Made by a program: the position numbers and the translations under genes | In this document: piece by piece, positions 1 through 64,000 of the stretch | Layout: every line of letters begins with the position of its first letter | Position numbering within the stretch: the first letter of the stretch is position 1 | Notes under the pieces: model-generated | Databases searched by the model: none | What the model was told of the DNA's origin: nothing | The model's input: the letters and a program-made list of their open reading frames with translations, nothing else | Origin: Ascidiella aspersa | Taxonomy: Eukaryota | Length of the DNA: 64,000 bases | Assembly: GCA_963924565.1 (NCBI GenBank) | Contig: OZ004612.1 | Coordinates: forward strand, 26,040,001 to 26,104,000 | Direction of reading: 5' to 3'

Positions 1-2296
1 TTAGGAAGTGTTTTAAACGTTTAAAAGCATCTTCCTCTTTCTTTCCCCAACTCCAAGTTACAGTTTTCTTCGTAAGCCGGTATAACGGTTCTGCAACTGT
101 TGAAAAATCAGGGGGTAAGAACTTGCTGTAGAACTGCACGGAACCCAAAAATGAACGAAGATTCGACACATTTTCTGGTGGGGGCATATTTATGACATCA
201 TCGACTTTACTTCCTTTGGCAATGCCCTCCTTGGTGAGAACATGTCCAAGGTATTCAACTTTTTCTTGCGCAAATTTGCATTTCTCCAACCGACAACGTA
301 GACCCTTTTGATCAAGCCGTTGAAGCAAACGACGCAAATTTTGCAAATGATTCTCTTTAGAAGAACCGCTGACCAAGATGTCATCTAAAAATACCGCCAC
401 ACCTGGTAAATCGTGAGTGATGTCGTTCATTAACTTTTGGAAATAGCCCGGTGCAGAAGAAATTCCGAAAGGTAACACATTTTGAAGAAAAGCGCCTCGA
501 TGAGTACTGAGGGCTAACCTCTTTCGGCTTTCTGGGCCAAGTCTGATCTGGTTGTATGCATCTGCCAAATCTATCTTGGTGAAACCGTGACCTCCTCCAA
601 GTTTCTGCATTAGATCACTTGGTAACGGTAGGGGCTGGCGATGTGTCTCGAGTTGAGGATTCACAGTTACAGAGTAATCGCCGCATACCCGAACTCTACC
701 AGAGGTCTGTCCTGGTAATGGCGCCTTTCGCACAGGCACCACCGGTGTACCCCAATCATTAAATTGCACAGGCGTCCATGTGCCGTTTCGAACTCCTGCC
801 TCGTAACTTTGATTTAAACCCTCGAGCAGAGCAAACGGAACGGGCCTTGGCTTGTGATACACCGGAGTTGGATTTTTCATAAACTGCACTTCTAATTCGA
901 AGCCTTGTAAGGTTCCCAATTCTTCTTTAAAGAGATTAGGAAAATCCAGACAAATCCTCCTACATTCTGCTTGGAAATCTTTGGATGATTCAATTGCAGA
1001 CACTGATCTGGAAAACGACTTGGTGGTTCCATACATAATCTTGTCCAGAGAAATTTTCAAATCACGAATGGAATCTCTTCCAAGAATGTTTAAATTGCTT
1101 AGCTTCGTTACGTAAAACGTGAGCATGCTGGTGGCATGTGAGTTAGGAACATTGACCTTCAAACGACAGCAACCAATAATATTAAGAGAATGGCCGGAAG
1201 CGGATCGATAAGCAACGCTCGTGTCATCAAGCTTCGGCCGCCCAATACTTCTCCAAACATTGGTTGACAAAATGTTGCCACCTGCAGCGGTATCGAGTTC
1301 TACGTTGAACGATTTGGAGTCGACGACTAGTGTATAAATCATTTTTGGCATAAGCTGGCAGTCAAGAGATGCCACTGACCTTACGCTCGAAATCTGCATT
1401 TTCTTGCGACATACTGCTTGCAAATGTCCTTTGCACTTACAAAAATTACACCTGGAGTTTTTAAAACGACAGGTTGTCGCAAGATGTCCAGGCTTCCCGC
1501 ACCTATGACACTTCAACAACGGTTCCTTTCGCGAATCCTGAAAACCGGACTTCCATGCCTTCTTGTGGCTTTTGAGCTTGTTTACTGAGGGATCCATTTC
1601 TGCCGCGAAAACAGTTTCTTTGGCAGCCCGAGCAGCATCTTCCGTCTCCGTTGCAATTTGTATAGCCCGCGAAAATGAAAGTTCGTCACTTTTTACCTTG
1701 AATACAGCCTTCAGGATAGCCTCATTGCCAACAGAACAGATGAAACGTGTCCGTAATGCTTCGTCCAAAGGGTCGGTGATAGATGGAAAGTCGCAGGTAC
1801 TAGCGTCTTGACGAATACGTGCTGCAAGTTCCTGGATAGATTCCCCCGGCTTACGCTTCATATCGCTCCAAAATTTGAAACGCTCTCTTACCACGAAACG
1901 CTTGGGGTCGTACTGCTCATCCATGAAAGCTTTAATCTCGCCCAGCTTTAGGTCATTAACCTGTTTGGGTGGAGAACTCTGCGATGCCAAATTGGCCAGA
2001 AGCTTGTATACAGTACCGCTCTGATTTGTCAGAAAAACTTGCGCTTGTCTCGTCTCGGGAACTTCATGGGCCTTGACAAAAGTATAAAACCTTGACAAAT
2101 AGTCTTGCCACAGCTCCACTGTAGAATCGAACGCGCAGAAATTTGGCGTGGCTTGGGGCACGCTGTTACGGGGTGAAGAAGAACTTTCATCTAAGGATGT
2201 CTTCTTCAGTAGCGTCATCATAACTTCCATCTGTTCTTGATGACGTCTTTCTTGAACTTCCACTTGCTTTTGCATAAATTCGAAAAACTTTTCCAT
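1..2296 (-). mobile_element. Ty3/Gypsy (Mag-like) gag-pol single ORF, runs off left edge
   Basis: ATG at 2296, frame open to the window edge (so not in ORF track). Manual translation: MEKFFEFMQKQ...; two CCHC knuckles CHRCGKPGHLATTC and CNFCKCKGHLQAVC; protease ELDTAAG; RT motifs RVCGDY, KIDLADAYNQI, LPFGISSAP, VFLDDIL, EYLGH; connection LRSFLG. Confidence 0.95.
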
Positions 2297-2352
2297 CGTC
2301 AGCCTTGAAGAAGATTTTCAATAGCGTGGAGTCGAACAATGAAAGATAAAAT

Positions 2353-2365
2353 ATCCTCGTCGCCA
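2353..2365 (-). promoter_or_regulatory. Primer-binding site complementary to tRNA-Ser(GCU) 3' end
   Basis: Minus strand TGGCGACGAGGAT, 1 nt inside the LTR end; matches the ...ATCCTCGTCGCCA 3' end of metazoan tRNA-Ser(GCU). Confidence 0.85.
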
Positions 2366-2366
2366 A

Positions 2367-2569
2367 TGTTGTATTCTTGATCAGAGCAGTGAAGTAATAG
2401 GCAATGAAACGAAACCAACCACGGTTTAAGTAGCAAAGAAATCAATTAGCATAGCAGCACAATAGCACTGTAATCAATCAGCAATCAGCACAAGAATGCG
2501 AATAACGTAATTAAGCCGCAGGGTGCGAAACGACTACAGTACATGGCTCAAAATGCGTAATACTTAACA
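2367..2569 (-). mobile_element. 5' LTR (~203 bp) of the Gypsy element
   Basis: TGT...ACA termini with imperfect inverted repeat (plus strand TGTTGTATT ... AATACTTAACA), adjacent to the PBS; partner LTR is outside the window. Confidence 0.75.
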
Positions 2570-2969
2570 ATTGACAAAGAAAAACAAAACACTATATATT
2601 AGTGTCGCGAGTATTCGATTGATTGATCGGTTACTTTTTTAATGTAGAATTTATTGCGTTCATCGAATTTTGTAAATTTTCGATTAAAATAATTTTGGCT
2701 GGCAGAATGTTTAATCATTTATATATATATACGTTTATGTTATTTTTGAGGATATTTTTTATCGAAAGAGGGTAAGTTTATGCTCTGTAATGTTAGGGAT
2801 AGGATGTTAAAAGGTTGTTCATAGTTTGAGGTAAATCTTAGAATCAGCTAGTTATTATTACGACATTTAGCTTTACAAATTACCCATAGGCAAATTCAAT
2901 TTAAGCAGAGGACTCGTGTTTACCGTTTATCAACTGCTTTCAATTTACGCCATATTTTCTTCTTTTTAG

Positions 2970-3096
2970 TCCTGGGATCCAATAGCGGGGCGTTCAATGC
3001 TACTTTCACCTGGCTTTCTGGTCATCCAGGAAACGAGTTTCAACTTGCCCTCTCGTCGGGAAGCAACTTGGAGAAGAACAAATACAAAGAGTCCCG
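2970..3096 (+). CDS. Internal exon of type I membrane protein gene (FN3-like domain, part 1)
   Basis: ttctttttag acceptor, gtacat donor; LGSNSGAFNATFTWLSGHPGNEFQLALSSGSNLEKNKYKES(R); end phase matches next exon. Confidence 0.7.
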
Positions 3097-3220
3097 GTAC
3101 ATGCACTGTTTAGACCAGTCCTTTGCGACTTGAAATTTGGCCGCCGTTTGATTTGGTTCGATTTGTTCTTTCGCCGACTGCTGTAGTTCACGTGGTTAAA
3201 TTTATTGAGATTGGTTTTGA

Positions 3221-3460
3221 GCAACATTTCTACAAAATTCAAACAAAATTGCAACATTTCTACAAAATTCAAACAAAATTGCAACATTTCTACAAAATTC
3301 AAACAAAATTGCAACATTTCTACAAAATTCAAACAAAATTGCAACATTTCTACAAAATTCAAACAAAATTGCAACATTTCTACAAAATTCAAACAAAATT
3401 GCTACATTTCTATAAAATTCAAACAAAATTGCAACATTTCTACAAAATTCAAACAAAATT
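3221..3460. repeat. 30-bp minisatellite x8 (intronic)
   Basis: GCAACATTTCTACAAAATTCAAACAAAATT, 7 perfect copies and 1 with two substitutions. Confidence 0.98.
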
Positions 3461-4330
3461 GCGGAAGCAAAGCGAAGTTCTGACCATGATTAATGGAATT
3501 CGAATTCATTAATGCTTTGTCTTTTTAGTGTTGTGTTCACATAAAGCTTGACATCCAGTAAAGGGAAAATTGACATCCAGTAAATGGAAAATTAAAAAAA
3601 GACATCCAGTAAAGGGAAAATTAGTTCGCCAAAAGTTTCACTCTCTTATATTTAAGCTTTGCATTTGGGTCGCCGCGATAAAAGGTTGAGAAACATTGTT
3701 TTACCTTAAGTTTATAAAGTTTAAAAAAAAGTTTATAAAGTTAGACGCAAAAGTTAAATCCGATCGGCAGGCCCCACAGTTATCCAAATCCGATCGATCG
3801 GCAGGCCCTACAGCTAGCAATTCATGAAGCAGTTTTAGTGGCCCTGGGCTAAGGGTATTGACTCTGTTTCCAACTCTATTAGGTATGACCGATAATATCG
3901 GATCGGGGCCGATACCAGATGTGAATATTCAGTATATCGTTCAATGCCTATAGGTGGCCTATAGGTCGATGCCTAACTAACATAGGAATTTCAGCTTGGA
4001 TTAGCGATCTAAACGGCTATTTTTGTCTTGAAACACAAATTTATTAAAATAATATTTGGTTAACAACCAAAGGTAACTAACCTTAGAACGCCAAAACAAA
4101 TTTTGACGTATTAACCTAGAAAATATTACCACTGACCGATTTAATTTCATCTAAGTTGGTTGTTTGATATTAATTACGTCATTCGGTATCAGATCGGATC
4201 CCGATAGTAAAAAAAAATATCGAGTATCGCTAACGGATTAAAATATTAAGTATCCGACATCGTCTAAACTCTAGTATTGTCCAGTAGGCTCTTTTTATGC
4301 GTCTTTAACGATTTGATCTGCTCATCGCAG

Positions 4331-4446
4331 GGCACACGTCTTAGACCTACGAAAGGACTTTCAGTACTATCTCGGAATCAAACCGATCGGACATGAAAAC
4401 TACAAATCCATCGACTTTTCATGGGACTCCTTTCCCAAATACGACG
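4331..4446 (+). CDS. Internal exon (FN3-like domain, part 2)
   Basis: ctcatcgcag / gtaagt; AHVLDLRKDFQYYLGIKPIGHENYKSIDFSWDSFPKYD(G); phases compatible on both sides. Confidence 0.8.
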
Positions 4447-5130
4447 GTAAGTAGAAGCGTTTGGGCGCGTGTGTGTGTGCATGTGTGGGACCTGCTTAGA
4501 GATCATCCAGATAATTTTGGCAGACATCAAGCTTCTACCGATACATCAGTATCGGTCAGTTTGGCCCGATATTTTACTGTGAAAATATTACACACCCTTT
4601 TCCTTAAAAACAAGCAAATTTCCTATTTGTTTAACTTGCATGTTTATCCTTTCGCTACTGTTTCCATGGATGACTGACGTAGCAAAGAGCTTGGTTTGCT
4701 GTGTTGATCATCACGCAGAGTGATTTGCAAAATAAGTCGATCAATTATCTTATCTCAGGTGTATAAAAATTCTTTATCGGTATAGGGTATCTTTTGGAAA
4801 AAACATAAAAAAATCGGTTATCGGTAACGGCCAAACATAGTGATTTCGGCCTAGTTGTGTTGGTATTTTTACTTAAAACGTAAGACCGGTGCACTAATAA
4901 GTGTGAGTGAAAACACTAAGACAGATGACACTAAGCGATCCCCCATTAAACATAGATTAGACCTGAAACGTTTAAGTTTATCTGATTTTAAATGATTTAT
5001 ACCAGTTTTGATTTCGTAATGTTTTGGTTAAAATAAATACAACATGCTTTAGATTGCAAAAAACAGCATTAGGAACATTTAATGATCCTAAAAATGATGC
5101 TTAACAATAGGAACACATAATGATGCTTAG

Positions 5131-5641
5131 CAGTGTTGTAATGACTTAAGTCAATGATTGACTTAAGTGCACTTAAGTCGCTGTTTTTAAATGACCTGAC
5201 TTAACTTAAATCTTTTGTCCAAAATGATTTCACTCTTTTGGACAAATGACTTGACTTGACTTAAGTTTTTTGAACTAACGACTTGGGTTGAAATAAAGTG
5301 TTGTCATTAAGGATTTTGTTTTCTAAAATAAGGTTATTGATCTTACTTTTCGCACACCAAACAATTTGCTTGCTAGGCTATATATTGCATTTATGTTAGT
5401 TTTTACTTGAGTTACTGCTCACAATCGGACGAGTTTACTAATTTTAATAGTTTAAAGTTTTATTTTTAAGACAAGAAGTTGACTTGCGCTAATTATGACT
5501 TGACTTGGACTTGACTTGCACAACTGAAGAATTCGACTGGGAGCTGTTATTTATTTGAAATATCTATCTTGCGCTTAAGCTAATTTACAAATGACTTGAC
5601 TGGGACTTAAATGATTTCAAAATGACTTGTTTACAACACTG
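5131..5641. mobile_element. hAT-type MITE, GACTT-rich family
   Basis: TIR CAGTGTTGTAA...TTACAACACTG; 8-bp TSD atgcttag/atgctttg; many subterminal GACTT motifs; relatives near 36083-36530, 39495 and 42447-42891. Confidence 0.85.
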
Positions 5642-5754
5642 ATGCTTTGTCTGAAAAAATTGTTTAACAGGTGTAAATAAAAATTGTTCAACAACTGTGA
5701 GAAAATGCTAAGCCTGGTACATATTTTTTTACCAGCTTTAATTTTTCTTCTCAG

Positions 5755-5848
5755 GTATTCCGGTCACTTTGAGGCCGTTTGACAGCAATGGGGATGATGC
5801 CGATCCATTTGACAATGATATTTTGAATAAATTGGACTCCTCTGATAG
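5755..5848 (+). CDS. Internal exon (acidic stalk)
   Basis: tttttcttctcag / gtttgt; IPVTLRPFDSNGDDADPFDNDILNKLDSSD(S); phases compatible. Confidence 0.8.
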
Positions 5849-7232
5849 GTTTGTTTTGCTTTATATATACTCACTTAGATCTTCACTGTATTTTACGCCT
5901 GAAACCTAACAGGCCTATTACATTAAAAAACTAATTTTTTAACAAAACACACAAGCCCCGAATAAGGATTAAACTCGACTAATTGAACTTGAAATTAACC
6001 TCTTTACCGACGAAGTTATAGCGCATTTCGCTCAATATAAATCCGACCTAAGTTAATAAAAACATTTACTTTTTTGTAATTTGCACAGCTCTCGTGTACT
6101 TTTACCAATCTTCTGAATTTGGTTAATTTTTATCAAAAAATTCAATTCTCTAACTTTAATAAGTGATTGTGTACTCTACACGGTTGCATGACTTAATATG
6201 GTCGAAATAAAGCAACAATTTTTATGTAAACAATGCCTTTATTAGTCAACCATAGTGGAAAAGCGTCATACCTTCTATTCGGCTCATTGTAGGACCCTAT
6301 ATGCTAAAGGTTTAAATCTGTTCACAGCAAGAAATGTTGCATTAAAAAAGGGTTTCTTAAGCTTTTTTTCCTAAAAAATATTTTATTGGCATGGATAAGG
6401 GTCGGTATTACATTTTTAGTGGTCATAATGTGACCCCATGCAATAAATGTACAGACTTTTCGATCACAAAATATTAAAGCTGAAACGAAGTATAAATACA
6501 TCTCAAAAAAACCGCTGAAAGTGTTGTTTTCAAGTAAACTAATAAATTCATTCCATATTTAAATATTAGGCTTGTTAACAATCAATGGACCGCCGAAATT
6601 TCAAAATTTACCCAAGTATCCCCAAGGGTCTGGCAGACCCCAGTTTAGTAATCCCTGCACTAAAGTATAAGCGCAAAACAAATGCTTCTAAATTATTAAC
6701 ATTTTAAAACCTGCACTGAATATGTAAGAGTAGAAATCACCTTGACCTTGGCAAGATAAATGTCGACCTTAATTGCTGATCATTAACACAAACTGGTCCT
6801 ATATTTCAGTGCTTTTTAACGGGGTGATTGTACACCGAAGGGTGTACTACTACAATTGTTAAAGTCCGTACCACATTGATGGGGTGTACTGGGGTGTACA
6901 ATATGCCGCATTACAATAAGCCTATTATCAGAAACGATAAATAAACAGGTTTATAACCAAACTGACTGGAGTGTACAATAGATGGCACGAAATATTTTAA
7001 AGTGTACATATTGCTTGTGAGATGCTATGTTCTATTTGTAAAATCATAACCTAATATTTTTCTCGATAATCGTTATTGTGGGGTACGGTTAAATGTTCTT
7101 TTTGCAGTACAACAGGGAGTATGCTGGTATAAGTTCAGAGTATTGCGTGGACTGGGGTGTACAAATTCTTGTGTACTGTTCGAAAAAAGGTTGAGAAGCA
7201 CTGCTACATTTCACAATTGTTTCTCTTACCAG

Positions 7233-7370
7233 TCCAACCAAGTCGTCGTCATCCGAATCTTCGAGGGTCTTCTGGATCGCCATAGCAGTCGTCATCGCCG
7301 CCATCGTCATTCTCTTCCTGGTCATATGCATCTCATGCGTGTGTGTCTGCAAGAAAAGACCGCTCATCAG
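7233..7370 (+). CDS. Transmembrane exon
   Basis: tttctcttaccag / gtaaga; PTKSSSSESSRVFWIAIAVVIAAIVILFLVICISCVCVCKKRPLI(R): hydrophobic helix, juxtamembrane Cys, KKR stop-transfer. Confidence 0.85.
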
Positions 7371-7495
7371 GTAAGATGTCGAAAGTAGCAATGGATGGTA
7401 TTGACATTGGTTATAAAAATTGTACAGTGGATGCCTTCGAAAAGGCTCACATACTTAAAGCATGCAGCTGGCTAAGGTTCTATAGTTGTTTCTCT

Positions 7496-7569
7496 ACCTG
7501 TGTAGCTCAGTCAGTAGAGAGACGCTTTGGTTATGACCAGGGTCGTGAGTTCGATCCTCACAGTGGGAC
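7496..7569 (+). pseudogene. tRNA-like (SINE head or tRNA pseudogene), copy 1
   Basis: A box TAGCTCAGTCAG, T-arm GTGAG-TTCGATC-CTCAC, downstream T tract; acceptor and anticodon arms degenerate. Confidence 0.6.
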
Positions 7570-7797
7570 AGCTGTTTTTCTATAACCCGGACTTACTTAT
7601 AATCCTGATTAGACTGCCTGATTTCTCCAAACAGGCTTGTTCACAGAATACAAGTTATGTATATAAACGTTTCATTAGCTTGTGGTGGTATTGACATTTC
7701 AAAGAAATTTCGAAAATTGTACCGCGTATGTCTTCAGAAAGGCTTACATACAATTCCAAAGCATGAAGCAGGCTAAGGTGCTATTTATTGTTTCTCT

Positions 7798-7865
7798 ACC
7801 TGTGTAGCTCAGTTAAGACGCTCCCGGTATGACCGAGGTCGTGTGTTCGAACCTCACAGCAGGCC
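7798..7865 (+). pseudogene. tRNA-like copy 2, in a ~290-bp tandem duplicate
   Basis: TAGCTCAGTT, GTTCGAACC, T6 tract; flanks 7396-7620 align with 7686-7920. Confidence 0.6.
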
Positions 7866-8251
7866 AGTTGTTTTTCTAGCTTGGTCTTTGCTTAATATCC
7901 TGATTAGACTGACTGATTAGACTAAGTCTATCTGAAGGCATTCGCTGTACTATAATACTTGTGTAGTCGGCGTTGGCAAGTACGATTCCAGAAATATATT
8001 TTGAAATCTTTTGAAATGTTTACGTCAATTAATTTGAAAAAAATATATTTGAACTACAATTAGATAACACAAGCAATTTACAAATTAGATTAGAATTGGT
8101 CGCACTTTGCTTTAATTCATTGAATTAGAAAACTAAAATTATCTAGTTTTTAAGTCTGACTGCAACACTAGATACATACATACATACATACATTATAGAT
8201 ACATACATTATAGATACATACAGAACGCCATATAATTTCACTTTTTTTCAG

Positions 8252-8282
8252 AAACCACGGATTATGCGGGTGTTGTCGATAA
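8252..8282 (+). CDS. Probable terminal coding exon (short Cys-rich tail)
   Basis: ctttttttcag acceptor, phase fits; (R)NHGLCGCCR-stop. Confidence 0.6.
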
Positions 8283-8511
8283 AATGAACGAGTTTTTCTG
8301 CTGTTTTGAGTTTTGCGATCAACTATCAGCAATCACTTCGTTCGAAACTTGCCAAAGTTTCTCAGACTGTTTAGCCTGTCTGTACCAGGCTGATGTCATT
8401 GCATTTGTTTTATTCTTTATTAAACGTGCCTTATCTCTTTCGACTTGTCTTTTCGTTTTATACTTTTCTTGGTTTACCTTTTATTCGGACGCAGTGAAGC
8501 TTGTTGTAGGC

Positions 8512-8799
8512 CAGGGGTTCTTAAACTTTTTTACCGCGGACCCCTTAAATTTATGGACCACGGGAGGCAAAAAATTTTCAAATGGACATTTATCTGCAGA
8601 TTTCGGTTCAAAAAATGTGAAGGTGAAATTGAGTTAAAATATATTCAGTGCAAAACCGTTTTATTTTTAATTAAACATTTTTCTTTGAAAATGAATTACT
8701 ATTTAATATACACTAATATTTCAATAGGCTTTCATGGACCACATGAAACTAGTTCACAGACCCCCAAGGGGCCAATGGACCCCAGTCTAAGAACCCCTG
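8512..8799. mobile_element. hAT (Charlie-like) MITE
   Basis: CAGGGGTTCTTAAACT...AGTCTAAGAACCCCTG; TSD ttgtaggc/ttatagac; same family at 34683-34901. Confidence 0.85.
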
Positions 8800-11286
8800 T
8801 TATAGACTAAACACTGCAATATCTATAACGAAACTACAGCAAAACCTTGGAAAAAATGTTTTTCATTTATTGTGTTAAAGTTTCTCGTAACTTTTTGCCT
8901 TTTTAGCTTCTTTTTATTTATATTGAGTATAGGCAATTAAAAGTTGATAAACTGAGCAACGACTTGACTTTAACTTAGCATACAAAAAGGAATAATATAT
9001 GAAAACTTTTGCAGTCAGTGCGAAGTAATTTTACAAGTTGATTTTAAAACATTTAGTATAAAAATTGTGCTTAATGTCTTTGGATTGTGTTGAAATTAAA
9101 CTATTTTGAACAATAAAAACTGTTCGCCACCATACGAATGCGAATTATTTGTTAAAGAGAGATTTTTAAGCCAAGGTTTATTGCTAAGTGACAAGTAGGC
9201 CTAGTGTTAATTTACAAAAAAATATTCGATTGTTGTCCTGACAAGTTTCTACGCTATTAATCATTTCGATAAGTAAGCTACCAGTTAGCAGTGGGTCAAA
9301 ACAGACTTAGCGATTAGACCGAATATAGCACAACATCAAGGTCAGAATAAAATACACCTTTTACCTAACCTCAAACCCGGTTCCAAACTTCATCACTAAC
9401 TCCCCTATTTTAACCATTAATCTAAATTTTAGCTCTTATTTTAGCTTTAATATATATGTCGTGGTATTTATACTTTGGTGTTATGTATACTTCCGCTTTA
9501 TATTTTTACTTTATAGGTCATACTGGGTTATCCCGTCTAAAAACTCTTCGACTGCTAAATTACAGCGCATGATGTTCGAACATGATTATAATGTTCGGAT
9601 TTTTAGTCGTAACACAGCAGACCATAGGTACTCAAAAAGTAATATTGTTAAAACAGGCAAATCGTAAATCATTTATGTGTGTCGTTTTTACTTTCAGTTC
9701 CACATGCTACACCAGCAGTGTTTCTCAAATTGAGTGCTGTAACACCAGTGTATTTTTGTAATATAGAAAACTAACTTTTGGGCATATAAATAGGAATGCA
9801 GATGCAAGCATACACGCCATTAACTAAAATAACTAATAAAATATTGCAATTTACGGATTGCCTTTGCCTTAGGCTAGCTGCTGTCTGGGTAAGAAGCGAT
9901 TTGTTTGCAGAAAGTGTGCCGATATTTTTTTTTATTTTCGTTGTGCACCGCAAGCTAAAAAGTCCACTGTGTGTTGCACATTTAGCCTTAATGGTTTAAT
10001 TGGAAGTATTTAGACTTAGAGTGTTACTGGTTTGAGATACTTCGTTTTATTTATTTTCTTCAGGAAACTGAGGTTAACTTGAAGGTTAAAAATAGTATTT
10101 AACTTGTATTCCTGATGTCTAAACACCAAAAAATATAATAAACAAATGTACAGATTCTACTTTTTTTATTGTACAGCCTAATCTTTTTATTTTATGACCT
10201 TTATTGTGTTTACCGTGCTATATTTTAGTCCCTTGGCATTACAGACTTTGACACTTAGATATAATTAAGCCTATAGTTTTTTAATTCAATGAATTAGAGA
10301 ACAATGCGCTAATTATAATCTAACTTGTAAAAAGCGTGTGGTTTCAATTCTAGTTCCGATCTAATTTTGACTTGTCTAAAAATGCTACTTTGTCCAAAAG
10401 CATTTTTTAGTCTCTCTGTCTATACAAATAATTTGAATTCAATTGTAAGAAGGCTACTGTAATGTTAAATAAGCTGGGATACACATACTTACCATTTACA
10501 TTCTTTTTAGAATAATTTGTGATTTAAATTAAATTGATTGTGATTAATTAAACGTAATTTTAGTTCCAATTCTAGTTAAATTTGTTTTTTTAAGAATTAG
10601 CTATTTAATTCTAATTCTAATCTTACTTGGAAAAACTGTAATGCTCTAATTTTAGTTCTAACCCAATTTAAAAAAAAGCTTAAGTAAATCTAGTTGTCCA
10701 AGTCTGCTTAGCAAGAGTTGTAATGACTTTTAACTTGTCGTAATGATTAGACGAAATCCGGTTTGCCAACATTGACAAAAATCAACCGATATTTAGTTTT
10801 ATTTTAAATATAGGAACAACATAACAAGATTTTCAACTAAAGTTTCTGTCGAAGATTTTGTAGAGATTAATTTTACCAATTGGTTAAATTAAAATTAGTC
10901 CTTGTTTCGTTTTACGCTGTTCGTTTTATTTAAATAAAACTTTACACTTTAAGCTCAAGGTTATTTAAAGAAACTTACCTTACCGAAACAAATGCCATTG
11001 TTTCGTCACAAGTTGTTGCAGACAATGGCTTCAATATACCTGCTGTTTTTGTGAACATTTGAGATAATTAAGTTTGCATAGGTAGGACGGATTTACAAAA
11101 ATCAGCAAGTTATACTGGTATTAAATCAAAATTCCGTTCCTCAGCTAAGAGAAAGTGTATTTGGCAAGCATGGAAGTAAGCTGAATACTATATAGTGGAT
11201 TTAACAGGCGGAAAGAATCACTAGATCAGTCTTGTCTTGCCCAAAAGAGAAATGAAATGCTTAAGGTTAGTGATTTCAATGCTGAC

Positions 11287-11730
11287 CTAGAATCCTACCA
11301 CAACGCACGTTATTGTTTGGGTTAGTGTGCGTGTTAGCGTTTTGGTTGTGGTAGGTCAAGTATAATTATTGAATATTAAATATAATAATACTAACGAGTT
11401 GTTACGTGTTCATCAACACTTAAACACCTAAATTAATTAATTGCCATAAGCCAAATCTTAGAGTTCATTAAGTGATTTTACGATGTGATAAATAGGGTTT
11501 TAGATTACGCGTTTCAGCTTTCGTTTGCCAAATATGTTCTTCAGTTACATAATATCATATTTGATGATGCAAAGTTTTCCGTATTGTTGTGTGTAAAATT
11601 CCTGAGTTTTCCTGCTTCAGTTCGCCTCGTTTCAAACTTGACACGAGTAACGCACCCACATAACCAGAACTCTAAGCCAAATATTGTGCGTTGATTTAAT
11701 AATTGTTTCAACGCTGTGGTAGGATTCTAG
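11287..11730. mobile_element. MITE hosting the solo LTR (uninterrupted copy ~14833-15027)
   Basis: TIR CTAGAATCCTACCACA...TGTGGTAGGATTCTAG. Confidence 0.7.
11400..11643. mobile_element. Solo LTR (244 bp)
   Basis: TGTTAC...TTGACA termini; 5-bp TSD CGAGT (11395-11399, 11644-11648); empty site with a single CGAGT at 14941-14945. Confidence 0.85.
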
Positions 11731-14700
11731 ACCGCGCCATATGATTTCCGCTGTTTTGTTTGACTTTTAGTAACAAATTTATCTAGGGTCCAACAAATAA
11801 AGCTAGGCTTACAAATACAACGAAACAATACGCAACAATTCTTCAAATATGTTTGAAAGCAAATTTTCATGAAAAAAATTATATGTTTGGAAACCAAAAT
11901 TACATGAAAAAATTGTATTTAAATTGGGACACATTTTCTTTTTTTGTACTATTCGTTGAAACATACTATTGCCATGACAAAGAAATCCAGCCATCACTTG
12001 ATCTAGTTTTATACTAATCATAGAATACTAATTGGTTATAGTAATATGATCTGACTTTACCTGCTGCATTTTGGGTGTGTGACGTAACAACCAATACAAT
12101 TTGCCCTGTAAACCTATATTCAAGAAATGCTGTGGTTATCTTTATTTTTTATTTTATTTTTTTGATTCGGAGGTAGGCTGTTGGGTTAAAACATTTTTTT
12201 GCAAAACGAGCATCGAAAAAGAAACGAGTTTTAGTACATCCTATTGCCACGAATCTAATGGTTTCGAATTGACGGAGAACAGTAAATGGCGAAATATTGA
12301 AAACTGGATTTAAGAAAGATTCGGAGTGATTAACAAATGACACATAGAAAAGACAAGTAAGCGTAGCTAGAAACAAAAAAAAAACGAAAAAAAGCCATGA
12401 TTGAGCGCATTAAAAAATCCAATTCCACGATACATACGAAAGAACTAAGTGAATTGTATGTAATATACCGAGGACCAATGATTACCTGCAAGAATTGTGG
12501 TGAAAGTGGTAACGAATAAGCCGGAAGTCCAGAGATGCAAAGTGGGCCAAACCAAGAAACATCTCCGCCGAATATTGCACCAGGCAAGATTACTTAATTA
12601 TATCAAAGCCTTCGCACGCAAAAGCGAGTAACCGTATTTGTTCTAAATAGGTAATCAGGTGGAACTATATAAAGACAAACTGTTATTGGATTGTCGTCAA
12701 GCTTTCGCACAACCGTGCTCCATCAGGTCAAAGTAGAAGTGAAAGCAAATAAAATGCAGAGGTAAAAGCACAAGAGCAAGTAAAAGGCGATAAGAACGAT
12801 TGAAGGTAACAATAATTAAAGACACCCTGCCTGGGGTTGAAGCAATCTGTTGATGACCAAACGAGCAGAAACTATTTTAACAATTAATCTAAATTGTGAA
12901 ATCGAGGGCAAACAGTCCGTTGCCAAATCAGTAGCGCCCCCGTTCAACTAGGGGTAACGGCACCAATACCAGATCTACCTGCCGTTGGTATTTTAGCTCT
13001 TATTTTAGCTTTAATGCGTCGTGGTATTTATACTTTGGGTTTATGTATACTTCCGCTTTATATTTTTACTTTATAGGTCATACTGGTTTTCCCGTCTAAA
13101 AACTCTTTGACTGCTAAATTACAGCGCATGATGTTCGAACAAGATTATAATGTTCGGATTTTTAGTCGTAACACAGTAGACTATAGGTACTCAAAAAGTA
13201 ATATTGTTAAAACAGGCAAATCGTAAATCATTTATGTGTGTCGTTTTTACTTTCAGTTCCACATGCTACACCAGCAGTGTTTCTCAAATTGAGTGCTGTA
13301 ACACCAGTGTATTTTTGTAATATAGAAAACTAACCTTTGCGCATATAAATAGGAATGCAGATGCAAGCATACAAGCCATTAACTAAAATAACTAATAAAA
13401 TATTGCAATTTACGGATTGCCTTAGGCTACTGCTGTCTGGGAAAGAAGCAATTTGTTTGCAGAAAGTGTGCCGATATTTTTTTTTATTTTCGTTGTGCAC
13501 CGCAAGCTAAAAAGTCCACTGTGTGTTGCACATATAGCCTTAATGGTTTAATTGGATGTATTTAGACTTAGAGTATTACTGGTTTGAGATACTTCGTTTT
13601 ATTTATTTTCTTCAGGAAACTGAGGTTAACTTGAAGGTTAAAAATATTATTTAACTTGTATTCCTGATGTCTAAACACCAAAAAATATAATAAACAAATG
13701 TACAGATTGTACTTTTTTTACTGTACAGCCTAATATTTTTATTTTATGACCTCTATTGTGTTTACCGTGCTATATTTTAGTCCCTTGGCATTACAGACTT
13801 TGACACTTAGATATAATTAAGCCTATAGTTTTTTAATTCAATGAATTAGAGAACAATGCGCTAATTATAATCTAACTTGTGAAAAGCGTGTGGTTTCAAT
13901 TCTAGTTCCAATCTAATTTTGACTTGTCTAAAAATGCTACTTTGTCCAAAAGCATTTTTTAGTCTCTCTGTCTTTACAAATAATTTGAATTCAATTGTAA
14001 GTACTGTAATGTTAAATAAGCTAGGATACACATACTTACCATTTACATTCTTTTTAGAATAATTTGTGATTTAAATTAAATTGATTGTAATTAATTAAAC
14101 GTAATTTTAGTTCCAATTCTAGTTAAATTTGTTTTTTTAAGAATTAGCTATTTAATTCTAATTCTAATCTTACTTGGAAAAACTGTAATGCTCTAATTTT
14201 AGTTCTAACCCAATTTAAAAAAAAAAGCTTAAGTAAATCTAGTTGTCCAAGTCTGCTTAGCAAGGGTTGTAATGACTTTTAACTTGTCGTAATGATTAGA
14301 CGAAATCCGGTTTGCCAACATTGACAAAAATCAACCTATATTTAGTTTTATTTTAAATATAGGAACAACATAACAAGATTTTCAACTAAAGTTTCTGTCG
14401 AAGATTTTGTAGAGATTAATTTTACCAATTGGTTAAATTAAAATTAGTCCTTGTTTCGTTTTACGCTGTTCGTTTTATTTAAATAAAACTTTACACTTTA
14501 AGCCCAAGGTTATTTAAAGAACTTACCTTACCGAAACAAATGCCATTGTTTCGTCACAAGTTGTTGCAGACAATGGCTTCAATATACCTGCTGTTTTTGT
14601 GAACATTTGAGATAATTAAGTTTGCATAGGTAGGACGGATTTACAAAAATCAGCAAGTTATACTGGTATTAAAACAAAATTCCGTTCCTCAGCTGAGAGA

Positions 14701-17700
14701 AAGTGTATTTGGTAAGCATGGAAGTAAGCTGAATACTATAGTGGATTTAACAGGCGGAAAGAATCACTAGATCAGTCTTGTCTTGCCCAAAAGAGAAAGG
14801 AAATGCTTAAGGTTAGTGATTTCAATGCTGACCTAGAATCGTACTACAACGCACGTTATTATTTGGGTTAGTGTGCGTGTTAGCGTTTGGGTTGTGGTAA
14901 GTCAAGTATAATTATTGAATATTAAATATAATAATACTAACGAGTAACGCACCCACATAACCAGAACTCTAAGCCAAATATTGTGCGTTGATTTAATAAT
15001 TGTTTCAACGCTGTGGTAGGATTCTAGACCAGCGCCATATGATTTCCGCTGTTTTGTTTGACTTTTAGTAACAAATTTATCTAGGGTCCAACAAATAAAG
15101 CTATAGGCTGACAAATACAACGAAACAATACGCAACAATTCTTCAAATATGTTTGAAAGCAAATTTTCATGAAAAAAATTATATGTTTGGAAACCAAAAT
15201 TACATGAAAAAATTGTATTTAAATTGGGACACATTTTCTTTTTTTGTACTATTCGTTGAAACATACTATTGCCATGACAAAGAAATCCAGCCATCACTTG
15301 ATCTAGTTTTATACTAATCATAGAACACTAATTGGATATTAATATGATCTGACTTTACCTGCTGCATTTTGGGTGTGTGACGTAACAACCAATACAATTT
15401 GCCCTGTAAACCTATATTCAAGAAATGCTGTGGTTATTTTTATTTTTTATTTTATTTTTTTGATTCGGAGGTAGGCTGTTGGGTTAAAACATTTTTTTGC
15501 AAAACGAGCATCGAAAAAGAAACGAGTTTTTTGTACACCCTATTGCCACGAATCTAATGGTTTCGAATTGGCGAAGAACAGTTTGGCGAAATATTGAAAA
15601 CAGGATTTAAGAAAGATTCGGAGTGATTAACAAATGACACATAGAAAAGACAAGTAAGCGTGGCTAGAAACAAAAAAAAAACGAAAAAAAAGCCATGATT
15701 GAGCGCATTAAAAAATCCAATTCCACGATACATACGAAAGAACTAAGTGAATTGTATGTAATATACCGAGGACCAATGATTACCTGCAAGAATTGTGGTG
15801 AAAGTGGTAACGAATAAGCCGGAAGTCCAGAGATGCAAAGTGGGCCAAACCAAGAAACATCTCCGCCGAATATTGCACCAGGCAAAATTACTTAATTATA
15901 TCAAAGCCTTCGCACGCAAAAGCGAGTAACCGTATTTGTTCTAAATAGGTAATCAGGTGGAACTATATAAAGACAAACTGTTATTGGATTGTCGTCAAGC
16001 TTTCGCACAACCGTGCTCCATCAGGTCAAAGTAGAAGTGAAAGCAAATAAAATGCAGAGGTAAAAGCACAAGAGCAAGTAAAAGGCGATAAGAACGATTG
16101 AAGGTAACAATAATTAAAGACACCCTGCCTGGGGTTGAAGCAATCTGTTGATGACCAAACGAGCAGAATCACTGGGTTTGCAATTAAAAGTATCCCTGAA
16201 AGCGACTCCGCGTCAGTTCAACCTTCTCTCCCTGACAGTCAAGAGGCTCAATTAAGTGAGGTAACCTTCTTGCTAGAGTGTCCAAATCGTCACACTGAGA
16301 GTCGTTTGAGTCCTCAATGCCGTCACTGCTGCAAATGCAAACCTAAATAGAAGTTTGCCAAATCATTATATGATGACACAACCCTGTTTTTGGTACCTTT
16401 AAGAAAAGGATGGCTAGCTGTATCAAGTACCAGGACAAAATGAGACCTATGCTCTGCTAAGTGGTGATACGCCGGCGTTTCAAATGGACGGCAATATGAT
16501 GAAATGTATCCAATACAAAAGGTACGCAATAAAGTATATGTCTATTGGTGTAAATCCCTTTTCCAAGGTAAGCATGACAAAAAGGAATATTCTAATAATT
16601 AGTATAAGTATAAGCAGGTGCATTGCAGCTGCAGAATATGCTGAATGAAGAACCTAATCAATCTAAACCTAAATGGCGTAATAGAACGGGATAGGCTACA
16701 GAGGCGACGACAGTAGAAAGCAGCAGCAGTTAGGGGAAGATTGTAAAATACTTTTGGCTAGTTCAATCTTTTGCGATGATTACACAATGGGGTTTTGGGG
16801 TTTTCGACTAAGTCCAACTTTGAAACGTTTCTTTGCCAAATTAGAAACAATTCGTGGCACTAAAGGGTAGTGGTCTCCAACCTTTTTAATAAGCGACCTC
16901 AATTTGAACAAAATAAAATGAGAATTTACGCAGCGATATTGTATAGTTTTCAGATATGAGTGAAAATATTTTAAATGATGCTGAAACTACGTAACACTAG
17001 CGAATGTGCGTAAAAGATACACAATTCCTGAGAACTGTGGCTACACATTTGCAACAAAAATATTGCCTTTAGGAAGTTTTAGCTAACATATGAAACTGAA
17101 TTTAACACACGAGTAATTTGTTCCAACAATATATCACATTCAGTGTGATGGTTGTGCGACTTGTGCCTATATAATTTCCACTAGTTTTTGCAAACGCGGC
17201 TCCACTTTGCATAAGCATAACTGTCACATTACTTCCAAACGATTACGATGTTTCGTTTTTAATATGCTTATTGCGCTGATGTCCGCTTCACAAAGCTATG
17301 TGTTTGAAAATGGAATGAGTAGCTTAATAATATAATTACCTATAGTGGGCTAAGTTGATTGCATGGAATTCCAAAAGTAAATATGTGTTAAAACCTTTGA
17401 GTAATTTATTTTACGAGTTATACGCAATGAGTTTTGCTGCATCTGCTATCATAATTAGGAATATAAGGCCTAACTCTTATATATGCAATCACGTTGCCTA
17501 AGGTTAATAACAAAATTAGACTTTTTGAAAAATCAGCCCTAACTCATTAAAAGAATGACGCAAGCGCTAAGTCAAATAAAACAATCAATTTATGTAATAA
17601 TGCAAAATGCTATGATTGCCTTTCAGCAGTTAGTAAAATTTTGGTAATTTTTTCCAAATTAATGCAATTTATACGATCGTTATAATGTATTTTATGAATT

Positions 17701-17845
17701 GTTTCATAACAGTTTATAAATGTATACTTTTAAATAATGGTCATTTAAGTTTTTTTCAACCGAACCACAAACGTCTTGTGGCATTCATAAAAGGTTAAAA
17801 ACGGGCAGTGTTGGAACACGCAGATATCCGAATATAAAGGATAAC

Positions 17846-18158
17846 TGGTGTCCCTTTGTGTGATGTCATGTTCTGCCTTCATTGCAACGGCAATAAGTTC
17901 GCCGGTTGTTTTGTTGAAAGTTCCCAAACACGAGTGGCCCGTTAAGCTTGCTTTGGCTGCCTTAAGGTCTTTGTCGCCGATTTCTTCCTCCGAAAGATCG
18001 AATACTTGACTTATGGGATGTTGATTACTGTAATCGCTCGTAATAAGATTTTTCATTTGGGGCCAATCCGTTTCTTTCAAAGGTCTTAAAATCATACCAG
18101 GTAGAATTTCTACTTCATCAGAGTCAAAAAGAGTTTTGCTTAGATTTGGTTGTGTCAT
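17846..18158 (-). pseudogene. 3'-truncated GNAT paralog (inverted copy of 21474 gene)
   Basis: MTQPNLSKTLFDSDEVEILPGM... closely matches the 21474 gene up to RDT, then unrelated; lacks acetyl-CoA motif A and C-terminus. Confidence 0.9.
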
Positions 18159-19536
18159 TGTTTTACAACGTTGCTTAATTGAACTGAAAAGTGTGACGCC
18201 TGCAAAGTAGTAATATGGCAAAGGGTGTTGTTTTTGTTATACTGATAAAAATAAACCTTTTTAGATTCAATGTTGATTCTTTCAACCGGAAGCTAATGTT
18301 ATTCGACAATCTGCCCTAACACGAATGCTACAAGTTATCCGTAAAGTATTGCGTTATCAAAACAGTTAAGCAGCAAATCATATAAAACGGTACGAACTTG
18401 GGCAGTGATTCTGAAGCTGTTTGCCTCGAAATATTGTTAAGTGTGCTGCGAAAACTTTTGCAATTTTAGAAAATCATTAATTTGTATTATAAATAGTCCA
18501 GGCATACACGCAGGCATTTTAGACTCGAATAAGCAATATCCATTTAAAGTTAATATTTTAATACATCTTCTTATATTTTGTCGTATGGTGAGGGTTATTG
18601 CAAGTTTCTTTATTGTTAATATTCTGTTAAACGTGTGACGCAAAATGTTTAAGATTTTTGTGCCGGTAACTGATAACGTTTGGCAACCACTGGATTATAG
18701 AGTCTAACCTGGTTGCATTTATATTGTTGTATCGTAATCAGACCTATGGGCAAACTACAGCCCGCGGGTCCAACCCGCCAAGCAATTTATTCTGGCCCGC
18801 GTCCCAGTTTTCATATATTTGTGCAAATATAGACCATATTATATAATAATCTTGACTTTATAATATTTGATTGAAAAACTATACTTGTAAGGCAAACTTT
18901 GTTTTCGCTACTTTTATCAGTTCGGCAAAACAATCATATTCACTTCTCTTTTAAAAATATTAATGCCTTACAATTATTTTATTTTGAATCTCCTTTTGAC
19001 CCGGCCTTCCTAAACATGTCCTGTTTTACATGCGGCCCTATTTAAATTTAATTGCTAACCCCTGATTTAAGTTAAAAATGCGATACAAATTATATTATAA
19101 AATACTGCAACACTTGCAATAACCGGTTTAGGTGTTCTTGTGTTTTACTGGTAACAATTGTCGCTTAACGTCTGAGCTAACAGCACGCCTTAAAATAAGT
19201 ACAACAACCGTTCGGCTTCGGGTGCATTTGCACGTATTTAATGCATGTTTGGTCGCATTCAAGTGTATTTGGAGCACGCTTGTCGCTTGTGTATTGTGTC
19301 TAGTCACAACTTTGCCAATGCACGTTCTGATTATAATGGGGGGGAAAATCCTTCTTTCCTTTTGCTCGTTTCGCCAAATCATGCTGTCAAATTTTGCCCG
19401 TTTTGGTCACGTTTTGTGCACGTAAATAGTTAAGAAATAACTCAAATCAACCGACTTTCGTACGCGTCTTCGCTTATAGTCTTTCAAAGAAGGTAATGTT
19501 GTTACTACCACTTGGTAATTTACGTATTTGTTAGAT

Positions 19537-19833
19537 CAGTGGTTCTTAAACTTTTATGGCTTATGGCACCCTTTAAAAATCATAAATAGGTGTTCGGCCC
19601 CCCGACTGGAGTTTCCGTTGAGTATTTTACTGAAATGCCACTATAAATGTAACTGAAACATAACAATCAACTTTAAACATGTAGGAAATGGCATTTGATT
19701 TAATGGTCTAGAATCGTACACAATTAGTTGTAGGTATCAAGAAGCTTACCAATGGAGCAAAAATCAGATTGCTAAAAAATCTCAAATACTTATCGCCACC
19801 CTTGCGCATTAAAAATGGCACCGAGAATCACTG
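19537..19833. mobile_element. hAT MITE
   Basis: CAGTGGTTCTT...GAGAATCACTG; TSD tgttagat/tgttagaa. Confidence 0.75.
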
Positions 19834-21130
19834 TGTTAGAACAACGAAACTACTTCCCACACAATTTTGGAAACTTGAAATAATTTTGTGGTGGCATATG
19901 AATTATTGAGTGTGATATAACTAGAGTGTGAAAATTTGATATAAGTGGAAGTGCTACCGTTTGCCCCCCAAAACGACTTTGCGTTTAGTTGCTTTTTAGA
20001 ACGTTAACTCTTTTCTTAATGTTATTCACTTCTCGATTTAAATAATATAACTTCAGAAATTGTGGCTCAGACAACAACAAATAAGGATTAGCCTATTCGG
20101 CTTATTCCCAACACTGTATTTTAATCTCAAAATATGTCTTTTAGCCTTAATCTTAAAATTCCAAGAACCGAATTATCTTCAAACTAATGGACTGTATAGC
20201 ACATTGCCCTTTAAAGTACCAAATCTATTCTAAAACCTGTTGTCGTTTAGTAGCACGTTTTATCTGTTCATATGTTGAGATATATATCTGTTAAAATATG
20301 AGAGTTCGTTGTGTTAATTTTTTAATATTTATCAGTTTATACTATGAGCGTAACAAACCAGTCGTCATATTGCCTGTATGACCACCAAGGTTGTGGCTAA
20401 GCATTTTAAAATGAGGATTCTTGCCACAAGAGGGCTTTGTCCGCGTAGTGTTTTCTGTCGATGAACGTTTTTATCCCACATCCCGTTTCGGATCCCACAT
20501 GAACGTTTTGGATCTCATAAATAACGCAAGCGATTTTCGCGTATTAATTTTCATACAGACATGCTTGCAGCAAATGGTAAGTCAAAGTCATTTTGTATAA
20601 AAAAAAACATGGGATTTCATAAAAATCAGAGGAATCTATGAAATTTAAATAGTAGGCGGAAAACATCTAGTTTTAATTTAAGCTTTTGTTCCAAAATTAC
20701 ATAGGAAATAGTTCGTTCCATCATCTTCAGTTACTGACTGCAAAGGTCCTACGACTATATGGGTATTTTACCAAGTAGTAACAACTCCTTCGAAAAAGTA
20801 TAAGCGAATACTTGTATGAAAGTCGGTTTGCGTTATTTATTTAAATATTAACGTGCCGACAAAACGTGAGCATTGCAAAAAGCAAATTTAGCAGCATGAT
20901 ATGGCGAAAGAGAAAATGTAAAAACAGGATTTGTTTCTCCTAATAGCTATAACATGCATTTGCAAAATTGATACGTGATATAGTGCGCAAGCGTTCTCCG
21001 AATCCACTTGAATGCGATAAGATGTGCATTAAATACCGTCGCATGTATACGAAGCCGAACAGTTGAGGTGTACAGTTAGCTCAGACGTTTAGTGACAATA
21101 AGAATGAAAAACAGCTTCTCTTGTAATTGT

Positions 21131-21186
21131 AATTCTTAACCAACGTTTCGACAACCTATATGCAAGACGCCTTCGTCAGGGTGAAT
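21131..21186 (-). ncRNA. Minimal type I hammerhead-like motif (Penelope-type)
   Basis: Minus strand acc-CTGACGA-a-GGC...GTC-GAAA-CG-TT-ggt with AACGTT palindrome in stem III; short stem I. Confidence 0.4.
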
Positions 21187-21473
21187 GACGGTTTTGATTT
21201 ATTTTACTATGCCTGGAAGCAACAGTTTATTTATTGTTTAGTGAGACAGTTTGACAGTAAAAAACAACCAAAAACTAATCTGGTTATTGTATGTGTTTCA
21301 GTATTTCATAGTATAGTTTGTATCACATTTCTACCTTAAATCTTTAGAAGACCACAAAGAACCAACATTGCAACTAATAAGGTTTATTTTTATCAGTATA
21401 ACAACAACCATTGACGTTTTACTATTTTGCAGGCGTCACACTTTTCAGTTCAAGTAAGCAACATCGTAAAACA

Positions 21474-22166
21474 ATGACACAACCAAATCTAAGCAAAACT
21501 CTTTTTGACTCTGACGAAGTAGAAATTCTACCTGGTATGATTTTCAGAGTTTTAAACGAAACGGATTGGCCCCAAATGAAAAGCCTTATTACAAGCGATT
21601 ACAGTAATCAACATCCCATAAGTCAAGTATTCAATCTTTCGGAGGACGAAATCGGCGACAAGGACCTTAAAGCAGCCAAAACAAGGTTGATGAGCGACGC
21701 GTGTTTAGGAACTTTCAACAAAATAACCGGCGAACTTATTGCCGTTGCAATGAAGGAAGAACATAGCATCACAAAAAGGGACACCATATATACGGCTAGA
21801 CAGCGAAAGGCTTCGGTAATGCGATTTTGGAAATCCTTGCTAGGCGATGTGTTTGCCGATTTAAACACCAGTCGTTATACATTTCTGTCAATGGCTTGCG
21901 TGAAAGCGGAGTATCGTTCTAGAGGTATTATCACAGCTATGCTTGACTTCGAAATGCACCAAGCCCGAAATAAAGGCTGCGAATATTTCGTGGCCGTGGC
22001 CACTTCTGTTTTTACACAGAAAGCTTTGAAACGTTTGGGTTTTAAAGTTTTGAGGGAAGTGAAATACGCGGAATACGTGGACCCCGACACTGGATTGAAG
22101 CCAGATCTAAAACTATCTCCTATCCACACTTCTTGCCAGCTGATGTACATACCTATTCAGCTATAA
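21474..22166 (+). CDS. Insect-type arylalkylamine/dopamine N-acetyltransferase-like GNAT
   Basis: VKAEYRSRGI (motif A), ATSVFTQKALKRLGFKVLREVKYAEYVD, SPIHTSCQLM resemble the Drosophila Dat/AANAT1 family; first ATG shared with paralogs; single coding exon. Confidence 0.9.
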   Translation: MTQPNLSKTLFDSDEVEILPGMIFRVLNETDWPQMKSLITSDYSNQHPISQVFNLSEDEIGDKDLKAAKTRLMSDACLGTFNKITGELIAVAMKEEHSITKRDTIYTARQRKASVMRFWKSLLGDVFADLNTSRYTFLSMACVKAEYRSRGIITAMLDFEMHQARNKGCEYFVAVATSVFTQKALKRLGFKVLREVKYAEYVDPDTGLKPDLKLSPIHTSCQLMYIPIQL

Positions 22167-24313
22167 TGAGAAACAATAAAAATGTATATGCTAGTCTAGT
22201 GCATTGTTTACAGGGGAGGCAGGTGAGACACTGTTATATCAGTTATATCTCTACCGTAAATTTTACGTTTCTATACCTAAAGCGTGCTTTCTTTTTTCTT
22301 CTATTTCGGTTGCGTTATTTATATCAAGCGTTCACGCGGTGGAAATCATTGAATTACGTGAAGAGAGGCAGCGCCAAGCCGTGCCCCTCTTCAGATCACA
22401 AAAGTGCCATACACTGCATTATGCGTGCCCTTTTCTTTCGCTATTCTCTCGGAAAACATGATGAACGATTTAGCTATGGTTTGAGGCATGTCTCAATTGT
22501 GACCTTCCAACTATGAAACCTTTCTTCGTCTAGCTTGAATGCCCGCATAGTAGGTGTACATTGACTTCTTGTAGTGTTAAGCTCTAAAGTTGAAGTCAAA
22601 AATAAAGGCAGCCCTGTTGCAAATTTGATACTTATGCATAAGATGACTTGACAAAAAAAAATAAATAAACAGGCAACTGTCAAAGAGATTGGTAAAAAGG
22701 AGTATTGCCACACCTATAATTGTCATGCACTGTTACGTCATAAACGATGGAGTCATTATTACGTTTGGTATATTAATGTATTTTGACTACTTTTTAGTTG
22801 TTTTGTTTTGATCGCTGAATGATTTTTGAGTTTTTTTTTTTATTATTACTATGCCGTTTTTGTGGTTGTTAAAGAAAACGTGACTCGAAAAGAATTGTGC
22901 CTCACCGTCTAAGAACCTCACCGCACGTCACTGTTGTTTTCTCTTAAAAAAGGTTGACAAAATAATAGTGCATTCATTTTACTGTTTACAGTATATTCAT
23001 ATATGCCTGTTCCAACACTGAGAGTTGTTAATATTCTCTTCATACCGCAAGACATTTGTGGCGATGTCAAAAAAACGTCGATGTTAATAACCCTTTTTTG
23101 AAAGTAAAACTCGATGAACTTTTTTTATCAAACAATTTATAAACTACACTAAAACGACCGTATGATTTCACTTAAATGATAAAAAAAACGTTTTTACTAA
23201 AATTCTACTAACTGCTGGAAGGCAGTAATAATAGCATTTTGTATTATATTTTAATTGGCTTTTGCAAAGTTACCGATTTTTCTGTTTGGTTCCACATTGA
23301 CTTTTATCCTAAACATTTGACTTCGTAAACGAATGTTAGTCGTAAATTTCGCTTGGCATATGATGCGTTAGATGTTATTTTGAGTTATTGCTTATAATCA
23401 GTCGAGTTGGTTAGTTTTAATAGTTAAACGTTGTAAAAATGACTTGTTTACAACACTGTTAAGAATACCAAAAACGGTTTGGTTTTCGTGGAAACCTATA
23501 TACTTAATCATATTTCTATTTTTCATCTCACGCAATGCTGCCATAATTGCACGTTCGATCAGTCAGTATATGCGTTAAGGTCTCGGAAAATGTATATCGT
23601 ATGTTGAGCAATGTTTGTCTGTTCACTTTACGCCACACTGAGCCCCGTTAATATCGCAAGAGCTTGTGTCAAGTGTAAATTACAACTAAAACGAAAAATT
23701 AATTTCTTTTTTTTTAAATGTAAATTTTGCCTTCGTAAATGTAAATTTTCCAGCTTACCAGCTACTTGACAAACAATAATTGTAGCAATCACATTGATTA
23801 TAATATGTTTTTGGTAAACTAAGGCAGTTAAAAACCTTTCTAGTCGGCCTATTTTAACTTCACAGTGGCTGGAGTGCTGTACCAATAGAAAACAGACACC
23901 GTTTTTCAAGTACGAGCTGCATGTTACATTTATAAAAACCTGTAATTCACTCGTTTTATTTGAACTTTCAAAATAAAACAGTTAAAAAATAAGTATAATC
24001 TTGCGAGGAAATGTATGACCATTTATTTTTTGTCGTTTTTAGTAAAGTTCGAATGAATATGTCTTTTGCAATTGTGAAATATATAATTGCAACAAACAGT
24101 AAAAGGCGGCGAATTATAGAATGGACGCTTTGCAAACATGGTAATGAATATTCCTGTAAAAATAAACCAATATATAAGTTAGCGTTAACCAATCAACACA
24201 CGTTAATTATTTAATACAAAGTTACCAGGTGAAACGATTCTTTACATTTTTAAATAATGTGTGTTATAATTTTGCAATAATATAGGATGTACCACTACCC
24301 TATACTACGAAAT

Positions 24314-25027
24314 TTAAAAATCAAATTTAAAAGAGCTTGTTTTATTAGGCTTTTTTGGTTGGACTTGTTTGTACACCAATTGACATGAAGTGTGAATTGG
24401 TGAAAGTTTTAAATCTGGTTTCAATCCAGTTTCGGGGTCGACGTAGTCGGCATATTTCACCTCCCTAAGCACTTTAAAACCCAAGCGTTTCAAAGCTCTT
24501 TGCGTAAAAACCGAACTGGGTATCGCAACCATATATTCACCGCCTTGCCTTTGACGCATATCGTAGTCAAGCATAGCGGTTATTATACCTCTTGTACGAT
24601 ACTCCGCTTTTACGCAGGCCATTGAGAGAAAAGTGTAGCGACTTGTGTTCAAATCGGCGAACGCATCACCTAACACGAAACTCAGAAATCGCGTCACTGC
24701 AGGACTTAGGCCTCTGCTAGCCGGGTTAACTCCTTTCTCGCTTACGTCATGTATTTTCTTTCTGGCAAAAGCGACAAGTTGTCCGGTCTGTTTGTCAAAA
24801 AACCCAAAACAACCGTTGCACATCAGCGTCTGTTTTGCTGCTTGAAGGTCTTTGTCTTTGATGTCTTCTTCCGAGAGATTGAAGGTTTGGCTTATTGGAT
24901 GTTGGAAACTGTAATTGCTCGCGATGAGGTCAGACATTTGGGGCCAATCGGTTTCGTTCAACATTCGAAATATCAGGCCAGGTAGGATTTCCACTCCTAC
25001 AATTCCTCCCAAACTTGGTTGTGTCAT
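24314..25027 (-). CDS. AANAT-like GNAT paralog
   Basis: Intact ORF with the same motifs; 2-residue deletion near RQRQGGEY. Confidence 0.9.
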   Translation of the reverse strand: MTQPSLGGIVGVEILPGLIFRMLNETDWPQMSDLIASNYSFQHPISQTFNLSEEDIKDKDLQAAKQTLMCNGCFGFFDKQTGQLVAFARKKIHDVSEKGVNPASRGLSPAVTRFLSFVLGDAFADLNTSRYTFLSMACVKAEYRTRGIITAMLDYDMRQRQGGEYMVAIPSSVFTQRALKRLGFKVLREVKYADYVDPETGLKPDLKLSPIHTSCQLVYKQVQPKKPNKTSSFKFDF

Positions 25028-27050
25028 ATTCAGCAAAATAACGATATAAACGTGTAATAATAATATTATAAATCAACTAAAAATGTGTAACGTGTTGAAC
25101 TGCTAAAAGTAAAAGCCTATGTTATACAAAGATACATGTTTTAGTTGACACGCGAGTTGAGAAAATTGTGTGTCCTATTCAAGACTGATAATGCTTTTAG
25201 TTACAACAGAAATGTTTGCCAATTGAAGCCCTGTGTTCAATACTGAAGTAACATTGTGCGAAAGAAAGATTTCGTGAGGAATGAGTTGTGCAGTATATAG
25301 TCTATGCTCCCGTGCCGCAAGTGACCAGTAAAACTACAGTTTTTCCATATATCACCACCGAATTTAACTGAATGCGTCAATTTAACTAAAAAAGTGTTTT
25401 CAAGTATGAACATTTCGGTAGCAAAATTCTTCAGTTTTACACTTTTTGTTAGTTTATTTTTAATAAGCAAAAAAAAAATTAGGCTATATATGCTAGTAAG
25501 TTCCCTTTAGTACATCAATATCATCAATCTAAGAAGTATCTAACAAATCTCATTAACTTTTAGCAGCTTTACAAATCTTTAAAATCGATTGTGCTGTTTA
25601 AACTCCGCAGTCTTTATTTTAATTCGAACTCTAATCATATAGTTAAGGGTAAAATCAGACAACTGTTTAACTTTAGATTCTATTTTATACAACCGTATAC
25701 CAATAATAACTAAAACCGACCTTATTAGCACTGAACTACAAATTAAAAAGAACAACCGATTATGTTCAGCGCAATATATTAAACAAATTTGTGGCTCATA
25801 ATTAAGGAAGTGACTCAGTCCACAAGATTCGTTAACGGAAGTTGCGTTTACTGCTTGGGAGTGATTTGTGACACGAGAAATGATAAAAGAGAAATTTCAA
25901 GAAGGTCACACACATAAGTTGTGACGAATACAGGAAATACTGACCATTTATAGGAAAATACCTTTACGTGGCAAACTTAGCGTTTATAAAGTTAACTTTT
26001 CTAGATCTTGTAAAACAACCTTGGCCACTTGAAAAGACATATTTTTTCGTTTGACGATGTACGCCTATGGATCGGTGTTCTTTAACGCTTGTCTTTTTTT
26101 CGACGACAAAAGGTTGGCATACGTCAGGATTTTTCCTGGCATGTCGGAAAATTTGGTGTTGAAATGTGCGTCAGGGAAAACGCTAAAATTTTCTTACAAG
26201 CCCGTAATTTTCTGCAATAATTACACAATAAAACATAGAAAAAAATTCTTCAAAATTGTGTACGCTTTAATATTAGATTTCTGTTTACGAGAAGTAGCAC
26301 AATATTTGGTATTTGACTTGCCACGCCTTTCGATCGTTCGTTAAATTGCTATTCAATGTTACCTCACCCACCATGTTTTATTTGTTATAGTCATTTGGCT
26401 TACGTTCATGAAATCAATATCAAAGAAGATTGAGTAGTTGTTTGATGCGAAAAAGCAAACTGTTACCAACAGCTAATTGCGTTATTTACGAGCAAAGTGT
26501 ACAGTTGCATCCCATATTATTTAATAAACAGAAAAATCGTTTTCATATTTAAATAATTGCCGTTTTAGTAAATCTGAATCGCGTTTACTTTTGACCAGCA
26601 CACATACTGCATGGGCTACACATTTCAGCCCTAACATTTTCAAAGAATTCGTTTTTGTTGTTAGAGATCGGTTATAATATATTCTTAATATTTCAATATT
26701 TCAGCCAGATTATATTTATCTTTTTACATTTTTCAGGTGATGTAACGTCTCTTGCGAAAGACGGAAGATGTAGCTTGGTGCAATTTACGAAGTGATGTAC
26801 AATGAAAATTGGTTATATTACTGTTTATTGCAATAAAAACGGTAGTTACGTGCAAGTTGTTGTACTGTAATGTCTAAATAAAAACATTTGCTATACAAAT
26901 TGTGTTTTTTTTTTTTACATAAATCGTCTTAACATCAGTAACTCTCTATATTACTTTACATACGGTACTATATAGACTCTATATTATTGCACAAAGAATA
27001 TACAAATTAGTCCTAAATCAAAAATGTTTTCTGCTAACTCCTTATTGCTG

Positions 27051-27785
27051 CTAATCCGAGTTATTGAAAAGTTTTTTCGTTTCGGCTTCTGATGGTTGAA
27101 CACGTTTGTAAGTCAATTGACAGGAAGTATGGATTGGAGACAAGTTTAAATCGGGCTTCAATCCTGTCTCACTATCGATGTAATCTGCGTATTTCACCTC
27201 TCTCAGAACCTTGAAGCCTCCATGTTTTAAAGCCTTTTGCGAAAACGCTGAGCTGGCGATCGCCACCACATACTCACAGCCATTTTTACTGCCTTGAACG
27301 AAATCAAAATCGAGCATGGCCGAGATTATGCCTTTGGAACGGTACTCGGCTTTTACACACGCCATGGACCAATACATGTATCGATTGGTGTTTAAATCCT
27401 TGAATACATCACGTGACATGAATTCCGCAAATCTTGCGAGAAAAGGATTTCGTTCCCTAGCGGAGGCATGGTTAATGGCCGATTCACTGATATTCTCTGT
27501 TGTCTTCATAGCAAAGGCAATAAGTTGGCCGGTCTGTTTTTGGAAGGTCCCAAAACAGGCATTGGCCCTGACCATTTCTTCGGCTATCGCGAAGTCCACT
27601 CCTTCGATGTCTTGTTTGGAGAGCTTGAATATATGTCGTATCGGGTGCTGGTGACTGTAATAGCGGTCGATAATGTGTTTTACTTCGGGCAAATCACTTT
27701 CGTTCAACATTCGATATACAAAACCGGGTAAGATTTCCGTTCCTTGGGGTATGAGCTTATCTTTTTCCAAACTGGATTGTGCCAT
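27051..27785 (-). CDS. AANAT-like GNAT paralog
   Basis: Intact ORF; YSHQHPI, CVKAEYRSKGI, LSPIHTSCQL. Confidence 0.9.
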   Translation of the reverse strand: MAQSSLEKDKLIPQGTEILPGFVYRMLNESDLPEVKHIIDRYYSHQHPIRHIFKLSKQDIEGVDFAIAEEMVRANACFGTFQKQTGQLIAFAMKTTENISESAINHASARERNPFLARFAEFMSRDVFKDLNTNRYMYWSMACVKAEYRSKGIISAMLDFDFVQGSKNGCEYVVAIASSAFSQKALKHGGFKVLREVKYADYIDSETGLKPDLNLSPIHTSCQLTYKRVQPSEAETKKLFNNSD

Positions 27786-28003
27786 TGTTAAAACTATTAC
27801 GTTTTCAGTTGGACAACAGAACGAACCTGTAATACCTGCCAAAAGTATAAGAAAAATACGAAAGGTTTCTGTGAATACGCTTATTTAATGGGACTCTTTA
27901 TTTAAACCGATACTTTATCTTACTTCTGCTAAAACAGTTTGTCATTTTGAATGTCTATACTTTAATCAATCTTTAATCAATCTGCCATTTTTACTGCCTA
28001 TAG

Positions 28004-28451
28004 CAGGGATGGCCAACCAATTAGATACCAAGAGTCGTATTTGTTTCTTAAGAAACCGCAAAGAGCAACACCTTACACACGTGGAACGAAATGAATGTTC
28101 TATCACTCCATTTCTTACTCAATCCACAAAGCGATCGCACAAAGCGCGAAAAAAATGGCTTATTTCGTTAAAATTTCCTTTAGAAGGAGCCGCGACGCGT
28201 TGGATGAAAAAATACACATTTTTCGATATAATGTCATTTATCAATGTTAATTGGGCATTATTTTGTGCTTATCTTGTTTTAAAAGTATTGCGAAAAATAC
28301 GTTGGCCTTAAAGGCAAACAGTCTTTTTTTTAGTCGAAAGCGGTCCAAAACTTAACCAAACGAAATCGAAACATTCTAAAAAATCATAAGCGCAACATGA
28401 ACGTAAGAGCCGCATCTAACTGGGTGAAAAGCAGCGTGTTGGTCACCCCTG
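28004..28451. mobile_element. hAT MITE upstream of GNAT
   Basis: CAGGGATGGCCAAC...GTTGGTCACCCCTG; perfect 8-bp TSD gcctatag. Confidence 0.9.
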
Positions 28452-31400
28452 GCCTATAGACTACCTTAATCAATCTTGTTTAACGTTAGACAATCTCTTA
28501 TATACCATGGTATCATCAACTGTTATGGCAAGTACAACACGCAAATAAATGCTTGTCTGTTACCAAAGGAAATGTCAATCATGTTAATGCGTATGATTGG
28601 CGAAATTACTTATATTTAGTTTTGCGACACAAGTTATAAAGAAACAAAAATTCCCGAAGCGTGCAATCATGTCGTCATCTCAATTAAATACACAGCAAGT
28701 CAGCAAATACAACGGACTTTTAAAAGGGAATATACCTCAATAACATAAAACAAAACTACAGCGCCCCACACAAGTAGGACAACCTTATATACTGTGGCAT
28801 TTTGAAGGCCTATTCACTACAAATCTTCTTGCGTACGAATGTTTTCATACGGGCAACAAATTGGTCGGGTTTTTCAAAATGAACTTTTTTCCCAGAAATC
28901 ATTGCGCGACGTGCATTTTCCTAAACCAAAATAAGATATCAGATTACCACGAATTTCGGTAAAAAAAATGAGATAGTGTATCGACACACGTTCGACTACG
29001 AAATTAATTTGAACTAGTTGCGCGTTCCACTCAGACAAGACGGATTTACAAAGTTCCAAGAAAAAAATTAAAATGCCATATGGGTAAATGCCATATGTGA
29101 TTTTTCGTGTATCACATATACGTCATGGTAACTTCTGTTTAACCGCGCGTTCTGTTCGACGCTAAGCGAGTGACAACATTTCTTTGAAATTTTGAAGTTA
29201 ATTTAAAGAGTATATATCATAAAACAATTTTAAATTTCGACCAAAAAATCCCCAAAACTCTATACAAAAATACATATTAGTCGTATACGAAAGTAAGCAA
29301 CATTAACAAGATAAAATTTCTTGGCGATTAAAGCTTTCTAGAATTCACAAATCCATATAATTGCAGACTTGCGGTATCGAGTCGAACTTAATACTTTACG
29401 TGAATTTTGTCCAAAAGTATTGGAAGATAATTATTGAGCAACCAAGACCGACAATTTTGGTGCACTAATTTCGAAAACAATGAACTTAGTTTTTTCCACG
29501 TAGGTTCTAACAAAATATTTAAGAAAACTAACAAGTGTTTTATACGTTGTTATATATTAGCAGCCTCCAAAAATAACGCTTAAACCTTATCACGGTGCCT
29601 GTTTCCTTCTTAACCTGGTTTTACTTAGTTAGCAAGTTCTCCATACACTTTTCCATCAAAATTTAACACAGATTAAACCTTACGTTGTGGTATTCACAAC
29701 CTAACGACCAACTGACAGACCTTTATATTTTTATTAGGTTAAAAATGTGCAACGGTTTAATGATCCCCTTTTTCTTGTCATTTTAATACGAATTCGTGTA
29801 AATTTGCTGCACGTTTTGAGCGTTTTTTGACTCTTCGTGTCCTACTAACCTAAACTCGTGGACTTTTGCCGCTTACGCGCAATCGAATAACAATTGTGCC
29901 CAGAAGAAATGGCATTAAATAACCCTCAATTACCTCTGTTGAATTTTCCAACTTAAAGACTTCTTCCATTTCCTGCCTTTTTTTACTAAGAGCCTTCGTA
30001 ACACGAAAGTAGTGCCTTTAAATTCTGTTTCGAGCTTGCACAAAATTGTTTAAGGCCTAGCAAATGTCGTCAGGGTAGCTTCTATTCTAAACTGAATTTT
30101 AACTTAAACTCTTTACAAGTCACTTGCTCTTTACAATCTGACTGTATAAATAATAAAGATGCGTCAGGCCTATAATGGTTTAATTGACTATTTGACAAAC
30201 TCTATATTTTATGGCCTGAATATATGTGCCGTAAGGCCCCTATTTTTCGCCAGTGGTAAAGGCCAGATGCTGACATAAGGTAGTAAGTCAACAGGTATTA
30301 TAGCTGGACATATCTTTTTAAGTCAGCGGTTCTCAACCTTTTTTTCACCGCGTACCATCTCGAGGTTCTATGATCTTGTTGCGTACCAACAAATTATCGA
30401 AAAACTCAACTTTACTGAAAATGTATATAGGATTATTAACAGGGGTGGATTAGCTAATTAGTTAGTCCGGAAATTTCGAAACAAATGCGGCCCACTAATC
30501 TTGAAAAAGTTTCCCTTTTTGCAAGATACCGGTAGTCAAGTTTTGTGATTCTTTGTTGTTTTTCTATGTCATAAAATAAATTTGCATAGATGTTCCGGAA
30601 AGATAATAATTCCTATCATTGATGAAGCATAAAAGATTTAACTATACAATCATAACGATGAATGTATAGTTTTATTACAATAGAAAAAAATGCTAAACTT
30701 TTTCGTAAAACTGCAATTTTATTTAAAAACATACTGCGTACCACCCAAAATGACTTCGCGTACCACAGATTGCTTTAAGTCAATGCCTAACGAGGCACTT
30801 GACTTAGGCGCAAATAAAACTTAGGATGGCCCAAGATTGGCGAAACATTGGAAATAGGACGAGAATAGAACACTCTTTTAGCCGTGCCGAAGTTAAAATT
30901 TGTCCATTAGCTGTTTGGCTGCACTAAAATCGTCGTAGGCCTATTAGTTAACAAGGGCAATGAAATTATAACGCCTTTATCTCCCTAAAATTTTATAGTT
31001 TGTGAAGATGTTTTGTATGGTACAACAGTCAGATTCTCGCAAAAGCGATAAATGTGTTTAAAGGCAAAATTATATGTTGCCATTATCTCCCTAAACTTTT
31101 TAGTTTTGTTAAAGAGTTAAATGGTGTAAAATACAGATTTTTGCAAAATCCACAAATGGATTATAAACTTACATTGCAGCTAGATATATTTTATTTTTTT
31201 GGAACCGAAACAACTATAGTAGTGCAAATTTACAAAGAAAACTACAGTTGTTTGTTTCAGGATGCAGCGAAAGATGTGGTATGGTACATCGAGCCAACTT
31301 GCACGCAGAACTTTTTGCTGAAAAGGTGTTCTCAAGTCGTGTCAGCATTTAAAAACTTGCTTAACGGTTAACATTGCCAGTATATAGAAGTACGTTTTTG

Positions 31401-31506
31401 TAAATGTGGTAACAGGCGACCAATCGTTATGGCGGAAACTCACAGCAACGACTTTCGTGTAAAACGTGTTTTAAAAACGTTTTGAAAGCTCTTTTGTCTC
31501 GACTGC

Positions 31507-32201
31507 CTATGGTTGAATATGTTTGTAAGCCAGCTGACATGAAGTGTGAATTGGTGAAAGTTTCAAATTGGGCTTCATTTCAGTTTCGGGGTCGACGTAG
31601 TCGGCATATATCACTTCCCTTACCACTTTAAAACCCAAACGTTTCAAAACTTTTTGTGAGTAGGTTTTGAACTGGCCACAATCACGAAATAATTCCCGCC
31701 TTCATTTCTGGTTTGCTGCATTTCGAAATCGATCATCGCGGTGATTATACCTTTGGAACGGTATTCCTCTTTTACACAAGCCATGGATAACAAGAAATAT
31801 CGGCTGGCGTTTAAGTCAGCAAATACATCCATTGTCAAAACTTTCAAAAATCTCGTCACTGCGGCCTTTCGCTTTCTGGCAGCATGTATGGTGTCACCAT
31901 TATTTTTCTCATGTCTTGTCTTCATGCCACAAGCAACTAGTTCGCCGTTTTGCAAGTCAAAAGTTCCATGACAAGAGTTGTCGATCAGCATTTCTTCAAC
32001 TGCCGCGAGGTCTTCGGCTTCTGTTTCTTCAATAGGTAGCCTGAATGTTTGATTTAAAGGGTGCTGGTTACTGTAATTGCTGGTGAACAGACTTTTAATT
32101 GCGGGCAAATCCGTTTCGTTCAGCTTTCTGTATAGCATTCCAGGTAATATTTCTACACCTTCAGGAAGACTTCTAACTTTCCACATATTTGGTTTTGTCA
32201 T
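31507..32201 (-). pseudogene. AANAT-like GNAT with one frameshift at ~31667
   Basis: After VASS the family frame resumes shifted: TYSQKVLKRLGFKVVREVIYADYVDPETEMKPNLKLSPIHTSCQLAYKHIQP-stop (31507); lesion lies in an A4 run. Confidence 0.85.
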
Positions 32202-32896
32202 TGTTAAGATCAAGTTGATTTTTAACTATAAAAACAAAATGCTCACATTATTCTGTTACTCTAACAAAATATGGCAGCAGTTATATTAGCCTTGTTGTGT
32301 AAAATATAGTTAATGGTAATCAAAGTCGGTTTTACAATTGGTTCAATTTATGAATGTGTATATAGAAAAACAAATCGTATTTTTTCGCAGCATGACAAAA
32401 CATATTACGCTTGGGGGTGACAGCTCGAAATACGTTATCAATAATTTTCTACAAAATTTGCAAACGTATAATTAATAAAGTCGCAACTTATAGTTAACCA
32501 AGGTTAAAAGAAGAATCTAGTTTTCCTGTTACTAAACTTTTATTTGAGATTGTGCTTGGCCCCGTTATTTTGTAATTTCAGTGCAAATGACCAAAACATT
32601 TCTGAAATTGATGAAGCCAAAATGGTTCAACAAACCTTTCAAAAATCACAACAAATGTACACTGGCAGCGAATTGGTGTAAGGTGAAAGCAGGGTTTAAA
32701 TAAAATGATTTTCTGACCGAAAAGCATGGAAACTTAAAAATTAACGCCACAAAGTTGTATTATAACTAGACGTCGCAAACTAGTAACCTTAAGAAACCTG
32801 AAGTTATCGCTAAAAGTCTGCAAAAATATGCAAATGAAAACCCTAAAACCCAACCTATATAGTTATAATACACCAAGAAGATGTTGGCCTGGCCTG

Positions 32897-33111
32897 TAAA
32901 AAAGACCCGGACTGGTAAAAAGTAAAAGCTCCGGACTGGTAAAAAGTAAAAAAGACCCGGGCTGGTAAAAAGTAAAAGCTCCGGACTGGTAAAAAGTAAA
33001 AGCTCCGGACTGGTAAAAAGTAAAAAAGACCCGGACTGGTAAAAAGTAAAAGCTCCGGACTGGTAAAAAGTAAAAGCTCCGGACTGGTAAAAAGTAAAAA
33101 AGACCCGGACT
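32897..33111. repeat. Minisatellite with two unit variants (~23 and ~26 bp), ~9 copies
   Basis: AAAAGTAAAAGCTCCGGACTGGT and AAAAAGTAAAAAAGACCCGGACTGGT in a long-short(-short) pattern. Confidence 0.95.
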
Positions 33112-33303
33112 GTTTTCTAACGATGCCATGCACCTAATGTAAATTACTCAACTCACTGCCACCGGTAGAAGGTCTGCACCGTTCGATGCACTTTCTTTTA
33201 TCTTAGAAATCGCAAATCGTGCGCCTTATTTTCACATCTATGCCACAGTTGTCACAATTTGTCACATTTGTGTGCATCAATCTTTTTTAAACTGTTGTTG
33301 CAT

Positions 33304-33876
33304 ATTCATTCGCATTTTGCAAAAAGGCAACGCCGTTGGTTCTCAAACTTAAATGCCTATAGCGGCCTTTAATTCAATGGGCTCTCAACAGGCGCGGATT
33401 TAGATTTTGGTTTGGGGGCATGATGTTTTTTTAGATGTGACGCTACAGAGTTACGTCATAACGTGACGTCACTTAGTTTTGTCATACCGTGACGCAGCAA
33501 GGTTAAGTCAAGATTTTACGTCACAAAGATACATCTAAGCGTGACGGTATAAAAATGTATAACCGCATGAACTCAACGCAATTCGTTTATTTCGTTAAAT
33601 TTTAGATTAGACAGGTGTTTTGCTTAGCTATGATATGCAAAAATACAGTTTGAGGGCCTTGGACCGCTTTGGTTCCACCCCTGGTTCTCAACATCTTGTT
33701 TTCCCTGTTCACGCTTTAGAGCAAAACGTCCTGAAGAAGGCCTATGAAGTTTAAACCAAAGTAACAAATTTGATTTTAACTTTGAAACACAATACACGGT
33801 TTATTTTAGTAATTTCAATAAAAATATCTAAGCCAAAATGTTCAATGAAATCGACATTTCGCAATTTACAGACGTT
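33304..33876. repeat. Diverged direct repeat of 36614-37135; contains hAT MITE 33389-33683
   Basis: Shared anchors TTCATTCGCATTTTGCAAAAAGG, TTAGATTAGACAGGTGTTTTGC, TTTACAGACGTTTCA; MITE TSD gctctcaa/gttctcaa. Confidence 0.8.
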
Positions 33877-34155
33877 TCACAAATAACTCATGCCATGTTT
33901 TATAACGCAGTGCTGCTGTACCAGGATACAGCAGCTGGCGTCATTATAGCAGTATAGGTTACAACATAATAGGCTGCGGCGAGGGTATAGCATTTATTGC
34001 CAAGTGGTTGTTAATGGGGAAATGGGTGCAGTGCAGTCGACACTTGGGTTAAAAGCAGTAAATCTATAAACGATTGACAAATTTAACTGAATTGCGTTGC
34101 ACATATATATTTTTAGCTTCTGATAAGGCTAAATCTGTAAATCTGACAAGTTAAA

Positions 34156-35345
34156 ATGAGCAAGCATAAAAATGTTTTTCGTGACGATTACGAGAGGTGG
34201 AATTCAAAAGTATTAAACGAAGCTTGAGTGTTTCGCACCCTGCAATATCTGCAAATGCGACATTAACCCGGAGTTCATAGCAATAACCGCTATTTCAACA
34301 CACATTGATACCCAAAACACAAGAAGTGTTTCATAATGATTAATTCAAACCAGTCAATGAATAAGTTATTCACAAGTCGACCAGCACAAACGACCACAGA
34401 CTACAAGGCAGCTGCTGCTGAGGGTACCTGGGCATTCCATACTGTTAAAAACTAGCAATCATTCCTCACCAACGATTGCACATCGCTACTGTCCAAAACA
34501 ATATTCCCCGATTCCAATATCGCAAAAAAAGATGGCCTACGCCAGGACCAAGATTCCAAGCGTCGTACTGGAGTCATTGCTCTATACTTAAAAAAAATAT
34601 TTTGTCTGATCTTGGTGTACAGTCCTTCTTCATCTCGGCTGACGCCTCTAATCGCAACTAGGTGAAGCTATTTCCTCTAGACCAGGGGTTCTTAAACTTT
34701 TTTACCGCCAACCCCCTCAAATTCAAAAAGGACATCATAAATACACGCCACAATACAAAAGAACTTCGTAAAGTTTTTTAAAAAACATGTAAAGTGAACT
34801 ATTTTCTTTAAAAGGTTGATTACTTCTTAAGCTTAATGATAACCTTGAAACTAGTTCACAAACCCCAAAGGGGTCCATGGCCCTCAATTTAAGAACTCGT
34901 GCTCTAGTTATAAGATTCTTCAGTCAAGTTGATGCGAGTATGTCTTCTTGACTTGCGATCTATGTCAGGCGGGACATCGGCACACACCATAAACTTTATT
35001 ATCTCCTCTATGAAAGAGATTGTTCTAAAAATAGAACAGCTAACATCCTTTTGTGTAGATAATACACCAGTAAATTTTGAATCAGAGCATAGTTTTAGGT
35101 ATTAAAGCAACGTCTTCGTCTTAAAAGAGCAAACATTACATCTGTTACCAGTCGGCTGCCCTGATCATATTTTGCATAACGCAGTTAAATAAGGGATCAG
35201 AGCACCCCACACTATAGACGCACGAACAATCATACTGAAAATTGGTAGCCGCCAAAACCTAAACTGGTATAGATAAGGCTCAAGCATTTTTGTGACAAAC
35301 TTGATACCAACTACTCGACTCTACCTACTCACACGCGCACTCGAT
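34156..35345 (+). mobile_element. Decayed hAT transposase with nested MITE (34683-34901)
   Basis: Fragments CNICKCDI..THIDTQKHKK (BED-like), AAEGTWAFHTVK, FPDSNIAKK..ARTK, ISADASN, SFCVDNTPVNF, GCPDHILHNA (CxxH); multiple stops and frameshifts. Confidence 0.8.
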
Positions 35346-35359
35346 ATAGCACACTTAAT

Positions 35360-35585
35360 GCTGTACTCGGGCGAGTGGCCAAAACGCATTTTATTTCGCT
35401 CTTGCAGTAACTGGGCTACAACGTTTACGACTACATGGACCTTTGCAACAATCATGGTGCCAGGTGGGAGCGGATTTTTGAGAGTGGTGGAAGTACAGAA
35501 GATTTCTGTGGAATGTTCTCGACTGTCGATGCAGTTACCAACGTGCCGGTTTGCGTGTTTTGGTCCACGAAGCCTTCGCTGAACA
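35360..35585 (+). pseudogene. Fragment of Sulfotransfer_4-like P-loop gene
   Basis: LGYNVYDYMDL...WERIFESGGSTEDFCGMFSTVDAVTNVPVCVFW then frameshifted HEAF; resembles family pattern LGYxVYD...DAVTDxP..FWEE..KAFP. Confidence 0.55.
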
Positions 35586-37176
35586 TAAGGAAATGCGAAG
35601 GTCAACAGGATTTTTAGCAGTTAAAAATGTTGGACTGCGAAAACTATACATCAGGGTTTTAGGTCCAAATATGAATGCTAGTTAGCTTCAGGCGCGGATC
35701 GAAAAATTTCGTTTGGGGTTGTTGAAATTTTTTTAGTGACAATATTGCTCAGTTGCGTCAAAATGGTACGTTATCAACAAGATACGTCAACATGTGACGT
35801 CACAAAATAACATCTAAACATGAAGACATAAAAGTAAACCTTAAAAACGTCACACAATTTAAATATTTTTTAGGTTAGAGAGGCTTTACTTTTAAAACAA
35901 AAGCTATACATTAGAAAAATGATATCGAGACGCAAGAAGCGCTAAACGCTTTCACATCGTTTAAGCTCAAACATTTTTTTCGTGAGTACGATGGGCAATG
36001 TTTTAATGAATTAACTTAATGACTAAACTAAACGATTATATTGCTACATGTTGTGTTTGTTATTTTTTGAACGAAGTCTCTCCAGTATTGTAAACATGAC
36101 ACTTTGAAAAGACTGAAGTCTCAGTCAAGTAATTTAAAATATACCAGGCCAAGTCCCAGTCAAATTCATCAGTTGCCAAAATAAAGTCCTAGTCAAGCCC
36201 TTGTTTAACTACGTTAACGTAAGTTAATCACTAATACAAAAATGATACAATAAAGTAATGTAGCGTCACGCTCATACCCATGTGCGTAAGTTCGTTTTTC
36301 CGATTTTTCTGATTTTTTGCTGAAGGAAAAAGTGCCTAGGTAAATTTTAGTTCATTTCGCATGCACATGTATGAGCGTGACGATATCGTAAACTCGTCCG
36401 ATTATGACTAAATAATAAGCACAAAATATAACAAGCAAATTGTTTTAATACTTTGTTTTATAAAAATATTTCACGTCCACCCAGATGATTTGACTCAATG
36501 ACTCAAGTCCTATATTCAAGCCATTTGAAACAGAGAAAGTGTATCACAGAACCAAACCAGCTATTAAGTAAACATACCACGCGACAGCTAAGTGTTGTAA
36601 TCTTGTAGCACCTTCATTCGCATTTTGCAAAAAGGCCAGGTTGGTGGTTCTCGACTCTTTAATGCCTATAGCGGTCTTCTCTTCCATGGGCGGATCTCGG
36701 AATTTTGTTTGGGGGTTAGACATGACATACTTTAGAAATGACGTTACAAACTTACGTCATAATTTGACGTAACAGAATTATGTTCCACCGTGGCGTCACA
36801 ACGTTACATCTAAGAGTGAACTGAACGCAGTTCGTTTATTGAGTTTTAGATTAGACAGGTGTTTTGCTTTGCCTATTATATAGGCAAAAATACAGTTTGA
36901 GGGCCTTGGACTCCTTGGTTTCGCCCCTGGATCTTAACATCTTGTTGCCCTATGTTCACGTTTTAGGACAAAACGTCAAGGAACGTCCCAAAGTAGGCCT
37001 ATGAAGATTAAATAAAAGAATAAAATTTGATTTTAACTTTGAAACACAATACACGTTGTTTTTAGTAATTTTAATAAAAATATCAAAGCCATAATGTTCG
37101 ACAGAATCGACATGTCGCAATTTACAGACGTTTCAGCAATAACTCCATGTTTAATAGCTTTTATCTTCACTTGATT

Positions 37177-37220
37177 TTTACACTGACGATGGCATGAGGC
37201 TTTGCTAAAACGTCTGTAAA
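37177..37220 (+). ncRNA. Degenerate minimal type I hammerhead within an inverted repeat (Penelope-like remnant)
   Basis: TTTACA-CTGACGA-T-GGCA..TGCT-AAAA-CG-TC-TGTAAA: perfect 6-bp stem I, GAAA mutated to AAAA; the inverted arm at 37121-37138 retains GAAAC. Confidence 0.55.
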
Positions 37221-38322
37221 GTGCGAAATGTTGATTTTATCGAATATTATGGCTTTGACATTTTTATTGGTTTTAACTTCCAATAATACTTTAGAAAGTA
37301 TATGCTTGAGGCCACCTGAAAACCGCTATGTGAACCCCAAGGGAGCCGGTCCATACTGTCATGGTATACCATAAATATATAAGTGACGAATATGCTTTGC
37401 CCCCCAAAAGCGGATATTAGTAAACTGTATTGCAATTAAAACCACCAACGGTTTCTGGGTGTTGGGTTGACCCCAGTTTAATGACTACTGTCCTATGGCA
37501 TTATAGAACATCGTGTCGGACAAATAGTTGTATTTAAGCAGACTTTATTTAGGTTTGAGCACTCGACCTGTTTTGCTCATAATTTGCATACAATTTATGC
37601 TGTCCCATTAAATTCTGTATAAAAAATAACGAAATATAGCTATAAAAAAGTCAGTATAAATATTGTTAGGGAAATTTTAACCACCATTTGGCGTTTTAAA
37701 TAGTCTAAATTACTTTTAAGTTAACTAAAAAAAAAATAAAAAAAATAGCACATCACCTAAAATGGTAATGAAAATATGCCTGTAAAAAATCCCATGTTTT
37801 CGTATTAGCATAGTTATTATGGTTTCGTTTATGTTGGTATGCTCTTCTGGTAATTCAACAATGGTTTGAAGTACAAATTCTCAACACAAATGTGGCGCTT
37901 CTTGTAGCCTGCTGTTAACTATAGAGATTTATTATTAACAGTTTTCCATGTCGTGTTTTATAGTGTTCTCTGAACAAAATACTAATAACAAACAGGAAAC
38001 TCTTATAATATAAGTTTTATAATTTTATAAGTTTTGTTGTTGTAAGTTTTACAATTTTATAATACAGTTAACAAAATCGATAGTGAGTAACACATCTGTA
38101 TCAACGTCAGTGTTTCACGTTGGATATTTTCCAGAAATAATTACCTTTATTATAAATGCTAAAACAAGTTAAGGCGGCCAACAATGTAATCATGATTCGA
38201 TAACAAACGCCTAAAATCGTTTTATGTTTATATAAAAAACGGCGTTTTTTTTAAATTTAGGTTCGGTTTACAAAACTCAAAACATCTTCAATATCTACAC
38301 GCCTTATAAAAGTTTTTCTGTT

Positions 38323-39021
38323 TTAATTTGAAGGATTTACACTTTTGTACACCAACTGGCATGAAGTGTGAATTGGAGACAGCTTTAAATCAGGTTTCAA
38401 TCCAGTTTCGGGATCTATAAACTCGGCGTATTTCACTTCCCTCAGCACTTTAAAACCCAGCCGTTGAAAAGCGATTTGAGCGTAAATGGAACTCGGGATA
38501 GCAACCACGTATTCACAACCCTTGTTTCTGGCGTGGATTAATTCTAATTCAAGCATAGTCGTAATTATGCCCTTTGAACGGTATTCGGCCTTGACGCATC
38601 CCATAGAGCCGTACATGTATCGACTGGTGTTCAAGTCAGAGAAAACGTCGCCTGAAAGGAACTTTAGAAATCGCATTTCCGGGGAGTTTTGCTCTATAGA
38701 AGAAATGTGACTGTGTCCTTGAGTGACATCGTGTATCGTGTTCATTATAACAGCAATAAGTTCTCCAGTTCGTTTTTCGAAAGTCCCCAAACTAGCATTG
38801 CTCCTAATTCTCTTTTCAACTGCCACTTCGTCCTCCTTTCCTATGTCTTCTTTTGAGAGTTTAAAGATTTTTCTTGCTGGGTGCTGGTAACTGTAATTGC
38901 TTCCAATAAATTCCTTCACCTTCGACAGATCTTTTACGTTCAAGAGTCTTAATATCAGTCCAGGCAGGAGTTGAACACCTTTATGAAACAGCTGAATTTC
39001 TCCCAAAATTGATTGTGTCAT
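38323..39021 (-). CDS. AANAT-like GNAT paralog
   Basis: Intact ORF; YSYQHPA, GCVKAEYRSKGI, LSPIHTSCQL; an in-frame upstream ATG at 39084 also exists. Confidence 0.9.
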   Translation of the reverse strand: MTQSILGEIQLFHKGVQLLPGLILRLLNVKDLSKVKEFIGSNYSYQHPARKIFKLSKEDIGKEDEVAVEKRIRSNASLGTFEKRTGELIAVIMNTIHDVTQGHSHISSIEQNSPEMRFLKFLSGDVFSDLNTSRYMYGSMGCVKAEYRSKGIITTMLELELIHARNKGCEYVVAIPSSIYAQIAFQRLGFKVLREVKYAEFIDPETGLKPDLKLSPIHTSCQLVYKSVNPSN

Positions 39022-40195
39022 ATTTGTTAGTAGGCTATGTACTATGTCTTTCTTAATATATACTATGCCTGATAGCAACAGCATATTTGTTAACTTAACT
39101 CAATTTGAAACAGTGAATTAACACATTAAAACGTTGCCAATTATTTTAACTCTATTTTCTGGCAACAAACGCGATAAAAAACAACTTTTTTTGACAGACA
39201 TATAGCCTTCACTCAATGATCTCAGCGCATTCGGTATAATTTATCACAAATAAATTGCAATTCAGCTTTTCAAATAATTATTTACCAAGGATCACCGACT
39301 TGACAGTGTTATTAGGAGCCTCAGCGGACAGAAAGTTAACTTAACTTGTTTGCCTCGTTAACGCTTTTGCTGTTTTACTACTAACACGTGTTCGTTGGTG
39401 ACACGTTCTGTCGACATTCGTGCAGTTTAGTTCCGCTTGTTTACATTCCGAGCACTATCTTGTGAAAGGTGGTAGAACTTTTGTCCACACCAGGACAAGT
39501 CAAGTCATTTTGAATAAGTAGCAGTCCCAGTCAAGTCATAATATAGCAATACCGCTACTATAAAATGATAAATGATAAACTCCAACATAGTGCAAGTAAA
39601 ACTTCTTCGTGCAAAACCAGGATAAATAACTCAAATATTTTCGGTCGTCATTCAATTTTATTCCACTTGATAACATTCGGGAAACTATCTTGTGAAAGTT
39701 TGTTGAATGTTCGTCTACACCAGGACTTTCTTTACTATTTGCTTTAGAACTGTTAGGGGGACGTAAATGTTAAAAAACATCGTGGATTGGATGTAACACA
39801 TATTTTAAAACTATCTTTACAATGGACTAGGCCAGTGATTCTCAAACTGGGGTCCGCGAGACAATTTTCTTGGACCGCGAAGCACCTAACAAAAAATCAA
39901 CACGACGCTCCTAAAGAAGAAAATCATTTGTGCAATAAAATTTTCAGGCAACTTACTTTTCCAAACCAACCTTAACCAACGCAATAATATTAACTATGCC
40001 GGACAGAAGAAAGGCCTCCAGACTCATGCTTCCATTCTTCGAGTTGGATTGTGCATTGTGACGTCATAGTGTTGCATCGTGCTAATGAGAATTGTTGCGT
40101 TTTTACAGCTTGCTGCGCTGCCACTGTGGCACTGTACGGTCACGGTTTTTAAACTGTTCGAGATTGCTTCACTCAAATAAAGTGATTCGTAAGAG

Positions 40196-40640
40196 CTGTG
40201 GTCGGCAAACTTTTTTTGTCGCGGCCCAAAGTATCTTCCGAGCTATTGAAGGCCCACTACGTAAAACCACTACGAAACAGTAACGGATTCAGAATACTTG
40301 ATTTAAGGTGAAATATTACACAGCACTTTTAAGCCCAAAACTCTGCCATATCATAATGCAAAACATACTTTGCGCAAAATTTTTTTCAATTACACATACA
40401 AAAAAATAGCAAAAAATATAGTTCGACAGGTTTTTAGGACCACGTTTTGGGCCAAATTAAAAATTCGATGCCACACCAACTTTTAAAATAAAGAATGTAC
40501 TAAAGAATGCAATGAATGTACGGCTATCACACGGCCCACAACTACATGATAACACTGAACTATTTAAATGTAACTCGAGGCCCACTGAAATGGCTCTGCG
40601 GCCCACATTTTGGCCGCGGCCCACAGTTTGCCGACCACTG
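40196..40640. mobile_element. hAT MITE
   Basis: CTGTGGTCGGCAAACT...AGTTTGCCGACCACTG; TSD cgtaagag/cgttagag; same family as 48546-48842. Confidence 0.9.
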
Positions 40641-41751
40641 CGTTAGAGGGTTTACTGTTTCCGTTGAAATTTACATCTTAAAAGCAGAGGCAGCCTGTGA
40701 CGCAGTTTGGAACTCGGCCACTCCCATAATAATCGGCTTACAATGCTAAATACAGTATTAAAAACGTGTTATTTTGTGTTTATTTTTGCCCGAATTAAGT
40801 CAGGCCCATGTTTCTTTGTTGGGATTTCTTTCGGGTTTAAAGTTGATTATTTCCGTATTCTGAGCATTTTAAAGTTTCGGTTAAGCTTTAGTGTTGAATA
40901 ATTGTTTAAAAACCCTTTGGTAAACTATTGTGATATACAATTTACTTTTCCTAATAAATTTAGGGGTTCAAATTGTCACGCTAAATGTTTAAAACTTGTT
41001 TCTTCCAAATTACTAGGTTAACGCTATTTCAACTCAGTGCTTGTGCTTTATTAGTAGATCATCACTGTGTAAAATGCACATATCGTAGGGTGGACTATGT
41101 TTAATAGACACGTCGCTAAACAGCTGTCCAGCAGAAAATCGTGATTAATGACCCGGGCAGCGCCTTTAATAAGCTCACTGTATGTAAATAAATTTTAATT
41201 TCACCAACTTTATCTTCACTAAAGCCGAGAAAAGTCTCCAAACTTTCGGAAGATTTGTTATCATTAGTTTGCCATCATGGACAACATCATGCTGCCAATA
41301 GTGGAACACATATATTTCAGGGTTAAGTTTTGTTTCATTTGTTTTCGAGTTTAATATGATATCAAGAGTTTGTTTGCCAGATTATTATTTTATTAGTGAA
41401 GGGTTTTAGAGTTTGAACAAAGGTTAGAAATGGTAAAATAAATAGGCACAATTTTAAACTGGATGATGTATCGTATTGCTGATTAAGCTTAAAATCGCTT
41501 TACAAATTAAACTGTAAACTGTAGATTGTACATAAAATCTGACGTTAAACATACATCTCCATTTTTCAAAAATACATATTTTGTTGTAAATGTGAAAATG
41601 TGATTTGTTTGCAGACCATTAACTTTTGAAGGCGTGGCTCCTCTCGTTTGCATATTTCTTTGATAAGTGAAGTCAGGTGCATTTGTTTTTCTATATTTCT
41701 TGCCAACATTTGTATAACAGTGTATTGCTTTGTCCAGTTTTATTGCTAACT

Positions 41752-42471
41752 ATGGCGCAACCAAGTTTGGAAACTAATGAAGGAGTAGAAATCCTACCAG
41801 GAATGAAGTATAGAATGTTGAACGAAATGGATTTACCCGAAATTAACGACATCGTTGCAGATAATTACAGTTATCAACACCCGATCAGGCAAACATTCAA
41901 TCTATCAAAGGAAGACATCGGAGACAAGGACATCGTGGGAGTTAAACAAATGCTGGCGAGCAAATCTTGTTTTGGAACTTTCCACAAACAAACTGGTCAG
42001 CTTGTTGCTTTTGCAACGAAGTCTGTTCACGACAAATCGAAAGGGGACACCATTCATGCCGCCAGAGAGCGAAACGTTTCAGTGGCGAGATTTTTAAAGT
42101 TTCTGTCAGGTGACGTATTTTCCGAACTAAACACCAACCGATACTTGTACTGGTCCACGGCTTGTGTGAAAGAAGAATACCGTTCCCAAGGGATTATAAC
42201 GGCTATGATTGATTTCGAATTGAAGCACGCCGGAAATAAAGGATGCCAATACGTTGTTGCCATTGCCAGTTCTATATATGCACAAAAGGCTTTGAGACGC
42301 CAAGGCTTCAAAGCTTTGAGGGAGGTGAAATATGCCGACTACGTCGACCCTAAAACTGGGATGAAGCCGGAATTAAGCTTGTCTCCAATCCACACTTCGT
42401 GTCAGTTGGTGTACAAAGCTATACAGCCATTAGAAGCCGTAATACATAGTATTGTAAACAAGCCATTTTGA
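41752..42471 (+). CDS. AANAT-like GNAT paralog
   Basis: Intact ORF; YSYQHPI, CVKEEYRSQGI, LSPIHTSCQL; last codons overlap a MITE end. Confidence 0.9.
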   Translation: MAQPSLETNEGVEILPGMKYRMLNEMDLPEINDIVADNYSYQHPIRQTFNLSKEDIGDKDIVGVKQMLASKSCFGTFHKQTGQLVAFATKSVHDKSKGDTIHAARERNVSVARFLKFLSGDVFSELNTNRYLYWSTACVKEEYRSQGIITAMIDFELKHAGNKGCQYVVAIASSIYAQKALRRQGFKALREVKYADYVDPKTGMKPELSLSPIHTSCQLVYKAIQPLEAVIHSIVNKPF

Positions 42472-42891
42472 ATGACTCCTATTCCCAGTAAAGTCATTTG
42501 TAAAATAACTTAAGTCCAAGAAAAAAAAAATTTAACCTACCTTAAGTTCAATTCAAGCCTTTTTTAAATAAATTTAATCAAAGTCAAGTCATTTTAAATA
42601 AATAGCAAGCGTGAATTTCAAGTCAAGTCCTTGTCATAACAATTTAACGTTAAACTATTAAAATTGGTTAATTAGACCGATTATGCGCAACACTCTCTAC
42701 TAAAATAATACAAAACCTTAACATATTGCAAGCAAGATCTTGTACGTACAAAACTTAAGATAAATGAAAGAAAAACGCTTTATTTCAACCCTTGTAATTT
42801 GTCCAAAAGACTTAAGTCAAGTCAAGTCATTCGTCCACAACACTTAAGTCAAAAACTTGAGTTCACTTAAGTCAATGTCATTGCAACACTG
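42447..42891 (-). mobile_element. GACTT-family MITE, inverted relative to 5131-5641
   Basis: TAGTATTGTAAACAAGCCATTTTGAA matches reverse complement of the 5641 end; right end TTGCAACACTG; AAGTC motifs. Confidence 0.75.
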
Positions 42892-43544
42892 GTATAACTT
42901 TCTTGCAATATGAGGTAGACGTTTGTTTTTGGACAGTCTTAAAGCGCTATGTACATAATTGATATTATAAGTGTTTGTCCAGTTCTAAATATGGAATACG
43001 ACGTCACAATTACAATACAATTTGTCTGTCACCTGATTTTTTACAGTGCTACCTGATTTTTAAATGAGGATAATAATTGTTAGGCCACTGTCTATTTAAA
43101 CTACAGATGTTTCACGGGTTTCGAACTTGATATTTTATCACTTAAGGGTTGCGATTACAGAGTATGTTCGGTTGCACTTTACAAGAACTGAGGACGGTGA
43201 ATTATATGGGCAGAATTTTTGGACATATATTGTTTTTGCCGTTTTTATTTTTTGGTTTGCTTGGTATGTTTCAGGCCTATTTATGTCCGCAGCTGTATAG
43301 AAAACATGGCGTAGAGTATTATGCAGGTGCATATAATAGGTTTAGTGCACCTTTAGGAACCTTTGGGTGGGGGACAAAACCCTAAAATAGTGTGACGCCA
43401 TCGTTTTAGTTCTTTATAGCTATTTACTCCTATCTAGCGGTGGCAATATTTCCTATGCAAGTTTGGTTAATATTCGCGTGTTTGTTCTGCTGGCGAAGCG
43501 ACAAAGCGACCAACACCATGCTGCGCGTTTTATAGTCACTGGGA

Positions 43545-44560
43545 ATTGAACCGCGTATGCGGAAATACTTTACCGCCGCAAATTTAAATGCGAAATCTGA
43601 AGACACCTTTTTCGCATATTGGTCCAACCAAACATATCAACAGCAGACATGCAAACCTTAAAATTGCACAAGAACCGCAGCAAGCAAAGTACTAAAGTTG
43701 AATGCATTTTTAGGGATGACGTTACAAAGTTACGTCATGACATGGCGTTGTGGGTTTTAAGCACAATGAAAGAATGTTTATTGCACATAAACAAACAAAC
43801 GACAAACAGTACTTACACAGGTACTTACGATACATACAATAAATTACCTCCGTATAACGTACGCGATCTGGACTCCACAATGAACAGTATGCAAGACTGT
43901 TGTTTTTGGTATAAAATGAAATCCCTTATATACAGCATTCCAGCTGGCGGTAATTGAATATCGTGACAATGCGGTTCGGCGACGCAGCAAAAACAGGAAA
44001 TTTCGGAAACACTATCAGCAAAATGCTGTCAAATTAATGAATACACACAGCAGGCTGGCGAGGCGACGACACAGTCTACCAGGCTGTTTCAATTGAATGA
44101 CCGGAGTTTCAACTCGGTAACAATATGGAGCGCAAACGCTACAGCGTCATAAAAAAATATATCTTGAAAACACTGCGTTTATTTTGTTTAAATTGGCAAA
44201 ACTTTCGATTTAAAAGATGGCGTACTAGGCAGGTAAAAGGTTTTGCATAATGCAACAGATTTAAAGTCTGATTTAACAGTGATTGCATCCACTAAGGCAT
44301 GGTAAAAATTTACAGGGTAAAAGTTGGCAAAAGTATAGCAAACCATAGGCGTTAACCCGTTTAAGAGAATGATTATATTTTATTTTTAAACATGTTAGCT
44401 GGCCAAAATTTAATAACATGGTCGTATGCACGATCTACATCAGTGGTGGCACGTGAAAATGATTTTTAAGGGCACGCCAAAGGGCACGCCACAAGTGGCA
44501 CGCGAAATGATTTGACACGCACGAACAAAGTGTAACCATTACATCACTAATACATCATTA
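43545..44560 (-). repeat. Inverted partial copy of the 1.25-kb satellite unit, interrupted by a solo LTR
   Basis: 43560-43748 and 44144-44440 are reverse complements of the 47150-47640 part of the unit. Confidence 0.85.
43749..44143 (-). mobile_element. Solo LTR (395 bp)
   Basis: TGTGGGTTT...AAACGCTACA; 4-bp TSD GCGT; empty site in satellite units; minus-strand TATATAAG (~43930) and AATAAA (~43780). Confidence 0.8.
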
Positions 44561-44709
44561 ACATTGTTATTATACCACTAATTTCTATTTGCAGTGTTCG
44601 TGTTACAAATAAGTGTCTTAACTGTTGTATTCTATTTTTTAGACACTATTTTTGTGGGTTTTACAGTACACAGTTTTTACTTTTAGTTGAAATAAAAAAA
44701 ATTTTGAGA

Positions 44710-45045
44710 TCGTACGTGAGCTCAAATAACTGATTAAGGCCGTTTTTTGTCCGTACGTATATCTCGGACCAATCTGGGCGTTTATTTGTCCTTTGGTCAT
44801 ACGTAGCTTAAAATAAAATTAATTTGGGCTCATTTTTGTCCGTACGTAGCTCGAATAAAACTAATTTGCGCATTTTTTTGCTGTAGATAGCTTGGAAAAA
44901 ACTAATTTTCGCATGATTTTGTCCCTACGTAGCTTCCATGAAATTAACGTGGGCACATTTTTGGTCGGACGTAGCTCAAATAAAACTAATTTGGACAATT
45001 TTGTCCTTACATATTAGCTCAGATAAAACTAATTTAGGCACTTTT
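44710..45045. repeat. Degenerate ~42-bp minisatellite, ~8 copies
   Basis: GTCCGTACGTAGCTCGAATAAAACTAATTTG-like units. Confidence 0.75.
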
Positions 45046-45176
45046 TCGAAAGTTTGGTAATGCAAAAATGGGGTGCTTAGGATATTATATTTAATAATCC
45101 TCGCTTAGGATATTATATTTTATCTCGCTTAGGATATTATATTTAATAATCCTCGCAAAGTAGTCATCATGTAGAC

Positions 45177-46182
45177 CAGGGGTCCGTAAATACTTTTTGG
45201 TGCGACCCAAAATTACTAGTACCGAGGTCTCGCGACCCAAATACTTTGAGCTGCTTTTAAAAAATAGCTTTGGTAAAAAAAACACAGTAACCTAATTGTG
45301 TTTCTAAGACAATCTGTGTTATGTGTTTTGTTCATTTTCAAAGAGAAAGGGTTCTGTAACGCAACCGAAAAGTAGCGTTGAGTTTTACTACTTGTGATGT
45401 CTCATTCGGATGACAAAAATAATTTATCAACCATAATGTGTTCCTGGGGTTGCTTAGTGCAATAATTACTGGTAAGTCTTTTGGCGCAGCTTAGTAAAAC
45501 TGCCCAAGGTCTCGCAATACTTTTAGGAAACTCAACATTATAAGCTTAACATTATAAGTCGCGGATCTAAGGATTTTTCAGGGGACAATATAAACATGCG
45601 TCGGCAACCTTTACCTAGAGTAGCGGGCAAAAACAAAGCAAGTTCTCGGCGGACCGTATTAAATTTCAACTCATAATTTTGTTATAAAACGCGTAGCCCT
45701 TAGGCACTTATATAATAACTCTCAATCAGGGGCGGACCTGAAGGTTTGGCGCGAACACTTTGTGCATTTTTATATAATTAAAAACATTGGACATGGCCTT
45801 GTCTACAGTTTTTGCGTGCGGGGTGATTTTCACTGGATCCGGCCCACGGGCAGTGGGTTGCCGACCTCTGTTTTAAGACATGGTGCCACAAGATTAAACC
45901 AAAACGCGACATCTTAACACAAGGACCTTATACACCCTGCTTTGTCCAGCCTAACTGGATGTGGCGAGCGCAACCAGATTTCCTGCATCTGGTTTTGGTT
46001 AGAAAAACTTTTCTTCCAAAAAGTTGGACGACGCTTGACCAAATAAAATATATATTTCCGCAAACATAAAGATTCCGGTAAAGCGTGCTATAATACAAAA
46101 TATGTTCAGGCTTTCGCGACCCAAACTGAATGTGCCTGCTGCGACCCAAATTGGGGTCGCGACCCTTATTTGCGGAGCCCTG
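45177..46182. mobile_element. ~1-kb non-autonomous hAT element with nested pieces
   Basis: CAGGGGTCCGTAAATA...TATTTGCGGAGCCCTG; perfect TSD atgtagac; CGACCC subterminal motifs. Confidence 0.85.
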
Positions 46183-46729
46183 ATGTAGACGACTGGAGAT
46201 CGAATTTCTGGTGAACCCTAAGAGACACGGGGGGCACGGGGGGCATCTTAACACAAGGACCTTACACACCCTGCTTTGTCCTGCCTAACTGCTGAATGCG
46301 CCAATCGCAACCAGATTTCCTGCATCTGGTTTTGGTTAGAAAAACTTTTCTTCCAAAAAGTTGGACGACGCTTGACCAAATAAAATATATATTTACGCAA
46401 ACATAAAGATTTGGGTAAAGCGTCTTATAATAGCTCGTTTATATCGTTAACGTTCGTGAAAAACTGCATAACCTGGTTAAGCAACATAAGTATTTATCTA
46501 ATCTAAGTTTGCATATTTTAAATCTAAGAGAATAACGTGCTCACGACGCTTTATTACACAAAACGAACTAAAAAGTTGTGACAAAGAGTTTCTTAAAACA
46601 CATGCTAGGAAGTAAACCCATATTCCGGCTCAGCAGATAAGTTTGGTGTTTCGTGAATGGCCTATAAAAGCCCTAAATAGTGTTGGATTGCAAAAAATAG
46701 TGTTTGAATTGCCTAAATAGTGTTGGATT

Positions 46730-49700
46730 TTCAAAATAATATCATTTGATTCTTTAAAACCAATTTTCAGTTATTTCCAACCAAACATTAAAAAACGATT
46801 TGTATTTTTTAATTGCATCAATAATAATAGTATAGCGCCAATATAATTGAGGTAAACACTTACCGGTATGTAAGGAGCATCGCTTTCCGCTTAAAGACAG
46901 GAAGCTTAGATTGAAAACGCATTCGGGAGTTGCTATCAGCCTCGCGTTAAGCATCTGCGTTCAGTACAAAAGCACACGCTGTTTACGTTTTATTCTCATC
47001 ACTAGCACACTCCGTAGAATTTATGTAAATGTAGATTGTGCACACGGCCATGTTATTAATGGTTACACTTTGTTCGTGCGTGTTAAATCATTTGGCGTGT
47101 CCTGAAATATCATCTCGCTTGTGGCACGCGCACGCTTGCCAGGGGTTGCCGACCACTGATGTAGATCGTGCATACGGCCATGTTATTGAATTCTGGACAG
47201 CTAACATGTTTAAAAATAAAATATAATCATTCTCTCATATGGGTTAACGCCTATGGTTTGCTATACTTTTGCCAGCTTTTTTTCAATTTTACCATGCCTT
47301 AGTCGGTGCAATCACTGTTAAATCAGACTTTTAATCTGTTGTTGCGAGCATTATGCAAAACTCTTTTACCTGTCTAGTACGCCAATTTTGAATTCGAAAG
47401 TTTTGCCAATTTGAACAAAATAAACGCAGTGTTTTTAAGATTTAATTTTTCATGGCGCCATGTCATGACGTAACTTTGTAACGTCATCCCTAATGATGCA
47501 TTCAACTTTAGTACTTTGCTCGCTGCGGTTCTTATACAGTTTTAAGTTTTGCAGGTCTGCTGTTGATATGTTTGGTTGGACCAATATGCGAAACAGGTGC
47601 CTCCAGATTTCGCACTTAAATTTGCGGCGGTGAAGTATTCGTTTTTGTAAGATTTTCCTAACAAAACCTCTTTCTAAAAGGCAAGTCGCATACACGTTTT
47701 AAGAAAAGGTTCTTAAAAATGTATCTAATCGGCATTTCTGATATTTTGGACCAATAAAGCAGGTATCGTATGTCTTCTTTGTTTTTAATTCCAGCCGACC
47801 CAGGTCATGGTAAACTCGAAAGCATTTTAGAGGCCCTCAAAAAAAACATTTGAGAACCCCTGGCTTAAGTGTAGCTCTCAAGTCATGGTGTAATCCCACA
47901 AAAAATGGTTTTGAGATTAATACGAGTAATATTAAACAAGCGAAGTGGAAATAAGTTTTTTCTTATTCAAAATAATATCATTTGATTTTTTTTAAACTAA
48001 TATTAAGTTATTTTCAACCAAACATTAAAACAACGATTTGTTTTTTTTAATTGCATCAATAATAATAGTATAGCGCCAATATAATTGAGGTAAACACTTC
48101 CCGGTATATAAGGAGCATCGCTTTCCGCTTAAAGACAGGAAGCTTAGATTGAAAACGCATTCGGGAGTTGCTATCAGCCTCGCGTTAAGCATCTGCGTTC
48201 AGTACAAAAGCACACGCTGTTTACCTTTTATTCTCATCACTAGCACACTCCGTAGAATATATGTAATTGTAGATCGTGCATACGGCCATGTTATTAATGG
48301 TAACACTTTGTTCGTGCGTGTTGAATCATTTGGCGTGCCCTAAAAAATCATCATCTCGCTTGTGGCACGCGCATGCTTGCCAGGGGTTGCCGACCACTGA
48401 TGTAGATCGTGCATACGGCCATGTTATTGAATTCTGGACAGCTAACATGTTTAAAAATCAAATATACTCATTCTCTCAAATGGGTTAACGCCTATGGTTT
48501 GCTATACTTTTGCCAGCTTTTTTTCAATTTTACCATGCCTTAGTCCAGTGGTCGGCAAACTTTTTTTGTCTCGGTCCTAAGTACTTTTTCGAGAGCCATT
48601 GAAGGCCCACTAAGCAAAACCTCTACGAAACAGTTGCGGATTTAGGATATTTAATTTGAAGGTCAAATATTACACAGCGCCTTGATGGCCGAAACACTAC
48701 CAGGCCATAATGTAAAACCTACAATAAAACGAAGGCCCACAACTACATGATAACACTAAACTATTCAAAAGTAACTCGCGGCCCACTAAAAATGACTCTG
48801 CGGCCCACATTTGGGCCGCGGCCCACAGTTTGCCGACCACTGCCTTAGTCGATACAATCACTGTTAAATCAGACTTTTAATCTGTTGTTGCGAGCATTAT
48901 GCAAAACTCTTTTACCTGCCTAGTACGACATCTTCAAAATCGAAATTTTGCCAATTTGAACAAAATAGACGCAGTGTTTTTAAGATTTAATTTTTCATGG
49001 CGCCATGTTTTGACGAAACTTTGTGACGTCATCCCTAATAATGCATTCAACTTTAGTACTTTGCTTGCTGCGGTTCTTGTGCTGTTTTAAGTTGTGCAGG
49101 TCTGCTGTTGATAAGTTTGGTTGGACCAATATGCGAAACAGGTGCCTCCAGATTTTGCACTTAAATTTGCGGCGGTAAAGTGTTCGTTTTTGTAAGATTT
49201 TCCTAACAAAACCTCTTTCTGAAAGGCAAGTCGCATACAAGTTTTAAGAAAAGGTTCTTAAAAAATGTATCTAATCGGCATTTCTGATATTTTGGACCAA
49301 TAAAGCAGGTATCGTATGCCTTCTTTGTTTTTAATTCCTGCCGACTCGGGTCATCGTAAACTCGAAAGCATTTTAGGGGCCCTCAAACAAAATGTTTAAG
49401 AAGCCCTTGCTTAAGTGTAGCGCTCTTTTTTTTTAGTTATTCCCAACCAAACATTAAAAAAAACGATTTTTTTTTAAGTGCATCAATAATAATAGCATAG
49501 CGCCAATATAATTGAGGTAAACACTTCCCGGTATATAAGGAGCATCGCTTTCCGCTTAAAGACAGGAAGCTTAGATTGAAAACGCATTCTGGAGTTGCTA
49601 TTAGCTTCGCGTTAAGCATCTGCGTTCAATACAAAAGCACACGCTGTTCACTTTTTATTCTCATCACTAGCACACTCCGTAGAATTTATGTAAATGTAGA

Positions 49701-50935
49701 TCGTGCATACGGCCACGTTATTAATGGTTACACTTTGTTCGTGCGTGTTAAATCATTTGGCGTGCCCTGAAAAATCATCTCGCTTGTGGCACGCGCACGC
49801 TTGCCAGGGGTTGCCGACCACTGATGTAGATCGTGCATACGGCCATGTTATTGAATTCTGGACAGCTAACATGTTTAAAAATAAAATATAATCATTCTCT
49901 CAAATGGGTTAACACCTATGGTTTGCTATACTTTTGCCAGCTTTTACTCGTAAATTTTTACCATGCCTTAGTCGGTGCAATCACTGTTAAACCGGACTTT
50001 TAATCTGTTGTTGCGAGCATTATGCAAAACTCTTTTACCTGTCTAGTACGCCAATTTTGAATTCGAAAGTTTTGCCAATTTGAACAAAATAAACGCAGTG
50101 TTTTTAAGATTTAATTTTTCATGGCGCCATGTCATGACGTAACTTTGTAACGTCATCCCTAATGATGCATTCAACATTAGTACTTTGCTTGCTGCGGTTC
50201 TTGTACTGTTTTAAGTTGTGCAGGTCTGCTGTTGATATGTTTGGTTGGACCAATATGCGAAACAGGTGCCTCCAGATTTCGCACTTAAATTTGCGGCGGT
50301 AAAGTATTCGTTTTTTGTAAGATTTTCCTAACAAAAACACCTTTCTGAAAGGCAAGTCGCATTCGCGGTTTAATTCTCCAAGTCGCATACGCGTTTTAAG
50401 AAAAGGTTCTTAAAAATTGTATCTAATCGGCATTTCTGATATTTTGGACCAATAAAGCAGGTATCGTATGCCTTCTTTGTTTTTAATTCCTTCCGACTCG
50501 GGTCATCGTAAACTCGAAAGCATTTTAGGGGCCATCAAACAAAATATTTAAGAACCCCTGGCTTAAGTGTAGCGCTCAAGTCATGGTGTTATCCCACAAA
50601 AAATGGTTTTGAGATTAATACGAGTAATATTAAACAAGCAGAGTGGAAATAAGTTTTTTCTTATTCAAATTAATATCGTTTGATTTTTTAAACCCAATAT
50701 TTATTTATTTTAACCAAACATTGAAAAAACGATTTGTTTTTTTTTTAAGTGCATCAATAATAACAGAATAACGCCGATATAATTGAGGTAAACACTTCCC
50801 GGTATATAAGGAGCATCGCTTTCCGCTTAAAGACAGGAAGCTTAGATTGGAAACGCATTCGGGAGTTGCTATCAGCCTCGCGTTATGTATCTGCGTTCAA
50901 TTAAAAATCACGCTGTTTACATTTTGCTCTCATCA
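46730..50935. repeat. Tandem array, ~1.25-kb unit x ~3.2
   Basis: Marker GAGGTAAACACTT at ~46849, 48087, 49514, 50785. Confidence 0.95.
48546..48842. mobile_element. Young hAT MITE in one satellite unit
   Basis: Perfect TIR CAGTGGTCGGCAAACT and perfect TSD ccttagtc; absent from sister units. Confidence 0.95.
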
Positions 50936-51396
50936 GTAAAATAATGGCTGTTTATCAACTCAGCTGTGATAGAACAAACAGTACACAATGGCATACAGTA
51001 AGGTAGTTCTCTTAATTCAACACAGGGCATGCCAGTTATTGAATAAAAATGGTTTTATTTTGTGAATTCTAATACTTTCACCTTATATCTTTCTATTGGC
51101 TTTTGTGTAAAGAATCACAAGCTTTTCAAATATTTTATGGTTATATTGTTACAATGCACACATCACATATATTGAATATAAAGGCTACAACTAATAAAAT
51201 TCAAACGACAACATTTACAGCAAGCTCACTGATAAACAGAAACATAAGGCTATGGTGATTATATATGACATAAATTAACATGAAGATTTTCTAGATTTAA
51301 AAGTATGTGAGGGGTAATGCAGTCAGCTTTTGTGTGTTTATATGTTCTTCCCAGTTCAAATGACCCACAATTGCTATATCTTTTGTATTTCTGAAC

Positions 51397-54300
51397 CTAC
51401 AGTTGACTTTCTGCTATGACATTCCCGTCTTTATTTCTGCTTATTGTAGGAAACTTAATTTTTTTAAGTTTCTTCAATCGAACAGTGCATCTGTCTATTA
51501 ATGTGGAGTAAAGCAAGGGGTTCAATGCACTGTTAATAGGAAGCAAAATACCAGCACTAATAAGATAAACATCATTGGGTAGTGGAACACCAGAAACAGC
51601 CAAGTAAGCAAGCACACACATTGGGATCCAGCAACAGAAGTCAGTAATAAGCAAGCGAGAAATACGTTTTTGCAATTCGCTGTTGGGTTGCTTGTTTCTA
51701 GATTTAGCCATTTTGTTACTTCGTATGTAAATCAGTATGTAAGCCACAAGCATGAAAATGAATAACAGAAAGTTGAGTGTGATAAGAAATACAGAATATT
51801 GCCAAGAAGCGTCATTTGTAGAGGCGAACAGTCTGGGCATGCAAACACTAGTTTCGCCATAATACCCAAATATTCCTTTTATCGGTTGATTCGGGAAGGT
51901 ATCGCTAATTGTTTGAGTGACGTCGTGCCAATGAAGTGACGTCAGGTTATGTGGTTTTATGTTATTGGCTAAATCAACCATCTTTTGTTTAGGGACTTGA
52001 TTAGTTTTGAAAAATCTACTTGAAAACCAAACATGAGAAACAAAATATCCTGAACTGTAATCAAACACAGGCAGTAGTGAAAATAGAAATGCAAATAGCC
52101 AAACACATGCACATGAAATGTAAATCCCTTTTAACCCCATAGTCCTAGTGATGAATGGTTTGTAAACTGTTACAAGCCTAAACGCTGTCATGACAGCCAT
52201 AGTACCCGAAGAGGCCATGGTAGCTAAAACACACAACATCCCAAGAATGCAACAAGAAATACTAGTACGCCAAATTGCGTCAAACGAGCAATAATCTCCC
52301 GAAAACTGCAACCCTTTTATGCTTATTGCAATAAGATAAATCCCCATGAGAAAATCAGCGGGTGCCAAACTAAGCAAAATTATGTAGGTGCTTTTTGTAT
52401 AGTTATCTGCGTTCTTGTTATTTACAATGTCCCTTATAGTAATAACGACCACCGTTAAGTTCCCGATGCCAGCTGCCAACCCCATTATCCAGAAGAAGGC
52501 TCTGTAAACAGGGTTGGCGATCATTTCCTTTTGATTTGAAAAAGTGGAACTTCGCTTACTTATGGGTGGGCACTCGTCACTTCCATCCGAACATTGAGGG
52601 ATTCCATCTTCAACCAAGTTGATGTCGACTGACAGGGGATTTCCATTCCGACAGTAAAACCTTGTTTCGCTGCATCGCGTTGCATTCTCGTCGGATCCAT
52701 CGTCGCAGTCTACTATTCCATCGCAAAAGTTGTTGACATCGATGCTTCTGAGCGCTCCACTGGCGCATTCGTGTCGCTTTGGGCATAATCCACGTTCGTC
52801 GCATGAAAGAGGAGACACATATACCCCCTTACATGCATCTCCAAACCTGGCTCTAATACCCATGCAATCCACATTGCAGAACTTGGGTCGAGGCTCACAA
52901 CCATTGCATTCATCTTCCATTTCGTAACATTCAGGTCTTCCATCGCATTTTGTGGCACGTGTGAAGGGTGAATAGTAGTTGGGTCTGCAAAATATGCGAT
53001 CTTCTTCACCCTTATCCTGAGCTAGTCCGCAATGTTTCATGTTAGATTCACCTGCACACTTTACTTCTGGGTTACAAAGCACTTTGTCCATATTCACGCA
53101 GTCTGTTGCATTGTGGCAATGCACTTGGTTTGGAGGGCAAGTGTCTCTTGCGTCGCCTAATATATTATGGCAAACTGTTTGGTCGTCACACAAACATTCA
53201 TCGGAAAGATCATAGCAGTCTGGAACCCCGTTGCAAACTTGCTGTTGGGAAACAACCAGTCGTTTGTCCAAGCACAAGAAGCAAACGAATTGTCCATCAA
53301 CGAAACATAGATCTGACCTGTCAGCACACTGAGGTTCATCGTCATAGATATTTATCTGGGGTAAAACGCAAATTCCAGTTCTGCCTGTTCCTGAGCATTT
53401 AAAACCCAGCCCGGTTTCGATTTCATCATCATTGCAACGAATATGTTGGTTGTCGCAATATTCATGGGTGGAAATGAGATTACCGTTACTGCATCGTGTC
53501 AAACTTGTGTGTGTTCCCTGCTCACACACCCACTGACCATTACAAACCCTGTCTCTCCTCCCTTCACACGGCCCCATAAGTTGTCGGCAAGTCGTGTTGT
53601 GGATCGCTTGATACTTGCTTTTGCTTGTCTCGTTGAAGCAATAAGTTACGCTAACCCACTTACCGCGAACAAATACCCTCCGATCATCGCAAGGCTCCAT
53701 TCGTCCGACGCACTGGATTCTACCGTCAGCCACTTGTTGCTGGCAAGCCCCGCAAAACCACTTGTCGCTAACGTCTAAGCAACGGGGCGGTCCACTGTCA
53801 CATATATGCTGCTCGCGAACACACTGAAGCCCATCGTTGCAATGTACCAAACCACTTCCACAGCTGCTGCAGTTCGTTTCATCACTCCAATCGTTACAAT
53901 TCTTCCGCCCATCGCACCACGAACATGCGCGAAAGCACCTCTTATTATCGCACTTCTTCGCTCCTGGTTTGCAAGTTGTGCAGTTTATCTCATCACTCCA
54001 GTCGTAACAAGTATGCCACCCATCGCACCACATACTCTCAGGAACACACTGCTTCCCATCATCGCACTTCTTTGCTCCTGATTTGCAAGTTGTACAGTTC
54101 GTCTCATCGCTGTGATCATTACAAACCTTTCTCCCATCGCACCACTTACTCTCAGAAACACACTGCTTCCCATCATCGCACTTCTTTGCTCCTGATTTGC
54201 AAGTTGTACAGTTCGTCTCATCGCTGTGATCATTACAACCCTTTCTCCCATCGCACCACATACTCTCCGAAACACACTGCTTCCCATCATCGCACTTCTT

Positions 54301-54948
54301 TGCTCCTGATTTGCAAGTTGTACAGTTCGTCTCATCGCTTAAATCAGCACAACCCTTTCTCCCATTGCACCACCAACTTGCGGGAACACACAGCTTCCCA
54401 TCATCGCACTTCTTCGCTCCTGGTTTGCAAGTTGTACAGTTCGTCTCATCGCTGAAATCAGCACAAGTCTGCCACCCATTGCACCACGTACTCTCAGGAA
54501 CACACAGCTTCCCATCATCGCACTTCTTCGCTCCTGGTTTGCAAGTTGTACAGTTCGTCTCATCGCTAAAATCAGCACAACCCTTTCTCCCATTGCACCA
54601 CCAACTTGCGGGAACACACTTGCTCCTATCATCGCACATCTTTGCTCCTCCATTGCAAGTTGTACAGTTTGTTTCATCACTCCTATCGTCACAATGCCAC
54701 CACCCGTCGCACCACTTACTTCCAGAAACACATTGTCTCCCATCATCGCACTTCTTCGCTCCTGGTTTGCAAGTTGTGCAGTTCGTCTCATCACTCTTAT
54801 CGTCACAAGTCTTCAACCCATCACAAACATCAGTTTGGTTGATGCATTTCCCATCTGGCCTGCTACATTCGAACTGATCTCTGGCGCATCTTGCTTTAGC
54901 TCCTATACACAAGGCAAGCAGAGCAGAAACAAAAATTTGCAACTGCAT
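51397..54948 (-). CDS. Intronless LDLa-repeat rhodopsin-class GPCR (GRL101/RXFP-like 7TM, no LRRs), copy A
   Basis: Signal peptide MQLQIFVSALLALCIGAKA; 10 N-terminal LDLa-type modules (8 in the TTC array) plus further LDLa/Cys-rich modules; GNL, LAPADFLMGIYL, TDFCCWIP, PINSALNPLLY; first ATG at 54948. Confidence 0.95.
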   Translation of the reverse strand: MQLQIFVSALLALCIGAKARCARDQFECSRPDGKCINQTDVCDGLKTCDDKSDETNCTTCKPGAKKCDDGRQCVSGSKWCDGWWHCDDRSDETNCTTCNGGAKMCDDRSKCVPASWWCNGRKGCADFSDETNCTTCKPGAKKCDDGKLCVPESTWCNGWQTCADFSDETNCTTCKPGAKKCDDGKLCVPASWWCNGRKGCADLSDETNCTTCKSGAKKCDDGKQCVSESMWCDGRKGCNDHSDETNCTTCKSGAKKCDDGKQCVSESKWCDGRKVCNDHSDETNCTTCKSGAKKCDDGKQCVPESMWCDGWHTCYDWSDEINCTTCKPGAKKCDNKRCFRACSWCDGRKNCNDWSDETNCSSCGSGLVHCNDGLQCVREQHICDSGPPRCLDVSDKWFCGACQQQVADGRIQCVGRMEPCDDRRVFVRGKWVSVTYCFNETSKSKYQAIHNTTCRQLMGPCEGRRDRVCNGQWVCEQGTHTSLTRCSNGNLISTHEYCDNQHIRCNDDEIETGLGFKCSGTGRTGICVLPQINIYDDEPQCADRSDLCFVDGQFVCFLCLDKRLVVSQQQVCNGVPDCYDLSDECLCDDQTVCHNILGDARDTCPPNQVHCHNATDCVNMDKVLCNPEVKCAGESNMKHCGLAQDKGEEDRIFCRPNYYSPFTRATKCDGRPECYEMEDECNGCEPRPKFCNVDCMGIRARFGDACKGVYVSPLSCDERGLCPKRHECASGALRSIDVNNFCDGIVDCDDGSDENATRCSETRFYCRNGNPLSVDINLVEDGIPQCSDGSDECPPISKRSSTFSNQKEMIANPVYRAFFWIMGLAAGIGNLTVVVITIRDIVNNKNADNYTKSTYIILLSLAPADFLMGIYLIAISIKGLQFSGDYCSFDAIWRTSISCCILGMLCVLATMASSGTMAVMTAFRLVTVYKPFITRTMGLKGIYISCACVWLFAFLFSLLPVFDYSSGYFVSHVWFSSRFFKTNQVPKQKMVDLANNIKPHNLTSLHWHDVTQTISDTFPNQPIKGIFGYYGETSVCMPRLFASTNDASWQYSVFLITLNFLLFIFMLVAYILIYIRSNKMAKSRNKQPNSELQKRISRLLITDFCCWIPMCVLAYLAVSGVPLPNDVYLISAGILLPINSALNPLLYSTLIDRCTVRLKKLKKIKFPTISRNKDGNVIAESQL

Positions 54949-56889
54949 GTTATCAGTTTCCAAAATCTCGTGTTAAACTTCTAGTGAAAATATAACGGTT
55001 TAATCGTTAACGAATTTCCACGACTAAAGGTCAACAATAATATGGCAAGAAAATCCATATATTTTGTGTCTCGTAATTCGTTGTAACAAACGTATTCAAT
55101 ACTGTGGGAAAATTTTTAAAAAAAGTAAATAAATGAAACATGTTTAGTCTAAACCTTGCACTACGCAAATAAGTGAGTAGCAGTCTCTTATCGTATTTGT
55201 TATTTGTAAACAAGTTGCTAAATTTAGTGATTGGTAAATCATAGAACTTAATTTTTAACAGAACATGAAATACCAGGACGTCGAAACGTCGATTGATTAT
55301 AAAAAAACTGCTGGATGAGCAACACTCGGTTATACATTATGCCTGGCTGCAATAGCTTATTTCATAAAATACAATGTTAACCTATAACACCTCAACTAAT
55401 CACATACATTGCTATGAAACAATTTAAACTTCACTGAAATGGTGCACTAATGAGAAAAAGGTAAACAAAACCATAGCTAACGTCATGTTCAAATCCACAG
55501 CTACAACAACATAACTCTGTATATATTTTTCCACATTTATCTCGTTTTGTGAATATTCACTCCTGACTGCAACTTTCAATATTTTAAATAACAAAATCCC
55601 CGCAAAGTGAAAACAAAGACTAAAATAATTAAAAAAAAGCAGAAAATTTAAGCACACACCTATTACTATACGAACTTTGTTGAAAAACTACAAATCTAAG
55701 ATAACTATTTATTTCAACAATTGCACGGTTAGCAACATTACATTAGAACACTGCTTAAATATATACAAAGCGTTTTTGAGAGCAAATATCTCATTTCTTG
55801 CTACTACTGTTTTACGTTAGTAAGATATCAACAATAAACACCAGTCGCCGCGTGAAAATCATGAAAAAAATGTTCTTCATTGTGACGTAACACGGATGTA
55901 CACCTGTTGTTCCTGTCGCGTTTTGGGTCGGGCACAAGCAAACGTCTTTCAATCACTTAAAGCAGTGGTTCTTAACCTTTGGTAACCTGTCCAACCCCTG
56001 TGTTATTCTGCAAGCGTTCGTCGAACCCCAAATTTTCGCTTAGTTTTTGTTTCTTCCTCCTAGCAGCTGAAACTGGGCATAATCAATTATCAACTTGCAC
56101 TTATATAGGTTAAATTGGCTCAACTTTCAATCTATAACGTTACATGCCGCACCTTGGCGCAAAAAAGAGCTTACAAAAAATAGCTTGAAATAACAGCAGT
56201 TATGTTCCAGAGAACGTTCTCGCCGAATCCTTGAAAAAAATCTTAAGTTAACAAAATTCTACCTACTTCTTTATTAATTATACGTCTAACTACAACCTCC
56301 AACCATTATCTTTTATCGATTTATTCGAAACGTTTGTCTAAACGACATAGATTGGCGCATTTTTAAAGATACTTGGTCGAGTGACAACTATACCCGTCTA
56401 TTACTCGGTTACTCATTGTTCATTTGGTTCAAGTTAAGTTATGCACTCGCCGACTGTAATATTTATAATGATTAAAGAGCACTTAATTTCATATTTAAAA
56501 AATTTTAGTTTTTTTGCGTGCATCAAATTTCTTTTTTTAATATTACCGATAAAAAATAAAAAAAACTGGAAAAAATATTTGCTAATTCCATTTCGCTGAA
56601 TAGATAATTTATCTCTTATATAAACACTATGAAATAAATATTATTTACCTATAATTTGCACAATAGTTGACTTTAATTTAAAAGGCGATACTAAACATAT
56701 TTTTTCCATTAACTTCTAGATAAGTATAAAAAAAAACGTGCTCACGACGCTTTATTAAACAAAACAGACTAAAAAGTTGTGACAAAGAGTTTCTTAAAAC
56801 ACATGCTAGGAAGTAAACCCATATTCCGGCTCAGCAGATCAGTTTGGTGTTTCGTGAATGGCCTATAAAAGCCCTAAATAGTGTTGGAT

Positions 56890-59670
56890 TTTCAAAATAA
56901 TATCATTTGATTCTTTAAAACCAATTTTTGTTTATTTTCAACCAAACATTAAAAAAACGATTTGTTTTTTTAATTGCATCAATAATAATAGTATAGCGCC
57001 AATATAATTGAGGTAAACACTTCCCGGTATATAAGGAGCATCGCTTTCAGTTGAAAGATAGGAAGCTTAGATTGAAAAAGAATTCAGGAGTTGCTATTAG
57101 CCTCGCGTTAAGCATCTGCGTTCAGTACAAAAGCACACGCTGTTTACGTTTTATTCTCATCACTAGCACACTTCGTAGAATTTATGTAATTGTAGATTGT
57201 GCATACGGCCACGTTATTAATGGTTACACTTTGTTCGTGCGTGTTAAATCATTTGGCGTGCCCTAAAAAAATCATCATCTCGCTTGTGGCACGCGCACGC
57301 TTGCCAGGTGTTGCCGACCACTGATGTAGGTCGTGCATACGACCATGTTATTAAATTCTGGACAGCTAACATGTTTAAAAATGAAATATAATCATTCTCT
57401 CAAATGGGTTAACACCTATGGTTTGCTCTACTTTTGCCAGCTTTTACTCGTAAATTTTTACCATACCTTAGTCGGTGCAATCACTGTTAAATCGGACTTT
57501 TAATTTGTTGTTGCGAGCATTATGCTAAACTCTTTTACCTGTCTAGTACGCCAATTTTGAATTCGAAAGTTTTGCCAATTTGAACAAACTAAACGCAGTG
57601 TTTTTAAGATTTATTTTTTTATGACGTCATGTCATGACGTAACTTTGTAACGTCATCCCTAATAATGCATTCAACTTTAGTGCTTTGCTTGCTGTGTTTC
57701 TTGTGCAATTTTAAGTTGTGCAGGTTTGCTTTTGATATGTTTGGTTGGACCAATATGCGAAACAGGTGCCTCCAGATTTCGCATTGAAATTTGCGGCGGT
57801 AAAGTATTCGTTTTTTGTAAGATTTTCCTAACAAAAACCTCTTTCTGAAAGGCAAGTCGCATACACGTTTTAAGAAAAGGTTCTTAAAAAATGTATCTAA
57901 TCGGCATTTCTGATATTTTGGACCAATAAAGCAGGTATCGTTTGCCTCTTTGTTTTTAATTCCTGCCGACTCGGGTCATCGTAAACTCGAAAGCATTTTA
58001 GGGGCCCTCAAACAAAATGTTTAAGAAGCCTTTGCTTAAGTGTAGCGCTCAAGTCATGGTGTAATCCCACAAAAAATGGTTTTGAGATTGATACGAGTTA
58101 AACAAGCTAAGTGGAAATAAGTTTTTTCTTATTCAAAATAATATCATTTGATTTTTTTAAACTAATATTTAGTTATTTTCAACCAAACATTAAAAAAACG
58201 ATTTGTATTTTTTAATTGCATCAATAATAATGGTATAGCGCCAATATAATTGAGGTAAACACTTCCCGGTATATAAGGAGCATCGCTTTCCGCTTAAAGA
58301 CAGGAAGCTTAGATTGGAAAAGCATTCGGGAGTTGCTATTAGCCTCGCGTTAAGCATCTGCGTTCAACACAAAAGCACACGCTGTTTACCTTTTATTCTC
58401 ATCACTAGCACACTCCGTAGAATTTATGTAATTGTAGATCGTGCATACGGCCATGTTATTAATGGTTACACTTTGTTCGTGCGTGTTAAATCATTTGGCG
58501 TGTCCTGAAAAATCATCTCGCTTGTGGCACGCGCACGCTTGCCAGGGGTTGCCGACCACTGATGTAGGTCGTGCATACGGCCATGTTATTGAATTCTGGA
58601 CAGCTAACATGTTTAAAAATAAAATATAATCATTCTCTCAAATGGGTTAACACCTATGGTTTGCTATACTTTTGCCAGCTTTTTTTCAATTTTACCATGC
58701 CTTAGTCGGTGCAATCACTGTTAAATCAGACTTTTAATCTGTTGTTGCGAGCATTATGCAAAACTCTTTTACCTGTCTAGTACGCCATTTTTCAAATCGA
58801 AAGTTTTGCCAATTTGAACAAAATAAACGCTGTGTTCTCAAGATTTATTTTTTATGACGCCATGTCATGACGTAACTTTGTAACGTCATCCCTAAAAATG
58901 CATTCAACTTTAGTACTTTGCTTGCTGCTGTCCTTGTACAGTTTTAAGTTGTGCAGGTCTGCTGTTGATATGTTTGGTTGGACCAATATGCGAAACAGGT
59001 GCCTTCAGATTTCGCATTTCAATTTGCGCCGGTAAAGTATTTGTTTTTTGTAAGTTTTTACTAACAGAAACCTCTTTCTGAAAGGCAAGTCGCATTCGCG
59101 GTTTAATTCTCCAAGTCGCATACACGTTTTTGAGAAAAGGTTCTTAAAAAATGTAACTAATCGGCATTTCTGATATTTTGGACCAATAAAGCAGGTATCG
59201 TGTATGTCTTCTTTGTTTTTAATTCCAGCCGACTCAGGTCATTGTAAAATCGAAAGCATTTTAGGGGCCATCAAACAAAATATTTAAGAACCCCTGGCTT
59301 AAGTGTAGCGCTCAAGTCATGGTGTTATCCCACAAAAAATGGTTTTGAGATTAATACGAGTAATATTAAACAAGCAGAGTGGAAATAAGTTTTTTCTTAT
59401 TCAAATTAATATCATTTGATTTTTTAAACCCAATTTTTATTTATTTTCAACCAAACATTGAAAAAACGATTTGTTTTTTTTTAAGTGCATCAATAATAAT
59501 GGTATAGCGCCAATATAATTGAGGTAAACACTTCCCGGTATATAACGAGCATCGCTTTCCGCTTAAAGACAAGAGGCTTAGATTGAAAACGCATTCGGGA
59601 GTTGCTATCAGCCTCGCGTTATGTATCTGCGTTCAATAAAAAAGCACACTGTTTACATTTTGCTCTCATC
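56890..59670. repeat. Tandem array, ~1.25-kb unit x ~2.2
   Basis: Marker GAGGTAAACACTT at ~57011, 58252, 59521. Confidence 0.95.
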
Positions 59671-60134
59671 ACTACAATAATGGCTGTTTATCAACTCAGC
59701 TGTGATAGAACAAACAGTACACAATGGCATACAGTAAGGTAGTTCTCTTAATTCAACACAGGGCATGCCAGTTATTGAATAAAAATGGTTTTATTTTGTG
59801 AATTCTAATACTTTCACCTTATATCTTTCTATTGGCTTTTGTGTAAAGAATCACAAGCTTTTCAAATATTTTATGGTTATATTGTTACAATGCACACATC
59901 ACACATATCGAATATAAAGGCTACACAATAAATACAATTCAAACGACAACATTTACAGCAAGCTTACTGATAAACAGAAACATAAGGCGATGGTGATTAT
60001 ATATGCCATAAATTAACATGAAGATTTTCTAGTTTTTAAAAAATGTGAGGAGTAATTCAGTCAGCTTTTGTGTGTTTATATGTTCTTCCTAGTTCAAATG
60101 AACCACAATTACTATATCTTTTGTATTTCTGAAC

Positions 60135-63100
60135 CTACAGTTGACTTTCTGCTATGACATTCCCTTCTTTATTTCTGCTTATTGTAGGAAACTTATTTTT
60201 TTTAAGTTTCTTCAATCGAACAGTGCATCTGTCTATCAATGTGGAGTAAAGCAAGGGATTCAATGCACTGTTAATAGGAAGAAAAATACCAGCACTAATA
60301 AGATAAACATCATTTGGGAGTGGAATACCAGAAACAGCCAAGTAAGCAAGCACGCACATTGGGATCCAGCAACAGAAGTCAGTAATAAGCAAGCGAGAAA
60401 TACGTTTTTGCATTTCGCTATTGGGTTGCTCGTTTTTAGATTTAGCCATTTTGTTACTTTGTATGTAAATCAGTATGTAAGCCACAAGCATGAAAATGAA
60501 TAGCAGAAAGTTGAATGTGATAAGAAATACAGAATATTGCCAAGAAGCGTCATTTGTAGAGGCGAACAGTCTGGGCATGCAAACACTAGTTTCGCCATAA
60601 TACCCAAATATTCCTTTTATCGGTTGATTCGGGAAGGTTTTGCTAATTGTTTGAGTGACGTCGTGCCAATAAGGTGACGTCAGGTTATGTGGGTTTATGT
60701 TATTGGCTAAATCAACCATCTTTTGTTTAGGGACTTGATTAGTTTTGAAAAATCTACTTGAAAACCAAACATGAGAAACAAAATATCCTGAACTGTAATC
60801 AAACACAGGCAGTAGTGAAAATAGAAATGCAAATAGCCAAACACATGCACATGAAATGTAAATCCCTTTTAACTCCATAGTCCTAGTGATGAATGGTTTG
60901 TAAACTGTTACAAGTCTAAACGCTGTCATGACAGCCATAGTCCCCGAAGAGGCCATGGTAGCTAAAACACACAACATCCCGAGCATGCAACAAGAAATAC
61001 TAGTACGCCAAATTGCGTCAAACGAGCAATAATCTCCCGAAAACTGCAACCCTTTTATGCTTATTGCAATAAGATAAATCCCCATGAGAAAATCAGCGGG
61101 TGCCAAACTAAGCAAAAATATGTAGGTGCTTTTTGTGAAGTTTTCTGCGTTTTTTTTATTCACAATATCCCTTATAGTAATAACGACCACCGCTAAATTC
61201 CCGATGCCAGCTGCCAACCCCATTATCCAGAAGAAGGCTCTGTAAACAGGGTTGGCGATCATTTCCTTTTGATTTGAAAAAGTGGAACTTCGCTTACTTA
61301 TGGGTGGGCACTCGTCACTTCCATCCGAACATTGCGGGAAACCATCTTCAACTAAGTTGATGTCGACCGACAGTGGCTTTCCATTACGACAGTAAAACCT
61401 TGTTTCGCTGCATCGCGTCTCATGCTCGTCCGATCCATCATCGCAGTCTACTATTCCATCGCAAAAGTTGTTGACATCGATGCTGCTGAGCGCTCCACTG
61501 GCGCATTCGTGTCGCTTTGGGCATAATCCACGTTCGTCGCATGAATAAGTAGACACATATACCCCCTTACATGCATCTCCAAACCTGGCTCTAATACCCA
61601 TGCAATCCACATTGCAGAACTTGGGTCGAGGCTCACAACCATTGCATTCATCTTCCATGTCGTAACATTCAGGTCTTCCATCGCATTTTGTGGCACGTGT
61701 GAAGGGTGAATAGTAGTTGGGTCTGCAAAATATGCGATCTTCTTCACCCTTATCCTGAGCTAGTCCGCAATGTTTCATGTTAGATTCGCCTGCACACTTT
61801 ACTTCTGGGTTACAAAGCGCTTTGTCCATATTCACGCAGTCTGATGCATTGTGGCAATGCATTTGGTTTGGAGGGCAAGTGTCTCTTGCGTCGCCTAATA
61901 TATTATGGCAAACTGTTTGGTCGTCGCACAAACATTCATCGGAAAGATCATAGCAGTCTGGAACCCCGTTGCAAACTTGCTGTTGGGAAACAACCAGTCG
62001 TTTGTCCAAACACAAGAAGCAAACGAATTGTCCATCAACGAAACATAGATCTGACCTGTCAGCACACTGAGGTTCATCGTCATAGATATTTATCTGGGGT
62101 AAAACGCAAATTCCAGTTCTGACTGTTCCTGAGCATTTAAAACCCAGCCCGGTTTCGATTTCATCATCATTGCAACGAATATGTTGGTTGTCGCAATATT
62201 CATGAGTCGAAATGAGATTACCGTTACTGCATCGTGTCAAACTTGTGTGTGTTCCCTGCTCACACACCCACTGTCCATTACAAACCCTGTCTCTCCTCCC
62301 TTCACACGGCCCCATAAGTTGTCGGCAAGTCGTGTTGTGGATCGCTTGATACTTGCTTTTGCTTGTCTCGTTGAAGCAATAAGTTACGCTAACCCACTTA
62401 CCGCGAACAAATACCCTCCGATCATCGCAAGGCTCCATTCGTCCGACGCACTGGATTCTACCGTCAGCCACTTGTTGCTGGCAAGCCCCGCAAAACCACT
62501 TGTCGCTAACGTCTAAGCAACGGGGCGGCCCACTGTCACATAAATGCTGCTCGCGAACACACTGAAGCCCATCGTTGCAATGTACCAAACCACTTCCACA
62601 GCTGCTGCAGTTCGTTTCATCACTCCAATCGTTACAATTCTGCAACCCATCGCACAACGAACATGCGCGAAGGCACCTCCTCTCATTATCGCACTTCTTC
62701 ACTCCTGGTTTGCAAGTTGTGCAGTTTATCTCATCACTCCAGTCGTAACAATTATTCCACCCATTGCACCACAAACTCTCAGAAACACACTGCTTCCCAT
62801 CATCGCACTTCTTTTCTCCTGATTTGCAAGTTGTTGTGCAGTTAGTCTCATCGCTCCAATCGTTACAACCCTTCCACCCATCGCACCACCAACTTGTAAG
62901 AATACACTGCTTTCCATCATCGCACTTCTTCGCTCCTGGTTTGCAAGTTGTACAGTTCGTCTCATCGCTGAAATCAATACAACCCCTTCTCCCATTGCAC
63001 CATATGCTTGCGTGAACACATTGCCTCCCATCATCGCACTTCTGTGCTCCTGGTTTGCAAGTTGTACAGTTCGTCTCATCGCTTAAATCATCACAGGTCT

Positions 63101-63464
63101 GCCACCCATTGCACCTCAAACTTGCGGGAACACACTTGCTCCTATCATCGCACATCTTTGCTCCTGGTTTACAAGTTGTGCAGTTTGCCTCATCACTCTT
63201 ATCGGAACAATTCCACCACCCGTCACACCACGTACTTTCAATAACACACTGCTTCCCATTATCACACTTCTTCGCTCCTGGTTTGCAAGTTGTACAGTTT
63301 GTCTCATCACTCTTATCGTCACAATTCTTCAACCCATCACAAACATCAGTTTGGTTGATACATTTCCCATCTGGCCTGCTACATTCGAACTGATCTCTGG
63401 CGCATCTTGCTTTAGCTCCTATACACAAGGCAAGCAGAGCAGAAACAAAAATTTGCAACTGCAT
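60135..63464 (-). CDS. Intronless LDLa-repeat GPCR, copy B
   Basis: Same architecture as copy A with 6 TTC-array repeats; 74 aa shorter = 2x38 minus two 1-aa insertions. Confidence 0.95.
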   Translation of the reverse strand: MQLQIFVSALLALCIGAKARCARDQFECSRPDGKCINQTDVCDGLKNCDDKSDETNCTTCKPGAKKCDNGKQCVIESTWCDGWWNCSDKSDEANCTTCKPGAKMCDDRSKCVPASLRCNGWQTCDDLSDETNCTTCKPGAQKCDDGRQCVHASIWCNGRRGCIDFSDETNCTTCKPGAKKCDDGKQCILTSWWCDGWKGCNDWSDETNCTTTCKSGEKKCDDGKQCVSESLWCNGWNNCYDWSDEINCTTCKPGVKKCDNERRCLRACSLCDGLQNCNDWSDETNCSSCGSGLVHCNDGLQCVREQHLCDSGPPRCLDVSDKWFCGACQQQVADGRIQCVGRMEPCDDRRVFVRGKWVSVTYCFNETSKSKYQAIHNTTCRQLMGPCEGRRDRVCNGQWVCEQGTHTSLTRCSNGNLISTHEYCDNQHIRCNDDEIETGLGFKCSGTVRTGICVLPQINIYDDEPQCADRSDLCFVDGQFVCFLCLDKRLVVSQQQVCNGVPDCYDLSDECLCDDQTVCHNILGDARDTCPPNQMHCHNASDCVNMDKALCNPEVKCAGESNMKHCGLAQDKGEEDRIFCRPNYYSPFTRATKCDGRPECYDMEDECNGCEPRPKFCNVDCMGIRARFGDACKGVYVSTYSCDERGLCPKRHECASGALSSIDVNNFCDGIVDCDDGSDEHETRCSETRFYCRNGKPLSVDINLVEDGFPQCSDGSDECPPISKRSSTFSNQKEMIANPVYRAFFWIMGLAAGIGNLAVVVITIRDIVNKKNAENFTKSTYIFLLSLAPADFLMGIYLIAISIKGLQFSGDYCSFDAIWRTSISCCMLGMLCVLATMASSGTMAVMTAFRLVTVYKPFITRTMELKGIYISCACVWLFAFLFSLLPVFDYSSGYFVSHVWFSSRFFKTNQVPKQKMVDLANNINPHNLTSPYWHDVTQTISKTFPNQPIKGIFGYYGETSVCMPRLFASTNDASWQYSVFLITFNFLLFIFMLVAYILIYIQSNKMAKSKNEQPNSEMQKRISRLLITDFCCWIPMCVLAYLAVSGIPLPNDVYLISAGIFLPINSALNPLLYSTLIDRCTVRLKKLKKNKFPTISRNKEGNVIAESQL

Positions 63465-64000
63465 GTTATCAGTTTCCAAAATCTCGTGTTAAACTTCTAG
63501 TGAAAATATAACGGTTTAATCGTTAACGAATTTCCACGACTAAAGGTCAACAACAATATGGCAAGAAAACCCATATATTTTGTGTCTCGTATTTTGTTTG
63601 TACCAAACGTATTCAATAATGTTGGAAATTTGTTTTAAAATGTATATAAATGAAACATGTTTAGTCTAAACCTTGCACTCCGCAAATAATGGAGTAGCAG
63701 TCTCTTATCGTATTTGTTATTTGTAAACAAGTTGCTAAATTTAGTGATTGGTAAATCATAGAACTTAATTTTTAACAGAACATGAAATACAAGGACGTCG
63801 AAACGTCGATTGATTATAAAAAACTGCTGGATAAGCAACACTCGAATATACATTATGCCTGGCAGCAATAGCTTATTTCATAAAATACAATGTTAACCTA
63901 TAACACCTCAGCTAATCACATACATTGCTATGAAACAATTTAAACTTCACTGAAATGCTGCGCTAATGAGAAAAAGGTAAACAAAACCATAGCTAACGTC

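Follow-up and report, generated by a model that had tools for sequence, protein, structure and literature searches.

In the present study, we analysed a 64,000-nucleotide stretch of Ascidiella aspersa DNA (contig OZ004612.1, positions 26,040,001 to 26,104,000), hereafter the window. As a sequence-only reading had described, it carries seven paralogs in mixed orientation, of which five are intact, one is frameshifted and one is truncated. They are intronless. The features are as follows:

17846..18158 (frame 18158-17745), minus strand: g1, truncated pseudogene that retains about 106 codons, the 5' half, of a g2 duplicate in inverted orientation
17597..19518, minus strand: inverted duplicate arm with g1, in which four blocks match 20768-23247 around g2 at 70-90% identity
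21474..22166, plus strand: g2, intact, 230 aa, iaaNAT fold, QHP motif, without PTS1
24314..25027, minus strand: g3, intact paralog, 237 aa, sister of g2
27051..27785, minus strand: g4, intact paralog, 244 aa
31507..32201, minus strand: g5, frameshifted pseudogene with 2 extra bases near 31663
38323..39021, minus strand: g6, intact paralog, 232 aa
41752..42471, plus strand: g7, intact paralog, 239 aa, the modelled copy, with His43 where insect enzymes have Glu47

The homology of g1 stops at codon 106 (to 17841-17846), and the frame then continues through unrelated sequence until it closes at 17745; the 3' half was lost via a deletion of about 1.2 kb, and comparison with g2 gave a dS of 0.15 and a dN/dS of 0.55. 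The g1 breakpoint was spanned by contigs from runs X1 and X2. Around g5, the region 31187-32925 matched an X1 contig letter for letter (X1 possibly derives from the sample that was assembled), while an X2 contig lacked the lesion at 31663 and carried a different 2-base insertion at 31605. Since contigs from read data cross both lesions, an assembly error behind them is unsupported. Beyond the window, the array continues with an eighth intact copy (g8), 5 kb away, and with a further fragment. The stretch RYTFLSMACVKAEYR is common to g2 and g3, and a g2 orthologue, the protein P0001 from another data set, is 86% identical to g2.

The protein identity among intact copies was 53-66%, far beyond chance. 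Differences were examined by region in the 15 pairs formed by six intact copies (g2, g3, g4, g6, g7 and g8). The C-terminal half (g7 residues 126-228) was the most conserved, with 0.10-0.20 non-synonymous differences per site, compared with 0.19-0.34 for residues 1-88 and 0.26-0.44 for residues 89-125, and synonymous sites were near saturation across these pairs; the conserved C-terminus, the diverging N-terminal and middle regions and the many synonymous differences reported from the sequence were thus all borne out. In 14 of the 15 pairs dN/dS was 0.13-0.36 (one pair was saturated), with dS of 0.95-2.3. The array is of old origin and has been kept by purifying selection, and the birth-and-death evolution proposed for it holds.

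The window array is a single small branch of a clade that is spread over the genome and comprises at least 54 complete or almost complete reading frames and about 21 broken copies, all counts being lower bounds because they are based on three single-protein searches. Interest centres on this clade of more than 50 genes rather than on the seven-gene cluster; in the tree, the placement of the window branch had moderate support. Beside the clade, the same genome has about 22 further iaaNAT-like loci, of which many retain the canonical motif with Glu, and these Glu-bearing genes (NEPL, WEPL, HEPL, REPL and DEPL) are separate from it. The nearest named relatives are proteins of Phallusia, Ciona, Styela and Clavelina, with a best identity of 27-35% to named tunicate proteins. 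Inside the expanded clade we found three Logan proteins only and no named protein of these four genera; a protein search with the 44-sequence alignment returned only 4 proteins. The host, suspected to be a chordate, is an ascidian by its tunicate cellulose synthase, which rules out an arthropod. The sister group within this genome carries a spliceosomal intron, and 15 two-exon copies have in common one phase-1 GT-AG intron, which looks gained; a two-exon copy at C1:31.5 Mb is SKL-tagged. Recent retroposition is not needed for the missing introns, because the nearest outgroup genes (C7:10.5 Mb, C4:27.92, C3:27.06 and C2:9.35), of which that at C4:27.92 is a Glu-bearing paralog, are also intronless.

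The AlphaFold model of g7 (mean pLDDT 90.3) shows a GNAT fold with a helical insert between beta3 and beta4, and is nearest to iaaNAT structures. The top 7 structural matches, with Z 19.6-22.1 and an rmsd of 2.2-3.1 A across 193-216 residues, all belong to one group that unites insect AANATs, Ebony-CT and A654L; the top 5 are iaaNATs (Z 20.6-22.1), with which Foldseek concurs, and the first GNAT outside this group scored Z 16.1. A profile of 44 relatives matched Aedes AANAT2 (4FD5) at E 4e-32 over positions 1-220 of 223, the whole domain, and Drosophila Dat at 1e-22; a 38-sequence profile matched insect-type AANAT at 6e-9. Among the matches listed, iaaNATs lead the structure and sequence rankings by a wide margin. 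No vertebrate SNAT entry appeared among 28 PDB sequences at E<=0.01, 9 from the other profile or the structural matches listed, an absence that does not exclude kinship. The assignment to the insect Dat/AANAT family thus held for fold and ancestry, but it failed for the key motif, in which DEPLN is replaced by QHP(I/L/A) and the general-base Glu by His.

This His stands at the Glu47 place in all 7 window copies. Across the 53 aligned clade members, the residue is His in 29, Asn in 12, Val in 4, Gln in 3, Tyr in 2, Ser in 2, Lys in 1 and Glu in none, whereas Glu is present in 68 of 122 other relatives. The alignment register is gap-free at this place via an in-genome paralog with NEPL; in 6 of the 53, none from the window, the residue just before it is Glu or Asp. 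The Arg153, His220 and Ser183 places are conserved in 49, 45 and 52 of the 53, respectively. All five intact window copies keep Arg153 and Gly156 of the CoA-binding motif A pyrophosphate turn (Arg-x-x-Gly) as well as His220, and have Ile at the Ala158 place. The Ser182/Ser186 places, which also vary among insect enzymes, read Thr/Thr in g2, Ser/Thr in g3, Ser/Ser in g4 and Ser/Ala in g6 and g7; g8 likewise has Ala at Ser186. With His for the general-base Glu, the acetylation of dopamine, serotonin and tyramine by insect enzymes is not transferable. The loss of Glu need not abolish activity, because Drosophila AANATL2 functions without the DEPLN Glu as base (PMC6070697). By analogy, clade copies could also be weak or non-catalytic, since Dat E47A retains 0.23% of kcat/Km (PMC3429931).

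A strict PTS1 (C-terminal [SAC][KRH][LM], a motif prediction) was predicted in 15 of 46 clade copies outside the window branch and in 0 of 8 inside it, against a background of 29 in 12,340 internal positions. The old frame of g5 terminates in HIQP. The genome contains a match to the Pex14 N-terminus, and the tunicate relatives P0020 (Phallusia), P0033 (Ciona) and P0074 (Styela) also have SKL ends. Fly Dat may end in a PTS1-like tripeptide. PMC7477296, consulted for a peroxisomal insect AANAT, mentions neither AANAT nor Dat.

In one RNA run (about 6% read), the depth was 0-1.3 on the genes and zero on most of g7, and the signal was confined to one strand whatever the gene direction and was not above nearby intergenic bins; expression of the window genes was not demonstrated in that portion. 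A search of sequencing runs listed no RNA run that carries the sequence. Acceptor-like sites, at which trans-splicing may occur, are present 5' of the start codons. Depth spikes between the genes mark dispersed repeats.

Judging from sequence and model, the window genes probably encode cytosolic, acyl-CoA-dependent small-molecule N-acyltransferases with an acceptor site altered from the insect one (His for Glu). As the catalytic Glu is absent, acyl transfer is likely onto small molecules other than insect amines. In such an enzyme, acyl-CoA would lie in the beta4/beta5 cleft and be attacked directly by the acceptor, and His43 in the place of Glu may serve as base or acceptor ligand. This residue would disfavour cationic arylalkylamines of the insect type, with a preference for different amines or for hydroxyls. 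Rapid change in the middle insertion and in the first helices may have allowed the acceptor pocket to be retuned copy by copy, so that substrates would diverge among copies. The window branch may descend from peroxisome-targeted ancestors whose tag was subsequently lost. Growth by tandem and inverted duplication, with loss via frameshift and deletion, would fit a chemical-defence or detoxification repertoire.

It is unlikely that these are ordinary arylalkylamine N-acetyltransferases acting on dopamine, tyramine and serotonin with His replacing Glu, whether for amine inactivation or for making N-acyl-catecholamine cross-linkers of the tunic. Dat, AgmNAT and the Aedes AANATs are the closest solved structures, arthropod AANAT-like GNATs make up the nearest ESM Atlas clusters (0.97), and ascidian dehydrodopamine compounds have been proposed as cross-linkers (PMC3039461). 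However, the Glu of insect enzymes also binds the amine (PMC6070697) and is missing in 53 of 53 clade members, the separate Glu-bearing genes of the genome could cover that role, and a few amines do not require more than 50 copies. Somewhat less likely still are non-catalytic binders, or enzymes with a different class of donor or acceptor (acyl groups held on a carrier, as for Ebony CT, or protein substrates). The loss of the general base, the variable Ser186 and motif-A places and the position of Ebony CT within the same structural group would suit them, but the CoA-binding half is the best conserved, with the motif A Arg and Gly present in every intact window copy; the sequence match of Ebony CT is far weaker than that of Aedes AANAT2, and N-terminal protein acetyltransferases fall well below, at Z 15 or less. 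It is highly improbable that the copies are what neutral duplication left behind in a repeat-rich region, or that they were recently acquired by horizontal transfer. Intronless frames, many fragments, very low RNA depth and repeats between the genes could be read in this way, but frames that stay open at saturated dS with dN/dS well below 1 already largely refute it, and the g2 orthologue, the tunicate identity of the closest named relatives and the intron-bearing sister group also argue against it.

The cytosolic acyltransferase reading may tentatively be extended: an insect-type AANAT would have given rise in this ascidian to more than 50 acyltransferases in which a new active site is built on His, SKL-tagged copies being peroxisomal and using acyl-CoAs of beta-oxidation, the window branch being cytosolic, and the products being N-acyl amides or esters that the animal makes for itself. 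If this is true, they are candidates for the host enzymes behind tunicate natural products or tunic chemistry that have no known biosynthetic genes. The genes through which tunicates make metabolites derived from dopamine and tryptophan are poorly known, as PMC4660921 and PMC3039461 state for pyridoacridines and dehydrodopa compounds. A single-exon enzyme family of this size, kept by selection, is easily expressed, and the question of tunicate metabolite genes is therefore directly testable. The clade is also a natural experiment in GNAT catalysis, with dozens of iaaNAT-fold proteins selected without a supposedly essential Glu and, as its second part, a peroxisomal tag that would have been lost repeatedly. 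Plain dopamine acetyltransferases would be merely another lineage-specific gene expansion.

Compared with known systems, the window proteins are like the iAANATs (Dat/AANAT1 3TE4, AgmNAT 5K9N, Aedes AANAT2 4FD5, AANAT5b 4FD4 and Tribolium 6V3T) in fold including the beta3-beta4 helical insert, in the motif-A Arg and Gly, Ser or Thr at Ser182, His220, a length of about 230 aa and a multigene family. They differ in an identity of only 12-18%, in the QHP His for the catalytic Glu of DEPLN, in the strict PTS1 of 15 of the 54 clade members and in family size, Drosophila having 8 and Aedes 13 (PMC6070697) compared with the 54 members and about 22 further loci of this genome. Insect-type AANATs are not new in tunicates, because two such genes were previously reported in Ciona intestinalis (PMC4394704). 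The iaaNAT-like genes of Ciona and the RefSeq 'arylalkylamine N-acetyltransferase 1-like' of Styela clava belong to the same wider family and subphylum, but the named proteins fall outside the expanded clade; for the expansion itself, its Glu loss or PTS1, we found no report. Pavlicek et al. 2010 reportedly described an amphioxus AANAT expansion of seven. That expansion also took place within a single lineage of invertebrate chordates and consists of intronless genes for amine acetyltransferases, but it is of the vertebrate/non-vertebrate type, a GNAT group separate from that of the ascidian clade (section 7 of PMC4394704). The Ebony C-terminal domain (6DYM; Z 19.6) and the chlorella virus polyamine acetyltransferase A654L (3QB8; Z 20.0) share the fold group with weaker sequence matches (E 1e-5 and 2e-12, respectively), and in comparison with both the window proteins are stand-alone and keep the CoA motif.

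In the present study, the array copies were located by stop-to-stop frames and by tblastn of the window against itself, and exactly seven homologous places were found. This confirmed the five intact, one frameshifted and one truncated copies of the sequence-only reading, and the cluster, which that reading rightly saw, is real and larger than it described.

Acetyltransferase copies of the array (g1-g8)
18158-17745, minus strand: g1, homologous to the family over its first 106 codons only
21474-22166, plus strand: g2, intact single-exon frame
25027-24314, minus strand: g3, intact single-exon frame
27785-27051, minus strand: g4, intact single-exon frame
32201-31507, minus strand: g5, frame change near 31663
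39021-38323, minus strand: g6, intact single-exon frame
41752-42471, plus strand: g7, intact single-exon frame
G000:C6:26,109,435-26,110,262, 5 kb beyond the window: g8, intact, C-terminal extension of 40 residues
G000:C6:26,115,064, beyond the window: family fragment

The five intact window copies are 230-244 aa long and share 53-66% identity. The g1 copy is an inverted duplicate of g2, with four matching blocks between 17597-19518 (the g1 arm) and 20768-23247 (around g2). The g1 junction at 17846/17836 leaves out g2 positions 21787-22991, and thus a deletion of ~1.2 kb took the 3' half of g1; this junction is crossed by contigs of both read runs compared, X1 and X2. In g5, the last 50 C-terminal residues read on in a different frame after ~31663. 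An X1 contig is identical to g5 across 1,739 bases; an X2 contig shows no 2-base excess at 31663 and instead has a 2-base insertion at 31605. Since the two contigs carry different 2-base lesions, g5 seems to be broken in two independent ways; the X2 contig has ~2x the usual X2 depth and may therefore be collapsed. Among the differences listed for g7, a contig of X2 has deletions of 2, 1 and 2 bases at 42241-42246, and near the end (42438) a 5-base insertion that also occurs in 2 RNA reads.

By the Nei-Gojobori method, dS between the six intact copies was 0.95-2.3 and dN/dS was 0.13-0.36 in 14 of 15 pairs, one pair being saturated, values that are rough owing to synonymous saturation. The array is an old one, and its conservation is strongest in the half that binds CoA. 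The g1 copy is young and under relaxed constraint (dS 0.15 and dN/dS 0.55 against g2).

Pfam gave weak GNAT matches in 6 of 7 frames. Aedes AANAT2 was matched by g2 as a single query (E 1.5e-4), by a 38-sequence profile (E 6e-9) and by a 44-sequence profile with relatives (E 4e-32), which was followed by Tribolium AANAT, Dat, AANAT5b, AgmNAT, AANAT7, A654L and Ebony. The AlphaFold model of g7 (pLDDT 90.3, pTM 0.85) had its best Foldseek matches in the insect AANAT/A654L/Ebony group, and in a wide structure search seven entries of the insect AANAT group scored Z 22.1-19.6, the next entry reaching 16.1; arthropod AANAT-like clusters were matched in the ESM Atlas at 0.97. The earlier assignment to insect-type AANATs (iaaNATs) holds for fold and ancestry, but not for the Glu of DEPLN. 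The window copies are iaaNAT-like in fold, and because one defining motif fails, annotation as dopamine acetyltransferase should be avoided.

The DEPLN Glu of the insect enzymes is the general base and also aids amine binding (PMC6070697, PMC3429931), Dat E47A retains 0.23% of kcat/Km (PMC3429931), and AANATL2 is an exception to the Glu rule (PMC6070697). The window copies have Y-S-x-Q-H-P-(I/L/A) at this place. The register is gap-free, because an in-genome paralog with NYTYNEPLR aligns both to NYSYQHPIR of g7 and to FFADEPLN of 4FD5. In the alignment, Glu occupied this column in 0 of 53 members of the genome-wide clade to which the window copies belong, versus 68 of 122 other relatives; the clade has His in 29, Asn in 12 and other residues in 12, with Glu or Asp one residue earlier in 6 members. 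The places of Arg153 (49 of 53), Gly156 (42), Ser183 (52) and His220 (45) are kept, and those of Ser182 and Ser186 vary. With these places kept and Glu absent, the CoA side is conserved and the acceptor side rebuilt, and the clade is a distinct variant of the family that has lost the canonical catalytic Glu.

The iaaNATs transfer the acyl group directly within a ternary complex. We consider it rather probable that the window copies are cytosolic acyl-CoA-dependent small-molecule acyltransferases. By analogy with the iaaNATs, the acyl group would pass directly from acyl-CoA to a small molecule in the ternary complex, His may act as base or as acceptor ligand, and the acceptor pocket would be altered copy by copy. 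Ordinary arylalkylamine acetylation, the activity that the insect matches bring to mind, is unlikely for copies with His at the Glu column. Proteins that are non-catalytic, or use a different donor or acceptor, are a slightly weaker candidate, set beside a replaced Glu and a kept CoA side. A neutral or horizontal origin of the copies is very improbable beside the low dN/dS and the tunicate relatives described below. A tie between these genes and the dopamine-derived ascidian metabolites, whose biosynthesis is described as poorly known in PMC4660921 and PMC3039461, is speculation.

With g7 as query, 107 exon-wise matches were found in the host genome (308.6 Mb, 75 contigs), and 45 intronless frames plus 15 genes with two exons were assembled from the retrieved loci. 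Trees were built by FastTree (184 rows, 215 columns) with 125 relatives from a representative library, those of the best 150 matches within 195-300 aa, and by IQ-TREE in fast mode (69 rows). A single clade, supported at 0.97 and 92.7, comprises 39 of the intronless frames and the 15 two-exon genes; of a pair of identical C8 copies only one was included, and 4 of the 54 members are doubtful (two aberrant C-termini, one short N-terminus, one without in-frame Met). The window copies, g8 and a pair at C8:24.3 form one branch (0.98 and 88.8). By hand count, the clade has at least ~21 additional loci that are broken or fragmentary, and at least ~22 loci, including 14 multi-exon genes that mostly have a Glu-Pro-type motif, lie outside it; all of these family counts are minimum values.

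Further tandem arrays of the family in the host genome
C6:27.57-27.67 Mb
C1:31.52-31.59 Mb
C3:8.2-9.2 Mb

Six near-identical 3' fragments of one member, perhaps carried along by a larger repeat, are scattered over 2.5 Mb at C7:2.6-5.1 Mb (L064, L110-L114). Multi-exon iaaNAT-like genes are tandemly expanded at C3:5.55-5.64, C6:23.2, C1:29.48 and C2:28.26 Mb (L097-L108); most have a Glu-Pro-type motif, and they are likely conventional enzymes.

The library search gave 841 matches at E<=0.001, and from the best 150 of these only P0001, P0018 and P0019 were placed inside the clade. Among 30 matches looked up, all 8 clusters with a species name were tunicate (two Phallusia, two Ciona, two Styela, one Clavelina, plus Styela P0041), and the closest named relatives of the clade in the trees are Phallusia proteins, which faintly points to a phlebobranch host. 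The wider iaaNAT-like family is thus diverse among tunicates, and, within the resolution of a library clustered at 50% identity, the clade seems confined to the host lineage. The Phallusia member P0020 (CAB3265803.1) carries the label 'ribosomal protein S6 kinase-related protein', which appears to be a misannotation. The expansion is very large and apparently lineage-restricted. Insects have 8-13 AANAT-family genes (PMC6070697), compared with at least 54 copies in the host clade, and two iaaNATs are given for Ciona intestinalis and four for Saccoglossus (PMC4394704), so that the type was already known from tunicates. No ascidian expansion, His variant or peroxisomal AANAT was found in the literature covered, mostly titles and abstract openings with subscription journals thinly represented. 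The probable chordate host was borne out as an ascidian by a single cellulose-synthase match; over ~255 residues it is 93-95% identical to the CesA proteins of Ciona, Styela and Molgula.

The clade also appears split by predicted peroxisomal targeting. Outside the window branch, SKL or SRL is the C-terminal tripeptide of 15 of 46 members, and a looser rule gives PTS1-like ends in 24 of 46, counts that cover related, hence non-independent, copies. The C1:31.5 Mb array has SKL, SRL or GKL ends in 10 of 11 copies, and no PTS1 was found at the C-termini of the 8 window-branch copies. As background, 29 of 12,340 internal positions carry a tripeptide of this class, and so do 14 of 122 other relatives at their ends, including Phallusia, Ciona and Styela proteins. 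Since tagged copies stand in basal and several derived branches, loss of the predicted tag in the window branch would be the simplest reading. A Pex14 match is present in the host genome.

RNA came from one run with the same species label (~6% of reads used). Depth per bin was 0.4-0.7 for g1, 1.2-1.3 for g2, 0.2-0.6 for g3, 0-0.8 for g4, 0-0.2 for g5 and 0.4-0.5 for g6, and was zero for g7 over 41426-42227 in this sample. Reads lay on one strand irrespective of gene direction, the g5 trace excepted, and intergenic bins at 25.6-26.7 kb reached 2-3.6, above the genes; the RNA data therefore give no support for gene expression. Low single-strand coverage over genes and intergenic DNA at 17200-27400 may come from a long transcript that overlaps the genes or is unspliced. 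By raw count, 6 of 7 copies have pyrimidine-AG acceptor-like sites 14-83 bases upstream of ATG, which would fit either trans-splicing or an intron in the 5' UTR.

Other features of the window
2-2317, minus strand: LTR retrotransposon gag-pol frame with RT domain, extending beyond the left end
51397-54972, minus strand: intronless receptor, ~10 or more LDLa repeats and rhodopsin-type 7TM
60135-63488, minus strand: intronless receptor, ~10 or more LDLa repeats and rhodopsin-type 7TM

The two receptors arose as a tandem duplicate pair with unequal numbers of 114-bp LDLa units, and Pfam reported no LRR family on them; intronless LDLa-repeat 7TM receptors are known from Ciona. They adjoin an array of seven non-coding tandem units (~1.24-1.5 kb, 66-98% alike) at 46750-50765 and 56911-59721, with inverted pieces at 43563-44447. 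A recent tandem duplication of ~3.3-3.5 kb relates 9526-12674 to 13085-15972 at 97-99% identity.

Follow-up and report, generated by a model that had tools for sequence, protein, structure and literature searches.

Mosaic LDLa repeat units in single-ORF ascidian GPCR genes suggest a recombining coding minisatellite in the receptor ectodomain

Introduction

LDLa modules are a textbook unit of exon shuffling. In GPCR repertoires, new diversity usually comes from duplicated genes and from point changes within the pocket of the 7TM. In Ciona intestinalis, a family of LDLRR-GPCRs has been described that has 14 confirmed members, whose ESTs are mostly derived from blood cells (Kamesh et al., 2008; PMC2396169). 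That account appeals to exon shuffling and suggests that classical LDL-A repeats bind lipoprotein-like ligands, and the main-text portions examined report no test of repeat mosaicism or of selection. It is the only description of the family that we found; a word search of the main text of PMC13746493 gave no mention of LDL or intronless.

Repeat shuffling is known from two unrelated systems, described here from portions of the cited papers. The PRDM9 zinc-finger array is a single-exon coding minisatellite that evolves in concert through unequal crossover and gene conversion (PMC6116924). In the fungal NWD family, which includes the allorecognition genes HET-D and HET-E, WD40 units are swapped within and between family members, repeat number is variable and a few interface residues of each repeat are under diversifying selection (Paoletti et al., 2007; PMC1805685). 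Both the LDLRR-GPCR family and the shuffling mechanism are therefore already known; the literature searched, mostly open-access main texts, held no account that brings the two together.

Results

Genes A and B are LDLRR-GPCRs of the ascidian type

The window is a stretch of 64,000 nucleotides from Ascidiella aspersa (contig OZ004612.1, positions 26,040,001 to 26,104,000), and all coordinates below are window positions. It holds two tandem genes, A and B, which each consist of one ORF (1183 aa and 1109 aa) that runs from the signal peptide to the 7TM in the genomic sequence, as distinct from a transcript. Profile searches found 11 PF00057 stretches in gene A and 9 in gene B, matched 7tm_1 in both, and found no LRR family at E<=0.01; there is also no LxxLxLxxN motif in A. 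With a rhodopsin-class 7TM that most resembles those of INSL3/relaxin receptors, tandem N-terminal LDL-A repeats and no LRRs, the two genes are of the ascidian LDLRR-GPCR type. Named homologues are proteins of Ciona, Phallusia, Clavelina and Styela (33-45% identity), the best of which are same-architecture proteins of Ciona, Phallusia and Clavelina. We number the units of each array without the N-terminal LDLa unit, which an earlier sequence-only reading counted as unit 1; its A3, A4, A5, A6, A7 and B3 are A2, A3, A4, A5, A6 and B2 here. The features are as follows.

51397..54948, minus strand: gene A, 1183-aa ORF with signal peptide, LDLa array, Cys-rich ectodomain body and RXFP1-like 7TM; no LRR
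54772..54885, minus strand: N-terminal LDLa unit (earlier A1), outside the shuffled array
53863-54771, minus strand: array of gene A, 8 units, A1-A8
54658..54771, minus strand: unit A1 (earlier A2)
54544..54657, minus strand: unit A2 (earlier A3), left block R, right block RKG
54430..54543, minus strand: unit A3 (earlier A4), left block L, right block WQT
54316..54429, minus strand: unit A4 (earlier A5), left half A3-type, right half A2-type, switch between 54392 and 54382
54088..54315, minus strand: units A5 and A6 (earlier A6 and A7), recent duplicate pair
53974..54087, minus strand: unit A7, left half A5/A6-type, right block A3-type
53863..53973, minus strand: terminal unit A8, 37 aa
52537..53862, minus strand: non-repeat Cys-rich ectodomain of gene A, with degenerate LDLa modules and variable loops
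51397..52536, minus strand: hinge, 7TM and tail of gene A; best solved-structure match RXFP1 (E 1e-23)
60135..63464, minus strand: gene B, tandem paralogue of A, 1109 aa
62601..63287, minus strand: array of gene B, 6 units, B1-B6
63060-63173, minus strand: unit B2 (earlier B3), A2 left block and A3 right block
49432..54564, no strand: duplicated block, 95% identity to 58168-63308, period about 8.7 kb

The duplicated block made the A/B pair. The two genes differ by 4 nt over their first 177 nt and by 2.7% of nucleotides after the array. They belong to a large family: the genome holds at least 111 paralogues counted as 7TM matches, and an ORF of >=850 aa is present in 70/80 loci read. The Ciona LDLRR-GPCRs are alike in their N-terminal LDL-A repeats, relaxin-receptor-like 7TM, absence of LRRs and lineage-specific expansion; they differ in number, with 14 confirmed members as compared to the at least 111 matches in Ascidiella. 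Unlike in the Ciona account, the Ascidiella array lies in one ORF, its recombination works on pieces smaller than a domain and its canonical pocket is gone.

Units of the two arrays are mosaics of one another

We compared the 8 units of gene A and the 6 of gene B (14 units with a unit length of 114 bp). Up to nt 38, unit A4 equals A3 at 10/10 informative sites, from nt 48 it equals A2 at 10/10, and it has 1 private base; it is 11 nt from its nearest unit and 1 nt from the two-parent mosaic, a gain that ties with that of A2 as the largest among 101 family units. Unit B2 shows no difference from A2 over nt 9-55, and its right-hand block is that of A3. The sequence-only reading had described A4 as the first half of A3 joined to the second half of A2, and B2 as the first half of A2 joined to the CNGWQTC of A3, and both descriptions are borne out, as is its recent duplicate pair (A5 and A6, 3 nt apart). 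It overlooked that A7 shows the same kind of swap relative to A5. Across A2, A3, A4, A5, A7 and B2, there are three left haplotypes (7 nt) and two right haplotypes (5 nt), and 6/6 of their possible combinations occur; judged from the sequences, point mutation cannot plausibly explain this table.

Units A2, A3, A4 and B2 form a four-gamete set, and therefore at least one of them is a recombinant. We rejected a polarity of parent and child among these four because the set is symmetrical. In-frame unequal crossing-over, gene conversion or both, as had been proposed, is supported by the six combinations, by the family controls and by the chimeras of sister genes described below, but its direction is unreadable, and A4 and B2 need not be two separate events. 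Placing the breakpoints in the constant scaffold is nearly a tautology, since a breakpoint can be placed only in a stretch that is identical between both parents, and on that ground we make no claim of a hotspot in the scaffold.

Terminal units had been said to keep their positions. This holds for the A/B pair, in which A7 differs from B5 by 6 nt and A8 from B6 by 7 nt and one codon, but family-wide the terminal units are alike only in their last 18 nt. Although the genes diverge by so little after the array, B1-B4 are each 14-17 nt (12-15%) from the nearest A unit, and they share exact tracts of 47-63 nt with A units, some in shifted register.

Statistics from the 14 units alone are modest. 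After Bonferroni correction over 2124 triplets, only triplets with A4 as the child survive (best p 6.8e-6, corrected 0.014); the corrected p is 0.13 for A4 with A2 and A3 as parents and 0.25 for B2. The PHI test gives p 0.04-0.05 for all 14 units (0.15-0.23 by codon permutation), 0.0004-0.004 for A1-A8 and 0.0002-0.002 without the two terminal units, and is not significant on A1-A7 or on B alone.

Exchange extends across the family and across domain boundaries

To extend the comparison, we used 101 unique units from 33 genes, and as controls 200 codon shuffles and 200 simulations of clonal evolution under site-specific rates and base frequencies. We found that the mosaic gain is 3.83 nt, as compared to 2.78±0.14 in the shuffles (maximum 3.37) and a clonal maximum of 2.73; linkage decay (rho) is –0.24, as compared to minima of –0.16 and –0.19, respectively; and there are 4 near-perfect mosaics where the controls have at most 2. 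The family-wide PHI test is not significant (p 0.79-0.98), probably because the hypervariable codons are clustered and saturated (tree length 12.3). Distances of the two half-units, a comparison also suggested earlier, correlate at 0.36, which is marginally below random codon splits (p 0.04) but not below clonal simulations.

The pattern is also seen in individual genes. In a pair of sister genes, unit 2 of L049 is an exact join of units 3 and 4 of L039, a mid-unit deletion chimera, and the two genes share exact tracts of 145-434 nt in shifted register. Two further genes (L025 and L026) are only 3.2% apart, yet their arrays have 1 and 6 units, and in two genes on different chromosomes (L024 on C5, L034 on C2) one unit differs at 4/114 nt though the bodies differ by 10%; near-identical units on different chromosomes are 4-5 nt apart. 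The nearest neighbour of a unit lies in the same gene for 34.8/74 units as compared to 4.8 expected, and the mean distance between units is 21.6 nt within and 28.5 nt between genes. Exchange is not limited by the domain: identical tracts of 69-82 nt cross unit boundaries, and linkage across unit junctions is as significant (p=0.001) as linkage inside units (p=0.001).

Shuffling is not universal in the family. A metagenome scan found a single distant gene at full length, in two near-identical copies, and a fragment; the units of this distant intronless relative are old (>=30 nt apart) and show no significant mosaic among 672 triplets, with imperfect unit splitting.

Variable positions include those aligned with the LDL-receptor lysine pocket

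In a codon model of the units, a class with dN/dS 2.19 (2dL 65) contains 11 unit positions (3, 13, 16, 17, 19, 24, 25, 26, 28, 30 and 34), and the variants sit at these sites. Block-specific trees gave 2.58 and 1.60, and all of the recombining null simulations (7/7) gave 0.74-1.32, below 2.19. The test is home-made, uses scaled nucleotide branch lengths and has only 7 null runs, and its figure could be too high owing to short patches of conversion and to changes of several bases at once. The same test on 26 paralogues gave a class of 3.29 for the non-repeat ectodomain, a figure that indel-rich loops could inflate, and no class clearly above 1 for the 7TM (1.13). By spanning-tree counting, pN/pS was 0.90-1.06 on the pre-chosen binding face and 0.50 for the unit as a whole, and short edges gave 0.74-1.07, with no value clearly above 1, and values near 1 are also expected from relaxed constraint. 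Shuffling had been offered as the mechanism of diversity; it does give new combinations, but the variants that it combines must arise in another way, and diversification is also seen in the non-repeat ectodomain.

The closest solved structures to the units are complement-type repeats of the LDL-receptor family (LRP1, LRP2, LDLR, VLDLR), which share the six-cysteine spacing and the S-D-E motif. Mapped by alignment alone, the pocket Trp of LDL-receptor modules corresponds to position 19, and pocket Asp residues of these modules correspond to positions 22 and 26 (PMC9804390, seen in part). In contrast to those modules, the Ascidiella units are hypervariable at the positions of this Trp and these Asp residues. 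Asp at position 26 is absent from every unit of A and B; across the family, the full canonical pocket (aromatic 19, D22, D/E24, D26) occurs in 0/101 units, aromatic 19 with D22 and D26 in 2/101, and all four acidic calcium ligands (D22, D26, D32, E33) in 21/101. By alignment, the canonical lysine pocket is lost in the family units.

Discussion

Taken together, these data suggest that the LDLa array is a coding minisatellite of recombinant mosaic 114-bp units, produced most likely by crossing-over and conversion in the germ line, that the exchanged patches carry surface residues which are likely under diversifying selection, and that the family, whose role may be immune or chemosensory, is probably a variable ligand-recognition repertoire on a conserved 7TM; we give this reading a probability of roughly 0.7. 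Arrays would mispair out of register, within and between paralogues, and resolve by unequal crossing-over and gene conversion. Mispairing by whole units would keep the frame and the six-cysteine spacing, because a 114-bp unit is a whole number of codons in an ORF without interruption.

Recombination could also be real while the array is a Cys-rich stalk or spacer under relaxed constraint, with the ligand bound by the ectodomain body or ECL2. Such neutral turnover would fit the counting result on the variable face, the rarity of complete sets of calcium ligands and absence of full pockets, the variable sites of the body itself and the tolerance of array length (2 to 12 N-terminal LDLa cores in close paralogues). 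It does not readily fit a codon-model class above all seven recombining nulls, or variation that concentrates at pocket-side positions and includes numerous exposed Trp, Arg, Lys and Tyr residues, the cysteines, G23 and D32 being invariant, and we consider it unlikely, though to be reckoned with. Recurrent point mutation might mimic chimeras if hypervariable codons switched back and forth among a small set of favoured residues, as the saturated sites and the family-wide PHI result would allow; the shared blocks, however, are multi-base and include synonymous sites, the 200 clonal runs never reach the observed mosaic gain or linkage decay, and this process cannot yield the long shifted-register tracts of L039 and L049, which makes it highly improbable.

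Errors of assembly or phasing in a 114-bp repeat are nearly as improbable. The array is only about 0.9 kb within a 33-Mb contig, its frame is intact, a base of A4 that is absent from both parents is present in B2, mosaics of this kind are seen again between different loci and between chromosomes, and contigs of two runs cover 30/30 bins. On the other side, no listed contig piece spans the array or, among reads and contigs placed at 95%, bridges a junction, and at 95% alleles and paralogues are inseparable. One WGS run (X10) is nearly depthless at 53926-54387, which hints at another allele in the ~1% of the run read, where paralogues confound. Of the 15 RNA reads placed, none is at >=99% identity and none lies in the array. 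A search of sequencing runs listed no RNA run that contains the stretch, which weighs neither for nor against.

Lamprey VLR repeats are rearranged somatically. By analogy, arrays might be rearranged in blood cells also, the assembly then being one of many versions. Short modular units, many paralogous donors and the haemocyte ESTs of Ciona (PMC2396169, in the portions examined) would suit this, but the genes are complete in the assembly and the 80 loci read showed neither an empty germ-line locus nor a cassette library, and we regard it as a very slight prospect.

Our preferred reading, germ-line recombination, places the family beside the known shuffling systems. Like PRDM9 and the NWD genes, the arrays are tandem units in one uninterrupted coding stretch that evolve in concert within and between loci. 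PRDM9 differs in being one gene with 84-bp DNA-binding fingers, as compared to 114-bp extracellular modules that occur in many related genes and are apparently exchanged between loci. Fungal NWD repeats work in a similar way but belong to an unrelated protein, a cytosolic NLR with WD40 repeats rather than a GPCR with secreted LDLa modules; their function is proven and they number ten genes, whereas the Ascidiella family has >100 genes, a predicted role and weaker homogenisation. Here the LDLa modules evolve without introns, by sub-domain recombination, and the 7TM is conserved while diversity arises in a recombining ectodomain minisatellite.

To our knowledge, tunicates are without vertebrate adaptive immunity. 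If specificity follows the array, the family is a candidate for how they recognise varied ligands, and the lipoprotein-ligand idea proposed for orphan LDLRR-GPCRs would be overturned because the canonical pocket is gone. More tentatively, and with considerable doubt, the >100 intron-free genes may form a combinatorial GPCR system of non-self receptors, in which LDLa sub-domain patches are exchanged even between chromosomes and selected at repurposed lysine-pocket residues to give each individual its own blood-cell repertoire. If true, the sister group of vertebrates would have an animal parallel to the repeat shuffling of fungal NWD genes, one that acts at the cell surface and is coupled to G proteins.

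A ligand bound by the array would be predicted to signal via an RXFP1-like hinge/ECL2 switch. GRL101, the type C2 LGRs and RXFP1 share with the Ascidiella receptors a homologous 7TM, the hinge, the YYG..xC region of ECL2 and N-terminal LDLa modules (portions of PMC6267866 and bioRxiv 10.1101/2022.01.22.477343; PDB 7TMW), but the Ascidiella receptors have no LRR domain between the LDLa repeats and the 7TM. In place of the C-hydrophobic-P-hydrophobic motif of LGRs, ECL2 reads C-[MI]-P-R in 65/70 paralogues (5 are unmatched by the pattern), and, in contrast to RXFP1 and the LGRs, it has an insert of about 65 residues.

Genes A and B are ascidian LDLRR-GPCRs

Both genes encode LDLa domains and a rhodopsin-class 7TM region, with an array of eight 114-bp units in gene A (A1–A8) and six in gene B (B1–B6).

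51397-54948, minus strand: gene A, a single ORF of 1183 aa with the shuffled array in its 5' part
60135-63464, minus strand: gene B, tandem paralogue of gene A, 1109 aa

The solved structure that best matches the 7TM is the relaxin receptor RXFP1 (E 1e-23), a domain search of both proteins found no LRR, and the homologues with names belong to Ciona, Phallusia, Clavelina and Styela, which points to an ascidian host. Judged by these three defining features (RXFP1-like 7TM, LDLa repeats, no LRR), we assign both genes to the ascidian LDLRR-GPCR family, and their architecture agrees with the Ciona members in the part of the report available to us (PMC2396169). A GRL101-type LGR identity was rejected because LRRs are absent. 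Scoring of 323 candidates in the genome yielded at least 111 that match the 7TM region; of these we retrieved 80 (the 70 best plus 10 chosen among the remainder), and 70 of the 80 have an ORF of at least 850 aa. About 16 paralogues (L058-L075, chromosome C2, 35.3-36.7 Mb; 858-880 aa) lie tens of kb apart and lack 114-bp array units. In five close paralogues (L031, L032, L038, L043, L050), the array is out of frame with the 7TM ORF or severed from it, and these are probably pseudogenes or sequence errors. More distant subfamilies (L091-L099 and L086-L089; 7TM identity 53-60%) have their own arrays of 38-41 aa units, and L092 and L098 contain exact and near-exact duplicate units. In the main texts of openly accessible papers, we found no account of repeat mosaicism or selection in the LDLRR-GPCR family.

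Array units are mosaics

The clearest evidence of mosaic units is that all six pairings of three 7-nt left-block types with two 5-nt right-block types are seen in A2, A3, A4, A5, A7 and B2. A4 equals A3 at 10/10 informative sites through nt 38 and A2 at 10/10 from nt 48, and has a single private base; B2 is identical to A2 over nt 9-55 and has the right-hand block of A3. Both joins had been described in the sequence-only reading (which numbers these units one higher), as had the close duplicate pair A5 and A6, which are 3 nt apart. Its claim that A4 and B2 originated as chimeras holds to the extent that A2, A3, A4 and B2 require at least one recombination; which unit is the child is not identifiable. 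A7 and B5 are 6 nt apart. Genes A and B are 2.7% divergent downstream of the array and have 4 differences in the first 177 nt, yet B1-B4 are 14-17 nt from any A unit. Formal recombination tests on just these 14 short units gave a mixed answer of modest strength: only triplets with A4 as child passed Bonferroni correction, and PHI reached significance with A1-A8 and when terminal units were dropped, and was weak or null in other subsets.

Terminal units, said to keep their positions, are conserved in the A/B pair, but over 23 such units of the family what sets them apart is confined to the last 18 nt. A preference for breakpoints in the constant scaffold cannot be claimed, because a breakpoint is always assigned to sequence that the two parents have in common. 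Tracts of 69-82 nt without a difference run over unit boundaries and linkage in junction-spanning windows equals that in within-unit windows (p 0.001 each); thus, exchange does not proceed domain by domain, and chimeric domains are a by-product of out-of-register duplication or deletion.

Reads and contigs were compared at 95% identity, and contigs from two runs cover all bins. In a WGS run (~1% sampled), depth per strand is 0-0.5 at 53926-54387 and ~2-8 in the flanks, a gap that is compatible with a different allele and confounded by sampling and paralogues; none of the pieces listed at 95% identity bridges a unit junction. An RNA run contributed 15 reads, each at 95-99% identity, with no read inside the array. 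We consider assembly error unlikely and the mosaic array real.

Recombination across the family

From the 37 loci nearest to gene A we took 106 units with exact 38-aa spacing (33 genes, 101 unique), leaving out units with indels such as A8. Over the 101 unique units, a two-parent fit lowered distance by 3.83 nt per unit relative to a one-parent fit, whereas the same measure peaked at 3.37 over 200 codon-order shuffles and at 2.73 over 200 clonal simulations that used site-specific rates and base frequencies. Codons that lie further apart are less tightly linked (rho -0.24; minimum -0.16 in shuffles and -0.19 in clonal simulations). By contrast, PHI across these units was not significant, and half-unit correlation across family units was uninformative.

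Sister genes show recombination events directly: joining L039 units 3 and 4 reproduces L049 unit 2 exactly, and L025 and L026, at 3.2% divergence, have one and six array units, respectively. Units are homogenised inside each gene: of 74 units, 34.8 have their nearest neighbour in their own gene, against 4.8 expected. Inter-locus conversion is suggested by units only 4-5 nt apart in genes that sit on different chromosomes and whose bodies diverge by 10%. The units of a distant intronless relative are old and non-mosaic, so it is young arrays that shuffle actively. At L034 (C2, ~38.57 Mb), seven almost identical units differ only at a handful of sites, which toggle in varying combinations; this is a very young array in which shuffling is still under way.

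Pocket residues and selection

The six cysteines, G23 and D32 do not vary, and variation is highest at unit positions 12-13, 16-17, 19, 24-26, 28, 30 and 34. Position 24 is taken as a pocket acid; an aromatic at 19 with D22, D/E24 and D26 together occurs in 0/101 units. Positions 19, 22 and 26 correspond to the canonical lysine pocket by alignment to megalin repeats and by the W144/D147/D151 spacing in the accessible part of the LDLR-RAP study (PMC9804390). Aromatic 19, D22 and D26 are kept in 2/101 units and all four acidic calcium ligands in 21/101. Lipoprotein-type binding was proposed for the Ciona family (PMC2396169, in part), but with the canonical pocket lost and few calcium-ligand sets, classical binding of this type by these arrays seems unlikely. 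A separate paralogue, L078 (C7, ~15.41 Mb), has an open frame of ~1800 aa with a long acidic array, and its printed units retain W19, D22 and D26, unlike the close subfamily.

With a home-made codon mixture model, we found a class at dN/dS 2.19 (2dL 65; 11 positions); block-specific trees gave 2.58 and 1.60, both above 1. Null simulations (n=7; four discordant trees, dN/dS ≤1) gave class estimates of 0.74-1.32. The same test was applied elsewhere in the gene to 26 intact paralogues out of 29 (the other three lack the anchor motif): the non-repeat ectodomain reached 3.29, and the 7TM with the tail 1.13. Selection on array surface residues is likely, and we grade it no firmer because simple counting on a pre-chosen face gave just 0.9-1.1.

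Proposed mechanism and signalling

We propose that 114-bp units mispair at meiosis, between alleles or paralogues, and that this would be resolved by crossover, gaining or losing units, or by conversion, moving a patch. As there is no intron and unit length is divisible by three, every product should stay in frame with cysteine spacing intact. New surface residues would arise by point mutation, some probably favoured by selection, and recombination would reassort them. Judging from partial sources, the array works like that of PRDM9 (PMC6116924) and functionally resembles the fungal HET-D/E WD40 system (PMC1805685), and is related to neither.

By analogy with RXFP1, which signals through hinge and ECL2 (bioRxiv 10.1101/2022.01.22.477343, in part), the receptor would signal via its conserved hinge and ECL2. 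Relative to RXFP1, however, ECL2 has an insert that may be a second recognition surface:

51868-52062, minus strand: ECL2 insert of ~65 residues, by alignment to RXFP1; holds many variable sites of the 7TM region

In place of the LGR motif, ECL2 reads C-[MI]-P-R in 65/70 paralogues and C-x-P-[RK] in 80/120 database homologues (gene A region 51397-52536, minus strand), replacing a hydrophobic residue that the same preprint describes as required for RXFP1 signalling. ESTs of the Ciona family members come mostly from blood cells, according to the portion seen of PMC2396169, which favours an immune role by analogy; chemosensing is possible.

Neighbouring features

A GNAT acetyltransferase cluster (17745-42471) comprises about seven single-ORF paralogues on both strands, and Pfam Acetyltransf_1 was confirmed in one member.

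21474-22166, 24314-25027, 27051-27785, 38323-39084, 41752-42471: GNAT acetyltransferase ORFs (examples)
17745-18158, 31644-32201: truncated-looking GNAT ORFs

Non-coding tandem units of ~1.25 kb, 88-95% alike, lie either side of the receptor genes (46712-50935 and 56873-59674). They belong to the A/B duplication and could have mediated it.

What the first reader, a model, noticed from the sequence alone, without database searches (positions are those of the whole stretch)
53869..63293. GPCR pair with a hypervariable LDLa repeat array: candidate diversifying recognition-receptor system
Seen: arrays at 53869-54777 (8 units) and 62607-63293 (6 units) share a fixed scaffold TTCKxGAKKCDDGxxC....WCxG...CxDxSDETNC, yet all 14 units differ, almost entirely in three patches: after Cys3 (VSGSK, VPASW, VPEST, VSESM, VIEST, VHASI, ILTSW), after G (WWH, RKG, WQT, RKV, WHT, WWN, RRG, WKG, WNN, LQN) and around D (DDR, ADF, NDH, YDW, SDK, IDF). 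These patches are rich in Trp, Arg, Lys and His. Outside the array the paralogs differ at only about 35 of ~820 residues by hand count, versus about a quarter of positions in matched repeats. Established: this part of an LDLa module is the Ca2+/ligand-contact surface; LDLa GPCRs lacking LRRs are known as an ascidian expansion and are orphans. Inference: the array is a modular binding surface under diversifying selection (conceptually like VLR LRR modules or TALE variable residues) coupled to a constant 7TM, suggesting immune, allorecognition or chemosensory use. I am not aware of this being described but cannot search.
Basis: partly seen in the sequence, partly recalled or inferred. Interest (0 to 1): 0.85.

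Follow-up and report, generated by a model that had tools for sequence, protein, structure and literature searches.

The report
Fast-evolving LDLa arrays on ascidian GPCRs
Two neighbouring intronless sea-squirt genes belong to a known orphan receptor family (LDL-repeat GPCRs); their repeated outer modules are reshuffled, and across the family they change amino acids fastest where such modules normally grip a ligand, so the family is a testable candidate recognition repertoire, but no function or expression is shown.

Summary
Two tandem intronless minus-strand genes (51397-54948 and 60135-63464) encode signal peptide, a classical LDLa module, 8 or 6 lineage-specific 38-aa LDLa units, a Cys-rich region and an RXFP1-like 7TM.

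The architecture is not new. It is the LDLRR-GPCR family described in Ciona in 2008. This genome holds at least about 100 copies, and the scan's first readers noted the family in other windows.

- **Unit turnover.** Much of the difference between the two arrays comes from gain, loss and recombination of units. Unit A4 is a clean chimera of A3 and A2. Synonymous divergence is also high (A1/B1 dS 0.40, against 0.06 outside the array).
- **Window alone.** Positive selection cannot be shown from these two genes.
- **Family level.** Site models pick positions 3, 16, 17, 19, 24, 25, 28, 30 and 34. A counting method gives only 1.0-1.2.
- **Location.** These sites sit within and around the canonical Trp and DxDxD ligand and Ca2+ positions, which are basic or aromatic here.

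One RNA run gave no expression evidence. Function is inferred. The genes are new members of a known family; the selection result appears to be new.

The parts
51397..54948 (-). Gene A: intronless coding sequence from the first ATG (codon 6 of the listed frame) to the stop; 1183 aa LDLa-array GPCR
60135..63464 (-). Gene B: intronless tandem paralog, 1109 aa from the first ATG
54772..54948 (-). Gene A signal peptide (54892-54948) and classical first LDLa module, 'unit 0' (54772-54891); almost identical in B (1 non-synonymous and 3 synonymous differences in 64 codons)
53863..54771 (-). Gene A array: eight 38-aa LDLa units (the last has 37 aa), aa 65-367
54316..54429 (-). Unit A4, a chimera. Its nt 1-38 are identical to A3 (A2 differs at 10). 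Its nt 39-114 match A2 with 1 difference (A3 differs at 11).
53746..53862 (-). Conserved terminal LDLa module after the array; a similar terminal module closes the arrays of most related genes examined
52519..53745 (-). Gene A Cys-rich middle ectodomain with further LDLa-like modules up to the membrane; omega 0.22 against B
51400..52518 (-). Gene A 7TM and tail. Best solved relative is relaxin receptor 1. CWIP and NPLLY motifs are kept; the E/DRY position reads FRL. Omega 0.38 against B.
62601..63287 (-). Gene B array: six 38-aa LDLa units (one linker is a residue longer), aa 65-293
60138..61256 (-). Gene B 7TM and tail, 95% identical to A in protein
49432..55484 (.). Copy 1 of the segmental tandem duplication; copy 2 is 58168-64000 and runs off the window. 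Non-coding flanks are 4.1-4.8% diverged, the non-array coding sequence 2.7%, and the array 12.8% plus 234 gap columns.

Best explanation
These are two young tandem duplicates of the ascidian LDLRR-GPCR family. The protein has a signal peptide, a stalk of LDLa modules and an RXFP1-type 7TM, and no leucine-rich repeats.

**Shown**
- Both genes are intact and under purifying selection outside the array.
- The array is built of 114-nt units that lie in one exon. It changes by unequal crossing-over or gene conversion with breakpoints inside units. This changes unit number and makes chimeric units that recombine the first variable patch with the second and third.
- Across the family in this genome, about eight positions per unit (3, 16, 17, 19, 24, 25, 28, 30) accept amino-acid changes faster than synonymous changes, while the Cys, D29, S31, D32 and E33 scaffold is frozen.
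- Those positions include the canonical Trp position and the centre of the C4-C5 pentapeptide that docks ligand lysines in LDLR and LRP modules. Here they are basic or aromatic, not acidic.
- The last Ca2+-binding Asp of the pentapeptide is absent from all 14 units of the window.

**Inferred**
- The array is the ligand-recognition part.
- Its specificity is diversified module by module, and by shuffling.
- Binding is passed to a conserved 7TM, perhaps through the constant membrane-proximal LDLa modules, as in RXFP1.
- The likely use is a large recognition repertoire. Haemocyte or immune use is suggested by Ciona ESTs; chemosensory use is the alternative.
For: - **Family and architecture.**. 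At least 106 scored 7TM matches out of 332 candidates in the genome, nearly all open.
- **Purifying selection outside the array.** dS 0.063, dN 0.018, omega 0.29.
- **Unit turnover and chimeras.**
- **The array diverges faster than neutral flanks.** 12.8% against 4.1-4.8%.
- **Site models on 128 units.** M1a/M2a 2dlnL 179, M7/M8 133, M8a/M8 97, with omega 2.2-2.6. My code reproduces the IQ-TREE likelihood.
- **Null simulations.** With two-tree recombination and a re-inferred tree, the test statistic was at most 27, against 219 for the real data in the same pipeline.
- **Tree-free likelihood on 51 independent unit pairs from other genes, sites fixed beforehand from the window.** Omega at patch sites 1.26-1.95, p from 0.08 to 1e-7.
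- **Per-site tree-free estimates** agree with the site-model list.
- **No local hypermutation.** Synonymous rate is not raised at patch sites (pS 0.174 against 0.197).
- **Mapping to the ligand and Ca2+ site.**
- **Ciona ESTs** of the family come mostly from blood and haemocytes (PMC2396169).
Against: - **Counting method.** Nei-Gojobori counts on the same independent pairs give a patch pN/pS of only 1.00-1.23, not significant. Likelihood estimates can be inflated by multi-nucleotide changes or short conversion tracts.
- **Window alone.** Counts give omega 0.94 for six pairs. The two clearly matching unit pairs (12.5 non-synonymous against 0.5 synonymous differences) are not significantly above neutral.
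- **Tree-based tests.** Recombination is demonstrably present, so these are compromised. Only 6 null replicates were run, and two of them failed to converge.
- **My M2a and M8 fits** use fixed relative branch lengths and were not fully converged.
- **Expression.** The RNA run laid 9 reads, none at 99% or better.
- **No ligand, no structure and no population sample.**
Confidence: 0.62

Rival explanations
1. Neutral turnover. The patches are simply unconstrained surface loops of a small disulphide-rich domain. Unequal crossing-over and gene conversion in a tandem repeat produce the differences, and there is no adaptive diversification.
For: - Window-only counts give omega 0.94 at patch sites.
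- Counting on family pairs gives 1.00-1.23, not significant.
- Synonymous divergence in the array is high.
- Chimeric units exist.
- The non-synonymous rate of A7/B5 plus A8/B6 (0.066) is not different from flank divergence (0.047).
Against: - Tree-free likelihood with sites chosen beforehand gives omega 1.3-1.9, with a bootstrap CI that excludes 1.
- Site-model test statistics of 97-219 far exceed the 27 or less seen in recombination null simulations.
- The same eight sites emerge from two methods.
Confidence: 0.25
2. Chemosensory repertoire rather than immune. The family is the ascidian counterpart of vertebrate odorant or vomeronasal receptor families and is used in siphon, larval or gamete chemoreception.
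For: - Intronless genes, tandem clusters, 100 or more mostly intact copies with a few broken ones, and fast change at the presumed ligand site.
- Ciona has no olfactory-type receptors (table in PMC2396169).
Against: - Ciona ESTs of the family are mostly from blood and haemocytes.
- There are no expression data for this species.
- A large protein-binding ectodomain is unlike receptors for small odorants.
Confidence: 0.2
3. Allorecognition locus. The arrays are highly polymorphic between individuals and mark self.
For: In a DNA run of the same species (X12), depth at 97% likeness or better falls from about 12-16 in the non-array coding sequence, and about 6 in the flanks, to 0-5 across 53826-54903.
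Against: - The drop can equally come from a different unit number in that individual, or from the difficulty of laying reads on a repeat.
- There are over 100 loci, which is unlike known single-locus ascidian systems.
- There are no segregation or population data.
Confidence: 0.08
4. Artefact or dead genes. The array is an assembly error, or the genes are decaying pseudogenes.
For: Low read depth over the array in one DNA run.
Against: - Both frames are open for more than 1100 codons, and all units are in phase.
- Omega is 0.29 outside the array.
- Contigs of two other runs lie on parts of the array.
- The same architecture recurs in dozens of open loci.
Confidence: 0.03

Closest known systems
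LDLRR-GPCR cluster of Ciona intestinalis (Kamesh, Aradhyam and Manoj 2008, PMC2396169)
   Same: - A rhodopsin delta-group 7TM most like the INSL3 and relaxin receptors.
- One to ten N-terminal LDL-A modules and no LRR.
- A lineage-specific expansion; the receptors are orphans.
- Named best hits are Ciona, Phallusia, Clavelina and Styela proteins.
   Different: - Only about 42% identical to Ciona members.
- At least about 100 copies here, against 14 confirmed (up to 28) in Ciona.
- A lineage-specific 38-aa unit with Cys spacing 6-5-6-5-8, a fixed Trp just before Cys4 and an N-x-T sequon. This unit was not found in the Ciona proteins fetched.
- Selection and unit shuffling were not analysed in that paper.
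Relaxin family receptors RXFP1 and RXFP2, and snail GRL101
   Same: - The 7TM's best solved relative is RXFP1 (7tmw, E 8e-24), with conserved CWxP and NPxxY.
- LDLa module(s) sit at the N-terminus. In RXFP1 and RXFP2 the LDLa module is required for signalling, as cited in PMC2396169.
   Different: - No leucine-rich repeats, which are the hormone-binding part of RXFP and GRL101.
- Many LDLa modules instead of one.
- The E/DRY position reads FRL.
Ligand-binding complement-type repeats of LDLR, LRP1 and LRP2
   Same: - Six Cys and the D-x-S-D-E calcium motif. Pfam PF00057 and LRP2 alignments.
- The fast sites coincide with the Trp position and the C4-C5 pentapeptide that contact ligand.
   Different: - Canonical DxDxD is replaced by [D/N]-G-[W/R/L]-x-[G/T/N/H/V]. 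None of the 13 standard-length window units has an acidic residue at the centre or at the last position, and the 37-aa unit A8 reads DGRKN.
- The conserved Trp is shifted by one residue.
- So the lysine-docking mode is unlikely, and calcium binding may be weakened.
Repeat-based variable receptors (lamprey VLR, TALE repeats) and multigene chemoreceptor families
   Same: - A constant repeat scaffold with a few variable surface positions per repeat.
- Birth-and-death expansion in tandem clusters.
- Omega above 1 at presumed contact sites.
   Different: - No sign of somatic assembly (VLR) or of a residue-to-ligand code (TALE).
- The diversity seen here is germline, between paralogous units and genes.

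Membership tests
LDLRR-GPCR (ascidian LDL-A repeat GPCRs without LRR) | Rhodopsin-type 7TM most similar to INSL3/relaxin receptors | tested here: met
   Pfam 7tm_1. Best PDB hit is RXFP1, E 7.6e-24, followed by LHCGR, TSHR, FSHR and LGR4.
LDLRR-GPCR (ascidian LDL-A repeat GPCRs without LRR) | One or more N-terminal LDL-A modules in tandem | tested here: met
   11 and 9 Ldl_recept_a stretches; units segmented.
LDLRR-GPCR (ascidian LDL-A repeat GPCRs without LRR) | No leucine-rich repeats | tested here: met
   No LRR family at E 0.01 or better in Pfam for either protein.
LDLRR-GPCR (ascidian LDL-A repeat GPCRs without LRR) | Tunicate lineage-specific expansion | tested here: met
   All named hits among the best 120 are tunicates. 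At least 106 copies in this genome.
Canonical calcium- and lysine-binding LDLa (complement-type) module | Six cysteines and the D-x-S-D-E calcium ligands between Cys5 and Cys6 | tested here: met
   Cys, D29, S31, D32 and E33 are invariant in the 13 standard-length window units and nearly so in the other 115.
Canonical calcium- and lysine-binding LDLa (complement-type) module | DxDxD or DxxxD pentapeptide between Cys4 and Cys5, whose first and last Asp bind calcium | tested here: not met
   The last position is G, T, N, H or V in 13 of 13 standard-length window units; the 37-aa unit A8 reads DGRKN. The first position is D in 7 and N in 6, and the centre is never acidic. In other genes the last position is acidic in 50 of 115. 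Rule taken from PMC3304490.
Canonical calcium- and lysine-binding LDLa (complement-type) module | Trp two residues before Cys4 | tested here: not met
   Trp is at that position in 3 of 13 window units. A fixed Trp sits one residue before Cys4 in 11 of 13.
RXFP/LGR type C receptors | LRR ectodomain between LDLa and 7TM | tested here: not met
   No LRR found.
   Met at family level by likelihood. Not significant by counting. Not demonstrable for the window's two genes alone.
   Read depth collapses over the array in DNA run X12 at 97% likeness or better, but this has other explanations.
   One RNA run of unknown tissue laid 9 reads, none at 99% or better. Ciona relatives have ESTs mostly from haemocytes.
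   Model coordinates are not returned. By alignment, the sites flank the calcium site that forms the binding face of solved modules.

The most novel reading that the evidence does not exclude
A family of 100-300 intronless GPCRs whose LDLa stalk is a germline, modular recognition surface. It would be diversified by shuffling of 114-nt units inside an exon and by positive selection on about eight contact residues per module, with the usual acidic lysine-docking pocket turned into a basic or aromatic one. It would serve ascidians as a haemocyte (innate immune or self/non-self) or chemosensory repertoire, and would be highly polymorphic between individuals.
Probability: 0.3. Interest if true: 0.78.

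Novelty: new member of a known kind. Interest (0 to 1): 0.55.

Why it matters
Ascidians lack vertebrate-type odorant receptors and adaptive immunity, and their large orphan LDLRR-GPCR family has had no proposed logic since 2008.

If the array is a selected, shuffled binding surface on a constant signalling module, the family becomes a concrete candidate for the missing recognition repertoire. The work here names the residues to mutate and the modules to swap.

It would also be an example of LDLa modules re-tooled from acidic, lysine-docking pockets to basic or aromatic ones.

Tried and rejected
- **More family DNA.** All unit analyses therefore rest on the 30 loci, not on the whole family.
- **Computation.** Running all six site-model fits in one call overran the 300 s limit, background jobs do not persist, and a subprocess Python lacked numpy. 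The fits were rerun in process.
- **Optimiser.** M2a and M8 fits did not fully converge: the class proportion is below the mean posterior. Their likelihood gains are therefore lower bounds. Two null replicates gave negative test statistics for the same reason.
- **Expression.** The only RNA run offered gave 9 reads, all 95-99% alike, probably from paralogs.
- **Polymorphism.** A pN/pS estimate could not be made because few reads lie on the array.
- **Cross-species check.** No Ciona family protein fetched has the 6-5-6-5-8 Cys spacing, so the variable positions could not be compared across species.
- **Literature.** Searches for later work on the family found only the 2008 paper.
- **Not attempted.** Structure prediction was skipped, because the tool returns no coordinates with which to test the one-surface question.
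- **Rejected readings.** Local hypermutation of the patches (synonymous rate is not raised there). Pseudogenes or an assembly artefact (open frames, omega 0.29).
Full report
**What is there**

The minus strand carries two long open frames, 51397-54963 and 60135-63479. Both begin with the same leader, and the first ATG is at codon 6, followed by a hydrophobic signal peptide.

Pfam finds many Ldl_recept_a stretches (11 and 9) and a 7tm_1 domain, and nothing else of note. In particular it finds no leucine-rich repeats.

After the signal peptide comes one classical LDLa module ('unit 0'). It is followed by eight (gene A) or six (gene B) units of 38 aa with a fixed Cys spacing of 6-5-6-5-8. After these come a conserved terminal LDLa module, a Cys-rich region with further LDLa-like modules, and the 7TM. 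Tandem Repeats Finder sees the 114-nt period in both arrays.

All 14 units differ.

**The two genes are young duplicates, constrained outside the array**

The duplicated segment runs at least from 49432-55484 to 58168-64000.

| Region | Divergence between A and B |
|---|---|
| Non-coding flanks | 4.1-4.8% |
| Coding sequence after the array | 2.7% |
| Array | 12.8% of aligned columns, plus 234 gap columns |

Outside the array dS is 0.063 and dN is 0.018, so omega is 0.29. It is 0.22 in the rest of the ectodomain and 0.38 in the 7TM.

**The family is known**

- The 7TM's best solved relative is relaxin receptor 1 (E 8e-24). Its CWxP and NPxxY motifs are conserved, and the E/DRY position reads FRL.
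- All named hits among the best 120 database matches are tunicate proteins, at about 42% identity or less.
- Kamesh et al. 2008 (PMC2396169) described this architecture in Ciona as the LDLRR-GPCR cluster. It has an INSL3/relaxin-receptor-like 7TM, one to ten LDL-A repeats and no LRR, and it is lineage-specific and orphan. Its ESTs come mostly from blood and haemocytes. I found no later paper on it.
- In this genome the 7TM of gene A has at least 106 scored matches out of 332 candidates. Nearly all lie in open frames of 850-1400 aa, and many are in tandem clusters.
- About 30 of these have a 7TM 85-95% identical to A. Their frames range from 913 to 1347 aa, and their arrays are only 46-78% identical. 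So the pattern of a constant 7TM with a variable array holds at family level.
- First readers of this scan noted the same family in several other windows of this genome.

**Why the two arrays differ**

The unit-by-unit matrix shows that only A7/B5 (dS 0.00, dN 0.07) and A8/B6 (dS 0.03, dN 0.07) have dS no higher than the rest of the gene.

- A1/B1 has dS 0.40.
- B4's nearest relative is a unit of a gene on another contig.
- A2 to A6, B2 and B3 form a group of recent copies.
- Unit A4 is a clean chimera. Its first 38 nt are identical to A3 (A2 differs at 10), and its last 76 nt differ from A2 at 1 site (A3 differs at 11). B2 has an A2-like first half and an A3-like second half.

So the array evolves by unequal crossing-over or conversion with breakpoints inside units. 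This changes unit number and re-pairs the first patch with the later ones. It agrees with the other first-reader note on this window (s1-794450).

It also means that much of the 'quarter of positions differ' is not point substitution between true counterparts.

In the two clearly matching unit pairs there are 12.5 non-synonymous and 0.5 synonymous differences. That ratio is higher than in the rest of the gene (Fisher p 0.001), but it is not significantly above the neutral expectation or the flank divergence.

**Selection, tested on independent data**

I pulled 182 units with the same Cys spacing from the 30 loci fetched. I kept 128 non-identical units at least 55% identical to the consensus. 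Of these, 115 come from genes other than A and B.

*Site models.*
- A one-ratio codon model gives omega 0.49.
- My own codon likelihood code reproduces the IQ-TREE likelihood exactly.
- With topology and relative branch lengths fixed, the likelihood-ratio statistics are 179 for M1a/M2a, 133 for M7/M8 and 97 for M8a/M8. The selected class has omega 2.2-2.6.
- The sites assigned to that class are 3, 16, 17, 19, 24, 25, 28, 30 and 34.

*Recombination control.* Recombination invalidates such tests, so I simulated the null. Omega was capped at 1, the two halves of the unit evolved on different trees inferred from the real halves, and the tree was re-inferred from each simulated set. Six replicates gave statistics from -26 to 27. 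The real data in the same pipeline gave 219.

*Tree-free test.* I took 51 independent nearest-neighbour pairs of units from the other genes, gave each pair one divergence time, and fixed the site classes beforehand from the window.

| Test on the 51 pairs | Omega at patch sites | Significance |
|---|---|---|
| 7 sites chosen on window entropy | 1.5-1.95 | p 2e-3 to 1e-7 |
| All other sites | 0.12-0.46 | - |
| Bootstrap CI, 7 sites | 1.45-2.41 | - |

The ranges in the first three rows span three codon-frequency models and a run restricted to codons 14-36.

Per-site tree-free estimates, using 58 pairs from all 128 units, exceed 1 at p below 0.05 for sites 3, 16, 17, 19, 24, 25, 28 and 30.

Synonymous change is not raised at patch sites (pS 0.174 against 0.197), which excludes local hypermutation.

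*Against.* Simple Nei-Gojobori counting on the same pairs gives only 1.00-1.23, not significant. Likelihood estimates can be inflated by multi-nucleotide changes or short conversion tracts. I rate positive selection at these sites as likely (about two in three) at family level, and as not demonstrable from the window alone.

**Where the fast sites lie**

HMMER aligns the units to LRP2 modules so that unit position 19 is the canonical Trp and positions 22-26 are the pentapeptide between Cys4 and Cys5.

In complement-type repeats (PMC3304490):
- The first and last Asp of the DxDxD pentapeptide bind calcium.
- The central residue gives its carbonyl to calcium and its side chain to the ligand lysine.
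- The Trp carbonyl binds calcium, and its ring packs on the lysine.

In the window's units:
- The pentapeptide reads [D/N]-G-[W/R/L]-x-[G/T/N/H/V]. None of the 13 standard-length units has an acidic residue at the centre or at the last position.
- Trp occupies the canonical position in 3 of 13. An invariant Trp sits one residue later.
- Patch sites are 36% W, R, K or H and 8% D or E.

The chemistry is inverted relative to LDLR-type modules, and one calcium ligand is missing. In the other genes that Asp is present in 50 of 115 units.

**Reads**

- One RNA run of the species laid 9 reads, none at 99% or better. This is no evidence of expression, and because the tissue is unknown it is no evidence of silence.
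- In a DNA run of the same species, depth at 97% likeness or better is about 12-16 over the non-array coding sequence (A plus B cross-mapping) and about 6 in the flanks. It falls to 0-5 over 53826-54903.
- That drop fits higher allelic divergence or a different unit arrangement in that animal. It also fits mapping difficulty in a repeat.

**How it most likely works**

Shown:
- It is an intact receptor of the LDLRR-GPCR family.
- It has an exon-internal array that is reshuffled.
- In the family, amino acids are replaced fastest at about eight positions within and around the canonical binding site.

Inferred:
- The array binds ligands.
- Its specificity is diversified by substitution and by module shuffling.
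- The conserved proximal modules and 7TM transduce the signal.
- Use as a haemocyte or chemosensory repertoire is a hypothesis. It rests on the Ciona ESTs and on the family's evolutionary behaviour.

**Verdict**

These are new members of a known family. The architecture is not novel. The selection and shuffling pattern on LDLa modules appears to be undescribed and is moderately supported.

Noticed in passing
window 53863-54771 and 62601-63287: Each unit ends in an N-C-T sequon (N35-x-T37). It is kept in 13 of 13 window units and 93 of 115 others, so the stalk probably carries one N-glycan per module at the linker.
   Followed up: partly
L002 (G000:C2:38571617-38572756, plus strand): A paralog with seven almost identical units that differ at only one or two positions (16-19). 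This looks like a very recent amplification or homogenisation, so not every array in the family is diverse.
   Followed up: no
window 46712-50935 and 56873-59674: A repeat of about 1.2 kb, present in several copies downstream of both genes at 90-95% identity. It carries small related open frames at 50119-50388, 57619-57855 and 58910-59125. Its nature is unknown.
   Followed up: no
window 51319-51403: In DNA runs X12, X1 and X2, 83 nt just 3' of gene A's stop are replaced by the same 33 letters: an indel polymorphism at the gene's end.
   Followed up: no
window 51516-51823: Depth in DNA run X12 is 23-68, against about 12-16 for neighbouring coding sequence. This 7TM stretch is therefore at least 97% identical in several paralogs.
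   Followed up: no
window about 52170-52180 (gene A, end of TM3): The position of the E/DRY motif reads F-R-L, aligned to E-K-Y of the RXFP1 chain. CWIP and NPLLY are canonical.
   Followed up: partly
proteins P0001-P0120: The 38-aa unit with Cys spacing 6-5-6-5-8 and a fixed Trp before Cys4 was absent from the 16 named Ciona family proteins and rare in the others. The module type seems specific to this lineage.
   Followed up: partly
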